Source: an uncultured Alphaproteobacteria bacterium
GTDB taxonomy: Bacteria; Pseudomonadota; Alphaproteobacteria; Rhizobiales; Beijerinckiaceae
Direction of reading: 5' to 3'
Assembly (NCBI GenBank): GCA_963773155.1
Contig: CAVZAB010000025.1
Location: 210,962-242,961, forward strand
DNA: 32,000 bases
Shown: one piece after another, positions 1 to 32,000 of the stretch
Layout: each line of letters begins with the position of its first letter
Numbering within the stretch: the first letter of the stretch is position 1
Translations under genes and position numbers: made by a program
Notes under the pieces: generated by a model
Databases searched by the model: none
What the model saw: only the letters and a program-made list of their open reading frames with translations
Told to the model about the DNA's origin: nothing

Positions 1-926
1 CCGGCGCAGCGCCCGTCGGTAAGCCGGCATTCATTCAGCGCCCGCAACTCGTCCAAATTGCGCTGGAAGGTCTGGCCGCCTGGGCTGAGAAAGTGACCGC
101 CGAGGATTTGTTCGAAGAAGGTTTTGGCGCCGTAGGGACCAAGCGTGTGTGGTGCGAGGCCCTTCTCGGCCTCGAGTGCCGCGGTTTGGCGGTCGTGGTC
201 CTTGGCTGTGAGGCCGGCGGACTGCAGCACGTCGGCATCGCGGAGGATGGCGCACATCAGCCGCACGGACGGCTGGCTAAGGGCAGCAAATTCCTGGCGC
301 AGCCGGCCGAACGAGGCGACGTCGAAATTGGGTCGCAGGCTTGCTTCGAGTACCGGATACCCTTGCACGATATCGGTCAGAAGTATGGCGCAGCGCACAG
401 CCTCGATCGCCGGTTGCTCGACTTGGTTGCGCTGCAATATAGCGCCGACACAATCGGCGGCGAGTCGCTCGAGGCGAAATGGCTCGTAAGCTCTTGCGCC
501 GCTCCGATCGGCGATCTCATTGCCTCTACCATCATGATGTATGTCATGGCCGAAAGCGGCGCAGCAGCCGAGCAGCAAATCGGCCGGCTCGAAATGCACG
601 CCGAAGGTCGCTTCGGCGCGCTCTTGGCCGAGCATGGCAAGGGTGAGCCAAATCACGCCGACTTCGAGCGAATGCATGGGATTATGATAGGAATTGCCGT
701 GACCGGACCGATCCGCCTCGCGGGCGATCATCAACAAGGCCCGCGCTTGCGGGCTTTTGGCATGGTCGCCAAACAGGCCGACGATCTGTTCGCAGATGCG
801 CCGGGAGGGTTGGCGCGCATGGCGCAGCGAATCGAGGAGCTTGGACAGGTCGAGCGAATCGGCAAGGGCGGCGCGGCTACGGCCGAGCGTAAAGGCGAAG
901 GCCTCGAAACTCGACGGTTCGTTCAT
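1..926 (-). CDS. Class-I-type 3',5'-cyclic-nucleotide phosphodiesterase-like metal-dependent hydrolase (C-terminus off the left edge)
   Basis: My own translation of the minus strand, in the frame of the ATG at 926, is open all the way to position 1. That explains its absence from the ORF track, since no stop lies in the window. It reads MNEPSSFEAFAFTLGRS...GHGNSYHNPMHSLEVGVIWL...LLLGCCAAFGHDIHHDGRGNEIADRS...AVRCAILLTDIVQGY... HDIHHDGRGNEI (513-548) fits the PDEase_I signature pattern H-D-[LIVMFY]-x-H-x-[AG]-x(2)-[NQ]-x-[LIVMFY]. YHNxxH (about 659-691) and ILLTD resemble the other class I PDE metal-site motifs. Codon usage matches neighbouring genes. The start codon is uncertain (a GTG at 947 is also possible). 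Confidence 0.7.
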   Translation of the reverse strand, partial: MNEPSSFEAFAFTLGRSRAALADSLDLSKLLDSLRHARQPSRRICEQIVGLFGDHAKSPQARALLMIAREADRSGHGNSYHNPMHSLEVGVIWLTLAMLGQERAEATFGVHFEPADLLLGCCAAFGHDIHHDGRGNEIADRSGARAYEPFRLERLAADCVGAILQRNQVEQPAIEAVRCAILLTDIVQGYPVLEASLRPNFDVASFGRLRQEFAALSQPSVRLMCAILRDADVLQSAGLTAKDHDRQTAALEAEKGLAPHTLGPYGAKTFFEQILGGHFLSPGGQTFQRNLDELRALNECRLTDGRCA

Positions 927-1164
927 GAAACGCGGCAGTCCCGCCACGATCCCCTCGGGTCGCCATGAGGCGGCGTAAGACCTTGTCCGCGGCTTCGGGG
1001 ATTTTTTTTCGGCGGTAAGCCGCAAGAGATGCCTGTCCGGTCGATCAACCCGTGCCTCGCGACTTGCGTGCTGGAGCCGGCGCTGGGCCGGATTGCATAC
1101 CCTATCGATACACTCAGCCCGTCCCTGATTTCAACCCCGCTCGCAGCAGGGACATTAACTAACT

Positions 1165-1180
1165 GAAAAAGCGCTTTTTC
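1165..1180 (-). terminator. Possible weak intrinsic terminator or palindrome directly after the K+ channel stop
   Basis: Perfect 16-nt palindrome GAAAAAGCGCTTTTTC abutting the stop codon (cta at 1180-1182 on the plus strand). The stem is AU-rich with a U-run in the 3' arm. There is no GC-rich stem, so it is weak. Confidence 0.25.
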
Positions 1181-2316
1181 TATGCCTCGGATGGGGTGGG
1201 AGCGGCGGCTGGGGCGGCGGCGGGCGCGGTCATGCGGCGGGCCGCTTCGGCGCCGATCGCGGCAGTCAGTTCAGGGCGGCTTGCCGCAAGGCCGCGGAAG
1301 TCGGCGATATCGAGAACGAGCAATTGGGTTTCTCTGGTTGTCATGACTGTCGCGTTGCGCGGGCCGCCGGTTATCAGCGCGATCTCGCCGAAGAAGGCGC
1401 CGGGACCAAGCCGCACCGATTGCGGCTCGATTAGGATTTCGACTTCGCCGGCGATGATGAAGAACATGCAATCGCCGGGCTGGCCCTTGCGGGTCACAAT
1501 CGCCCGGCTCGGCAGTTCGCGCGGCCGCAGCAAGGCTGCGAGGTCGGCGATGGTCGAGGGGCCGGCCTCGCGAAAGAAAGGTACGCGCGACAGCATGTCC
1601 CAGGATTGCAGGAAATCGCGCCGTCGCATTTCCGCGGCAAAGCTGGTGGCAAGCAGGCCGGCGAGCAGCGCGAACAGAATAATGCCGCTGACCATCACCA
1701 GGCCGCCAAGCATGCGGCCGAGTCCGGTTACCGGGACCCGGTCGCCATAGCCGGTAGTGGTCAAGGTTGTGATCGTCCACCAGAGCGCATCGCCGACGCT
1801 GCCGAAGGCGTCAGGCTGGATCTTCGCCTCGGCGAGATAGGCGAGTACCGAGGCAGCGACCAGGACAACGGCAAACAGCAGCGCCAGGCCCAGGATCGAC
1901 ACGCGCTCGCGCAACAGAACGGTCATCAGCATCTGTGGGCCTGCGGAATAGCGGGCAAAGCGCAACAGCCAGAGCGAGGCAAGCAGCGGCGCGCCATCCG
2001 GGGTCCAATAGAAGGGTGCGGCGAGGGTGATTGGCAGAATGGTCAGAAGATCGAGGGCGCCCGGCAGGGACCAGGCCCAGCCGATTCGCGCCGCCTGCGG
2101 CTCATCGGCGTTGGACGGCGGCTCGAGTTGCGGCGCGAAAGCGAGCCTGAGGGCGGCATCGGCGAGAAAAATCAGGAGGATTGCGATCAGCATGGCCTGG
2201 CAGATGAGGCGGGCCGGTTCGGAAAGATTGGGCGAGGTATTGGCCATCATGGCGACGATGCCGAGAATGATCAGACAGCCCTCCGCCAGCCGGTAGACCC
2301 TGGCCGCGGGGGCCAT
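1180..2316 (-). CDS. Cyclic-nucleotide-gated K+ channel (6TM ion-transport domain plus C-terminal cNMP-binding domain, MloK1-like)
   Basis: K+ selectivity filter TTLTTTGYGD (about 1741-1761). Multiple TM helices with an S4-like LWLLRFARY segment. The C-terminal cNMP-binding phosphate-binding cassette reads FFGEIALITGGPRNATVMT. The ORF is open to 2520, but that N-terminal extension is non-protein-like and would overlap the divergent gene. The ATG at 2316 (MAPAARVYRL...) is preferred. Confidence 0.85.
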   Translation of the reverse strand: MAPAARVYRLAEGCLIILGIVAMMANTSPNLSEPARLICQAMLIAILLIFLADAALRLAFAPQLEPPSNADEPQAARIGWAWSLPGALDLLTILPITLAAPFYWTPDGAPLLASLWLLRFARYSAGPQMLMTVLLRERVSILGLALLFAVVLVAASVLAYLAEAKIQPDAFGSVGDALWWTITTLTTTGYGDRVPVTGLGRMLGGLVMVSGIILFALLAGLLATSFAAEMRRRDFLQSWDMLSRVPFFREAGPSTIADLAALLRPRELPSRAIVTRKGQPGDCMFFIIAGEVEILIEPQSVRLGPGAFFGEIALITGGPRNATVMTTRETQLLVLDIADFRGLAASRPELTAAIGAEAARRMTAPAAAPAAAPTPSEA

Positions 2317-2573
2317 GGATTTCTGGTCGAGCAGCGCCGCCAGACGGTGCGGGGGAACTTTCGTCACTATTGTCCACTCGACTTGGGGCTGGGCGAGGCT
2401 AGGGGGCGCCCGAACCAGCTCTTTGGACGCGTGACCATTGTGCCGTGCAATCGATCCGGCGCAAGGGCTGCGCGGGTCGACAATCCGGGTCGGAGTGTGA
2501 TGAAGTGCCCGCGGCGGCATGGAAAACCGGGCTCAGGATCGAGTCCTGCGGGTGTCAGGGGAACAGGCAGGGG

Positions 2574-5246
2574 ATGGAACGCAATCTCTTTGTCTACATC
2601 TGGCGACGCACGCGGCGCGAGCAAATCTGGATTCTGATCATTATCCTTTTGTCGATGCCGGCCAATTTCGCGCTGCTCGACCTGCCGAAATCCATCGTCA
2701 ACGGGCCGATTCAGGGTCGCGGATTTGAAAATGGCGCGACCCAGCGGTTGTTTTCGATCCGCCTGCCAGCGCCGGGCTTCCTCAGCGACACGGGCAACCT
2801 CACTCTGTTCGCCGGCCTAGAACTGCAGCGCGTTCCGGCGCTGTTCCTGCTCAGCAGCGCCTTCCTTGGGCTGGTCATCATCAATGGCATGTTCAAATAT
2901 TACATCAATACCTACAAGGGCCGCCTCGGCGAGCGCATGCTTCAAGTCCTCAGATTCGAGCTTTTCGACCGAATCCTGCGGTTTCCGCCCGCTGATCTCC
3001 ACCGAGTCAAGCCGGCCGAAATCGCGACAATGATCAAGGACGAGGTCGAGCCGCTCGGCGGCTTCATCGGCGACGCCTTTGTCCAACCGTTTTTTCTCGG
3101 CGGCCAGATTGTCACTTCGCTCGCCTTCATATTCATCCAGAACATCTGGCTTGGCTGTGTGACGATTCTGCTGCTCGCCGTGCAGGGTTTGGTGATTCCG
3201 CGCCTTCGCCGCCGGCAGCTCGAATTGTCACGCCAGCGGCAAGTGTCGGCACGCGCCCTGGCTGGCCGGATCGGCGAGGTCATCGAGGACATGCCGAGCA
3301 TCCGCAGCAATGATACGGCGAATTTTCAGCGGGCCGACATTGTCAATCGTCTTACCCATGTCTTCTCGATCCGCTTTGCCTTGTACCAATGGAAGTTTTT
3401 CGTCAAGTTCCTGAACAACCTCTTGGCCCAGCTGACGCCCTTTTTTTTCTATGCGATCGGCGGCTATTTTGCGACCATCGGCCGGCTCGACATCGGTCAA
3501 TTGGTTGCGGTGATTTCTGCCTATAAGGAATTGCCTTCGCCGGTCAAGGAGCTGATCGACTGGGATCAGCAGCGGCTGGATGTGGAGGTCAAATACCATC
3601 AGGTCATCGACCAGTTCTCGGCCGAGGGGACGCTGCTGCCGGCGGCGATGCCGGAGCCACCGCGACCCTTGCCGCGACTAACCGGCGATCTTGTCTTCGA
3701 CGCGGTGACGGTGAGCGACCTATCGCATGAAAAGCTCCTGGACGGACTGAGTTTTGCTATGGCGCTTACCGAAGTCATCGCACTCGTCAACGCCGATCGC
3801 GGCGGTGCCGAAGTGGTGGCTGAAGCCATAGCCGGTCTTGCCGAAATCGATTCGGGACAAATCAGCGTTGGCGGGCGCAACCTGATCGATTGGCCGGTGT
3901 CGGTCACGGCGCGGCGGATCTCCTATGCCGGTCCGGAGCCATTCTTTCCGCAATCGACTTTGCTCGACGCATTGGTCTCCGGGCTGAAGTTTGCGGCCAG
4001 TCCGCCGCCCGATCCGGATGCTCGGGCGATCCCCAAACACTTGCAAATCATCGAAGTGGAGGGTGTCGATCTCGATTTCAATCGCGACTGGATCGACTAT
4101 GACATCGCCGGGTCGACCGGCCCCGGCGAATTATACGAGCGCGTCAAGGCCACGCTTCAGATCGTCGACCTCGACAACGATGCGGTGAGCTGGGGGCTTG
4201 ACCGCCAGCTTGATCCGCGTAGCGACAGCGAGGCTCTGCGGGAAAGGCTGGTTGCGGCAAGAGGCGCCTTTCGCAGCCGCCTCAAAGAGGCGGGGCTGAC
4301 GCATCTCGTCGAACCGTTCGACCCCGACACCTATTGCCATCAGGCCACTATTTTCGAGAACATTCTGTTTGGCACGACCCGCGGGGATGCCGCCAAATTG
4401 ATCGAAGGATCGCAGCTGCAGAAATTGCTCGCTAAGCAGCGCCTCGACGGCGATTTATTCGGCGTCGGTCGGGAGATTGCGGCAACGGTCATCGAGGTCT
4501 TTTCCGGCATTACCGCCGACAATCGGTTATTTGCGCAGCAGGCGCTGATGCCGGCCGAGGAATTCGCCGAATACGATCAAGCCTTGAAACGGCTTGGGCC
4601 GCGGACCAGTTTTGATCAGGCGAATCGAGCCGATCGCCTGCGCTTCATCCGCCTCGCTCTCAATTACATCGAACCGCGCGACCGGCTCGGTCTCCTCGAT
4701 GCCGAACTTGAAAGGCGGCTGGTCGAAGCGCGCAAGGCGTTCCGTGAGCAGCTCGGCGCCGATCAGACCGACATCGTTTTCTACGATCCGCAGACTTACA
4801 ATCCGGCCGCCTCGATCCAGGAGAACATTCTCCTCGGCAGGGTCGCTTTTGGCGTCGCCTCGGCCAGTGACCGCGTCAACGGCTTCGTGCGGACGATTGT
4901 TGACGATCTCGGGCTGCGCGACGTCGCTCTCAAGGCCGGGCTGACTTTCGACATCGGGCCGGCCGGCAAGCGCTTGTCGCGGGTCCAACGCCAGAAGCTC
5001 TCGATGGCGAGAGCCTTGCTTCGCCGGCCTGATCTTCTGGTTGCAAATGGCGCCCTTTCGGCGCTCGACGGGCTCAGTCAGGGTCAGGTGGTTAACCGAG
5101 TCCTGGCGCGGGCGCGTGGAGCGAACAACGATCAGCGCTTCGGCATTGTTTGGGCCATGGCGAGTGCGCAATTTGCCGAACATTTTGACCGAGTGCTAGT
5201 CCTCGACCATGGCAAGCGCATTGAGAATGCACAGGCCGCGAAATGA
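2574..5246 (+). CDS. ABC exporter-like fused permease/NBD protein with degenerate, expanded nucleotide-binding domain
   Basis: The N-terminal roughly 330 aa look like an ABC type-1 transmembrane domain (several long hydrophobic helices). In the C-terminal region the Walker A position reads IALVNADRGGAEV (about 3778-3816, no GKS/T). The signature reads LSRVQRQ (about 4971-4994) and Walker B reads LLVANGALSALD (about 5033-5068, with D-E replaced by N-G). About 400 aa separate the Walker A and signature positions. The start is taken at ATG 2574 (MERNLFVYIWRR...), preceded by GGGG. The ORF-track start at 2445 gives an implausible leader. Confidence 0.75.
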   Translation: MERNLFVYIWRRTRREQIWILIIILLSMPANFALLDLPKSIVNGPIQGRGFENGATQRLFSIRLPAPGFLSDTGNLTLFAGLELQRVPALFLLSSAFLGLVIINGMFKYYINTYKGRLGERMLQVLRFELFDRILRFPPADLHRVKPAEIATMIKDEVEPLGGFIGDAFVQPFFLGGQIVTSLAFIFIQNIWLGCVTILLLAVQGLVIPRLRRRQLELSRQRQVSARALAGRIGEVIEDMPSIRSNDTANFQRADIVNRLTHVFSIRFALYQWKFFVKFLNNLLAQLTPFFFYAIGGYFATIGRLDIGQLVAVISAYKELPSPVKELIDWDQQRLDVEVKYHQVIDQFSAEGTLLPAAMPEPPRPLPRLTGDLVFDAVTVSDLSHEKLLDGLSFAMALTEVIALVNADRGGAEVVAEAIAGLAEIDSGQISVGGRNLIDWPVSVTARRISYAGPEPFFPQSTLLDALVSGLKFAASPPPDPDARAIPKHLQIIEVEGVDLDFNRDWIDYDIAGSTGPGELYERVKATLQIVDLDNDAVSWGLDRQLDPRSDSEALRERLVAARGAFRSRLKEAGLTHLVEPFDPDTYCHQATIFENILFGTTRGDAAKLIEGSQLQKLLAKQRLDGDLFGVGREIAATVIEVFSGITADNRLFAQQALMPAEEFAEYDQALKRLGPRTSFDQANRADRLRFIRLALNYIEPRDRLGLLDAELERRLVEARKAFREQLGADQTDIVFYDPQTYNPAASIQENILLGRVAFGVASASDRVNGFVRTIVDDLGLRDVALKAGLTFDIGPAGKRLSRVQRQKLSMARALLRRPDLLVANGALSALDGLSQGQVVNRVLARARGANNDQRFGIVWAMASAQFAEHFDRVLVLDHGKRIENAQAAK

Positions 5247-5289
5247 TCGAATTCGGCGGGGGGCGAGGATCCAATGCGGGGAGAGTGTC

Positions 5290-5745
5290 GTGAGCCTGTT
5301 GAAGCAAGACGTTGAGGTTCTGCGTCGCGTGCCGTTGTTTGCGCCAATTGACACGGCGCGGCTAAAGCTCTTGGCCTTCACCTCGCAACGCCTGTCGTTT
5401 GAGGCCGACCAGGTCCTATTCGAGCAGAATGAGGCTGGCGACACGGCCTATGTGCTGATCGATGGGACCGCCGACGTCTTCGTCAAGGCCGGCCCGCGTG
5501 AGGTCAAGGTCGCAACCGTCGGGCGCTACGGCTTCGTCGGAGAGATTGCGATTTTGTGCGACGTGCCGCGCACCGCGACGGTACGAACGACGAGCCGGGT
5601 GGAAGCCCTAGTCATCCAGAAGGATCAATTGCTCGAGCTCTTGCGCAATTTTCCCGACATAGCCATCGCGATGATCCGGGAACTAGCTTTACGCCTCAAC
5701 CAGACCAATCAGAAACTGGCGGCGCTGGCGCAGCGGCAGAATTGA
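5290..5745 (+). CDS. Stand-alone cyclic-nucleotide-binding (CAP/CNB-fold) domain protein
   Basis: Translation includes VPLF..., LSFEADQVLFEQNEAGDTAYVLIDGTADVF..., and FVGEIAILCDVPRTATVRT, a canonical phosphate-binding cassette. The GTG at 5290 is preceded by GGGGAGAG at good spacing. The ATG at 5209 would overlap the ABC gene by 38 nt. Confidence 0.8.
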   Translation: MSLLKQDVEVLRRVPLFAPIDTARLKLLAFTSQRLSFEADQVLFEQNEAGDTAYVLIDGTADVFVKAGPREVKVATVGRYGFVGEIAILCDVPRTATVRTTSRVEALVIQKDQLLELLRNFPDIAIAMIRELALRLNQTNQKLAALAQRQN

Positions 5746-5749
5746 CGCT

Positions 5750-6523
5750 TCAGCGGCCCTTCCACTGTGGTTTGCGCTTTTCCGCAAAGGCGCGCGCGCC
5801 CTCATTCAGGTCTTGCGAGGCGATGACCTTTTGGACGAGATCGGCGGCGTCGTGAATGAGGAAGGCCTCATGCTCGCTCGCGGTCTCGGTCAGCCGCAGC
5901 AATTGCTTGATGGCCGGGAATAGGAGTGGCGGGCCTTCGGCAAGCTGAGTGGCTATTTGGCGCGCCTTGGCAAGGGCGCCGCCCTTTTCGACGACATGGT
6001 TGACGAGACCCCAGTGTTTGGCTTCCGCGACATCCATCCAGCGCCCGGTCAGCAGAAATTCGACCGCGACATGGTAGGGAATGCGGCGGCGCAATTTGAT
6101 CGTGCCTGCATCGGGCAGGACACCCACATTAATTTCGGGCAGGGCAAAGCGGGCATGCTCCTCGGCCACGATAATATCGGTGCCGAGCATAAGTTCCATG
6201 CCACCGCCGCAGGCAATGCCGTTGACGGCGGCGATAATTGGCTTGTTCAGATTGCGGGGGTAATTCAGGCCGCCAAAGCCTCCTTCGCCCCAGTCGGAAT
6301 CCGCCGCCTCGCCCTCGGCAGCAGCTTTGAGATCCCAGCCGGCCGAGAAGAACTTTTCGCCGGCGCCGGTCAGAATGGCGATGCGCAGATTTGGATCGTC
6401 GCGAAAGGCGGAAAAGATCTGGTTGAGGCGCAGACTGGCCTGCCGGTCGAGAGCGTTTGCCTTCGGGCGGTCAATCGCAATCTCTAGAATTGAGCCGTTT
6501 TGCGTGGTTCTAATTTCCGCCAT
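5750..6523 (-). CDS. Enoyl-CoA hydratase/isomerase (crotonase) family protein, CaiD-like
   Basis: MAEIRTTQNGSILEIAIDRPKANALD...ILTGAGEKFFSAGWDLK...PIIAAVNGIACGGGMELMLGTDIIVAEEHARFALPEINVGVLP is a typical crotonase fold. The start is taken at ATG 6523. The upstream ORF extension to 6661 is not crotonase-like. Confidence 0.85.
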   Translation of the reverse strand: MAEIRTTQNGSILEIAIDRPKANALDRQASLRLNQIFSAFRDDPNLRIAILTGAGEKFFSAGWDLKAAAEGEAADSDWGEGGFGGLNYPRNLNKPIIAAVNGIACGGGMELMLGTDIIVAEEHARFALPEINVGVLPDAGTIKLRRRIPYHVAVEFLLTGRWMDVAEAKHWGLVNHVVEKGGALAKARQIATQLAEGPPLLFPAIKQLLRLTETASEHEAFLIHDAADLVQKVIASQDLNEGARAFAEKRKPQWKGR

Positions 6524-6690
6524 GCCCCGCCTTTGTCGCCGCAATTCGTCCCTTTTGCAAGGTCGCCAAAGTGTTCGCTCCGATAAATCATCTCTGGCCA
6601 AATCGCTCCCAGTTCGGGTCGGTTCGATCGGCCAGGACCGGTTGCCGGTTCGGGCCGGCAACCCGAAGACATGCTCTCAAAGCACAAACC

Positions 6691-6722
6691 GAGCGGCGCA
6701 ATCGAACTGCGAGACGCCGCTC
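6691..6722 (-). terminator. Candidate intrinsic terminator downstream of cytochrome c2
   Basis: 8-bp GC-rich inverted repeat GAGCGGCG...CGCCGCTC (6691-6698 and 6715-6722). On the minus-strand transcript it is followed by GGUUUGUGCUUUG. The loop is long (16 nt) and the U-tract is interrupted. Confidence 0.3.
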
Positions 6723-6814
6723 GATTGGCCGCCCAATGAGCGGTCAGGCATTGAGTTCGCTTCAAGCTGGCGAGGCGCCGCCATTGGCCATTCGGGCTGC
6801 CTGCCAGGCCTGCC

Positions 6815-7225
6815 TCAGAGTTTTTTTCCGTCCGGTCCGAATTGCTTGAGATAGGCAATGACATTGTCAATATCGGTCGGATTGGGTAGGCCTTGAAAAG
6901 TCATTTTTGTGCCGGGGATCTTTGCTTTCGGATTAGGCAAATATTCCTTTAACGTAGCTTCGTCCCAAGTAATGCCCGAGTTTTTGTTAGCATCCGAAAA
7001 ATTATAGCCCTCGACGGTGCCAGCTTTGCGGCCAATCACGCCATTGAGGACCGGCCCGACGGAGTTTTTCGCCCCCTCGCCGATTTGATGGCAGACTTTG
7101 CATTTCAAGAAGACCTTTTCGCCGGCCGCCGCATCTTGTGCCAACGATTGGCCAATCGTGGCGCCGAAGCTCGCCGCTACAACGATTACAGCAAGTGACG
7201 CGCTTTTATGATCCGTTCGTTTCAT
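6815..7225 (-). CDS. cycA: Soluble class I cytochrome c (cytochrome c2/c550 type) with signal peptide
   Basis: Heme motif CKVCH and a distal Met region (KMTFQGL). Typical c2 segments GPVLNGVIGRKAG and GITWDEATLKEYLPNPKAKIPGTKM. The N-terminal signal peptide is MKRTDHKSASLAVIVVAASFG...AQD. ATG 7225 is preceded by GGAAGGAAG. Confidence 0.85.
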   Translation of the reverse strand: MKRTDHKSASLAVIVVAASFGATIGQSLAQDAAAGEKVFLKCKVCHQIGEGAKNSVGPVLNGVIGRKAGTVEGYNFSDANKNSGITWDEATLKEYLPNPKAKIPGTKMTFQGLPNPTDIDNVIAYLKQFGPDGKKL

Positions 7226-7296
7226 GCGTTTGCTTCCTTCCATTGGTGACGAAACGCCCAAAAGCCTTTTCTAATGGAATCAATGATCGCGGCAAG

Positions 7297-7314
7297 TGTC
7301 AATAGGACGTGACA
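7297..7314. promoter_or_regulatory. PpsR/CrtJ-type operator candidate (TGT-N12-ACA) in the cycA-ispH divergent intergenic region
   Basis: TGTCAATAGGACGTGACA has perfect 5-bp arms TGTCA/TGACA. On the minus strand the 3' half reads TTGACA, which is -35-like for cycA. It lies 31-48 nt upstream of the ispH ATG. Confidence 0.5.
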
Positions 7315-7344
7315 TAGAGAGTGTAAAGAGGTACGCTAAAATCC

Positions 7345-8352
7345 ATGAGCGAATGTCGACCTTTGCGGGTGATATTGGCAAAGCCGCGAGGCTTTTGTGC
7401 CGGTGTGGTTCGGGCGATTGAGATCGTTGAGCGGGCGCTGGCAATGTTTGGGCCGCCCGTCTATGTCCGACATGAAATTGTCCACAATCATCATGTCGTC
7501 GAAAGATTGCGGGCCATGGGCGCGGTTTTTGTTGACGAGCTCGACGAGATCCCGACCGGAGCCCAGACGATCTTCAGCGCGCATGGCGTTTCGCCGGCGG
7601 TGATGCGTCGGGCAAAGGAGCGCGGCCTCGATGTCATTGACGCGACCTGTCCGCTGGTCGAGCGGGTTCACCGGGAAGTGCGCCGCTACGCTGAGCGTGG
7701 CTATGAGATCGTTTTGATTGGCCATGACGGCCATGCTGAGGTGGAAGGCACGCGCGGTCAGATTGAGAGCCCGATGCACGTAATTTCGTCCAAAAACGAG
7801 GTTTTCGACTTAAAGATCGCGGATCCGACCCGGATCGCCTATGTCACCCAGACGACCCTCAGCCTGCTTGATACCAAAGAAATTATTGCAGCGCTCAAAC
7901 AGCGGTTCCCGCTAGCGGTCGGCCCGGAGACGCGCGACATTTGCTATGCGACCCAGAATCGTCAGACCGCGGTTCTGACGATGACCCATGATGTGCAACT
8001 CCTATTGGTTGTCGGCGCGCCGAACAGCTCAAATTCCAATCGTTTGCGCGAGCTGGGCGCGAGTGCCGGTGTGGCGAGCCATTTGATTCAATCCGCGGCG
8101 GCGATCGACCCAAACTGGCTTGACGGCGTTGATGTCGTTGGCGTGACGGCAGGTGCATCGGCGCCGGAAATCCTCGTCCAAGAGACGATCGAACGCCTGG
8201 CTCTCCACCGAACTCTGACCATAGAAACCCTTGCGGGCGATGATGAACTTGTCCAATTTCGGCTGCCGACGCGACTTGTGGATCCACCCGTCCTTGCCGG
8301 GGCGCGTGTTCAGGCCAGTGAAGCGGTTGATGCGACTGAACTGCGGATATGA
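7345..8352 (+). CDS. ispH: 4-hydroxy-3-methylbut-2-enyl diphosphate reductase (MEP pathway)
   Basis: LRVILAKPRGFCAGVVRAIEIVERAL...VYVRHEIVHNHHVV...TCPLV.KVH-like...GHDGHAEVEGT...VTQTTLS...ICYATQNRQ...VVGAPNSSNSNRL shows the characteristic LytB/IspH motifs, including the three Cys ligand regions. Confidence 0.95.
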   Translation: MSECRPLRVILAKPRGFCAGVVRAIEIVERALAMFGPPVYVRHEIVHNHHVVERLRAMGAVFVDELDEIPTGAQTIFSAHGVSPAVMRRAKERGLDVIDATCPLVERVHREVRRYAERGYEIVLIGHDGHAEVEGTRGQIESPMHVISSKNEVFDLKIADPTRIAYVTQTTLSLLDTKEIIAALKQRFPLAVGPETRDICYATQNRQTAVLTMTHDVQLLLVVGAPNSSNSNRLRELGASAGVASHLIQSAAAIDPNWLDGVDVVGVTAGASAPEILVQETIERLALHRTLTIETLAGDDELVQFRLPTRLVDPPVLAGARVQASEAVDATELRI

Positions 8353-8469
8353 TGGATGACCTTGCACTTTTCCGTTGAGGCATTTAGGCGCCAGGCCCGA
8401 TCGAGTTTCGCCTTTCTCTGATTGGGTCACTTGGCGCATGTTTCGACAGCGAATTGGGGTCGCCTGACA

Positions 8470-9493
8470 ATGCCAGCCTATCCGTTCTCCGCCATAGTTG
8501 CGCAAGAGACGATGAAGCTGGCGCTATTGATTGCTGCCGTTGACCCCTCCGTTGGTGGCGTATTGGTCTTCGGGGACCGCGGTACCGGCAAATCGACGGC
8601 GGTGCGCGCCTTGGCGGCTTTGCTTCCCAAAATGCGGGTCGTGAATAATTGTGCCTATAGTTGCGATCCTGGCAAACCTGCCGGCCTGTGCGGCGCGTGC
8701 GGTCCGGAGCGCAGAAAAAAGGATTTACCGAGCCATCTCGCACCCATTCCCGTCGTCGACCTGCCGCTGGGTGCGACCGAGGACCGGGTGATTGGCGCAT
8801 TGGATCTCGAGCTGGCGCTGGCCAAGGGCGAGAAGGCCTTTGAACCCGGCCTTCTCGCGCGCGCCCACCGAGGCTTTCTTTATATTGACGAGGTTAATCT
8901 TCTGGAGGATCACCTCGTTGATTTGCTGCTCGATGTCGCAGCCTCGGGCGAGAACGTTGTCGAACGGGAGGGTCTCAGTATTCGACACCCCGCGCGATTT
9001 GTCCTGGTTGGCAGCGGCAATCCAGAAGAGGGAGAATTGCGTCCGCAGCTGCTCGACCGATTTGGATTGGCGGTGGATGTCAAGACTTCCGGATAGCCTG
9101 GATGTCCGGGTTGAGGTCGTCAGTCGGCGTGACGCATATGACCGCGACCCGGCGGCTTTTTTGGCCAAATGGGACGGCAAGGATCGTAGTTTGCGGCGAC
9201 GCATCTCAGCCGCTCGGCAAAGGCTGGCCGCGGTCGATGTGCCTTTGCAGACGCTTCAGGATGCAACGAGACTGTGCATGGCGCTTGGGACGGACGGCCT
9301 TCGTGGTGAATTGACGTTGGTTCGCACGGCGCGCGCGCTAGCGGCCCTTGACGGGGACGAGACGGTCGAAGCGACGCATTTGCGGCGAATTGCTATACCG
9401 GCACTGTCGCATCGCTTGCGACGCAATCCATTGGATGATTCGTCGTCTGTCACGCGGGTTGAGCGCGCGCTTAGGGAAGTCCTCGGCCCATGA
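8470..9493 (+). pseudogene. bchI: Mg-chelatase ATPase subunit I, interrupted by a +1 frameshift near 9087-9088
   Basis: [20 protein letters not shown]...GDRGTGKST (Walker A)...[10 protein letters not shown] (Walker B)...[11 protein letters not shown], then a stop at 9094. The next frame continues [20 protein letters not shown]...GLRGELTLVRTARALAALDG...RRNPLD. Deleting one T of GACTTC (9084-9089) gives a continuous 340-aa BchI. Confidence 0.9.
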
Positions 9494-11298
9494 TGCCGCC
9501 AGAAGAAGCACGGCAACAATGGGCGGGCGATGCGACTTTGGCAGCCAAGCTTTTCGCCGTTGATCCGGTCGCAACCGGGATTGCGCTCAGGGCCGATGCC
9601 GGGCCGGTTCGCGATCTCTGGCTGTCGCAGTTGCGTCTCCTGGTCGGCTCAACTCCAATTCGACGGCTGCCGCTCAATATCAGCGACGATCGCTTGCTTG
9701 GCGGTGTTGATTTGACGGCAACTTTGCACGCTGGTCGGCTGGTCGCAGAGCGTGGCTTGCTTGCCGAGGCCGATGGCGGGATTGTTATCATGGCGATGGC
9801 GGAACGCGTGGCGCCGATGGCGGTCGCGCGGATCACCCGCATGCAAGACACGCGAAGCGTTGCTGTTGAGCGAGCCGGCCTTGGTCTCGTGCTACCCGCT
9901 CGGATCGGATTAATTGCCCTTGACGAGGGAATTGCCGCCGATGAGCGTCCGCCCGCCTCGCTTATGGATCGCCTGGCATTTCATATTGATCTAACTCAAG
10001 TCGCATTGGCGGATCTCGGCGAGCCTGGCTGCCGCCAGGAGATCGAAGCCGCGACAGACAGGCTGAGGACGCTAACCGCCGAGGCTGGCGCCGTCAGCGC
10101 ATTGTGTCGTGCCGCGATGAGCCTTGGCATAGCTTCGGTTCGCGCCCCGCTTTTTGCCTTGCAGGTCGCGCGTATTGCGGCGGCGCTGGCTCGCCGCTCA
10201 CGATTGGAAGCGCCAGATCTTGCGATCGCCGCGCGGCTCGTTTTGGCGCCGCGCGCGACGCGAGATCCCAGACAACAAACCGAGGAAGATGCCGGTCAAG
10301 CGCCCGAACAGGCCCAAAGTGAAGGAGAAGGTTCGGACATAGAGGGCGAGGCGGCTGACCAAAACCGTCAAGCGGATCGCGCTTGCGCAGCGCTTGCTGA
10401 TCTTGTCGTACAGGCCGCGGCCTCGGCACTGCCGCTTGGCCTGCTGAAGCAATGCGCGGGCGAGGGCATCCGGCATGCGAGAATGGCCAATGCCGGGCGG
10501 GCCGGTGCGTCGATGCGTTCGGCTCAGCGCGGGCGACCGATTGGGACAAGGAGCGGCCAACTCCGACAAGGACGGTTGAATATTGTGGAAACGCTACGTG
10601 CTGCAGCGCCGTGGCAGGCCCTGCGGCGACGCGAAGTGCAAACCCAAAACAACGGAACGAATATCGCTAGCGAAGGCCAGGGCCGCCTTCTGGTTCGAAC
10701 TGACGATTTTAGGTTGATCCGCTATGAGCAGCGCACGCAGACAACAACCATTTTTGCGGTTGACGCCTCCGGTTCCTCGGCTTTGCATCGTCTCGCGGAA
10801 GCTAAGGGCGCCGTTGAGCTGCTTTTGAATGATTGTTATGTCCGGCGGGATCATGTTGCGGTGCTCGCCTTTCGCGGCCAAGGTAGCGATTTGATTCTAC
10901 CGCCGACGCGCTCGTTGGTGCGGGCCAAGCGAGGCTTGGCCGGTCTGCCGGCAGGCGGTGCAACGCCGCTTGCCAGCGGTATAGCGGGCGCCACAGCGAT
11001 GGCGGAGAATATTCGTCGGCACGGGCACACGCCGATCATTGTGATTTTGACCGACGGACGGGCCAATATAGCGCGCGACGGAACTATGGGGCGGCCGCAG
11101 GCAATAGAAGATGCCCTTAGTGCTGCCCGCAATTTGAGGCAATCGGGCTGCACAACGCTGCTGATCGACACTTCGCCGCGGCCACAGGCTCTTGCCGAAC
11201 GTGTGGCGCGCGAAATGGGGGCCCGCTACCTGCCGCTTCCCTATGCCGATGCAACAAAATTATCGGAAGCGGTTCGGTTGGTTTCGGCTCCGGGTTGA
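9490..11298 (+). CDS. bchD: Mg-chelatase subunit D
   Basis: ATGA overlap with the bchI stop. It has an N-terminal AAA-like half, an acidic linker (EEDAGQAPEQAQSEGEGSDIEGEAAD) and a C-terminal vWA domain with MIDAS DASGS (FAVDASGSSAL). Confidence 0.9.
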   Translation: MMPPEEARQQWAGDATLAAKLFAVDPVATGIALRADAGPVRDLWLSQLRLLVGSTPIRRLPLNISDDRLLGGVDLTATLHAGRLVAERGLLAEADGGIVIMAMAERVAPMAVARITRMQDTRSVAVERAGLGLVLPARIGLIALDEGIAADERPPASLMDRLAFHIDLTQVALADLGEPGCRQEIEAATDRLRTLTAEAGAVSALCRAAMSLGIASVRAPLFALQVARIAAALARRSRLEAPDLAIAARLVLAPRATRDPRQQTEEDAGQAPEQAQSEGEGSDIEGEAADQNRQADRACAALADLVVQAAASALPLGLLKQCAGEGIRHARMANAGRAGASMRSAQRGRPIGTRSGQLRQGRLNIVETLRAAAPWQALRRREVQTQNNGTNIASEGQGRLLVRTDDFRLIRYEQRTQTTTIFAVDASGSSALHRLAEAKGAVELLLNDCYVRRDHVAVLAFRGQGSDLILPPTRSLVRAKRGLAGLPAGGATPLASGIAGATAMAENIRRHGHTPIIVILTDGRANIARDGTMGRPQAIEDALSAARNLRQSGCTTLLIDTSPRPQALAERVAREMGARYLPLPYADATKLSEAVRLVSAPG

Positions 11299-11313
11299 AT
11301 TTAGGATCTTCGG

Positions 11314-12201
11314 ATGATTGATGCCGATAGACCGGATTGGGCGCACGATGGTCGCGATTGGCCGCATCGACAGGCCAGTCAATTCGTTCGCGCCGGCGGC
11401 GTCCGGTGGCACGTGCAACGATTTGGGCAAGGGCCCGCCGCCCTTCTGGTCCATGGGACGGGTGCGTCGAGCCATTCTTGGTGCCGCCTCGCGGAATTGC
11501 TTGCCCAGCGTTTTACCCTTGTGATCCCGGATCTGCCCGACCATGGCTTCAGTGAAGCACCGGCCCATTACCGCCTGTCGTTGCCAGCGATGTCGGACGG
11601 TCTGCAAAAGCTTTTGAATGTTCTTGAAGTCAGTCCGGTGCTCGCGGTCGGGCATTCGGCCGGGGCAGCCGTATTGGCATCTTCCTGCCTTAAAGGGGCG
11701 ATTAAGCCTCGACTTCTGATAAGCGTCAACGGCGCCTGGTTGCCGTTTAAGGGGATCGCCGGCCAAATTTTTCCGTCGATTGCCAAGCTGCTTTACCTCA
11801 ATCCCTTTACTTCGCGCCTCTTTGCCTGGAGCGTCGATCGTTCAACGGTGCTGCGGCTGGTCGGGGAGACCGGATCGAGGATCGATGGGCAAGGTCTCGA
11901 ACTATACGAAAGATTGCTGCGGCGACCCGGGCATGTTGCGGGTGCCTTGGGCATGATGGCAAATTGGGATCTTGAGCCCCTGGTTCGACAGCTGGCTCAA
12001 CTTGAATTGCCAGTGATACTGCTTGCCGGAAGCAAAGACCGGTCGATACCTCCACAGGAGTCGCGGCGGGTTGCCGCCATGCTGCCGAACGCACGGGTGG
12101 AAATCCTGGAGGGCCTTGGACATCTTGCCCACGAAGAGCGTCCGAACGAGATCGCGGCCCTGGTCCTAAAACTTGCCGCCGAAGCGGGAATTATCGAATG
12201 A
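11314..12201 (+). CDS. bchO: Alpha/beta-hydrolase BchO (Mg-chelatase accessory protein)
   Basis: Canonical position after bchD. Alpha/beta-hydrolase motifs LLVHGTGASSHSW and nucleophile elbow GHSAG, with a C-terminal GHLAHEE. Confidence 0.8.
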   Translation: MIDADRPDWAHDGRDWPHRQASQFVRAGGVRWHVQRFGQGPAALLVHGTGASSHSWCRLAELLAQRFTLVIPDLPDHGFSEAPAHYRLSLPAMSDGLQKLLNVLEVSPVLAVGHSAGAAVLASSCLKGAIKPRLLISVNGAWLPFKGIAGQIFPSIAKLLYLNPFTSRLFAWSVDRSTVLRLVGETGSRIDGQGLELYERLLRRPGHVAGALGMMANWDLEPLVRQLAQLELPVILLAGSKDRSIPPQESRRVAAMLPNARVEILEGLGHLAHEERPNEIAALVLKLAAEAGIIE

Positions 12202-12245
12202 ATCAAGCCAGACCGGACTTGCCGTCATATCATTTACACTGCTAG

Positions 12246-12263
12246 TGTCCAACAATGCTGACA
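12246..12263. promoter_or_regulatory. PpsR/CrtJ-type palindrome candidate overlapping the crtI start codon
   Basis: TGTCCAACAATGCTGACA follows TGTC-N10-GACA. The crtI ATG (12255) lies inside the spacer. It sits in the 53-nt bchO-crtI gap. Confidence 0.35.
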
Positions 12264-13781
12264 CGTGTCACATATGCCCCGGCGGGCCCATTTGAACAAC
12301 GATCGTCGGCGGTCGTTATTGGGAGCGGGTTCGGCGGTCTTGCTGCAGCTATTCGGCTCGGTGCACGCGGTTATGCCGTAACGGTGCTTGAAAAGCTCGA
12401 TGCACCCGGCGGGCGTGCTTATGTCCACAAGCAGGACGGTTTCACGTTCGACGCTGGACCAACAATTGTAACAGCGCCCTTTCTGTTTGAGGAGCTTTGG
12501 CGCCTGTGTGGACGCAAATTCTCCGACGATGTCGAATTGCGGCCAATGGAACCGTTCTACCGGATCAGATTTCACGACGGCTCGCATTTTGACTACAGCG
12601 GCGATCGCGATGCGATGCGTTCGGAGATCATGAGAGTCTCGCCAGTCGACCTGCCCGGTTACGAAGCCTATATGCGCGAAAGCGCAGCCATTTATCGGAT
12701 CGGTTTCGAACAGCTTGGGCACGTATCGTTTGGTTCGCCGCTCGATATGCTGCGCATTGTTCCAGACCTTGTTCGGCGCCGAGCCTACCGCAGCGTCTTT
12801 GATCAGGTTGCCAAGCATATTTCGGACGAGAAGTTGCAGGCGGTGTTTAGTTTCCATCCGCTTCTCATCGGGGGTAATCCGTTCCGAGCGAGTGCCATCT
12901 ATTGTCTTATTGCCCATCTCGAGCAGAAATTTGGGGTTCATTTCGCAATGGGCGGAACGGGGCGCCTGATTGAGGGTATGGTGCGATTGATCGAGGACCA
13001 GGGCGGCATTGTCAGATACCGGGCGGAAGTTGAGAGAATCATAGTCAAGGATGGCGTCGCCCGCGGGGTTGAGCTTAGCGGGGGGGAGAGGATTCGCGCC
13101 GATATCGTCGTTTCAAATGCCGATTCCGCCTGGACCTATCGCTATCTTGTGCCCGCCGAATTGCGGCGGCGCTGGACTAACAGGAAACTCGATCGTTCGC
13201 GCTATTCGATGGGCCTGTTCGTCTGGTATTTTGGGACAAGCAAGATCTATCCCCGGGTTAAGCATCACACGATCATCTTGGGACGCCGATACCGCGAACT
13301 TATCGAGGACATTTTTGAACGTAAGATCCTCGCTTCGGATTTTTCTCTCTATCTGCACCGTCCGACCGCGAGCGATCCGTCTTTGGCGCCGGCGGGCTGC
13401 GACGCATTTTATGTCTTGTCTCCAGTTCCTAATCTCGGCGGTTCGATCGACTGGGTAGAGCGCTCAGACGAGTATCGCCAGGCGATTGCCCGGCAATTGG
13501 ATGATACCGAACTCCCAGGGTTTTTGCCGCACGTTGTTACATCGCGCGTCACAACGCCGCTCGACTTTCAAGATCGGCTTCTGTCTTACCGTGGCGCGGC
13601 TTTTGGCCTTGAACCGCTTTTGACCCAAAGCGCTTGGTTTAGACCCAACAATCGCAGCGAGGACGTCAAGCATCTCTATCTGGTCGGCGCCGGGACGCAT
13701 CCTGGGGCTGGACTGCCGGGGGTGCTGTCATCGGCGCGCGTCCTTGATATTGTGGTGCCAGATGCCGCCCTCTTCGCCTAA
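12255..13781 (+). CDS. crtI: Phytoene desaturase
   Basis: N-terminal FAD fold AVVIGSGFGGLAAAIRLGARGYAVTVLEK. The C-terminal motif is LYLVGAGTHPGAGLPGVLSSA. This is the only in-frame start after the upstream stop at 12243. Confidence 0.9.
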   Translation: MLTRVTYAPAGPFEQRSSAVVIGSGFGGLAAAIRLGARGYAVTVLEKLDAPGGRAYVHKQDGFTFDAGPTIVTAPFLFEELWRLCGRKFSDDVELRPMEPFYRIRFHDGSHFDYSGDRDAMRSEIMRVSPVDLPGYEAYMRESAAIYRIGFEQLGHVSFGSPLDMLRIVPDLVRRRAYRSVFDQVAKHISDEKLQAVFSFHPLLIGGNPFRASAIYCLIAHLEQKFGVHFAMGGTGRLIEGMVRLIEDQGGIVRYRAEVERIIVKDGVARGVELSGGERIRADIVVSNADSAWTYRYLVPAELRRRWTNRKLDRSRYSMGLFVWYFGTSKIYPRVKHHTIILGRRYRELIEDIFERKILASDFSLYLHRPTASDPSLAPAGCDAFYVLSPVPNLGGSIDWVERSDEYRQAIARQLDDTELPGFLPHVVTSRVTTPLDFQDRLLSYRGAAFGLEPLLTQSAWFRPNNRSEDVKHLYLVGAGTHPGAGLPGVLSSARVLDIVVPDAALFA

Positions 13782-14817
13782 CCGCCTCGCCGTCACCCCT
13801 GCTGATATTGCGACATGCCGGATTTCTATAAGAGACGGCTCGCACAGCTTTTACGCTGCATCGGCGCTGCTCCCGCAGGAGATTCGCACGGCCGCCCGCG
13901 GCCTATATGCTTTTTGCCGTCTTTCCGATGACGCGATTGATCTTGATGGAGGCTGCCTGGCTGCGTTCGAGCGCTTGCAGGAGCGACTTAATCGAATCTA
14001 TCAGGGGCGGCCCATGTCAATCCCTGCAGATCGAGCGCTCGCCGATATTGTCTACCGCTACGCAATCCCTCGCGCCCTGCCGGATGCCTTGCTCGAGGGG
14101 CTCGAATGGGACGCAAAGTCGCGACGTTATGAAGAACTCGCGGATCTCTTCGCTTACGCGACCCGCGTTGCGGGATCCGTCGGGGCAATCATGACTTTGA
14201 TAATGGGCGTGCGGGCGCCGGACGTTGTTGCGCGGGCCTGCGATTTGGGAATCGCAATGCAGCTCACCAACATTGCGAGGGATGTTGGTGAGGACGCTCG
14301 GCGAGGAAGGGTCTATTTACCTTTGCGATGGTTGAGGGATGCTAAGATTGATCCGGATGGGTTTCTTGCGGCACCTCAATTGAGCGATGCACTGCGCCAT
14401 GTTGTCCGGCGCCTTCTCAGAACTGCCGATACCTTATATGCGCGCTCCGAGGGAGGTATCGCGGGTTTGCCTATGGGCTGCCGGCCCGCGATCTATGCCG
14501 CCCGCTTCATCTATGCGGAGATTGGGCGGGAAATCGAACGCAATGGGCTCGATAGCCTATCAACTCGAGCGCACGTGTCGTCGAAAAGAAAAGCATGGCT
14601 CATTCTTGGCGCTGGAGTTGCGGCGCTGATTGGCAAGCCGGGACGGGCGTCGCCCTGTGTCGAGGAGGCGCAATTTCTGATCGAAGCTGTAAGAGCCTCG
14701 CATCAATCCGCCTGGACGACGCTCGACTTATCTCGGCTGCGGTGGTGGAACCTTGTCGGCCAGGTCAATTGGTTTGTTGATCTTGTCGAGAAGTTGGAGC
14801 GCCGCGAACAATATTGA
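13762..14817 (+). CDS. crtB: Phytoene synthase
   Basis: SHSFYAAS...LYAFCRLSDDAIDL...YAYATRVAGSVG...NIARDVGEDARRGRVYLP are squalene/phytoene synthase motifs. The start is either ATG 13762 or 13744, and both overlap the crtI 3' end. Confidence 0.9.
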   Translation: MPPSSPNRLAVTPADIATCRISIRDGSHSFYAASALLPQEIRTAARGLYAFCRLSDDAIDLDGGCLAAFERLQERLNRIYQGRPMSIPADRALADIVYRYAIPRALPDALLEGLEWDAKSRRYEELADLFAYATRVAGSVGAIMTLIMGVRAPDVVARACDLGIAMQLTNIARDVGEDARRGRVYLPLRWLRDAKIDPDGFLAAPQLSDALRHVVRRLLRTADTLYARSEGGIAGLPMGCRPAIYAARFIYAEIGREIERNGLDSLSTRAHVSSKRKAWLILGAGVAALIGKPGRASPCVEEAQFLIEAVRASHQSAWTTLDLSRLRWWNLVGQVNWFVDLVEKLERREQY

Positions 14818-14883
14818 TGTCGATCGGCGCACCGCCAATAGTCTCGGCAAGATTTGCCGGCCGGGTGGGCGAATTTGGCGGGC

Positions 14884-15171
14884 TCAATTAGAAATACGAG
14901 AATTGATCGGTCGGGGATAGAAACCGATGCGCTGGGCAATGTCGCCGATATGAAAGACCAAGCCGGCTAGAAGGCAAAGCGCTATATTGGCAAATGAGGC
15001 GCCCGTCAGAGCTTGGCGCAGCGCCAGCAGAAGGCAGGCGCCCGCCAAAAGATTAAAGGCGAGATCACGCCAGGCAATTCGTCGAAGCCAGGCGGACAAC
15101 ACGATGAATTCAATGGCGAGCAACAAAAGTATCGGGTCGACAAATTGTCCTCCCACGAGAAACACTGACAT
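14884..15171 (-). CDS. Small hydrophobic protein (about 3 predicted TM helices), unknown function, downstream of tspO
   Basis: ATG 15171 is preceded by GGAG at about 7 nt (the ORF-track start at 15183 is also possible). It reads MSVFLVGGQFVDPILLLLAIEFIVLSAWL...LLAGACLLLALRQAL...IALCLLAGLVFHIGD. I recognise no family. The coding call rests on its position in the operon and its hydrophobic periodicity. Confidence 0.45.
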   Translation of the reverse strand: MSVFLVGGQFVDPILLLLAIEFIVLSAWLRRIAWRDLAFNLLAGACLLLALRQALTGASFANIALCLLAGLVFHIGDIAQRIGFYPRPINSRISN

Positions 15172-15211
15172 ATTCGGCTCCATTATCGCATTTGGATCGC
15201 GCCATCGAGGC

Positions 15212-15701
15212 CTAGAAGGACGGGTTGAGTTGTACGACCGACCAGTTTAGCAAGGCGGCAAAAGAAACCCAGACGAGGTAGGCATAGAGCGAGGCGTGAT
15301 GCGTTTTTGGAGTAGCCCGCCAGAACGACGATTAGGACAAGAATTGAAAGCCACAGGAAAATGACCTCGAACAATGCCCAATCGGGCCGGCGCAGCCGAA
15401 AGAAAAGCAAGCTCCATAAGACATTAAGAAAACCGTTCAGGGCAAAAAGCGCGACCAGCCACTCGCGCGCGGAACGATTGGGAGCCTGGCGCCAGGCGGT
15501 AGCGGCGCTGAGGGCGCTCAAGGCGAAAATTATCGTCCAGGCCGGCCCGAAGAGCCAGTCCGGGGGCTTCCAGGCGGGGGTTTCCAATTCCTGATACCAA
15601 GGACCAAGATCGGTAATCGAACCTCCCAGGACTGCGACAAACAACGCGACGAAAAGGGCAACGAAAACCGGCAGCGCCCGCGACGCTGGCCTTGCATTCA
15701 T
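15212..15701 (-). pseudogene. tspO: Tryptophan-rich sensory protein TspO (CrtK), interrupted by a +1 frameshift near 15324-15330
   Basis: N-terminal part: ...WYQELETPAWKPPDWLFGPAWTIIFALSA...LNGFLNVLWSLLFFRLRRPDWAL... The ORF-track C-terminus (LAGYSKNASRLALCLPRLG...) is not TspO-like. The +1 frame reads FWRATPKTHHASLYAYLVWVSFAALLNWSVVQLNPSF* (stop at 15212-15214), which is the conserved TspO C-terminus. The corrected length is 162 aa. ATGA overlap with the bchP stop. Confidence 0.8.
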
Positions 15702-16900
15702 GGTGAGGCAAGTCCGAGAAGCTGGGCAAGATCCTTGAAAAAGATACGCATGTGCGCAACGGGTTTCCGTCGCACAAGTTCCTTGTTCATATAGGCTTCC
15801 CAGGTTAGCTTTTGCACGTCCTTGTCTTGACAGATGCTGACGAAACGTTCGCGCCGTCGGTCATTTTTGTACCAGAAATATTGCATGATTCCCAAAATCA
15901 GGAAGACCCGGCCATGGGCCCGGATGAATTTTTTGCGCGCCAGTTTCAATGCCTGGGGATTGCCGGTCGCAAGACAGGCATCGATGGCTTCGGCGGCCAA
16001 TTGGCCGCCCAGCATGGCATAATAAATCCCTTCGCCCGAGGCCGGCGCCACAATGCCAGCAGCGTCACCGGCCAGAACCACATTGCGGCCATTGTCCCAG
16101 CGCCGCATTGGCCGTAGCGGAATGGGCGCGCCCTCGCGGCGCAGCGTCTCCGATCCGTCAAGGCCAATTTTCAGCCGCAGGTCGCGGATCGCGCCGCGCA
16201 GCGAAAAGCCCTTGACGGCGCTGCCAGTGCCAATGCTCAGCGTATCGCCATGCGGAAAGACCCAGGCATAGAAATCGGGTGATAACGAGCCGCGATAATA
16301 GACATCGCAACGACGACCATCGAATTCCGCAGAACCGCTGCGCGGGGTGCGAACAATCTCGTGATAGGCAAAAACATACGGGATCTTGTCGGCTCCCTTC
16401 ACTGTTTGTCTAGCTACCGCCGATTTGGCGCCGTCAGCGCCGATGAGCAGGCGCGCATAGGCCCGCATCGGCGCACCATCGGTCTTCTGTCGGTAATGGA
16501 CGACCACTCCCTCGCCGCATTCGCTGATTTGCTCGAAATTCCCTTCGCATCGTACAGCGCCAGCCTCCGCCGCGCGATTTCGCAGCCATTCGTCAAAGAC
16601 GTCGCGGTCGACCATTCCAACGAAGCCGTCCTCGATTGGCATCTCGACCCGCCGCGATTGCGGGGAGATCACCCGGGCCGACGCAATTCGCGCCACAATC
16701 AACGCATCTGGAATAGCAAAATCACGAATGAGCCGAGGCGGTATTGCGCCGCCACATGGTTTGATGCGACCGGCTCTGTCGAGCAGGAGAACCGTGCGGC
16801 CGCGACGGGCGAGCGCGGTCGCGGCAGTCGCACCGGCAGGACCCCCGCCAACGACGATTGCGTCAAAGACGGTCGATTGGACGTCGGGCGACGGCGTCAT
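15698..16900 (-). CDS. bchP: Geranylgeranyl diphosphate/bacteriochlorophyll reductase
   Basis: FDAIVVGGGPAGATAATALARRGRTVLLLDRAGRIKPCGGAIP...VVLAGDAAGIVAPASGEGIYYAM. ATGA overlap with the upstream MFS gene. Confidence 0.9.
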   Translation of the reverse strand: MTPSPDVQSTVFDAIVVGGGPAGATAATALARRGRTVLLLDRAGRIKPCGGAIPPRLIRDFAIPDALIVARIASARVISPQSRRVEMPIEDGFVGMVDRDVFDEWLRNRAAEAGAVRCEGNFEQISECGEGVVVHYRQKTDGAPMRAYARLLIGADGAKSAVARQTVKGADKIPYVFAYHEIVRTPRSGSAEFDGRRCDVYYRGSLSPDFYAWVFPHGDTLSIGTGSAVKGFSLRGAIRDLRLKIGLDGSETLRREGAPIPLRPMRRWDNGRNVVLAGDAAGIVAPASGEGIYYAMLGGQLAAEAIDACLATGNPQALKLARKKFIRAHGRVFLILGIMQYFWYKNDRRRERFVSICQDKDVQKLTWEAYMNKELVRRKPVAHMRIFFKDLAQLLGLASP

Positions 16901-18277
16901 GCTTCAACCTCAATTCGCCCGCTCACGAGCTGGGCATCTCTGAGCAAGATACTTTCGCTGGTCCGCGACGGCGCCGCTCCCAACCGAAGCGCCAAAGCTC
17001 CGCCGATCAAGAAAAGGCCAGCTTGGCCGACAAAGACGACGCCATAGGCAAGCGCCGGTGGTTGAATCAATTGCCGGCTGATGTCGGCTGCTAACGTTCC
17101 GGTAAAGCCGCCAAGTCCAAAGGCCAAGGCCTGCGCGCCACCCCAAAGTCCTATTCTGAGGCCAGCACGTGCAGCACTATTGGTGCCTGCAAGTCCCATC
17201 ATCGCCCAAATTGCCGAGACTGCGAAGGTGCCGTTCGCAAGGCCGAGTGCAAATACGGACCTTTGAAGCGACCATGGCAGCTCGACTACGCCACCCAGCG
17301 CAATAACCAAGAGCATTGCCGCCGATGCGACGCATCCAAGAAAAGTCCACAGCCGCATCGACCCGAACCAGCGTTGGGCGAAGAGACTTGCGGTCACGGC
17401 GACTAGGAGCATTCCAACGAGAACACCGCCGTGCTGAGCCGAGGAAAGCTTGGTCGAATTCACCCGGCGTAAAATGAAAGACAATGCCGGCAAACGGCTC
17501 GAGGAGCAATTCCTGAGCGCTATAGGCCAACATGGACACAAAGACGAATATCGCAAATCGTCGGGATTGTGGCTCGTTCCAGACCTGACCGAGCGCTTCT
17601 CGAAAAGGCACTTGGCCGGAAGACGCTGGGCTGGAGGATATTTGGTTCGGTCGGGCGGGTAGCTTTCGAGCGAGCGAAGTCGACTCAATCTTCCAAACGG
17701 CAACAACCGTGACAAACAAGGAAAGACTGGCGACGATTGCGGTGATTGCAATCAAGCGGGGGAAGGAAAAGGGGTCGAGAAATTGTCCGGCCAGGTAAGC
17801 GGTTATCGCAATGCCGGCGATCATCATGATCCAGGTGATTGTCGCCGCGGCGGGCCGCCGGTCTGGCGCGACGAGTCCGGCCAGCAGAGTGAGAAGCGAG
17901 GTACCTGCCGCACCCACGCCGCCCCCAACCAGGATAAAGGCGATTATGGCCAGCCCCAGGCCGGCCATGGGATGGCTGGCGATCAGTGCCGCGGCAACGG
18001 CCGCGCTCAATCCCCCGCAAGCGAGAATGGCCATGCCTCCGATGATCCAGATTGTTCGACGGCCGCCGACATCGGACCCGTAGCCCCAACGAGGCCGCAG
18101 AACTTGCACGCCATAATGAAGGGCGACTAGACCGCCGGGAATGAAAGCAGGCAGCGCTAGTTCGACGACGAGGACTCGATTGACGACCGATGTCATCAAG
18201 ACAACGATAGCGCCGAGCGCAGTTTGCACCAGACCCAGCCGGACTATCCCGAGCCAACCAAGTTGGGCCGGTATCAT
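16897..18277 (-). pseudogene. PucC/LhaA-family (BCD) MFS protein at the Bch2/ORF428 position, interrupted by a +1 frameshift at 17456-17461
   Basis: MIPAQLGWLGIVRLGLVQTALGAIVVLMTSVVNRVLVVELALPA...LLLEPFAGIVFHFTPGE, then the frame is lost. The other frame continues STKLSSAQHGGVLVGMLL...GLWGGAQALAFGLGG... Deleting one base of GAATTC (17456-17461) gives 459 aa. The ORF-track start at 18316 is possible, but 18277 matches family N-termini better. Confidence 0.85.
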
Positions 18278-18322
18278 TGCGCGCCCCGAATTCAGCGCTG
18301 GGGGGGAAAAATCCATAATTTA

Positions 18323-18351
18323 AGAGTAAACTTGACACTCTATGTTGTCAA
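18323..18351 (-). promoter_or_regulatory. Candidate sigma70-type promoter for the MFS-bchP-tspO-orf95 operon
   Basis: On the minus strand: TTGACA (18346-18351), 17 nt, then TACTCT (18323-18328). The -35 is the 3' half of the PpsR palindrome. Confidence 0.4.
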
Positions 18352-18363
18352 TTAAGTTTGACA
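18346..18363. promoter_or_regulatory. PpsR/CrtJ operator (TGT-N12-ACA) between ppsR and the PucC-like gene
   Basis: TGTCAATTAAGTTTGACA has perfect 6-bp arms TGTCAA/TTGACA. An additional TTGACA arm lies at 18332-18337. Confidence 0.7.
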
Positions 18364-18368
18364 GACGA

Positions 18369-19841
18369 TCAGTTCCCACCGTCGCTTTCGCCGTCAAGGT
18401 CGCCAAGATTATAGCGATGCATTTTCGAATACAAACTCTGCCGGCTCAATCCGAGCATTTCGGCGGCAGAGGCACGATTGTCGCGCGTCAGTTGGAGCGC
18501 TGCCTCGATACACAGCCGTTCAATCATATCGGTCGCTTCGCGGATCAGGTCCTTAAGCGAAACCCGACCGACCAGTTCGGTAAATTGTGCGACCCAGGCG
18601 GGCGGCGGCTCACGCCCGGATGCATCGGCGGGCTGTGTGCGCCAAGCTCGCGTACGAAGAGTCAGGCCGACACAGGGCTGCGCACCGCCTGGTACTGCAA
18701 CTGCGGTGATTTCTACCTCTTCACTTGACCCATATTCACCGCGTACCATGCTTGCAAAATGGCGAACCGTGCCGTGTTCCCGCAAATTGGCCATGAGAAC
18801 ATCGACATCGACACCCACCCGTCCAACCCAACGCTCCAACAATTCGCCGCGCGCTTGTTCGACGCTCGCCAATTGTGCGAGATCGAGAAAGGCCGCATTG
18901 GCAGTCAATATCCGCCGATTGGGATCTGTGACCACAAAGCCTTCAGGCAGGCTGTCGATGACCGTTAAGAGCGCGGCGTTGGCTTTGGGCAGCGGTTGAT
19001 TTTCAACATTATGGGGAAACTGCGTCAACCGGACCAAGAAATAAGTCGCGCTCTCCTGGCGAAACAGCGAGGCTGAAAACCAAAACTGGTCTTTTTCACC
19101 GGCGAGTTTTGCCTGCACGTCGTCGGCCCGTCCGGTTGCCCGCACGCTGCCGAGTAAAGTTTGAACGGCCTGAAGGCTTTCCGGTTCGAAAAGGTCGAGA
19201 AAGGACAGTCCGTTTAAGCGTTTGGCGTCCCGATTCAGGATTCGGACGGCAACCGGATTGGCGTCGATCACCTTCTGGGTCGAAGCATCAACGATTAGGA
19301 CGGCTTCCGACGCCAATTGAAAGAGCAGACGATAGCGGGTCTCGGCGGCCCGTATTCGAGCATATTCACGCTCCATTGCCTGCTGGATCTCGATCAGGCG
19401 CTGCTGTAGGGCAGCCATCGCGCTCAGATCGCGGCCGACCGCCACTAGCCGTCCGTTCTTGCCGGCCTGAACAACCGAATATCTTATGGCTATGTCGCTG
19501 CCGCGCTTGGAGGGATGATTGACTTCGCGCCAGCGCGAGGTTTTGGCCTTGACGTCCTTAGCCGTCACCTCCTCGACCATTTCGCGGATCTTTTTGCGAC
19601 TTTCGGCGGTAACTGTGTCGATCCATGGCCGGCCCAACCAGGCCGCATAACCCTCCTTGGCCAGCAATTCACTGCTCAGAGAAATGTCTTCGATGATGCC
19701 ACGCCTATCGAGGACCAAGGCAATATCGGCTGCAGCCTCGATCAATTTTGCCGCATCCTCCGCCCCCAGATCACTGAAGGAGGTTCGCGGTGCAGTGAAA
19801 GCCTTTGCTTCATAGGGGGGCACGATTTGTAGAAGCGACAT
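18369..19841 (-). CDS. ppsR: Photosynthesis gene repressor PpsR/CrtJ (PAS domains plus C-terminal Fis-type HTH)
   Basis: The C-terminus NRASAAEMLGLSRQSLYSKMHRYNL is a Fis-type HTH. It has PAS-like repeats and the conserved position next to ppaA. ATG 19841 (MSLLQIVPP...) is preferred over GTG 19886, which overlaps ppaA. Confidence 0.9.
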   Translation of the reverse strand: MSLLQIVPPYEAKAFTAPRTSFSDLGAEDAAKLIEAAADIALVLDRRGIIEDISLSSELLAKEGYAAWLGRPWIDTVTAESRKKIREMVEEVTAKDVKAKTSRWREVNHPSKRGSDIAIRYSVVQAGKNGRLVAVGRDLSAMAALQQRLIEIQQAMEREYARIRAAETRYRLLFQLASEAVLIVDASTQKVIDANPVAVRILNRDAKRLNGLSFLDLFEPESLQAVQTLLGSVRATGRADDVQAKLAGEKDQFWFSASLFRQESATYFLVRLTQFPHNVENQPLPKANAALLTVIDSLPEGFVVTDPNRRILTANAAFLDLAQLASVEQARGELLERWVGRVGVDVDVLMANLREHGTVRHFASMVRGEYGSSEEVEITAVAVPGGAQPCVGLTLRTRAWRTQPADASGREPPPAWVAQFTELVGRVSLKDLIREATDMIERLCIEAALQLTRDNRASAAEMLGLSRQSLYSKMHRYNLGDLDGESDGGN

Positions 19842-19857
19842 AGATATCCATTTCTCT

Positions 19858-20757
19858 CTACGGACCGTGACGTTGCCTGGCGGCACCTTGTTGGGCCAGA
19901 ATTATTTGCTGGCCCAACACGACCGCGACTTGCCCGTCGGCGGCGGTAGCATCAGCGCCAATGAGGTTAACCAGCTCCGGGCGTTCCACAAACAATGGTC
20001 CGCCAACCAGGACGGCAATCGATTGATTTTGTGAGACCCGGCGAATGGCGCGAATCGCAGATGCCAGTGTCTCCAACATAGTTTCGCTGGCCAACGACAA
20101 ACCGACGATGGCAAACCATTCACGCTGGGCGAGTTCGACAACATTCCCGTCGCGATGGGCCGCGCCGAAAACTTCCCAGCCGGCGCTTCGAAAAAATTTC
20201 TCCACCATCTGAATACCGAATGTGTGCTGTTCACCAGGTGTTGGCATGAGCAAGATGCGCCGCCTCTCGTCAGGTTCCGCAATCTCCCCGGCGGCGCCGG
20301 GATCTAGCTCGTTGAGCAGCATGTGCAATCGGGACAATCCGACCGTTACGTCAAGAAAATTGCATAGGTCATTGTCCCACATTTCGCCCAAATGGCGCGC
20401 TGCCGGCGCCAGTAGGTCGAGCAGGAGAGCGTCAGTCGGTACGCCGCTTTCGCGCATTGCCTGAACGTAGCGGGTCGCCGCCGACAGATCCCGACCGACG
20501 ACCATTTGTGCGAGTTCAAGCACCTGGGCCTCGCCTGGCATCCTGACGTTTGGCGATGCGGCACTGGCGACCACCCGATAGGTCAACATTAAACGCGGTA
20601 GAATTTCCCCTTCAATAATATCCATCAAGCGCAATTGCCAATCGCTCTCGCGCTGGCCTGACCCGTTCCAAGGCTCCGCAACTGGCCTCCGTTGCGAATG
20701 TCTTTCCGCATTCAGCCAGCTAGTGTCTGGCTCGACGCATCGCCTGAGCTCCGCCAT
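19858..20757 (-). CDS. ppaA: Cobalamin-binding-domain antirepressor PpaA/AerR
   Basis: B12-binding-like module ILLMPTPGEQHTFGIQMVEKFFRSAGWEV...IVGLSLA...VLVGG. The N-terminal helical region contains DVTVGLSRLHMLL. It lies immediately upstream of ppsR. A strong SD (GGGGAGG) precedes ATG 20757. Confidence 0.8.
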   Translation of the reverse strand: MAELRRCVEPDTSWLNAERHSQRRPVAEPWNGSGQRESDWQLRLMDIIEGEILPRLMLTYRVVASAASPNVRMPGEAQVLELAQMVVGRDLSAATRYVQAMRESGVPTDALLLDLLAPAARHLGEMWDNDLCNFLDVTVGLSRLHMLLNELDPGAAGEIAEPDERRRILLMPTPGEQHTFGIQMVEKFFRSAGWEVFGAAHRDGNVVELAQREWFAIVGLSLASETMLETLASAIRAIRRVSQNQSIAVLVGGPLFVERPELVNLIGADATAADGQVAVVLGQQIILAQQGAARQRHGP

Positions 20758-20925
20758 TACTTACCTCCCCACGGCTGCACCCATTGTCGCCACTACCGCA
20801 TCGCAGCTCCTATCCTGCAATGGCAGCCTATGAGTAGATTCGCCAATTGGCCAGATGGCTGACAGCCTGCGCCTATCAAACCGCAAAATTTTCTTCTTGT
20901 AAATTCAAATTGACGTCCAATTATA

Positions 20926-20955
20926 TTGACAGTTGCGTGAGGGCCGCGGTAAAAC
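20926..20955 (+). promoter_or_regulatory. Candidate promoter for the bchFNBHLM-lhaA-puhA operon
   Basis: TTGACA (20926-20931), 18 nt, then TAAAAC (20950-20955). It lies 45-75 nt upstream of the bchF ATG, which has SD AGGAGGG. This is by-eye motif matching only. Confidence 0.25.
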
Positions 20956-20999
20956 TTTGGCCATCCCGGCGGAACTCTACGGCCAGGTAAGGAGGGACG

Positions 21000-22801
<1,802 letters not shown>

Positions 22802-22805
22802 GGCG

Positions 22806-24366
22806 ATGCAGCTGACGGTTTGGACCTATGAGGGACCACCACATGTCGGCGCGATTCGCATCGCAACCGCCATGGAAGGTCTCCACTATGTCTTGCATGC
22901 GCCGCAAGGCGATACCTATGCCGATTTGCTCTTCACAATGATTGAACGGCGCTCCAAGCGCCCGCCGGTCACCTATACAACCTTTCAGGCCCGCGATCTC
23001 GGCAGTGATACGGCAGAACTCTTCAAAACCGCGGTCAAGGAGGCCTATGAGCGATTTAGACCGCAAGCCCTGCTTGTTGGTGCGTCCTGTACTGCCGAGC
23101 TTATCCAGGACGATCCGGGCGGATTGGCGAAGGCCATCAATCTGCCCATACCGGTCATTCCGCTCGAATTGCCGGCCTACCAGCGCAAAGAAAATTGGGG
23201 CGCGTCGGAAACCTTCTATCGACTGGTGCGGACCCTTGCGCGTCCTGGGCAGACCAAGTCATCGCGCGCCGCGGGCGAACCGATAAGCTGCAACCTTCTC
23301 GGCCCAACCGCCTTGGGCTTTCGTCACCGCGATGATGTTCATGAAGTAACGGCATTGCTTGCAAAGCTCGGCATTGCGGTCAATGTCGTGGCGCCACTAG
23401 GGGCATCGCCAGCCGACCTTGGCCGACTGAGCGAAGCGGATTTCAACGTCGTTCTTTATCCCGAAATTGCCAGTCAGGCAGCGCAATGGCTGCAGAAAAC
23501 CTTTGGCCAGCCGAGTGTCAAGACGGTGCCGATTGGCATGGGCGCCACGCGCGAATTCATTAGCGAGCTCGCCAGTTTGGCGGGAGTTCGATCCGACGCC
23601 TGCGCTGACCTGCGCTGCGGCGCGATTGCCATGGTATTCGCGCTCTGTCGATTCGACCTACCTCACGGGCAAGCGGGTCTTCATTTTCGGCGACGCAACG
23701 CATGTCGTGGCGGCCGCCAGAGTTGCCGCCAAGGAATTGGGATTCGTCGTGGTTGGTCTCGGCAGCTATAGCCGTGAATTTGCGCGAGAGGTTAGGGAGG
23801 CGGCGAAGACTTACGGCATCGAGGCGCTTATCACCGACGATTATTTGGAGGTCGAAGCGCTAGTGAGCCAATTGCAGCCGGAGATTATCCTCGGCACCCA
23901 AATGGAACGTCACATCGCCAAACGGCTGGGGATCCCCTGTGCGGTCATTTCGGCGCCAATCCATGTCCAAGACTTTCCCGCTCGCTACTCGCCGCAAATG
24001 GGATTTGAAGGCGCCAATGTCCTCTTCGATACCTGGGTTCATCCATTGATGATGGGGCTTGAAGAGCATCTCTTGACGATGTTTCGGGATGACCACGAAT
24101 TTCATGACGAGGCGCCACCCTCGCATATCGGCCATGCCGTCCGGACGCCAAGGATACCCGAGGTTCCGGCCAATTCGTCACCGGTGCCACCCGCCAATGA
24201 AACTGCGGTCGCGTGGGCCGTCGAAGCCGAGAAGGAACTTAAGAAAATTCCCTTCTTCGTTCGCGGCAAGGCGCGCCGCAATACAGAGCGCTTCGCTTAT
24301 GATCAGGGCCTATCGATGATAACTGTGGACACGTTATACGATGCCAAAGCTCACTTCGGTCGCTGA
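22806..24366 (+). pseudogene. bchB: Light-independent protochlorophyllide reductase subunit B, interrupted by a +1 frameshift at 23584-23589
   Basis: [48 protein letters not shown]...[16 protein letters not shown], then the frame is lost. The next frame continues [38 protein letters not shown]...[18 protein letters not shown]. Deleting one T of GAGTTC restores 519 aa. Confidence 0.9.
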
Positions 24367-27300
24367 ACAAATTCCGATGCGCATTGTCATCGTGACAATG
24401 GATACGCTCGCCAGTGGTCTTGAGCGGGCGATCCGCAAACTAGAGAAGGATATCCCGGGCTTGCGCGTTAGCCTACATGCAGCCTGTGAGTGGAATACTT
24501 CTACTGAGGCGGTGCAGCGGTGCCGTAAAGATCTCGCCGAAGCCAACATCATTTTTGCTGGGATGTTGTTTCTAGAGGACCATTTCCAACCTATTCTTGA
24601 TACGCTGAGGGCGCGGCGCGACAATTGTGACGCGATTGTTTGTGCCCTGTCGGCGGCAGAGGTTGTGCGCCTGACGCGAATGGGTCGCTTTAGCATGGAT
24701 GGGGCGCAGGGCGGGGCGCTTGCTTTCCTCAAACGTCTGCGCGGTGAACGCAATAAGTCCGCCAGCCCAGGAGCGCAGCAGTTGAAAATGCTGCGCCGTG
24801 TGCCGCAGATCCTGCGTTTTATCCCGGGAGCAGCCCAAGATGTGCGGGCTTATTTTCTGTCTCTGCAATATTGGATCGGGGGCTCCGAAGAAAACATCAC
24901 CAATTTGCTGCGCATGCTTATCGACCGGTTCGCCGATGGTCCTCGCCGTCCTCTACGCGGAACGCTCAAGGTCGCGGCGCCAATCCAATACCCCGACGTC
25001 GGCGTCTACCACCCGCGCTTAAAAACTCGCATCGCGGATCGAGCCGATCAACTGCCGGCCGCGGGCAAAAACGGGACCGTAGGAAATCCTAATGCTACGA
25101 TCCTACTTACTGTCGGGAAATACCGCCCATTATGATGGGGTAATCGCAGCCCTTGAGAACCGCGGCCTGAACGTCATCCCGGCTTTTGCCAGCGGTCTCA
25201 ATTCTCGCCCGGCGGTCCAGCGCTATTTCATGACGGGCAACAGTGCCAAGGTCGACGCCGTCGTCTCACTCAGCGGCTTTTCCCTGGTAGGCGGTCCCGC
25301 CTATAATGACGCACGAGCGGCCGAGGAATTGCTCGCCAAGCTCGACGTGCCGTATATTTCTGCAGTCCCCGTTGAATTGCAGACCTTGGAGCAATGGGAA
25401 GGGTCCGAGCGCGGCCTCTTACCCGTTAAATCGACGATCATGGTGGCGATCCCTGAACTGGATGGGGCGACGGGTACCACGGTATTCGGCGGCCGTTCCA
25501 GTGAAGACGATACGAAAACCTCGCGCGACATGCGAGTTCATAATGAGCGTGCCAATAGGCTGGCCGAACGGGTTCTCAAGCTGGTTAAGCTTCGCCGTTC
25601 GGCCCGCGCGGATCGCAAGGTGGCGATTGTTCTATTTAATTTCCCACCCAATGCCGGCAATACCGGAACCGCAGCCTATTTGTCGGTCTTTGCCTCACTC
25701 CATCGCACAATGCAGGAATTGGCCAATTCCGGCTACCAGGTGGATGTGCCAGAATCGGTGGACGCATTGCGCGATCGTATTATCGGCGGCAACAGCATGC
25801 GTCTTGGCTGCCAAGCCAATGTCGTCGCGCGGATCGCCGTTGACGATCACATTCGTCGCGAGCGCTACCTGGGCGATATTGAAGCGCAATGGGGGCCAGC
25901 GCCGGGCCGCCAGCAGAGTGACGGTTCGTCAATCCTTGTGCTCGGTGAGCGCTTCGGAAACATCTTGGTCGGGATTCAGCCGGCCTTCGGTTATGAGGGC
26001 GATCCGATGCGCCTCTTGTTCGAGCGCGGTTTTGCCCCAACCCATGCCTTTTCGGCATTCTACCGCTATCTGCGTGAGGATTTCGGGGCCCACGCGGTCC
26101 TGCATTTTGGAACCCATGGTGCTCTGGAATTCATGCCGGGCAAACAAGTCGGCCTGTGTGAGGACTGCTGGCCGGAGCGGCTGATCGCGGATCTGCCGAA
26201 TTTCTATCTTTACGCCGCCAATAACCCGTCTGAGGGGGCAATTGCGAAACGTCGGTCGGCGGCAACACTGATCTCCTATTTGACGCCGCCGATTGCGCAT
26301 GCTGGCCTCTATCGGGGCCTGCTTGATCTCAAAGCCTCAGTGGAGAGCTGGCGCAAGCTGGCGCCGGATGCATGCGAGCGAAGCAGGTTGACGCAATTGA
26401 TCCAGTCTCAGGCTGCAGCCGTTGATCTTGCTGCGCTCGAACCTAGCTGGAGTGATGAGGAGGCCGCGGTCCGGATCGGGAGGATTGGCGAGCAAATTCT
26501 TGAGCTGGAATATACGTTGATTCCGCATGGGCTGCATGTCGTTGGTGAGCCGCTGTCGAGGGCAGAGCGAGTCGACATGCTCGTCGCTATAGCAGAATCC
26601 TCACACGCGACGCGGCTCGATCGGTTGGCGGCTGAGTTGCTGGTGGAAGGTGCGTCCGTGGACGCCGCCATGGCCGCCGCCAATTTGCCGCCCACCGCGG
26701 CGAATACTGCGATGTTGACAAGCCTTGCGCTGACCGATCGCATGCTGGGCGAGGATAGCGAAGTCAAGGCGCTGATTGCCGCTTTGGATGGACGCTTTAT
26801 CCGACCGGCGCCGGGCGGCGACGTCCTTCGAACCCCTGCCATATTGCCAACCGGTCGCAATTTACATGGTTTCGACCCTTTCCGGATCCCAAGTGCCTTC
26901 GCCATGAAGGAGGGCGAATTACAGGCTCAGCGTCTCATAGAGCGGCATATGTTGGACGGTCAACCATTTCCGGAATCGATTGCCATGGTTCTATGGGCGA
27001 CCGACAATCTAAAGAGCGAAGGGGGGCCGTTGGCGCAAGCCCTCGCCCTCATGGGTGCGCGGCCGCGCTTCAACTCGTTCGGCCGCTTGGCCGGTGCGAC
27101 TTTAATTCCTCTCGAGGAACTGGGGCGGCCGCGGATCGATGTGGTCATCACATTGTCAGGCATATTCCGCGACCTTATGCCATTACAGATCAAATTGCAT
27201 GCCGAGGCGGCCTACCTGGCAGCCTGCGCCGACGAGCCCGTTGACCGCAATTTTGTGCACAAACATGCGCTCGCCTACCAGCAACAGCATGGCTGCGATA

Positions 27301-28055
27301 TGGAAACCGCTTCGCTGCGTGTCTTCGGCAATGCCGAGGGAACCTATGGGTCCAACGTCAATCACCTGGTCGAAAACAGCCGTTGGGAAGACGAAGATGA
27401 ACTCGCCGAGACCTATACGCGGCGCAAGTGCTTTGCCTATGGCCGCTCGGGACGCCCGGTGCAGCAGGCGGCATTGCTGAATAGCGTTCTTGAGGACGTG
27501 CAACTGGCCTATCAGAATTTGGATTCCGTCGAGCTGGGCGTTACCACCATCAATCATTATTTCGATACGCTTGGCGGAATTAGCCGGGCTGTCAGGCGGG
27601 CCAAAGGTGGCGTTGAAGCGCCAGTATATATTGGCGATCAGACCCGCAGTGAGGGAACGGTGCGGACGCTCGCAGAACAAGTGTCGATTGAGGCCCGGAC
27701 CCGCATGCTAAACCCAAAATGGTATGAAGGGATGTTGAGGCATGGCTATGAGGGCGTGCGGCAAATTGAAGAGCACGTTACCAACACAATGGGTTGGTCG
27801 GCGACAACCGGGCAGGTTTCACCTTGGGTTTATAAGCAACTGACTGAGATCTTTGTTCTCGATGCTGAGATGCGTGAGCGTATGGCCGACCTCAATCCAA
27901 CTGCGTCGGCGAAAGTCGCAAGCCGGTTGCTTGAGGCGCATGAGCGGAAATATTGGACGCCGGATAAGGACATGCTTGAGGCGCTTCAGGAGGCCGGGGA
28001 AGACCTTGAGGATCGCCTGGAAGGCGTAGGTATCGCCTCCGCCGCGGCCGCCTAA
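24341..28055 (+). pseudogene. bchH: Mg-chelatase large subunit H, interrupted by a +1 frameshift at 25083-25088
   Basis: The first piece ends ...LPAAGKNGTVG. The next frame continues ILMLRSYLLSGNTAHYDGVIAALE...HFGTHGALEFMPGKQ...GRPRIDVVITLSGIFRD... Deleting one A of GAAATC gives a 1237-aa CobN/BchH-type protein. An alternative start is ATG 24377 (MRIVIVTMD). Confidence 0.9.
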
Positions 28056-29000
<945 letters not shown>

Positions 29001-29001
<1 letters not shown>

Positions 29002-29705
29002 TGCCGACCCTGACCTATAGCGAGCGACGCCGGCAGATCGAAACCTATTTCGATCGTACGGCCGTAGACGCTTGGGCGAGACTGACTTCTGACGCACCGG
29101 TCGGGCGTATTCGCGCGACCGTTCGTGAAGGCAGAACGCTTATGCGTGAGACCCTTCTTGATTGGTTGCCGCGAGATTTGCGCGGACAGCGGCTGCTGGA
29201 TGCTGGTTGTGGGACCGGTGCATTGGCGGTGGAAGCGGCGCGTCGAGGCGCCGATGTCGTCGCCGTCGATCTATCTCCGACCCTGATCGGGCTGGCGCGC
29301 GAGCGGGCGTCGAAGAGCGAGGGTTGCGGGAAGCTGGAATTTTGCGCTGGTGATATGCTCGATCCCGGACTGGGGTCCTTTGATCGCGTTGTCGCCATGG
29401 ACTCGCTGATCCATTATCCGGCGGTCGAAGTGGTGCGGATTCTGGCGGGTTTCGCCGAGCGGACCCGTGAATCGATTCTCTTCACTTTTGCGCCGCGAAC
29501 GCCGGCGCTCAGTGTGATGCATGCGGTGGGTCGGCTGTTTCCGCGACAGGATCGCGCACCGGCGATTGAGCCGGTCGGCGAGATGGCAATACTTGACCTT
29601 CTGAACCGGCAACGCGGCCTGAACAGCTGGCTTCCTTCGCGCACTCAGCGGGTGGCGCGCGGCTTTTATACATCACAGGCAATGGAATTGGGAAAAGATG
29701 CGTAG
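29001..29705 (+). CDS. bchM: Mg-protoporphyrin IX methyltransferase
   Basis: YFDRTAVDAWARLTSDAPV..IRATVREGR..MR..LLDWLP.DL.G.RLLDAGCGTGALAVEAARRGADVVAVDLS is a SAM-methyltransferase motif in the canonical position. TGATG overlap with bchL. Confidence 0.9.
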
Positions 29706-31147
29706 CTTGAGGCAAGGTGTGACGCGAGGCGTTATGCGCGGCTGGATGGCGTTGGGGCCGGGTTTCTTGCCGTTCGCGGATGTGGCGACGGAGGAACTAC
29801 CGCTGTTGCGGCTTTTGCGGCTGTCCCTTTTCCAAGTTTCGGTTGGAATGGCGGCCGTGCTGCTGATCGGTACTTTGAATCGGGTCATGATTGTGGAGCT
29901 GGGCGTTAGCGCGTCGCTGGTCGCGGTGATGGTATCCGTGCCACTCTTGCTGGCGCCGCTACGAACACTTGTCGGGTTTCGTTCGGATCATCATCGTTCG
30001 GTTTTGGGCTGGCGCCGTGTTCCCTATTTGTGGTTCGGCACTTTGTTACAGTTCGGCGGCTTGGCGATCATGCCTTTCGCCCTTATTCTATTGTCGGGCG
30101 ATAGCAATGCTCCGATGATTGTCGGCCAGCTTGCTGCAGCGCTGGCCTTTTTATTGGTTGGCGCCGGACTACACACGACCCAAACCGTTGGCTTGGCGCT
30201 GGCGACCGATCTTGCGCCGGCCCATGCCCAGACTAAAGTGGTCGTATTGTTGAGTGTTATGCTGCTGGTGGGCATGGTCGTTAGTGCCCTTTTCTTTGGT
30301 GCGGCGCTCGCCAATTTTAGTGAATTGCGCTTGATTCAGGTCGTTCAGGGATCGGCCCTGGCTACGATTGTCTTGAACGGCATTGCGCTTTGGAAGCAGG
30401 AGGCACGCAATCCCTCCCTCACGACAGGGGATCAACCTCTGCCTTCTTTCTCACAGGCGTGGCGGGATTTGAATCATGGAGCGGGGTCGAAATCGGCGGT
30501 TGATAGCGGTTGGCCTTGGCACGGCTGCTTTCAGCATGGAGGATATTCTACTTGAGCCCTACGGTGGGCAGATCTTGCATTTGAGCGTCGGAACAACGAC
30601 CAAGCTCACCGCGCTTCTGGCGGTAGGTGGCCTTACGGGGTTTGTGATCTCGGCTCGCTGGCTTAGTCGAAATGCGGATCCTTATCGTCTGGCCGCGTTG
30701 GGTGTCTTGTTCGGGCTAGCGGCGTTCTCGGCCATTATTTTTGCCGCCCCACTCGGCTCGGCCTGGCTATTTGCCGCAGGAACGGCGTTGATCGGCCTTG
30801 GCGGCGGGTTGTTTGCGGTTGGTACGCTGACTGCGACAATGCGGCTTGCTGCTGGCAATCAGACAGGTCTGGCGCTTGGCGCGTGGGGTGCGGCGCAAGC
30901 TTCCGCGGCCGGTTTGGCGATTGCGCTGGGCGGCATCATCCGCGATGGCGTGAGCGAACTGGCGGCGCGCGGGCTGCTCGGGCCGGCGCTTAACGATGAA
31001 GTCACCGGCTATAGCGTGGTTTATCATCTTGAAATCTTATTGCTGTTTGCGACGCTTGTTGCCATCGGCCCACTCGTTCGTCATGCGAACGCAGGCCTCG
31101 GCAGATCAAGGCCGGGATTGGGACTCACTGAAAACCCGGCACGATAG
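29698..31147 (+). pseudogene. lhaA: LH1 assembly MFS protein LhaA (PucC family), interrupted by a +1 frameshift within 30473-30497 (best fit GAAATC 30489-30494)
   Basis: LPFADVATEELPLLRLLRLSLFQVSVGMAAVLLIGTLNRVMIVELGV...SQAWRDLNHGAG, then the frame is lost. The next frame continues NRRLIAVGLGTAAFSMEDILLEPYGGQILHLSVGTTTKLT... The corrected length is 482 aa. It lies in the canonical position between bchM and puhA. Confidence 0.85.
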
Positions 31148-31158
31148 TGGAGGCTCCT

Positions 31159-31932
31159 ATGCCAAAGGGATCGATCACAGAATATATGGATGTTGCGCAG
31201 GTTGTACTCTATGCGTTCTGGCTGTTCTTTGCAGGTTTGATCTACTATCTGCGGCAAGAGGATCGCCGGGAAGGGTATCCGCTTGAATCCGAGGTATTTG
31301 GTCGCTCGGACAGGGGGTTTCTGCTGATCCCGGACCCGAAAGTCTTTCATCTTTCCGATGGAACTCAGGTCGAAGCCCCACGGGAGGAATCGGAAACCCG
31401 CGTTATCCGGGCTGCGAAAGTCGCCGATTGGCCTGGCGCTCCCCTGGTACCGACCGGCAATCCGCTTGCTGATGGCGTCGGACCGGCATCCTATGCGCTG
31501 CGTGCCGACAAGGCTGATGTTACCTTCGAGGGCCATCTCAGAATAGTGCCGCTGCGCGTCGCCAAGGGCTATTTCCTCGAGGGACGCGACCCGGATCCGC
31601 GCGGCATGCCGGTTTACGGGGCCGATGGCGTGGTGGCTGGCTCGATTACCGATATCTGGGTGGATCGGGCTAAATCCATCATCCGCTATTATGAAGTGGA
31701 GATCTCGGTGGACGGTTCGCGCCGGCACATTCTGCTGCCAGTCAATTTCGCCGTTGTCAGCGCTTGGCAGAGGAATGTCACGGTCGATGCTATTTTAGCG
31801 AGCCAATTCGCTGGCGTACCGGCAATTCGCAACCCGGACACGGTCACTCGTTTGGAGGAGGAGCGGATTTGCGCCTATTACGGCGGGGGCTATCTCTATG
31901 CGACACCCTCGCGCGCGGAGCCGCTGCTGTGA
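31159..31932 (+). CDS. puhA: Photosynthetic reaction centre H subunit
   Basis: ITEYMDVAQVVLYAFWLFFAGLIYYLRQEDRREGYPLE is the conserved TM helix plus EGYPL motif, followed by a PRC-barrel-like C-terminal part. ATG 31159 is preceded by GGAGG at 5 nt. The ORF-track GTG at 31147 is less likely. Confidence 0.9.
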   Translation: MPKGSITEYMDVAQVVLYAFWLFFAGLIYYLRQEDRREGYPLESEVFGRSDRGFLLIPDPKVFHLSDGTQVEAPREESETRVIRAAKVADWPGAPLVPTGNPLADGVGPASYALRADKADVTFEGHLRIVPLRVAKGYFLEGRDPDPRGMPVYGADGVVAGSITDIWVDRAKSIIRYYEVEISVDGSRRHILLPVNFAVVSAWQRNVTVDAILASQFAGVPAIRNPDTVTRLEEERICAYYGGGYLYATPSRAEPLL

Positions 31933-32000
31933 GCGGGCGCGAAAAGGTTGCCGTGCGGGATGTGCCTGAGCTGCTGCCTCCTGGCGAACACCTCCTCTGG
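31929..32000 (+). CDS. puhB: PuhB (RC-LH1 assembly factor), N-terminal fragment running off the right edge
   Basis: The GTG at 31929 overlaps the puhA stop (GTGA). My own translation is VSGREKVAVRDVPELLPPGEHLLW. The LPxGExxLW motif and the position after puhA match PuhB. Only 24 codons are visible. Confidence 0.55.
   Translation, partial: MSGREKVAVRDVPELLPPGEHLLW

Follow-up and report, generated by a model that had tools for sequence, protein, structure and literature searches.

The window analysed here is a 32,000-nt stretch of the Beijerinckiaceae contig CAVZAB010000025.1, whose positions 1–5745 are occupied by a quartet of genes with the following features:

1..926, minus strand: class-I-phosphodiesterase (PDE)-like hydrolase of the HD type; a lineage-specific neighbour, outside the conserved core
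1180..2316, minus strand: MloK1-type cNMP-gated K+ channel (Pfam, MloK1 match); a lineage-specific neighbour
2317..2573, no strand: intergenic region separating the divergent channel and ABC-like genes (read from the sequence)
2574..5246, plus strand: pseudo-ABC exporter-like protein, 890 aa, core component 1 (Pfam, NCBIfam, family alignments, AF2)
3780..3812, plus strand: Walker A-equivalent ALVNADRGGAE, with the P-loop Lys and Ser/Thr replaced (alignment to PCAT1 and MsbA)
3891..5078, plus strand: three tandem copies of the Q-loop/helical subdomain (hhalign on sub-alignments)
5034..5051, plus strand: Walker B-equivalent LLVANG, with Asn-Gly for the canonical Asp-Glu (alignments)
5290..5745, plus strand: stand-alone CNB protein, 151 aa, core component 2, predicted regulatory subunit (PF00027)

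The open reading frames and Pfam matches agree with an earlier note on this DNA, which had placed four genes with these domains at these positions, and the two phosphate-binding cassettes (PBC) that it quoted, from the channel and from the CNB-only protein, were both located in the sequence. A search of the intergenic regions for inverted repeats and regulatory palindromes returned none, and no regulatory site was found at 2317..2573. Cyclase genes were likewise undetectable across the 32-kb window, as the note had already remarked.

The ABC-like protein consists of a type IV exporter TMD (residues ca. 1–350) followed by a degenerate, enlarged NBD (residues ca. 370–890). The six-helix TMD is matched by PF00664 (ABC_membrane) with an E value of 6e-15, whereas the Pfam match to ABC_tran is limited to the C-terminal third of the model. 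The AF2 model (pLDDT 80) has TmrAB, PCAT1, MsbA and Pgp as its top Foldseek matches, with E values of about 1e-14. Opposite the PCAT1 Walker A (GESGSGKTT) the alignment places NADRGGAEV, and the Walker A pattern GxxxxGK[ST] is present in none of 120 members of the family with a separate CNB gene and in only two of 120 fused members (see below). Similarly, LLVANG aligns opposite the Walker B sequence ILILDE, in a position where the family consensus is LIVNR. The signature reads LSRVQ, its Gly-Gly positions being variable, the Q-loop Gln is replaced by Gly or Pro, and the H-loop His is missing; all that is retained in the NBD is a signature-like LSxxQRQK, a D-loop SALD and the QRQ...ARAL helix. 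The earlier description of an exporter-like protein that had lost its ATP-hydrolysis motifs was therefore borne out, Walker A, Walker B and the H-loop being gone. Judging from the sequence, canonical binding or hydrolysis of ATP should no longer be possible for this NBD, and we infer that the protein is also ATP-independent in vivo.

Family alignments show an inverted pattern of conservation, with the TMD above the NBD. Among the well-kept stretches of the TMD are the periplasmic loop motif LDLPKxIVNGPIQGxGFE and the ICL1 motif MIKDEVEP. The NBD "insert" of ca. 300 aa is a triplicated helical subdomain, with copies at residues 440–575, 576–730 and 731–835. The third segment is related by hhalign to the first (probability 94.5 %, E = 8e-8) and to the second (97.6 %, E = 3e-12), and the pLDDT is about 85–93 across the triplicated helical region. 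The pair formed by this gene and the CNB gene has a homologue in Sinorhizobium (S.) meliloti 1021, at pSymB 841,723–844,996. Identity with the S. meliloti polysaccharide exporter MsbA2 (SMb21191) was considered and rejected, because the msbA2 operon lies elsewhere on pSymB, near 938 kb (PMC3687685).

The CNB gene starts with GTG, just preceded by GGGGAGAG, 43 nt past the stop codon of the ABC-like gene; the next gene, 4 nt further on, is a convergent enoyl-CoA hydratase (ECH) gene. The 151-aa product is matched by PF00027 (E = 7e-19), and its PBC, FVGEIAILCDVPRTATV, lies at nt 5533–5583. The residues Gly-Glu...Arg-Thr-Ala of this cassette, which are the canonical cNMP contacts, are kept across the alignment of the CNB-only family. 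No HTH_Crp match was found in the 151 aa. The possibility that the protein is the N-terminal part of a Crp/Fnr regulator, truncated by a mis-called gene boundary, was raised by the earlier note and can be dismissed, since these proteins form a short family (150–165 aa) without an HTH that is kept in 80 out of 80 loci. The NCBIfam model TIGR03896 (cyc_nuc_ocin) matches the CNB protein with an E value of 1e-10, at 41.5 bits and thus far under its cut-off of 161. The ligand is presumably cAMP or cGMP, a proposal indirectly supported by the cyclase genes that lie in the same operon elsewhere. CNB domains may bind other ligands, as exemplified by that of HetC, which binds ppGpp and not cAMP (PMC10986499). 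An assignment to the anti-phage systems Pycsar or CBASS was rejected, since the PADLOC models matched only at the level of a generic CNB domain; the ABC-like and PDE-like proteins had no match to PADLOC models.

Relatives of the ABC-like protein are encoded at more than 587 loci from species-level genomes, and the neighbourhoods of 80 loci were compared. In all 80, the ABC-like and CNB genes are paired on the same strand, with the CNB gene directly downstream, and the intergenic gaps are mostly shorter than 120 nt. Both are fused into a single protein of ca. 1,020 aa in Azospirillum, Sulfitobacter and many other Alpha- and Gammaproteobacteria, in the order ABC_membrane, degenerate ABC_tran and C-terminal cNMP_binding. 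This fusion is also found in more than 100 further cluster representatives; among the 120 best-matching relatives of the fused form, most have it. The conserved unit thus comprises two genes, those for the pseudo-ABC and the CNB proteins. The strict adjacency and the natural fusions strongly support the earlier suggestion that the CNB protein is the partner of the ABC-like permease. A literature search for the ABC-CNB pair found no paper.

Outside the window's lineage, several kinds of gene recur beside the pair. Three glycosyltransferase genes lie beside it in 59 of 71 loci, and an Opp-like importer is another recurrent neighbour; neither was found in the window or in the 10 kb further left in the related locus L081, and glycosyltransferases are also missing from many loci with the fused form. 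Genes for class III cyclases (Guanylate_cyc) occur within 8 kb of the pair in 31 of the 80 loci. In 16 loci the cyclase gene is on the same strand and at most 4 kb downstream of the CNB gene, several of them starting directly after it; in locus L100, a cyclase gene begins only 3 nt after a fused ABC-CNB gene. A gene for an MBL-fold hydrolase directly follows the CNB gene in 15 of 76 loci; the product resembles the model NF041851 of Rv1339-type cNMP PDEs, with an equally strong similarity to RNase Z. The cyclases and this candidate PDE indicate that the pair tends to recruit genes for cNMP turnover. The broader idea of a cNMP signalling module does hold for the ABC-CNB family, although with parts other than those of the earlier note: class III cyclases and an MBL-fold hydrolase are frequent in its operons elsewhere.

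Conservation of the quartet was evaluated by tblastn of the four proteins against the 80 loci, with a limit of 8 kb for the distance of the PDE-like and channel genes to the pair. The whole quartet recurs only in L081, whose ABC-like protein is 93 % identical. At L083 (71 % identity), the channel is missing and the PDE-like gene is still beside the pair, and in none of the 80 other loci did the PDE-like gene or the channel lie within 8 kb of the pair. Co-occurrence of the four genes in related genomes, a check set beforehand, therefore breaks down past the closest relatives, and the self-contained island of four genes that had been proposed is not conserved. The PDE-like gene and the channel joined the pair in the present lineage only.

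The channel is a typical MloK1-type protein. Pfam identifies Ion_trans, Ion_trans_2 and cNMP_binding; there are six TM helices, the filter reads TTGYGD, the CNBD at the C-terminal end has the PBC FFGEIALITGGPRNATV, and the match to MloK1 (mll3241) extends over the full length (E = 1e-67). It shares with MloK1 the architecture of 6TM, pore and CNBD, with no notable difference, and only in this lineage does it adjoin the ABC-CNB pair. In the tblastn comparisons, the seeming matches to the channel corresponded to its CNBD cross-matching the CNB gene.

Of the ca. 322 aa of the PDE-like protein, the N-terminal 308 are encoded inside the window and ca. 14 C-terminal residues lie beyond its left edge. 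By Pfam alone its assignment is borderline, because PF00233 scores 24.7 bits on the window's fragment, against a cut-off of 24.8, and covers no more than positions 1–85 of the 238 in the model. The full-length orthologue from L081 scores 22.3 bits, and some members of the wider family exceed the cut-off (25.9–54.5 bits). In profile and structure searches, the family profile had class I PDEs in 48 out of 48 matches against the PDB (best E value, 4.7e-6), and the top 50 PDB matches obtained by Foldseek with the AF2 model (pLDDT 91) were all class I PDE catalytic domains, aligned over the full length with TM scores of 0.52–0.63. Residues H81, H85, H127, D128 and D232, which correspond to the metal-binding H..H, HD and D of class I PDEs, are invariant in 32 homologues. 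The protein carries HDIHHDGRGNEI, fitting the class I PDE motif HD[LIVMFY]xHx[AG]xx[NQ]x[LIVMFY] (PROSITE PS00126); of the 32 family members, 31 have the core HDxxHx[AG] and 10 match the pattern in full. With the eukaryotic class I PDEs PDE4, PDE7, PDE8, TcrPDEC and RhoPDE it shares the fold (TM about 0.6), the H..H...HD...D ligands and the motif HDxxHxGxxN. It differs from eukaryotic class I PDEs in being a predicted stand-alone, prokaryotic protein of ca. 320 aa, with ca. 15 % identity, in which Pfam reaches only the N-terminal third, at threshold. On class I PDEs from bacteria, a literature search turned up nothing of relevance.

This protein probably degrades the cNMP signal. Alternatively, it could be an HD-family phosphohydrolase acting on a substrate other than a 3′,5′-cNMP, its adjacency to CNB genes being coincidental. 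This reading is unlikely overall, albeit one that we take seriously: the Pfam score just under the cut-off, a sequence match confined to the N-terminal, metal-binding half, and the heterogeneous gene contexts of relatives would all fit it, but a full-length fold specific to class I PDEs and four invariant metal ligands argue against it. So do the relatives that adjoin a cyclase gene (L088) or a gene for a Crp-type regulator (L089); the other contexts of the family are unrelated, and include urease, PFOR and HK/GGDEF genes.

The pseudo-ABC protein resembles MsbA, PglK, NdvA/ChvA, PCAT1 and TmrAB in its TMD fold and in the TMD-NBD order, but is only ca. 12 % identical to these canonical type IV exporters. 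It differs from them in the absence of Walker A, of the Walker B Asp-Glu, of the Q-loop Gln and of the H-loop His, as well as in its triplicated helical subdomain and the higher conservation of the TMD than of the NBD. Glycolipids or glycans are the substrates that several of these canonical proteins export or flip, in keeping with the glycosyltransferase genes near the pair in most loci. Examples of ABC exporter folds without ATP-powered transport are SbmA/BacA, with a proton-driven ABC-type TMD, and CFTR, a gated channel. Unlike the pseudo-ABC, SbmA lacks any NBD, CFTR is controlled by phosphorylation and still both binds ATP and hydrolyses it, and neither has a CNB subunit. TIGR03896 describes a "bacteriocin-type transport-associated" CNB protein, curated in NCBIfam, that is also associated in genomes with ABC exporters; however, it has a length of 317 aa and goes with the export of NHLP bacteriocins by active PCAT-type transporters.

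The only experimentally studied CNB-bearing ABC exporter that appeared in our literature search was HetC, a PCAT-type protein from Nostoc PCC 7120 (PMC10986499). HetC and the pseudo-ABC/CNB pair alike unite the fold of type IV ABC exporters with a domain of the cNMP-binding type, which in HetC is required for function (PMC10986499). HetC differs in having an N-terminal CNB domain, a C39 peptidase domain and an essential ATPase catalytic residue (PMC10986499), whereas the protein from the window has a fully degenerate and enlarged NBD, no peptidase domain, and a CNB moiety with a canonical PBC that is either separate or C-terminally fused.

These observations point to the pair as an uncharacterised cyclic-nucleotide effector. 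We favour, with moderate confidence in the reading as a whole, a two-gene effector in which the CNB protein docks on the pseudo-ABC, cNMP gates it without ATP and the ligand is made by cyclases. The CNB protein would be the detached regulatory domain of the pseudo-ABC and would dock, probably, on its C-terminal pseudo-NBD. Binding of cAMP or cGMP could then change the NBD-like dimer and, with it, the state of the membrane domain, such that passage or flipping of a substrate would be gated or regulated without ATP. In other lineages, this substrate would most likely be a glycoconjugate. The cNMP would come from class III cyclases, whose genes share the operon of the pair in many other genomes and lie outside the window here, and the class-I-like PDE and the MloK1-type channel may share the ligand with the pair without being obligate partners. 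A more specific version is only tentative and rather unlikely in all its parts: cNMP, acting through the CNB protein, would replace ATP at the NBD-like dimer, in a cNMP-gated, ATP-independent exporter or channel that often handles the glycoconjugate of the neighbouring glycosyltransferases and that is fed by a cyclase and reset by a PDE, class-I-like here and MBL-fold elsewhere.

Three other explanations were weighed against the two-gene effector. That the four genes form a self-contained cNMP island, in which the PDE sets the cNMP level sensed by the channel and by the CNB/ABC pair, is unlikely. All four proteins are cNMP-related by domain, the PDE-like gene stays beside the pair at both 93 % and 71 % identity of the ABC-like protein, and a candidate MBL-fold PDE and cyclases adjoin the pair in other lineages; nonetheless, the channel is already gone at 71 % identity, and the count for the PDE-like and channel genes within 8 kb was 0/80. 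The PDE-like gene, moreover, shares its orientation with a DAO oxidoreductase gene downstream of it instead of with the pair, and its relatives occur in unrelated contexts. The link of both genes to the pair amounts to adjacency in one lineage.

The remaining two concern the pseudo-ABC itself. It could be a membrane scaffold or sensor, and not a transporter, that relays the cNMP state via the CNB protein to glycosyltransferases and cyclases. The better conservation of the TMD, the periplasmic loop motif and ICL1 than of the NBD would agree with this, as would the co-localisation with glycosyltransferase and cyclase genes. Against it, a complete exporter TMD fold is kept, with good model confidence, and glycosyltransferases are lacking in the window and in many loci with the fused form; we regard it as quite improbable. 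Heterodimeric ABC exporters in which one of the two sites is degenerate are a well-known class, and TmrAB, an exporter of this kind, is among the top fold matches. The partly kept signature-like LSxxQ(RQK) and D-loop SALD leave as a rival, to which we attach a very low probability, that the pseudo-ABC is the non-catalytic half of an ATP-driven heterodimer whose other half, a canonical ABC half-transporter, would be encoded at another locus, the CNB protein acting as a modulator. Yet no second ABC exporter gene was found in the conserved neighbourhood of the 80 loci, the Ser-Gly-Gly of the signature varies, and neither the Gln of the Q-loop nor the His of the H-loop is kept; Walker A, usual in the known degenerate halves, is missing as well.

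Few bacterial effectors of cAMP or cGMP are known, to our knowledge, beyond Crp-type regulators, and rhizobia contain dozens of class III cyclases whose outputs are mostly unknown. The pseudo-ABC/CNB family offers a testable, non-transcriptional cNMP output that reaches tractable hosts, such as S. meliloti (pSymB), R. leguminosarum, Mesorhizobium, Agrobacterium and Azospirillum. In addition, nature has here provided an ABC exporter fold in which ATP hydrolysis appears to have been abandoned and the NBD rebuilt, a case relevant to how the binding of a ligand by ABC domains is coupled to movement of the membrane domain. A second, smaller lead is the prokaryotic class-I-like PDE family, which comprises 918 clusters at 50 % identity, most of them unannotated.

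The four genes listed in the earlier note are exactly those present, with matching domains:

1–926, minus strand: phosphodiesterase (PDE)-like gene; Pfam PDEase_I, 24.7 bits (cut-off, 24.8)
1180–2316, minus strand: channel gene; Pfam Ion_trans, Ion_trans_2 and cNMP_binding
2574–5246, plus strand: ABC-like gene; Pfam ABC_membrane and the last third of ABC_tran only
5290–5745, plus strand: CNB-only gene, for a cyclic-nucleotide-binding protein; Pfam cNMP_binding alone, E 7e-19

Both phosphate-binding cassettes quoted in that note were found in the sequence and, as it had stated, no class III cyclase was detectable in the whole 32-kb window. The CNB-only gene starts with GTG, preceded by the Shine-Dalgarno sequence GGGGAGAG, 43 nt from the stop codon of the ABC-like gene, and is followed by a convergent enoyl-CoA hydratase gene. 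Along its full length the channel matches MloK1 (mll3241; E 1e-67); it has the selectivity filter TTGYGD and is an unexceptional representative of a well-studied family.

Relatives of the ABC-like protein are encoded at no fewer than 587 genomic loci. At all 80 loci compared, from other Hyphomicrobiales, one gammaproteobacterium and a few MAGs, the CNB-only gene lies directly downstream of the ABC-like gene on the same strand (80/80; 41–60 % identity). The CNB family (150–165 aa) keeps the canonical cassette Gly-Glu...Pro-Arg-Thr-Ala-Thr-Val, and no HTH was found in it. In more distant homologues the CNB domain is fused to the C-terminus of the ABC-like protein, as in Sulfitobacter indolifex (1,034 aa) and Azospirillum thermophilum (1,020 aa), and with the Azospirillum protein as query, a large majority of the 120 top clusters had ABC_membrane plus cNMP_binding. 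These fused forms (about 1,000–1,050 aa; Rhodospirillales, Chromatiales, Granulosicoccus and sponge symbionts) are likewise catalytically degenerate, and their domain order is the gene order of the split pair. By the classic Rosetta-stone argument, sequence comparison thus points to the 151-aa CNB protein as a regulatory domain that has become detached from the pseudo-ABC protein; its partnership with the permease, offered in the earlier note as an inference only, is the best-supported part of that interpretation, given the invariable adjacency and the fusions. One fused protein, P0253 (1169 aa), additionally has a GGDEF domain (PF00990), which hints at cross-talk of cyclic nucleotide (cNMP) and c-di-GMP signalling; another, P0232 (1039 aa), comes from a set of eukaryotic proteomes (eukprot g606.t1), where it probably represents a bacterial contaminant or a symbiont.

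Searches with the ABC-like protein (890 aa) found over 4,500 homologues, the top 120 all of about 900 aa. In family alignments, the Gly-Lys-Ser/Thr of Walker A has given way to other residues (SGAET as consensus, NADRGGAEV for the window protein), Asn-Arg or Asn-Gly stands in place of the Walker B Asp-Glu, neither the Q-loop Gln nor the H-loop His is present and the signature is reduced to L-S-x-x-Q; GxxxxGK[ST] occurs in none of 120 members. The invariant residues lie mostly in the transmembrane domain (TMD), a periplasmic loop motif and ICL1, inverting the conservation pattern of normal ABC exporters. The AF2 model (pLDDT 80 overall, about 90 in the nucleotide-binding domain, NBD) is that of a type IV exporter, with TmrAB, PCAT1, MsbA and Pgp as top matches at ~12 % identity. 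The extra 300 aa are explained by a Q-loop/helical-subdomain segment present three times (residues 440–575, 576–730 and 731–835), as indicated by profile-profile matches between sub-alignments (segments 1 and 3, probability 94.5 %; 2 and 3, 97.6 %, E 3e-12).

Both proteins of the pair carry generic names at NCBI, none of the NCBIfam models run on them reached its cut-off and no literature on the pair was found. The S. meliloti copy was considered as msbA2 and rejected, being a different pSymB locus. Among studied systems the closest is HetC, a PCAT with an active ATPase, whose N-terminal CNB domain binds ppGpp (PMC10986499). The pair occurs widely, model rhizobia included, and lends itself to direct testing.

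Three glycosyltransferase (GT) genes (GT28-C-like, GT4 and GT28-C-like) lie directly upstream of the pair or divergent from it at 59 of the 71 loci with enough upstream sequence, including R. leguminosarum WSM1325 and S. meliloti pSymB, and four GT genes precede the fused gene of Sulfitobacter, together with genes for a deacetylase and a sugar dehydrogenase. Genes for an Opp-like ABC importer, made up of a fused double ATPase, an SBP_bac_5 protein and two permeases, adjoin the pair or fusion in three phylogenetically distant lineages: Rhizobiaceae (R. leguminosarum L091:1–5114), Azospirillum (L095:10213–15572) and a Chromatiales symbiont (L102:2790–8727). At 24 loci, a conserved protein of ~260 aa without Pfam or NCBIfam match is encoded beside an extra GT4 gene near the pair (L024:2094–2867, L001:12065–12868, L003:11371–12162 and L053:12308–13078, all minus strand). 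The pair on S. meliloti pSymB (L092) is flanked by class I SAM and FkbM-family methyltransferase genes (8052–8726 and 12357–13106) and L102 has a Methyltransf_21 gene close to its fused gene, so methylation of the presumed product is possible.

Class III cyclase genes occur within 8 kb of the pair at 31 of 80 loci, at 16 of them on the same strand and at most 4 kb downstream of the CNB gene; several start immediately after it, and in a Rhodospirillales MAG a CHASE2-cyclase gene starts 3 nt past the fused gene. Pfam Guanylate_cyc was confirmed in these proteins, often as Fer2-cyclase fusions or CHASE2-cyclases. The Fer2 (2Fe-2S ferredoxin)-Guanylate_cyc form (about 550–590 aa) recurs directly downstream of the pair in several families (L009:11275–12927, L024:11244–12956, L014:13978–15687 and L042:13625–15385), suggesting a redox-sensing cyclase that feeds the ABC-CNB module. 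At 15 of 76 loci the CNB gene is followed, on the same strand, by a gene for an MBL-fold hydrolase that resembles NCBIfam NF041851 (cyclic-nucleotide-degrading phosphodiesterase; E down to 4e-18, but with scores far below the model cut-off) and, equally, RNase Z. We take that model to be built on Rv1339, reportedly an MBL-fold cAMP PDE. At family level, the pair is thus embedded among genes for cNMP synthesis and probably turnover.

The best-supported reading is an exporter-fold homodimer with an ATP-independent pseudo-NBD, in which the CNB module would sense cAMP or cGMP made by the class III cyclases and control the exporter-fold protein; we infer docking of the CNB module, its ligand, the substrate and the absence of ATPase activity. 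Strong conservation of the TMD, together with the GT neighbourhood, suggests that the substrate is specific and probably a glycoconjugate. SbmA/BacA and CFTR are precedents for ATP-independent operation. Alternatively, the pseudo-ABC protein could form a heterodimer with a canonical ABC half, or could serve as a scaffold or sensor. By analogy with HetC, the CNB ligand might also be other than a cNMP. The window pair has no nearby GTs, importer or cyclase; its neighbours are instead the class-I-like PDE and the MloK1-type channel. As we read it, ligand-sharing genes have accreted to the pair in a lineage-specific manner.

The quartet as such is not conserved. All four genes are present in L081, a syntenic relative (about 89 % DNA identity; ABC-like protein 93 % identical); at 71 % identity (L083–L085) the PDE-like, ABC-like and CNB genes are kept and a 93-aa ORF replaces the channel, and tblastn within ±8 kb of the 80 loci found neither the PDE-like gene nor the channel. 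Beyond the close relative L081 the four genes therefore do not co-occur, the very observation named in the earlier note as refuting its self-contained module. What stands of the cNMP-module idea is the family-level setting of the pair, with a composition that differs from that in the window. In this lineage (L081:6223–8374, L083:7174–9320 and L096:1657–3803), the PDE-like gene is always followed after ~35 nt by a co-directional gene for a FAD oxidoreductase of the DAO family, with arginase and aminotransferase genes next in order; it may belong to the oxidoreductase transcription unit, rather than to that of the pair.

The borderline single-sequence PDEase_I match of the PDE-like protein covers only model positions 1–85 of 238. 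Nevertheless, three independent lines, from alignments and a predicted structure, establish true homology with the catalytic domains of class I PDEs. Residues H81, H85, H127, D128 and D232, the H..H/HD/D metal ligands, are invariant in an alignment of 32 homologues, and HDIHHDGRGNEI fits the class I PDE signature. The family profile matched 48 PDB sequences at E ≤ 0.01, all class I PDEs (best, RhoPDE domain 5vyd, 4.7e-6, aligned through the last Asp). The best 50 Foldseek PDB matches of the AF2 model (pLDDT 91, pTM 0.91) are all class I PDE catalytic domains (TM about 0.6 over ~330 columns), among them PDE4D, PDE4B, TcrPDEC1, PDE1B, PDE8A and RhoPDE.

A word-indexed search found 34 relatives, versus 918 clusters (50 % identity, E ≤ 0.001; 505 at E ≤ 1e-10) by exhaustive profile search, mostly stand-alone proteins of 270–400 aa. 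A few are fused; multidomain forms include REC-GAF-HD_5-PDE-like (P0334, 1021 aa), PRPP-synthetase-PDE-like (P0381, 645 aa) and PDE-like-UPF0167 (P0349, 1146 aa). Most members have no Pfam match or a sub-threshold PDEase_I match only, so current models cover the family poorly. Elsewhere, family members have unrelated gene neighbours: a urease cluster, Nif11 peptides with a directly adjacent class III cyclase (L087/L088), a Crp-type regulator, PFOR genes, a receiver domain, or a histidine kinase on one side and a GGDEF protein on the other.

Further along the window, a cytochrome c gene (6815–7261, minus strand) is followed at about 7345–14800 by ispH and then a photosynthesis gene cluster (bchI, bchD, alpha/beta-hydrolase, crtI-like and crtB-like, named from the gene table of syntenic L081), which makes a phototrophic alphaproteobacterium the probable source. 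Gene bchI (Mg-chelatase subunit I; 8422–9493) is split into two overlapping ORFs (8422–9096 and 8792–9493) by a 1-nt insertion around 9085–9090 (AAGACTTCCGGATAG, versus AAGAC-ACCGGATAC in L081) that causes a frameshift and introduces a TAG stop; either the gene is a pseudogene or an error arose in sequencing or assembly.

Follow-up and report, generated by a model that had tools for sequence, protein, structure and literature searches.

A minus-strand gene next to a MloK1-type channel gene encodes a diverged bacterial relative of class I phosphodiesterases

Which strand is coding at the left edge of the window (the whole 32-kb stretch of bacterial DNA that was analysed), and what would the product do there? 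A first-pass annotation had proposed a minus-strand gene for a eukaryote-type class I phosphodiesterase (PDE), directly downstream of a channel gated by cyclic nucleotides (cNMPs), and had taken the plus-strand open reading frame (ORF) of 291 aa as its shadow. Class I PDEs are described as essentially or mainly eukaryotic, and the class III enzymes, such as CpdA and Rv0805, as the widespread class of bacterial cAMP hydrolases (PMC4320098, PMC4222275, PMC13087886). Many Alpha- and Betaproteobacteria have dozens of class III cyclases and few known PDEs (PMC4222275).

The PDE-like gene occupies positions 1-926 of the minus strand, and the first 308 of its 322 codons are inside the window. When the reverse complement of 1-926 was translated, the frame beginning with the ATG at 926 stayed free of stops for 308 codons, as far as the window edge, and the product carried exactly the three motifs that the annotation had named (within SYHNPMHSLEV, FGHDIHHDGRGNEIA and CAILLTDIVQ). 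The gene was hidden from the ORF list because the ORF lister omits ORFs running off the end of the window. The last 14 codons (GLALEAVADLMRPS) are past the edge and were supplied by P0190, a 329-aa protein present in NCBI and ENA (no source name listed) and identical to the window protein; the C-terminus was recovered in this way. The start of P0190 is the GTG at 947. Because the same codon is GTC in L040, a 90%-identical locus, and the close homologues (P0001-P0007) begin with MND or MNE, the ATG at 926 was assigned as the conserved start, giving a full length of 322 aa.

Codon usage and GC by codon position did not separate the two overlapping frames (scores of 0.32 and 0.29), and substitution patterns against L040 were therefore used instead. 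In the minus frame, 20, 14 and 62 differences fell on codon positions 1, 2 and 3, respectively. The codon changes were 53 synonymous and 32 non-synonymous when read in the minus frame, and 14 synonymous and 71 non-synonymous when read in the plus frame. The plus-strand ORF (93-968) is interrupted by an internal stop in L040, its 291-aa product has no Pfam or NCBIfam match, and every homologue found matches the minus-frame product and not the plus-strand product. The minus-strand frame is a genuine gene, kept under selection, with the plus-strand ORF as its shadow, as had been suggested; the nearly equal frame scores are what speaks for the converse, a real plus-strand gene with a minus-strand shadow, which has a negligible probability.

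The sole Pfam family matched by the window protein was PDEase_I (PF00233; E 2.3e-5), in agreement with the annotation; the score of 24.7 bits is, however, 0.1 bit short of the gathering score (24.8), and the alignment covers profile positions 1-85 of 238 only and not the whole domain. PDEase_I was matched by 27 of 33 relatives. Examples of relatives above the threshold are P0108 (54.5 bits), P0080 (33.5 bits) and P0143 (30.0 bits), and a precomputed PF00233 match was available for P0011 and P0015. No significant NCBIfam family and no PADLOC defence-system model matched the PDE-like protein. Because the single-sequence Pfam match, the test suggested in the annotation, is below the gathering score and limited to positions 1-85, the case for kinship was built on profile and fold evidence.

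The HD block of the window protein (HDIHHDGRGNEI, residues 127-138; positions 513-548, minus strand) fits, residue by residue as had been claimed, the class I signature PROSITE PS00126, which is taken here to be H-D-[LIVMFY]-x-H-x-[AG]-x(2)-[NQ]-x-[LIVMFY]. Nothing else in the six translated frames of the window matches the signature, and 0.007 matches per random window would be expected by chance (first-order Markov). Within the family, the signature is matched by 37 of 157 members only.

A family profile made from the 33 relatives matched 133 PDB sequences at E<=1, and the best 60 of these 133 were all class I PDEs, with RhoPDE (5vyd, 5e-6), Trypanosoma cruzi PDEC, PDE8A and PDE7A as the best matches; one of the alignments spans the N-terminal helices to the DAD motif. 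For direct profile comparison, a PDE4D2 catalytic-domain sequence was used that was confirmed to be identical to PDB 3sl5_A across 335 residues. With the smaller alignment of 33 sequences, hhalign against PDE4D2 gave Prob 68 and 62 columns only, so the 157-sequence alignment was needed. The 157-sequence family profile aligned with PDE4D2 over 279 columns (query 9-302, template 1-325; Prob 94.8, E 5e-8), and the controls gave Prob 0.5 (reversed PDE4D2), 0.3 (shuffled PDE4D2) and 0.4 (HD-GYP alignment).

The last control bears on the HD-GYP c-di-GMP phosphodiesterases (HD_5), which are also metal-dependent signalling phosphodiesterases with an HD dipeptide. HD-GYP and PDE-like proteins share the HD superfamily, and HD-GYP domains are found fused or adjacent to members of the PDE-like family. 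They differ from it in motifs, fold elaboration and substrate, and profile similarity was not detected: the PDE-like protein has no Pfam HD_5 match, and an hhalign comparison with HD-GYP domains from L008 and L018 gave Prob 0.4.

The AlphaFold2 model of the PDE-like protein (pLDDT 91.3, pTM 0.92) is all-helical with one small hairpin at residues 137-147, and the predicted structure has the class I catalytic-domain fold of about 16 alpha-helices. When this model was searched against the PDB with Foldseek, the best 50 matches were all PDE catalytic domains (prob 1.00, TM 0.55-0.62, about 330 columns, 12-19% identity); the TM of 0.6 and the rmsd of 6-7 Å, obtained for a predicted model, indicate substantial structural divergence from PDEs. 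The all-helical fold is thus common, over the whole domain, to the window protein and class I PDEs (human PDE4D2, PDE8A and PDE7A, T. cruzi PDEC and choanoflagellate RhoPDE). Together, these results support a specific relationship of the window product to class I PDE catalytic domains. For the gene and its fold, leaving the substrate aside, confidence is very high.

Residues were mapped to PDE4D2 from the hhalign alignment, not from superposed structures, and their conservation was counted in 157 relatives. The motifs YHNxxH, HDxxHxG, LE, TD, AD(L/V) and the clamp Phe occur in the same order in class I PDEs and in the family, and the metal ligands His164, His200, Asp201 and Asp318 and the general acid His160 of PDE4D2 all have counterparts. 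The YHNPMHS motif (669-689, minus strand, as are all coordinates in this paragraph) holds H81, aligned with the general acid H160, and H85, aligned with the metal (Zn) ligand H164, each conserved in 156/157. Within the HD block (513-548), H127 (157/157) and D128 (156/157) align with the metal ligands H200 and D201, and H131 (141/157) with H204, the conserved His of HDxxH; HDxxY replaces HDxxH in the subclade L009, L015 and L028. E153 in FRLE (468-470; 157/157) corresponds to E230, and T184-D185 in LLTDIV (372-377; T in 157/157, D or E in 151/157) to T271-D272 in ATDMS, residues that support the metal-bound waters. The motif DADVLQSAGL (210-239) contains D232 (157/157), which aligns with the metal (Zn) ligand D318. 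The class I PDE roles of the aligned residues are in part reviewed in PMC13095499.

The pocket for the base is different. Class I PDEs have an invariant purine-binding glutamine, Q369, together with a hydrophobic clamp Phe, F372 (PDE4D2 numbering); in the stretch A267 to F270 (117-128, minus strand), F270 aligns with the clamp F372 and is kept in 147/157 relatives, and A267 takes the place of Q369. The Q369 column of the family contains T (39), A (32), K (30) and others, with Gln outside the five commonest residues. The window protein is therefore without the glutamine switch of class I PDEs, and has the family's own invariant residues S236 (in RDADxxxSAGL; 155/157) and E254. S236, E254 and Q288 are candidates for taking over from the glutamine. 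Compared with class I PDEs, its H85-H127 spacer is 6 residues longer, a beta-hairpin is inserted after HDxxHDG, and the protein, about 320 aa long, consists of one stand-alone domain without regulatory modules; it is bacterial, 13-19% identical and at or below the Pfam cut-off. Since the catalytic residues are kept and the counterpart of Q369 is missing, the sequence supports an active metal-dependent phosphodiesterase whose base recognition would be unlike that of eukaryotic PDEs.

A word search with the minus-strand product returned 34 homologues of about 320 aa, and an exhaustive profile search returned 929 clusters at 50% identity, 514 of them with E<=1e-10. In a collection of species-representative genomes, 39 loci carry the PDE-like gene, with the following taxa according to their record titles: Rhizobiales, Xanthobacteraceae, Beijerinckiaceae, Acetobacteraceae, Zavarzinia, Burkholderiales, Gamma- and Deltaproteobacteria and Micavibrio, together with single MAGs of Bacteroidetes, Lactobacillales and Enterobacteriaceae. 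Cultured carriers include Zavarzinia marina, Zavarzinia aquatilis and Quisquiliibacterium transsilvanicum. All the source names that were retrieved for PDE-like proteins are 'hypothetical protein' or 'uncharacterized protein', and P0143, a PRPP-synthetase fusion, is named after its other domain. A few family members are already captured by Pfam. A full-text literature search found no paper on a bacterial class I-like PDE family, although absence there does not prove that the family is undescribed. By sequence clustering, these predicted proteins form a large family in bacteria, with about 930 clusters at 50% identity, that is uncharacterised.

As the annotation had noted, the PDE-like gene is directly downstream of a gene for a cNMP-gated channel (1180-2520, minus strand; exact start uncertain), on the same strand and separated from it by a 253-bp spacer (927-1179). 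The channel protein was confirmed by Pfam matches (Ion_trans, Ion_trans_2 and cNMP_binding), a TTGYGD filter, a C-terminal cyclic nucleotide-binding domain (CNBD) and a match of residues 68-436 to the MloK1 structures 4chv/2zd9 in the PDB (E 1e-67). It resembles MloK1 of Mesorhizobium loti (mll3241) and retains both the K+ filter and the phosphate-binding motif of the CNBD. In alignments to L040 and L041, the spacer is about 90% identical to both, close to the coding-sequence level (89.6%), the exception being a 24-nt insertion at about 1001-1024. A scan of 850-2750 for promoters and terminators found no terminator-like or sigma-70-like site.

Divergent from the channel is a gene for an ABC exporter-type protein (2445-5246, plus strand; likely start near 2574) with an ABC_membrane match and a weak ABC_tran match; an 890-aa homologue is found at the equivalent place in L040 and L046. 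Its 3' end is overlapped by the gene for a small stand-alone cNMP-binding protein (5209-5745, plus strand; Pfam cNMP_binding 9.8e-19), which scores 1e-10 against TIGR03896 (cyc_nuc_ocin), under the cut-off of that family. A photosynthesis/carotenoid cluster begins at about 7.3 kb (LytB, BchI- and BchD-like genes, CrtI and CrtB). No cyclase is present within the 32-kb window.

The four-gene arrangement of the window is kept in L040, L046 and L047, where 37 bp separate the PDE-like gene from a DAO-family gene that comes next. The 59%-identical clade (L043) still has the ABC_membrane gene upstream and the DAO gene as neighbours, and lacks the channel. The channel is adjacent to the PDE-like gene only in the 90% clade: when the channel, ABC and CNBD proteins of the window were used as tblastn queries, no channel was found in the distant loci. 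The pairing of a PDE-like gene with a MloK1-type channel is thus limited to one clade, and no report of it was found in the literature searched.

Across the family, a class III nucleotide cyclase is encoded within about 5 kb of the PDE-like gene in 11 of the 39 loci, and directly adjacent in 7 of those 11. The counts were made with local HMMs, and the domains were confirmed by Pfam for L007, L018 and L020. The cyclase is of the CHASE2-cyclase type in nine loci and of the SAM-cyclase-AAA type in L020; L021 is the remaining cyclase locus. In four loci, the PDE-like gene stands between RR-GAF-HD-GYP and CHASE2-cyclase genes in one operon, and in the fusion protein P0094 the first two of these units are joined (RR-GAF-HD-GYP-PDE-like). 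CNBD proteins adjoin the PDE-like gene in three architectures that are unrelated to one another. One is the channel of the window; L015 and L028 have a CRP-like regulator together with a small CNBD protein, and L017 and L025 have a CNBD-patatin phospholipase. Overall, a class III cyclase or cNMP-binding protein is encoded within about 5 kb in 13 of 39 loci, and in 6 of 16 lineages at >=50% identity. The rough chance expectation for such a neighbour is about 1 in 39 loci, a value that is estimated from general gene frequencies rather than measured. Many loci are without signalling context (DAO/arginase, urease/purine catabolism, PFOR, MatE, penicillin amidase or Aas-like acyltransferase), and close relatives of the window gene mostly have unrelated neighbours, e.g. 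DAO/arginase, urease/purine catabolism and PFOR. A GAF-HD-GYP protein activated by cAMP has been published (bioRxiv 10.1101/2021.11.05.467447). The association with cyclase and CNBD genes, which is a property of gene neighbourhoods, is the support for the proposed hydrolysis of 3',5'-cAMP or cGMP to the 5'-NMP by the PDE-like protein.

From these features, the product of 1-926 (minus strand) may be pictured as a two-metal phosphodiesterase of the cytoplasm, helical throughout, whose catalytic fold is that of class I PDEs. A Zn/Mg pair would be held by H85, H127, D128 and D232, with H81 as the general acid, E153 and T184 supporting the metal-bound waters and F270 stacked on the base. A 3',5'-cyclic nucleotide (cAMP or cGMP) would be the most likely substrate. 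The enzyme would lower the level of the cNMP to which the MloK1-type K+ channel, encoded 253 bp upstream, responds and so switch the channel off, and it would likewise switch off the CNBD protein paired with the ABC exporter. The substrate and the physiological role are inferred, and so is co-transcription with the channel. The reading of the protein as a metal-dependent 3',5'-cNMP phosphodiesterase that terminates signalling to the MloK1-type channel and the CNBD proteins beside it is given a probability of roughly 0.6.

Several points were counted against a cNMP phosphodiesterase: the borderline Pfam score, A267 at the Q369 position, the 37/157 matches to PS00126 and the TM of 0.6, as well as the unrelated neighbours of close relatives, the restriction of the channel to one clade and a window without cyclase.

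The same fold could serve an HD-superfamily phosphohydrolase acting on a different phosphoester, candidates being 2',3'-cNMP, cCMP or cUMP, dinucleotides (cyclic or linear), other nucleotides and phosphodiesters derived from lipids. The glutamine that reads the purine is not conserved, the family is marked by invariant residues of its own (S236 and E254) and by the hairpin insertion at 137-147, and some members occur in nucleotide contexts (the PRPP-synthetase fusion P0143, purine catabolism in L045 and a pyrimidine nucleoside phosphorylase in L038) or lipid contexts (an Aas-like neighbour in Zavarzinia and L036, and CNBD-patatin). There is also a precedent, as the rhizobial SpdA had been predicted to be a cAMP PDE and was shown to act specifically on 2',3'-cNMP (PMC4222275). 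Such a substrate is the main alternative and is considered less likely than a 3',5'-cNMP, given that class III cyclases and CNBD proteins, the makers and binders of 3',5'-cNMPs, recur as neighbours in several lineages, that the clamp Phe and all catalytic residues are retained, and that no similarity to HD-GYP was detected by hhalign. A catalytically silent protein with the PDE fold, working as a cNMP sensor or scaffold, would suit the divergent substrate pocket and the HDxxY of L009, L015 and L028. It is very improbable, because each of H81, H85, H127, D128, E153, T184 and D232 is kept in 156 or more of the 157 relatives, the window protein included, as is typical of an active enzyme.

The label 'eukaryote-type' would imply recent acquisition from a eukaryote. 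The PROSITE class I signature is matched, and class I PDEs are described as mainly eukaryotic (PMC4320098; PMC4222275). On the other side, the identity to eukaryotic PDEs is just 13-19%, the composition of the PDE-like gene resembles that of its neighbours, and the family is broad and deeply diverged in bacteria, with its 929 clusters and with 39 loci from Alpha-, Beta-, Gamma- and Deltaproteobacteria and single MAGs of Bacteroidetes and Lactobacillales. Low identity and bacterial breadth leave an import of this kind with only a few chances in a hundred. The class I kinship in the first-pass annotation thus stands, and its 'eukaryote-type' is misleading for a deeply diverged bacterial family.

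Returning to the preferred reading, a 3',5'-cNMP phosphodiesterase would share its proposed role, the degradation of bacterial cAMP, with the class III enzymes (CpdA, Rv0805 and Icc), to which it is not homologous. A wider joint reading is held tentatively, at somewhat under even odds: the family may be a bacterial sister group to the class I PDE domain of eukaryotes and an overlooked, dedicated 3',5'-cAMP/cGMP hydrolase of cyclase-rich Proteobacteria, reading the base without the glutamine switch, and would here be part of a compact cNMP-controlled module (the MloK1-type channel and the CNBD/ABC-exporter pair) beside a photosynthesis cluster. Because it combines a class I fold, an intact active site and cyclase, CNBD and channel neighbours with uncharacterised naming, the family is a concrete candidate for the missing signal-terminating enzyme. 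The physiology of MloK1-type channels is, to our knowledge, obscure; if the proposed function is true, these channels would gain a genetically linked partner. The family also bears on the origin of the eukaryotic PDE domain.

On sequence conservation, the start codon of the PDE-like gene is the ATG at window position 926. The identical public product (P0190, 329 aa) starts from a GTG at position 947; since this codon is GTC in L040, a locus of the ~90%-identical clade, and the ATG at 926 is conserved, the public annotation probably begins 7 codons too early. Upstream, the spacer between the PDE-like gene and the gene for the MloK1-type channel carries a 24-nt insertion (1001-1024), with the minus-strand sequence TTGCGGCTTACCGCCGAAAAAAAA, that is missing from L040 and from L041; the rest of the spacer is ~90% conserved relative to these two loci. 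Read on the minus strand, the insertion is a small GCGG/CCGC hairpin with an A8 run after it, and in neither orientation does it fit a terminator.

An ABC exporter-type gene and a stand-alone cNMP-binding domain (CNBD) gene lie at 2445-5745, the 3' end of the former overlapping the latter. The exporter-type product matched ABC_membrane, and only weakly (below cut-off) ABC_tran; its gene still adjoins the PDE-like gene in the 59%-identical clade (L043). The CNBD protein (178 aa) is similar to the TIGR03896 'bacteriocin-type transport-associated' proteins and, using PADLOC, to the CNBD part of Pycsar effectors, matches that look like generic CNBD similarity. The photosynthesis/isoprenoid cluster at 7345-14817 encodes LytB/IspH, BchI-like and BchD-like Mg-chelatase subunits, an alpha/beta hydrolase, a CrtI-like phytoene desaturase and a CrtB-like phytoene synthase, and a phototrophic alphaproteobacterium is the probable host. 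In the related loci L046 and L047, the cNMP module is likewise flanked by these LytB and BchI genes.

Past the left edge of the window, relatives carry a DAO-family oxidoreductase gene on the same strand, 36-37 bp beyond the PDE-like stop, followed by a convergent class III aminotransferase gene and an arginase-family gene (L046:9007-12349; L043:2670-5998). The oxidoreductase gene may share an operon with the PDE-like gene, and nothing obvious ties it to cNMP.

Another recurrent neighbour of the family is an Aas-like MFS-acyltransferase-AMP-binding protein (L012:1881-5417; L036:2105-5569; also L019, L022, L027, L003 and L039). In the Zavarzinia loci, as well as in L036, a very distant locus of low GC content, its gene lies upstream of the PDE-like gene and is divergent from it. 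A CNBD-patatin phospholipase is encoded near the PDE-like gene in L017 and L025. Both neighbours hint at a lipid connection, which a 3',5'-cyclic nucleotide phosphodiesterase activity leaves unexplained.

Fused forms of the PDE-like domain were also found: RR-GAF-HD-HD-GYP-PDE-like (P0094, 1021 aa), PRPP synthetase-PDE-like (P0143, 645 aa) and a Micavibrio protein in which UPF0167 follows two tandem PDE-like domains (P0109, about 1100 aa; L038:5650-8976). In the subclade of L009, L015 and L028 (PDE-like genes at about 6001-6650), HDxxH is replaced by HDxxY/HDxxF and YHN by YHS, and in L015 and L028 the gene adjoins a CRP-like regulator and a small CNBD protein. The subclade may have an altered chemistry or a regulatory function.

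Follow-up and report, generated by a model that had tools for sequence, protein, structure and literature searches.

Seven photosynthesis genes in the analysed window (the whole stretch of 32,000 nucleotides) are each interrupted by one surplus base, and six of these bases fall at GANTC sites. The frameshifts are very probably consensus errors that arose at methylated sites when native DNA was assembled from long reads, together with ordinary indel errors. With equally high confidence, they do not constitute a biological feature and carry no new biology.

Split genes and their intact relatives

The genes bchI, tspO, bchB, bchH, bchL, lhaA and a pucC-like MFS gene are each represented by two overlapping ORFs, with the joint span equal to 1 mod 3 in all seven cases. 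When the proteins of a relative with 88% nucleotide identity were compared to the window by tblastn, each gene was matched by two adjoining segments whose frames differ by one base (Table 1). Nucleotide alignment with the relative revealed exactly one surplus base in the window at each of the seven sites. Thus the ORF lengths, tblastn and the alignment all bear out the original prediction that each gene is split by one +1 base. Removal of one base at the positions listed in Table 1 restores all seven genes. Six of the restored lengths agree with those predicted (340, 162, 519, 1237, 301 and 482 aa), whereas the pucC-like protein has 472 aa from the first ATG and not 459 aa. Presumably, another start had been assumed for the latter value.

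Table 1. Interrupted genes of the window. The extra base is set in square brackets; junctions are the ends of the abutting tblastn matches; the last column gives the length of the relative's orthologue.
Gene	Coordinates	Strand	Lesion	Junction	Repair	Restored protein, aa	Relative, aa
bchI (Mg-chelatase subunit I)	8470..9493	+	extra T in GACT[T]C, 9084-9089; GACTC when repaired	9087/9089	remove 9088	340	340
tspO	15212..15701	-	extra base at 15290/15291, plus-strand GAGC[G]AGG	15291/15289	remove 15291	162	162
pucC-like MFS gene	16897..18316	-	extra A in GA[A]TTC, 17456-17461	17459/17457	remove 17457	472	485
bchB (DPOR subunit B)	22806..24366	+	extra T in GAGT[T]C, 23584-23589; GAGTC when repaired	23588/23590	remove 23588	519	516
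bchH (Mg-chelatase subunit H)	24341..28055	+	extra A in GA[A]ATC, 25083-25088; GAATC when repaired	25084/25086	remove 25085	1237	1237
bchL (DPOR Fe protein)	28095..29001	+	extra A in GA[A]CTC, 28717-28722; GACTC when repaired	about 28718-28720	remove 28719	301	301
lhaA (LH1 assembly factor, PucC family)	29698..31147	+	extra A in GA[A]ATC, 30489-30494; GAATC when repaired	about 30485-30492	remove 30490	482	482
ion channel with cNMP-binding domain (flank gene)	1180..2438	-	-1 in G5 run, 2402-2406		add one G at 2402-2406	419	419

All seven lesions are single-base +1 insertions, and neither stops nor deletions nor insertion sequences were observed in the split genes by alignment and tblastn against the relative. 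The earlier statement that there are no deletions therefore holds for these genes, but not for the window, since one base is missing from the G5 run in the flank. The neighbouring genes bchD, bchO, crtI, crtB, bchP, ppsR, ppaA, bchF, bchN and bchM had been described as intact, and indeed each has a single-frame match to the relative. The gene puhA, also listed among them, is truncated at the end.

Comparison with orthologous loci had been suggested along with the original prediction. All seven genes are uninterrupted in two metagenome relatives with 88% nucleotide identity, which show full collinearity with the window, and each orthologue in L081, L082 and L083 is a single ORF. The alignment of bchI with L083, whose BchI is intact at 340 aa, has a gap at window position 9088. 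At the place of the interrupted hexamer in the pucC-like gene, the relative has GATTC. Without the extra T, bchB encodes the residues G-V-D, matching the relative. The BchH proteins of the relatives P0001 and P0002 have 1237 aa and are 94% identical, and the relative P0244 is continuous over the bchH junction (...GTVGILMLRSY...). The two halves of the split BchH are verbatim the called proteins of the deposited NCBI/ENA contig, and thus the error sits in the deposit.

The dN/dS values downstream of the lesions are 0.014-0.15, compared to 0.010-0.20 in the upstream halves and 0.07-0.18 in the intact neighbours. There is no sign of relaxed selection downstream of the lesions, although an event of near-zero age would look alike.

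The same comparisons bear on programmed recoding, that is, on the production of full-length proteins from the split genes by ribosomal +1 frameshifting or transcriptional slippage. Both halves of every split gene are perfectly preserved, which would agree with recoding, and the one-base offset between two ORF halves resembles frameshifting of the prfB type. However, unlike prfB, the genes have no conserved shift site and are uninterrupted in the relatives at every site, whereas a conserved recoding site would be common to them. The contexts of the lesions differ, with GANTC the sole common element and no common slippery heptamer. No combination of an upstream Shine-Dalgarno-like element with a hungry-codon arrangement was observed; the A or T runs do not exceed three bases, and the distance from the lesion to the next stop varies from 2 to about 130 codons. 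The probability of recoding is close to negligible.

Association of the insertions with GANTC

Six of the seven insertions lie within GANNTC hexamers that turn into GANTC once the A (position 2) or the T (position 4) is dropped. Positions with this property make up 1.6% of the window, and the probability of observing at least six among seven is 1.1e-10; under five-fold positional slack it is still 1.7e-6. The duplicated base in these six lesions is always the methylatable A or the complementary T, and never the central N, the G or the C. GANTC is recognised by CcrM, a methyltransferase of Alphaproteobacteria, and thus the duplicated base would be N6-methyladenine or its complement.

The affected sites constitute 6 of the 71 GANTC sites in the window (about 8%), the other 65 being uncorrupted. 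No extended context setting apart the struck and the spared sites was found in the window. In particular, TCGANTC as the determinant of the errors is unsupported, as TC also precedes GANTC at 17 intact strand-sites. Homopolymers were rejected as a cause common to all sites, since six sites are in runs of one or two identical bases. The longer homopolymers within the seven genes, which are natural slippage sites, are spared.

The GANTC motif is specifically underrepresented in the window, with 65 occurrences against 151 expected (0.43 of the expectation, z = -7.3). The observed/expected ratios in the relatives are 0.39 and 0.55. Among eight control motifs, six have ratios between 0.84 and 1.25, the exceptions being CTNAG (0.76) and TCNGA (0.72). 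Depletion of GANTC is a known signature of CcrM-bearing Alphaproteobacteria (PMC3973325). This depletion suggests that the host may methylate the GANTC adenine by a CcrM-type enzyme. No ccrM gene was found within the window.

The insertion in tspO is the sole one of the seven outside a GANTC context, and there is no homopolymer at this site either. It had been placed at about 15327, but both the alignment and tblastn assign it to 15290/15291. The T5 run at 15304-15308 was considered as the site of the lesion and ruled out by the alignment to the relative. Having neither the motif nor a homopolymer, this lesion counts against the methylation account.

One could ascribe the lesions to assembly or polishing without any role for methylation, for instance, to a strain-mixture consensus or over-polishing, the link to GANTC then reflecting some other sequence bias. 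The lesions in tspO and in the G5 run are motif-independent indel errors of the assembly, and just ~8% of the GANTC sites are struck, both of which would agree with such an origin. On the other hand, duplication at the GANTC sites is confined to the methylatable A and its complement, and we know of no reason for strain mixing or generic polishing to target GANTC. This explanation seems improbable.

The flank lesion and the case for gene loss

The 8.4-kb flank had been considered free of lesions. This is not so, as a -1 lesion in the minus-strand ion-channel gene severs its conserved start. The start MVTRPKSWFGR (ATG at 2438) is out of frame with the body of the gene, and the lesion is masked because the ion-channel ORF stays open up to an upstream ATG. 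Addition of one G to the run yields a protein as long as its orthologue in the relative (Table 1). Since this eighth lesion is in a non-photosynthetic gene, the lesions may not track gene function. The flank lesion itself is of the homopolymer type, and errors of the GANTC type affect none of the 20 flank sites versus 6 of the 51 sites in the photosynthesis gene cluster (PGC) (Fisher p = 0.17).

If the insertions were real and very recent, Mg-chelatase, DPOR, LH1 assembly and TspO would have been lost via seven independent +1 mutations. The lesions are indeed present in the deposited sequence, and the missing decay also fits an extremely recent event. However, the association with GANTC would then have a chance probability of about 1e-10, and to our knowledge there is no mutational process that duplicates the GANTC adenine. 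Moreover, hits after the first knockout should be neutral and mixed, including deletions and stops, whereas seven +1 insertions in seven genes were seen. The sparing of longer homopolymers in these genes, alongside a typical homopolymer error in an unrelated flank gene, also speaks against real loss. The original prediction had allowed for either inactivation or an artefact, the former implying that Mg-chelatase, DPOR and LH1 assembly are all knocked out. Such a knock-out is very unlikely because of the GANTC association, the unrelaxed selection and the lesion outside the PGC. The same three observations strongly favour an artefact over real inactivation, and the alternative suggestion that the annotation needs repair is supported.

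Genuine PGC decay in former phototrophs is similar in that a single cluster contains several interrupted bch and light-harvesting genes. It differs by mixed lesions, gene loss and relaxed selection, whereas here the seven genes contain solely +1 insertions, synteny is full, and dN/dS is 0.01-0.15 on both sides of the lesions.

The insertions could also be real if CcrM-methylated GANTC sites were mutational hotspots with duplication of the methylated adenine, which would have switched the PGC off almost at once in one lineage. Possible routes would be faulty repair at m6A or nicks made by a HinfI-like enzyme. We regard this as extremely doubtful.

Probable origin of the lesions and similar cases

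Under the preferred explanation, consensus errors at methylated sites, the source DNA would have been native and unamplified, and the MAG would have been built on a single-molecule long-read platform, probably Oxford Nanopore, PacBio being possible. The modified base may have been called twice at about 8% of the GANTC sites, producing GAANTC or GANTTC, and inside genes a twice-called base would appear as a +1 frameshift. The insertion in tspO and the -1 in the G5 run would be indel errors of the usual kind in this assembly.

Errors at GANTC were reported in Nanopore assemblies of Brucella and agrobacteria (PMC12392509; PMC12710330), and insertions are more frequent in native than in amplified reads on one nanopore platform (bioRxiv 10.64898/2026.01.14.699587). 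The methylation-linked Nanopore errors found in the literature are mainly substitutions (A<->G), and no description of methylated-A duplication at GANTC was found there.

The nearest sequences are relatives at 91-94% amino-acid identity, including cluster members that stem from short-read-based assemblies (Logan, JGI), and do not belong to the same strain. A search of metagenome contigs for the same strain, with an exact pattern admitting GGAATCC or GGAAATCC, gave no match. Among the matches listed, the nearest BchH in GTDB representative genomes has an identity of 72%, too low for a comparison base by base. No plasmid-borne relatives of the PGC were matched in the plasmid collection.

If the deposit were taken at face value, the organism, which represents a poorly sampled phototroph lineage, would be labelled non-phototrophic, and the genes for Mg-chelatase, DPOR, LhaA, the PucC-like protein and TspO would all become pseudogenes. 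In quality control of alphaproteobacterial long-read genomes, GAANTC or GANTTC frameshifts should be regarded as artefacts of methylation and corrected ahead of inferring metabolism or pseudogene load.

The pattern is analogous to Nanopore consensus errors at other methylation motifs (Dam GATC, Dcm CCWGG, CcrM GANTC, motifs of restriction-modification systems). Those also recur in or beside a short methylated motif, affect a fraction of the sites, survive consensus and polishing, and occur mostly in coding sequence. However, they were reported mostly as substitutions, whereas here the modified adenine would be duplicated with resulting frameshifts, the platform and the methylation both being inferred. 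Long-read homopolymer indel errors that create false pseudogenes are also similar, being single-base indels that split conserved genes and can be repaired using homologues. The -1 in the flank (G5 run, 2402-2406) is a classic example of this kind. On the other hand, the run at six of the eight lesions is just one or two identical bases long, and their predictor is the motif rather than the run length.

Split genes of the photosynthesis cluster

Seven genes of the photosynthesis gene cluster are each split by one extra base, as claimed in the original prediction. In the list of window ORFs, bchI, bchB, bchH, bchL, lhaA and the pucC-like gene appear as pairs of overlapping ORFs on the same strand. 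The tspO ORF (172 aa) has a tail that is not TspO-like; the real C-terminus is encoded in a different frame. The joint span of each of the seven genes is 1 mod 3. The frame changes were located to within a few bases by tblastn with homologous proteins as queries, and deletion of one base restores single ORFs. The junction residues of the repaired proteins are family-typical, as in BchL and in BchH (GTVGILMLRSYLLSGNTAHYD).

Lesions in the window (extra base in brackets) and protein lengths
Gene	ORFs or gene	Strand	Lesion (insertions by alignment)	Context	Repaired, aa	Relative, aa
ion-channel/cNMP-binding	1180-2438	minus	-1, 2402-2406	G5 run	419	419
bchI	8422-9096 + 8792-9493		+1, 9088	GACT[T]C	340	340
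tspO	15183-15701	minus	+1, 15291	GAGC[G]AGG (15290/15291)	162	162
pucC-like	17177-18316 + 16897-17751	minus	+1, 17457	GA[A]TTC (relative: GATTC)	472	485
bchB	22806-23771 + 23467-24366		+1, 23585-23589	GAGT[T]C	519	516
bchH	24341-25135 + 25092-28055		+1, 25084	GA[A]ATC	1237	1237
bchL	28092-28820 + 28675-29001		+1, 28718	GA[A]CTC	301	301
lhaA	29698-30555 + 30476-31147		+1, 30490	GA[A]ATC	482	482

With the repaired BchH as query, a large protein collection yielded two JGI metagenome proteins, each of 1237 aa and 94% identical; the other cluster members found are relatives with 91-94% identity. Among the matches listed for GTDB representative genomes, the best BchH identity is 72%, and no relatives of the cluster were found in the plasmid collection. 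Collinearity with the window extends over its full length in the JGI contigs L081 and L082, supplemented by L083 on the left, and nucleotide identity is about 88%. All seven genes are uninterrupted in these contigs. Among all gaps in the pairwise nucleotide alignments of the window with these relatives, the only uncompensated in-gene single-base insertions are the window's seven. In the split genes, neither these alignments nor tblastn revealed any stop, deletion or mobile element, in agreement with the original prediction as regards stops and deletions. Programmed recoding is scarcely credible, as the orthologues are uninterrupted and any shift signal is absent.

BchH fragments split exactly as in the window (987 and 264 aa) are on record from one NCBI/ENA contig, and thus the frameshifts are present in the deposited assembly. 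A BchD identical to that of the window (P0121) is recorded on the same contig; all three proteins are unnamed in the source record. When metagenome contigs were scanned for the exact sequence, either bearing or lacking the bchH insertion, no copy from the same strain turned up.

GANTC context of the insertions

In all split genes except tspO, removal of the extra base creates GANTC, and this base always repeats either the second base (A) of the motif or the fourth (T), which correspond to the CcrM-type methylated adenine on one strand or the other. In bchB the alignment alone is ambiguous; removal of T yields the relative's residues G-V-D, and removal of A yields G-F-D. Positions whose deletion creates GANTC number 510 of 32,000 (1.6%), and the probability of at least six of seven insertions falling at them by chance equals 1.1e-10; allowing five-fold slack in position raises it to 1.7e-6. 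An assembly artefact independent of methylation is very unlikely. The tspO insertion is the exception, lying outside both GANTC and homopolymers.

Genuine, very recent mutations are highly improbable. Any hits following the first inactivating one would be neutral, with a mix of types, whereas here seven +1 insertions affect seven genes, six of them at one 5-bp motif. We know of no mutational process that fits this pattern. The dN/dS values relative to the related contig are 0.014-0.15 downstream of the lesions, 0.010-0.20 upstream, and 0.07-0.18 in intact neighbours and flank genes.

Probable methylation-linked sequencing errors

Very probably, the window derives from a long-read assembly of native DNA, in which the modified A would have been called doubled at about 8% of methylated GANTC sites; the tspO insertion and the G5-run lesion would be ordinary indel errors. 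The latter, a classic long-read homopolymer under-call, lies in a gene unrelated to photosynthesis, so the flank is not free of lesions, contrary to the original prediction. The gene body is not read in the frame of its conserved start, MVTRPKSWFGR (ATG at 2438); addition of one G restores exactly the relative's length. The lesion was overlooked because it is masked: translation can begin at an ATG further upstream (2520), giving an open ORF of 446 aa.

The window contains 65 GANTC sites, whereas about 151 would be expected (z = -7.3). Of eight control motifs, six are at 0.84-1.25 of expectation, with CTNAG at 0.76 and TCNGA at 0.72. The depletion is also seen in the relatives, and GANTC is under-represented in CcrM-encoding Alphaproteobacteria (Gonzalez et al. 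2014, PMC3973325), which makes GANTC methylation in the source organism plausible. No ccrM gene lies within the window.

Methylation-linked errors at GANTC are reported for Brucella Nanopore assemblies (PMC12392509). In agrobacteria, the majority of assembly SNP errors fall at methylated motifs including GANTC, and motif-linked errors decrease after methylation-aware basecalling (PMC12710330). On one nanopore platform, both substitutions and insertions are more frequent in native than in amplified reads (bioRxiv 10.64898/2026.01.14.699587). However, the reported errors are mainly substitutions, whereas those at GANTC sites of the window would be duplicate-A insertions. No description of this exact error was found in the literature, and the details of the mechanism are weakest on this point. 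The photosynthesis cluster is best regarded as intact and functional, and its split genes as a matter of annotation and quality control rather than new biology.

Other differences from the relatives

The lineage is poorly sampled: among the matches listed, only two JGI contigs, from samples 3300069203 and 3300069122, share the cluster and flank, at 88% nucleotide identity. A 99-aa hydrophobic ORF (14884-15183, minus strand) between crtB and tspO has a 100-aa counterpart in the corresponding place on the relatives' contigs (77% amino-acid identity), with no Pfam hit on record for their copies. This ORF may represent a small membrane protein of the cluster that has escaped annotation. The pucC-like gene is variable at 17607-17665, where the relative has 39 net extra bases, apparently imperfect GGCTGGCAGAGGTTT-like tandem copies; this in-frame difference explains the unequal protein lengths. 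A 23-base insertion with respect to the relative (5253-5275) at the junction of an ABC-transporter stop and a cNMP-binding gene start appears to shift the start codon of the latter, since the gene body is conserved from 5269 on. Finally, the spacer between bchH and bchL has a 14-base insertion with respect to the relative (28066-28079), shortly before the start of bchL.

Follow-up and report, generated by a model that had tools for sequence, protein, structure and literature searches.

Seven genes in a photosynthesis gene cluster (bchI, tspO, a PucC-like MFS gene, bchB, bchH, bchL and lhaA) each contain a +1 frameshift due to a single surplus base, and in six of the seven the insertion doubles the A or the T of a GANTC motif, producing GA[A]NTC or GAN[T]TC. 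The cluster makes up the window analysed here, a 32,000 nt stretch of a 309,412 bp contig in the public NCBI/ENA records. We conclude that the seven frameshifts are very probably consensus errors of a long-read native-DNA assembly and are absent from the DNA of the organism. This conclusion, which agrees with the basecalling or consensus error preferred in an earlier note on the same DNA, is based on the six motif hits, the restriction of the lesions to +1 insertions, the ORFs restored when the surplus bases are removed, the lack of decay in tests of selection, the intact state of relatives, the partial penetrance of the effect and published errors at GANTC.

When homologue ORFs were used as tblastn queries, exactly seven frameshifts were found in the window, every one of them +1 (Table 1). 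Removal of all seven surplus bases generates seven full-length ORFs that are free of internal stop codons. No deletions, nonsense codons or further frame-breaking indels were found in the approximately 30 kb that could be aligned to relatives, where the remaining indels are intergenic or amount to a net multiple of 3. None of the 5-8 nt homopolymers in the window is affected. The truncated products are present in only one public NCBI/ENA record. A candidate eighth frameshift, in a cNMP-binding gene at 5209-5855, was rejected, as the second ORF contains no domain; the counterpart of this gene in the relative encodes a stand-alone cNMP-binding protein of 159 aa.

Table 1. Interrupted genes and their insertion sites, in window coordinates
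Feature	Position	Strand	ORFs or surplus base	Deletion-scan optimum
bchI	8422-9493	+	two overlapping ORFs, 8422-9096 and 8792-9493	
bchI site GACTTC	9084-9089		surplus T at 9087/9088; GACTC without it	9087-9088
tspO	15212-15701	-	C-terminal 24 codons out of frame	
tspO site	15290-15291		surplus G at 15291, GAGC[G]AGG; outside, and not near, any GANTC or GANNTC	15290-15291, flat plateau (32 TspO homologues)
PucC-like MFS gene	16897-18316	-	ORFs 17177-18316 and 16897-17751	
MFS site GAATTC	17456-17461		surplus A at 17457/17458; original GATTC	17457-17458
bchB	22806-24366	+	ORFs 22806-23771 and 23467-24366	
bchB site GAGTTC	23584-23589		surplus T at 23587/23588; GAGTC without it	23587-23589
bchH	24341-28055	+	ORFs 24341-25135 and 25092-28055	
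bchH site GAAATC	25083-25088		surplus A in run 25084-25086; GAATC without it	25084-25086
bchL	28092-29001	+	ORFs 28092-28820 and 28675-29001	
bchL site GAACTC	28717-28722		surplus A at 28718/28719; GACTC without it	28718-28719
lhaA (PucC family)	29698-31147	+	ORFs 29698-30555 and 30476-31147	
lhaA site GAAATC	30489-30494		surplus A in run 30490-30492; GAATC without it	protein scan flat, 30471-30493

Protein profiles are split accordingly. The two bchI ORFs divide the NCBIfam BchI-ChlI profile into positions 1-204 and 207-336, and different ORFs likewise hold positions 1-250 and 253-1244 of NCBIfam BchH, 2-176 and 172-265 of NCBIfam BchL, and, for lhaA, 1-204 and 210-399 of Pfam PUCC. The NCBIfam BchB profile is broken near position ~270, Pfam TspO_MBR covers only positions 3-126 of 145 in the window tspO, and 39 homologues of the MFS gene gave paired HSPs in frames -2 then -3. 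In the relative, bchI (340 aa), the MFS gene (485 aa, with PUCC and MFS_1 domains), bchB (516 aa), bchH (1237 aa), bchL (301 aa) and lhaA (482 aa) are all intact, and TspO is 162 aa. The genes are in a single frame in relatives, and the shift site is absent from them, which argues against programmed frameshifts, that is, ribosomal +1/-1 shifting or transcriptional slippage used for expression. That a short motif recurs where the frame shifts is the one feature that such recoding would account for. However, neither GAANTC nor GANTTC is slippery, there is no slippery motif at the sites, and seven unrelated genes would need to be recoded in one lineage only; we regard the probability of this explanation as negligible.

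The inserted bases were located with a deletion scan, in which up to 40 homologues per gene were used to find the base whose removal best restores homology, and by DNA alignment to metagenome relatives that share 88-91% DNA identity and gene order with the window. The scan optimum coincides with the doubled A or T in bchI, the MFS gene, bchB, bchH and bchL. It was flat in lhaA and tspO, both of which were resolved by DNA alignment. Alignment to intact relatives pinned each of the seven insertions to a single base. The relatives with intact genes comprise five metagenome contigs and one Logan contig and represent three lineages, and those from the five metagenome contigs lack all seven insertions. 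A metagenome pattern search at the MFS site returned two additional intact relatives, and one at the bchL site returned no match.

At the bchI site, relative L085 has AAGACA-CCGG and the window has AAGACTTCCGG. L085, L086 and L087 alike have GGTCG-ATTCACC, which includes GATTC, at the MFS site, and L082, L083 and L084 have TTCG-ACTT at the bchL site. The bchB site is marked by a 1 nt gap in alignments with L082, L083 and L085, while DNA alignment of lhaA to L082 and L083 puts the gap at GGGGTCG-AAGC. At the bchH site, the GTVGILMLRSY of the relative is reproduced only by deleting an A. The tspO site in L085 reads ATAGAGC-AGGCGTG, and the tspO frame once corrected is ...AYLVWVSFAALLNWSVVQLNPSF. 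A contig scan with BchN found relatives with at most 78% amino acid identity among the matches listed; these are unsuitable for DNA alignment and served as protein homologues and outgroups. A search of plasmids for a close relative yielded nothing beyond a Sulfitobacter bchB segment with 75% identity. The coordinates of that match are relative to the query and correspond to the start of the window's own bchB, and there is nothing unusual about it.

All six hexamers listed in the earlier note are present at the positions it gave, and removal of the doubled base yields GANTC from each, as it had claimed. The duplicated base is position 2 of GANTC, four times on the top strand and twice on the bottom strand. 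Deletion of only 1.6% of window positions would create a GANTC. The probability that six or more of the seven insertions would be of this type by chance is 1e-10 with single-base placement, 1e-8 with 3 nt placement and 4e-6 with 10 nt placement. The observation in the earlier note is confirmed, on firmer ground than the note itself could provide. Its expectation of about one GANNTC per 256 positions is close to, but lower than, the actual frequency, as 155 are found (1 per 206 nt), with 64 in the relevant GAANTC/GANTTC subset. The intact GAATC that was cited as an example at 828-832 is in fact at 829-833.

Genuine decay leaves mixed lesions, a deletion bias and raised dN/dS. Interruption of seven of the approximately 22 cluster genes, giving seven apparent pseudogenes packed in 24 kb, is conceivable after loss of phototrophy, and decaying photosynthesis clusters resemble the window in having interruptions in a number of bch, puh and related genes. 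However, those clusters have the mixed lesions, deletion bias and raised dN/dS, and the window has none of them; its lesion spectrum is insertion-only. If these were ordinary pseudogenes, overlap with GANNTC would have to be a coincidence, and with a motif overlap of P = 1e-8 to 1e-10, we consider this extremely improbable. Permutation and binomial tests reject coincidence, and that reading is therefore effectively refuted.

Purifying selection is undiminished in the frameshifted genes. The dN/dS values were 0.095 for the parts upstream of the frameshifts, 0.077 for those downstream and 0.115 in intact genes, and in a relative-rate test the frameshifted genes had accumulated 45 polarised amino acid changes on the window branch versus 40 on the branch of the relative. 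Neither test supports decay. Nor does either detect the relaxed selection that would go with real insertions in an organism that no longer needs phototrophy, made by a mutational process that is aimed at (methylated) GANTC and adds an A at the modified adenine. Such a process would explain the very strong motif association, and the deposited record does contain the frameshifts. Also in its favour, all but one of the six affected GANTC sites are specific to the lineage of the window. All six are in the photosynthesis cluster, which would be dispensable, and none of the 20 GANTC sites in the first 8.4 kb, among flanking non-photosynthesis genes, is affected, but this contrast is not significant (P=0.13). 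Seven inactivating events would also have had to occur without a nonsense mutation, a deletion or an excess of amino acid changes, every relative is intact, slippage cannot turn a single A into AA, and the tspO insertion does not fit. We know of no insertion process targeted to GANTC, and consider real insertions of this kind very unlikely. It is highly unlikely that CcrM-methylated GANTC sites, preferably those that are TCGANTC and recently arisen, are hotspots of templated or repair-associated +1 adenine duplication, with the photosynthesis cluster just dispensable. A restriction cut followed by fill-in was rejected by reasoning only: with a HinfI-type cut (G^ANTC), the three bases ANT would be duplicated, and with a 1 nt overhang in the centre, the N, rather than the A or T.

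Only six of the 71 GANTC sites (8%) are affected. Four of the six are in the context TCGANTC, compared with 17/136 unaffected sites (p=0.0045, post hoc), and the two without TCGA are CGGAGTC and AGGAATC. Partial penetrance together with a context bias is the pattern expected of signal- or k-mer-dependent miscalls. Both the shared TCGANTC and the small proportion of sites affected could be accounted for by an artefact of sequence context that is independent of methylation, such as a basecaller or polisher bias at the k-mer TCGANTC. We consider this unlikely, as CGGAGTC and AGGAATC are affected and 17 TCGANTC are not, the duplicated base is the CcrM target adenine, on either strand, in all six cases, and methylation-aware models lower the published GANTC-linked errors (PMC12710330, PMC12392509). 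GANTC is found in the window at 0.61 of its expected frequency, but depletion is just as strong for the control motifs GTNAC, CTNAG and AGNCT and hence carries no information on CcrM. GANTC frequency shows a modest contrast between Alphaproteobacteria and Beta- or Gammaproteobacteria. The ccrM gene is absent from the 32 kb window.

CcrM and the methylation of GANTC are conserved in Alphaproteobacteria, and all named homologues of ispH in the window are from this class. Returning to consensus error as the preferred explanation, we infer that GANTC is methylated in the organism, that the underlying data are long reads and that the miscall arises by the following route. The source would be a novel alphaproteobacterium in which CcrM N6-methylates the GANTC adenine on both strands. 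At some of these sites, the altered signal would lead to one adenine being read as two, with affected top-strand reads giving GAANTC and affected bottom-strand reads GANTTC. Where miscalled reads outnumber correct reads, the surplus base would enter the consensus and break the frame. The platform was most likely nanopore, though a PacBio origin, with extra pulses at m6A, is conceivable. Some observations run counter to an artefact. The published errors at GANTC are mainly substitutions, which are not evident in the window, the confinement of the hits to the cluster (not significant) would also be expected if selection had removed real insertions elsewhere, and the tspO insertion, one of the seven, is unconnected with the motif. 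Most simply, the latter is an ordinary motif-independent insertion error in the same assembly.

Long-read indels typically arise where the length of a long homopolymer is misjudged, and most are deletions, whereas in the window a single base becomes two at a methylation motif and homopolymers are spared. Wick et al. 2019 reportedly found errors at Dam (GATC) and Dcm (CCWGG) motifs in nanopore basecalling and assembly, and Lohde et al. 2024 are said to have described methylation-motif nanopore errors of the Dam/Dcm type. If the window insertions are artefacts, they resemble these in that a modification missing from basecaller training leads to systematic, motif-specific consensus errors. However, the Dam/Dcm errors involve another motif and methyltransferase and are mostly substitutions or ambiguous purine/pyrimidine calls, and those in the window are insertions.

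Closer parallels in the motif itself come from agrobacteria, in which nanopore assembly errors concentrate at GANTC (PMC12710330), and from Brucella abortus and Brucella melitensis, in which nanopore errors are found at some occurrences of GANTC only (PMC12392509). The Agrobacterium and Brucella errors are like those in the window in their motif, their entry into the consensus, their partial occurrence and their location mostly in coding sequence. They differ in being mainly substitutions near the methylated base, while the window has one-base duplications of the putatively methylated A or complementary T. Comparison of GANTC gain and loss in the window (66/39) and the relative (67/39) revealed no excess of substitution-type errors at GANTC. 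The figures are balanced between the two, and the window therefore gives no sign of the substitutions that the published cases would lead one to expect. No description of an A-duplication or other insertion-type error at GANTC or m6A was found in the literature searched. Long-read indel errors that fragment genes into apparent pseudogenes have been described, for example with Kastor (PMC12007338). The indels described there are, like those in the window, single-base, break conserved genes, are detectable via intact homologues and can be corrected in silico.

The public record would thus contain at least seven false pseudogenes, from which annotation pipelines would label a phototroph as non-phototrophic. 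The error leaves a simple signature that can be searched for, a +1 shift of the frame within GA[A]NTC or GAN[T]TC, by which long-read genomes and MAGs of Alphaproteobacteria could be flagged and then repaired. We found no earlier description of this GANTC duplication signature, as substitutions predominate in the papers found. Insertions that were real would point to a mechanism of methylation-directed insertional mutagenesis that is unknown to date. Most likely, the biological import is slight, as the photosynthesis cluster of the organism is probably intact.

When 3,651 ORFs from 80 homologous loci among the matches listed were used as tblastn queries, one homologue spanned two adjacent frames at seven places. 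At all seven, the downstream frame was shifted as expected from one extra base in the window. An earlier note had placed six of these frameshifts at the A/T of a would-be GANTC, the CcrM-type methylation motif. The six GANNTC hexamers it named were all found at their positions, but the intact GAATC that it cited at 828-832 was one base off: 828-832 is CGAAT and GAATC sits at 829-833. A deletion scan, in which each base was removed in turn and the repaired protein scored against homologues, found the best-restoring base to be the doubled A or T within the hexamer in five genes, as the note had held, and gave a flat score plateau for lhaA and tspO. In DNA alignments to relatives, every frameshift was a single extra window base, which confirms the GANTC placement of six of the seven at single-base resolution. 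The extra G in tspO, a single case, neither extends a homopolymer nor lies near any GANTC. It is either an ordinary insertion error unrelated to GANTC or else a seventh lesion of unknown cause.

Frameshifting insertions and other features of the window. The extra base is bracketed; TCGANTC sites are in coordinates of the sequence with the seven extra bases deleted, all others in window coordinates.
Feature	Position	tblastn frame change	Deletion-scan optimum	Insertion	Placement from	Relative's sequence	TCGANTC site	Intact size in L082-L085 (aa)
bchI	9084-9089	~9088	9087-8	GACT[T]C	alignment to relatives	GACAC		340
tspO	15290-15291	~15292		GAGC[G]AGG	alignment to relatives			162
PucC-like MFS gene	17456-17461	~17458	17457-8	GA[A]TTC	three relative contigs (L085, L086, L087)	GATTC	17454	485
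bchB	23584-23589	~23596	23587-9	GAGT[T]C	alignment to relatives	GGGTC	23581	516
bchH	25083-25088	~25076	25084-6	GA[A]ATC	relative's peptide reproduced only by deleting an A	GAATT		1237
bchL	28717-28722	~28723	28718-9	GA[A]CTC	alignment to relatives	GACTT	28712	301
lhaA	30489-30494	~30480		GA[A]ATC	alignment to relatives	GAAGC	30483	482
Cyclic-nucleotide-binding gene trio	1180-5745
23-nt insertion	5253-5275
bchP/PucC-like gene to ppsR	16897-19886
MFS indel cluster	17607-17665
14-nt insertion	28066-28079

Searches with BchM and CrtI, together with a listing of cluster members, returned four JGI metagenome contigs (L082-L085) that have the gene order of the window and are 87.9-89.1% identical to it over positions 2295-32000. 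A pattern scan added L086, which is 91% identical and represents a third lineage, and L087. Relatives at ~89-91% DNA identity are found in JGI metagenomes 3300069122, 3300069203, 3300067036, Ga0302323 and Ga0209048, and in run ERR12143032. The seven genes frameshifted in the window are all intact in L082-L085, and the remaining indels between window and relatives are intergenic or a net multiple of three. One cluster of indels in the PucC-like MFS gene (-11, -19, -15, +1 and +5; net -39 nt, in frame) coincides with a stretch where the relative has tandem GGCTGGCAGAGGTTTG-like units, and thus looks like a variable repeat-encoded loop. Compared with the relatives, the window also has insertions of 23 nt at the junction of the ABC transporter and cNMP-binding genes and of 14 nt in the bchH-bchL spacer, which are probably natural length variation.

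The window (32 kb, 59% G+C) carries six non-photosynthesis genes 5' of the cluster, for a cNMP-gated K+ channel, an ABC transporter, a cNMP-binding protein, enoyl-CoA hydratase, cytochrome c (cycA) and IspH. The cluster comprises, in order, bchI-bchD-bchO-crtI-crtB, tspO, bchP, the PucC-like MFS gene, ppsR, a B12-binding ppaA-like gene, bchF-N-B-H-L-M, lhaA and puhA. Three genes with cyclic-nucleotide-binding domains (the K+ channel, the 933-aa ABC transporter and the stand-alone cNMP-binding protein) adjoin the cluster and are kept in the relative. In window and relatives alike, ppsR directly follows bchP and the PucC-like gene; bchG, expected between them in many photosynthesis clusters, is absent there.

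The intact IspH, CrtI and BchM each have an identical entry from one NCBI/ENA record with a 309,412-bp contig, and truncated BchB, BchH, TspO and MFS fragments are also recorded, from that contig only. The frameshifts therefore belong to the deposit and were not added to the window later. Outside its own species cluster, the nearest IspH homologue is 75% identical, and named homologues, at most 70% identical, are all from Alphaproteobacteria (e.g. Alsobacter, Parvularculaceae, Amorphus, Hyphococcus and Phreatobacter). Thus, the source is a novel alphaproteobacterial lineage.

Deletion creates a GANTC at only 1.6% of window positions. The probability of at least six of seven insertions falling at the motif is ~1e-10 with single-base placement, 1e-8 allowing 3 nt of uncertainty and 4e-6 allowing 10 nt, bearing out the claim that the overlap is very unlikely by chance. 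The deposited record does contain the pattern, which goes far beyond chance. After correction the window has 71 GANTC sites, of which 6 carry an insertion; the extra A is on the + strand at four of them and on the - strand at two. The first 8.4 kb, which lies outside the cluster, has 20 sites and no insertion at any of them, but with a chance P of 0.13 this contrast does not discriminate. In the 88-89% identical relative, the sequence at five of the six affected sites is something other than GANTC (P ~0.05); overall, 59% of window GANTC sites are common to both. Gain and loss are symmetric (66 sites in the window and 67 in the relative, 39 shared), so substitution-type damage at the motif is not evident.

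Affected sites were more often TCGANTC (4/6 versus 17/136 unaffected strand-sites; Fisher p=0.0045, post hoc). Either a k-mer-dependent miscall or an overlapping TCGA-type modification might account for the bias. A basecaller or polisher bias set by context only, independent of methylation, is improbable as the cause of the insertions.

It is well established that CcrM methylates the GANTC adenine on both strands in most Alphaproteobacteria (PMC12710330). In nanopore-only assemblies of agrobacteria, errors concentrate at methylated motifs, GANTC among them, and are reduced by methylation-aware basecalling (PMC12710330). In Brucella, nanopore errors likewise fall at GANTC and hit just part of the sites (PMC12392509). 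The published GANTC errors are mainly substitutions (PMC12710330, PMC12392509), whereas the GANTC lesions in the window are one-base duplications of A/T, and our literature search turned up no account of A duplication as an error signature at this motif. Judged from sequence, the cause is very probably a modification-dependent consensus error of a presumed long-read assembly. The putatively methylated adenine at some GANTC sites would have been called twice, on whichever strand dominated, and the frameshifts in bchI, the MFS gene, bchB, bchH, bchL and lhaA would be false.

With the seven bases deleted, seven full-length, uninterrupted ORFs result. In the corrected frame, the stretches upstream of the frameshifts have a dN/dS of 0.095 against the relative and those downstream 0.077, compared with 0.115 for the 16 intact genes. 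When amino-acid differences were polarised with as many as 12 outgroup homologues of each gene, 45 changes in the frameshifted genes fell on the window branch and 40 on the relative branch. Together with the low dN/dS, this leaves no trace of relaxed constraint. Bacterial DNA under neutral decay is deletion-biased; all seven lesions are insertions, with no deletions or nonsense codons among the window lesions relative to the relatives, and none of the 5-8 nt homopolymers in the window is affected. GANTC placement, restored ORFs and the lack of a decay signal strongly favour the artefact reading of the earlier note. A real GANTC-targeted insertion process, acting in a newly dispensable cluster, is contradicted by the absence of any decay signal and is very unlikely; if true, it would be novel.
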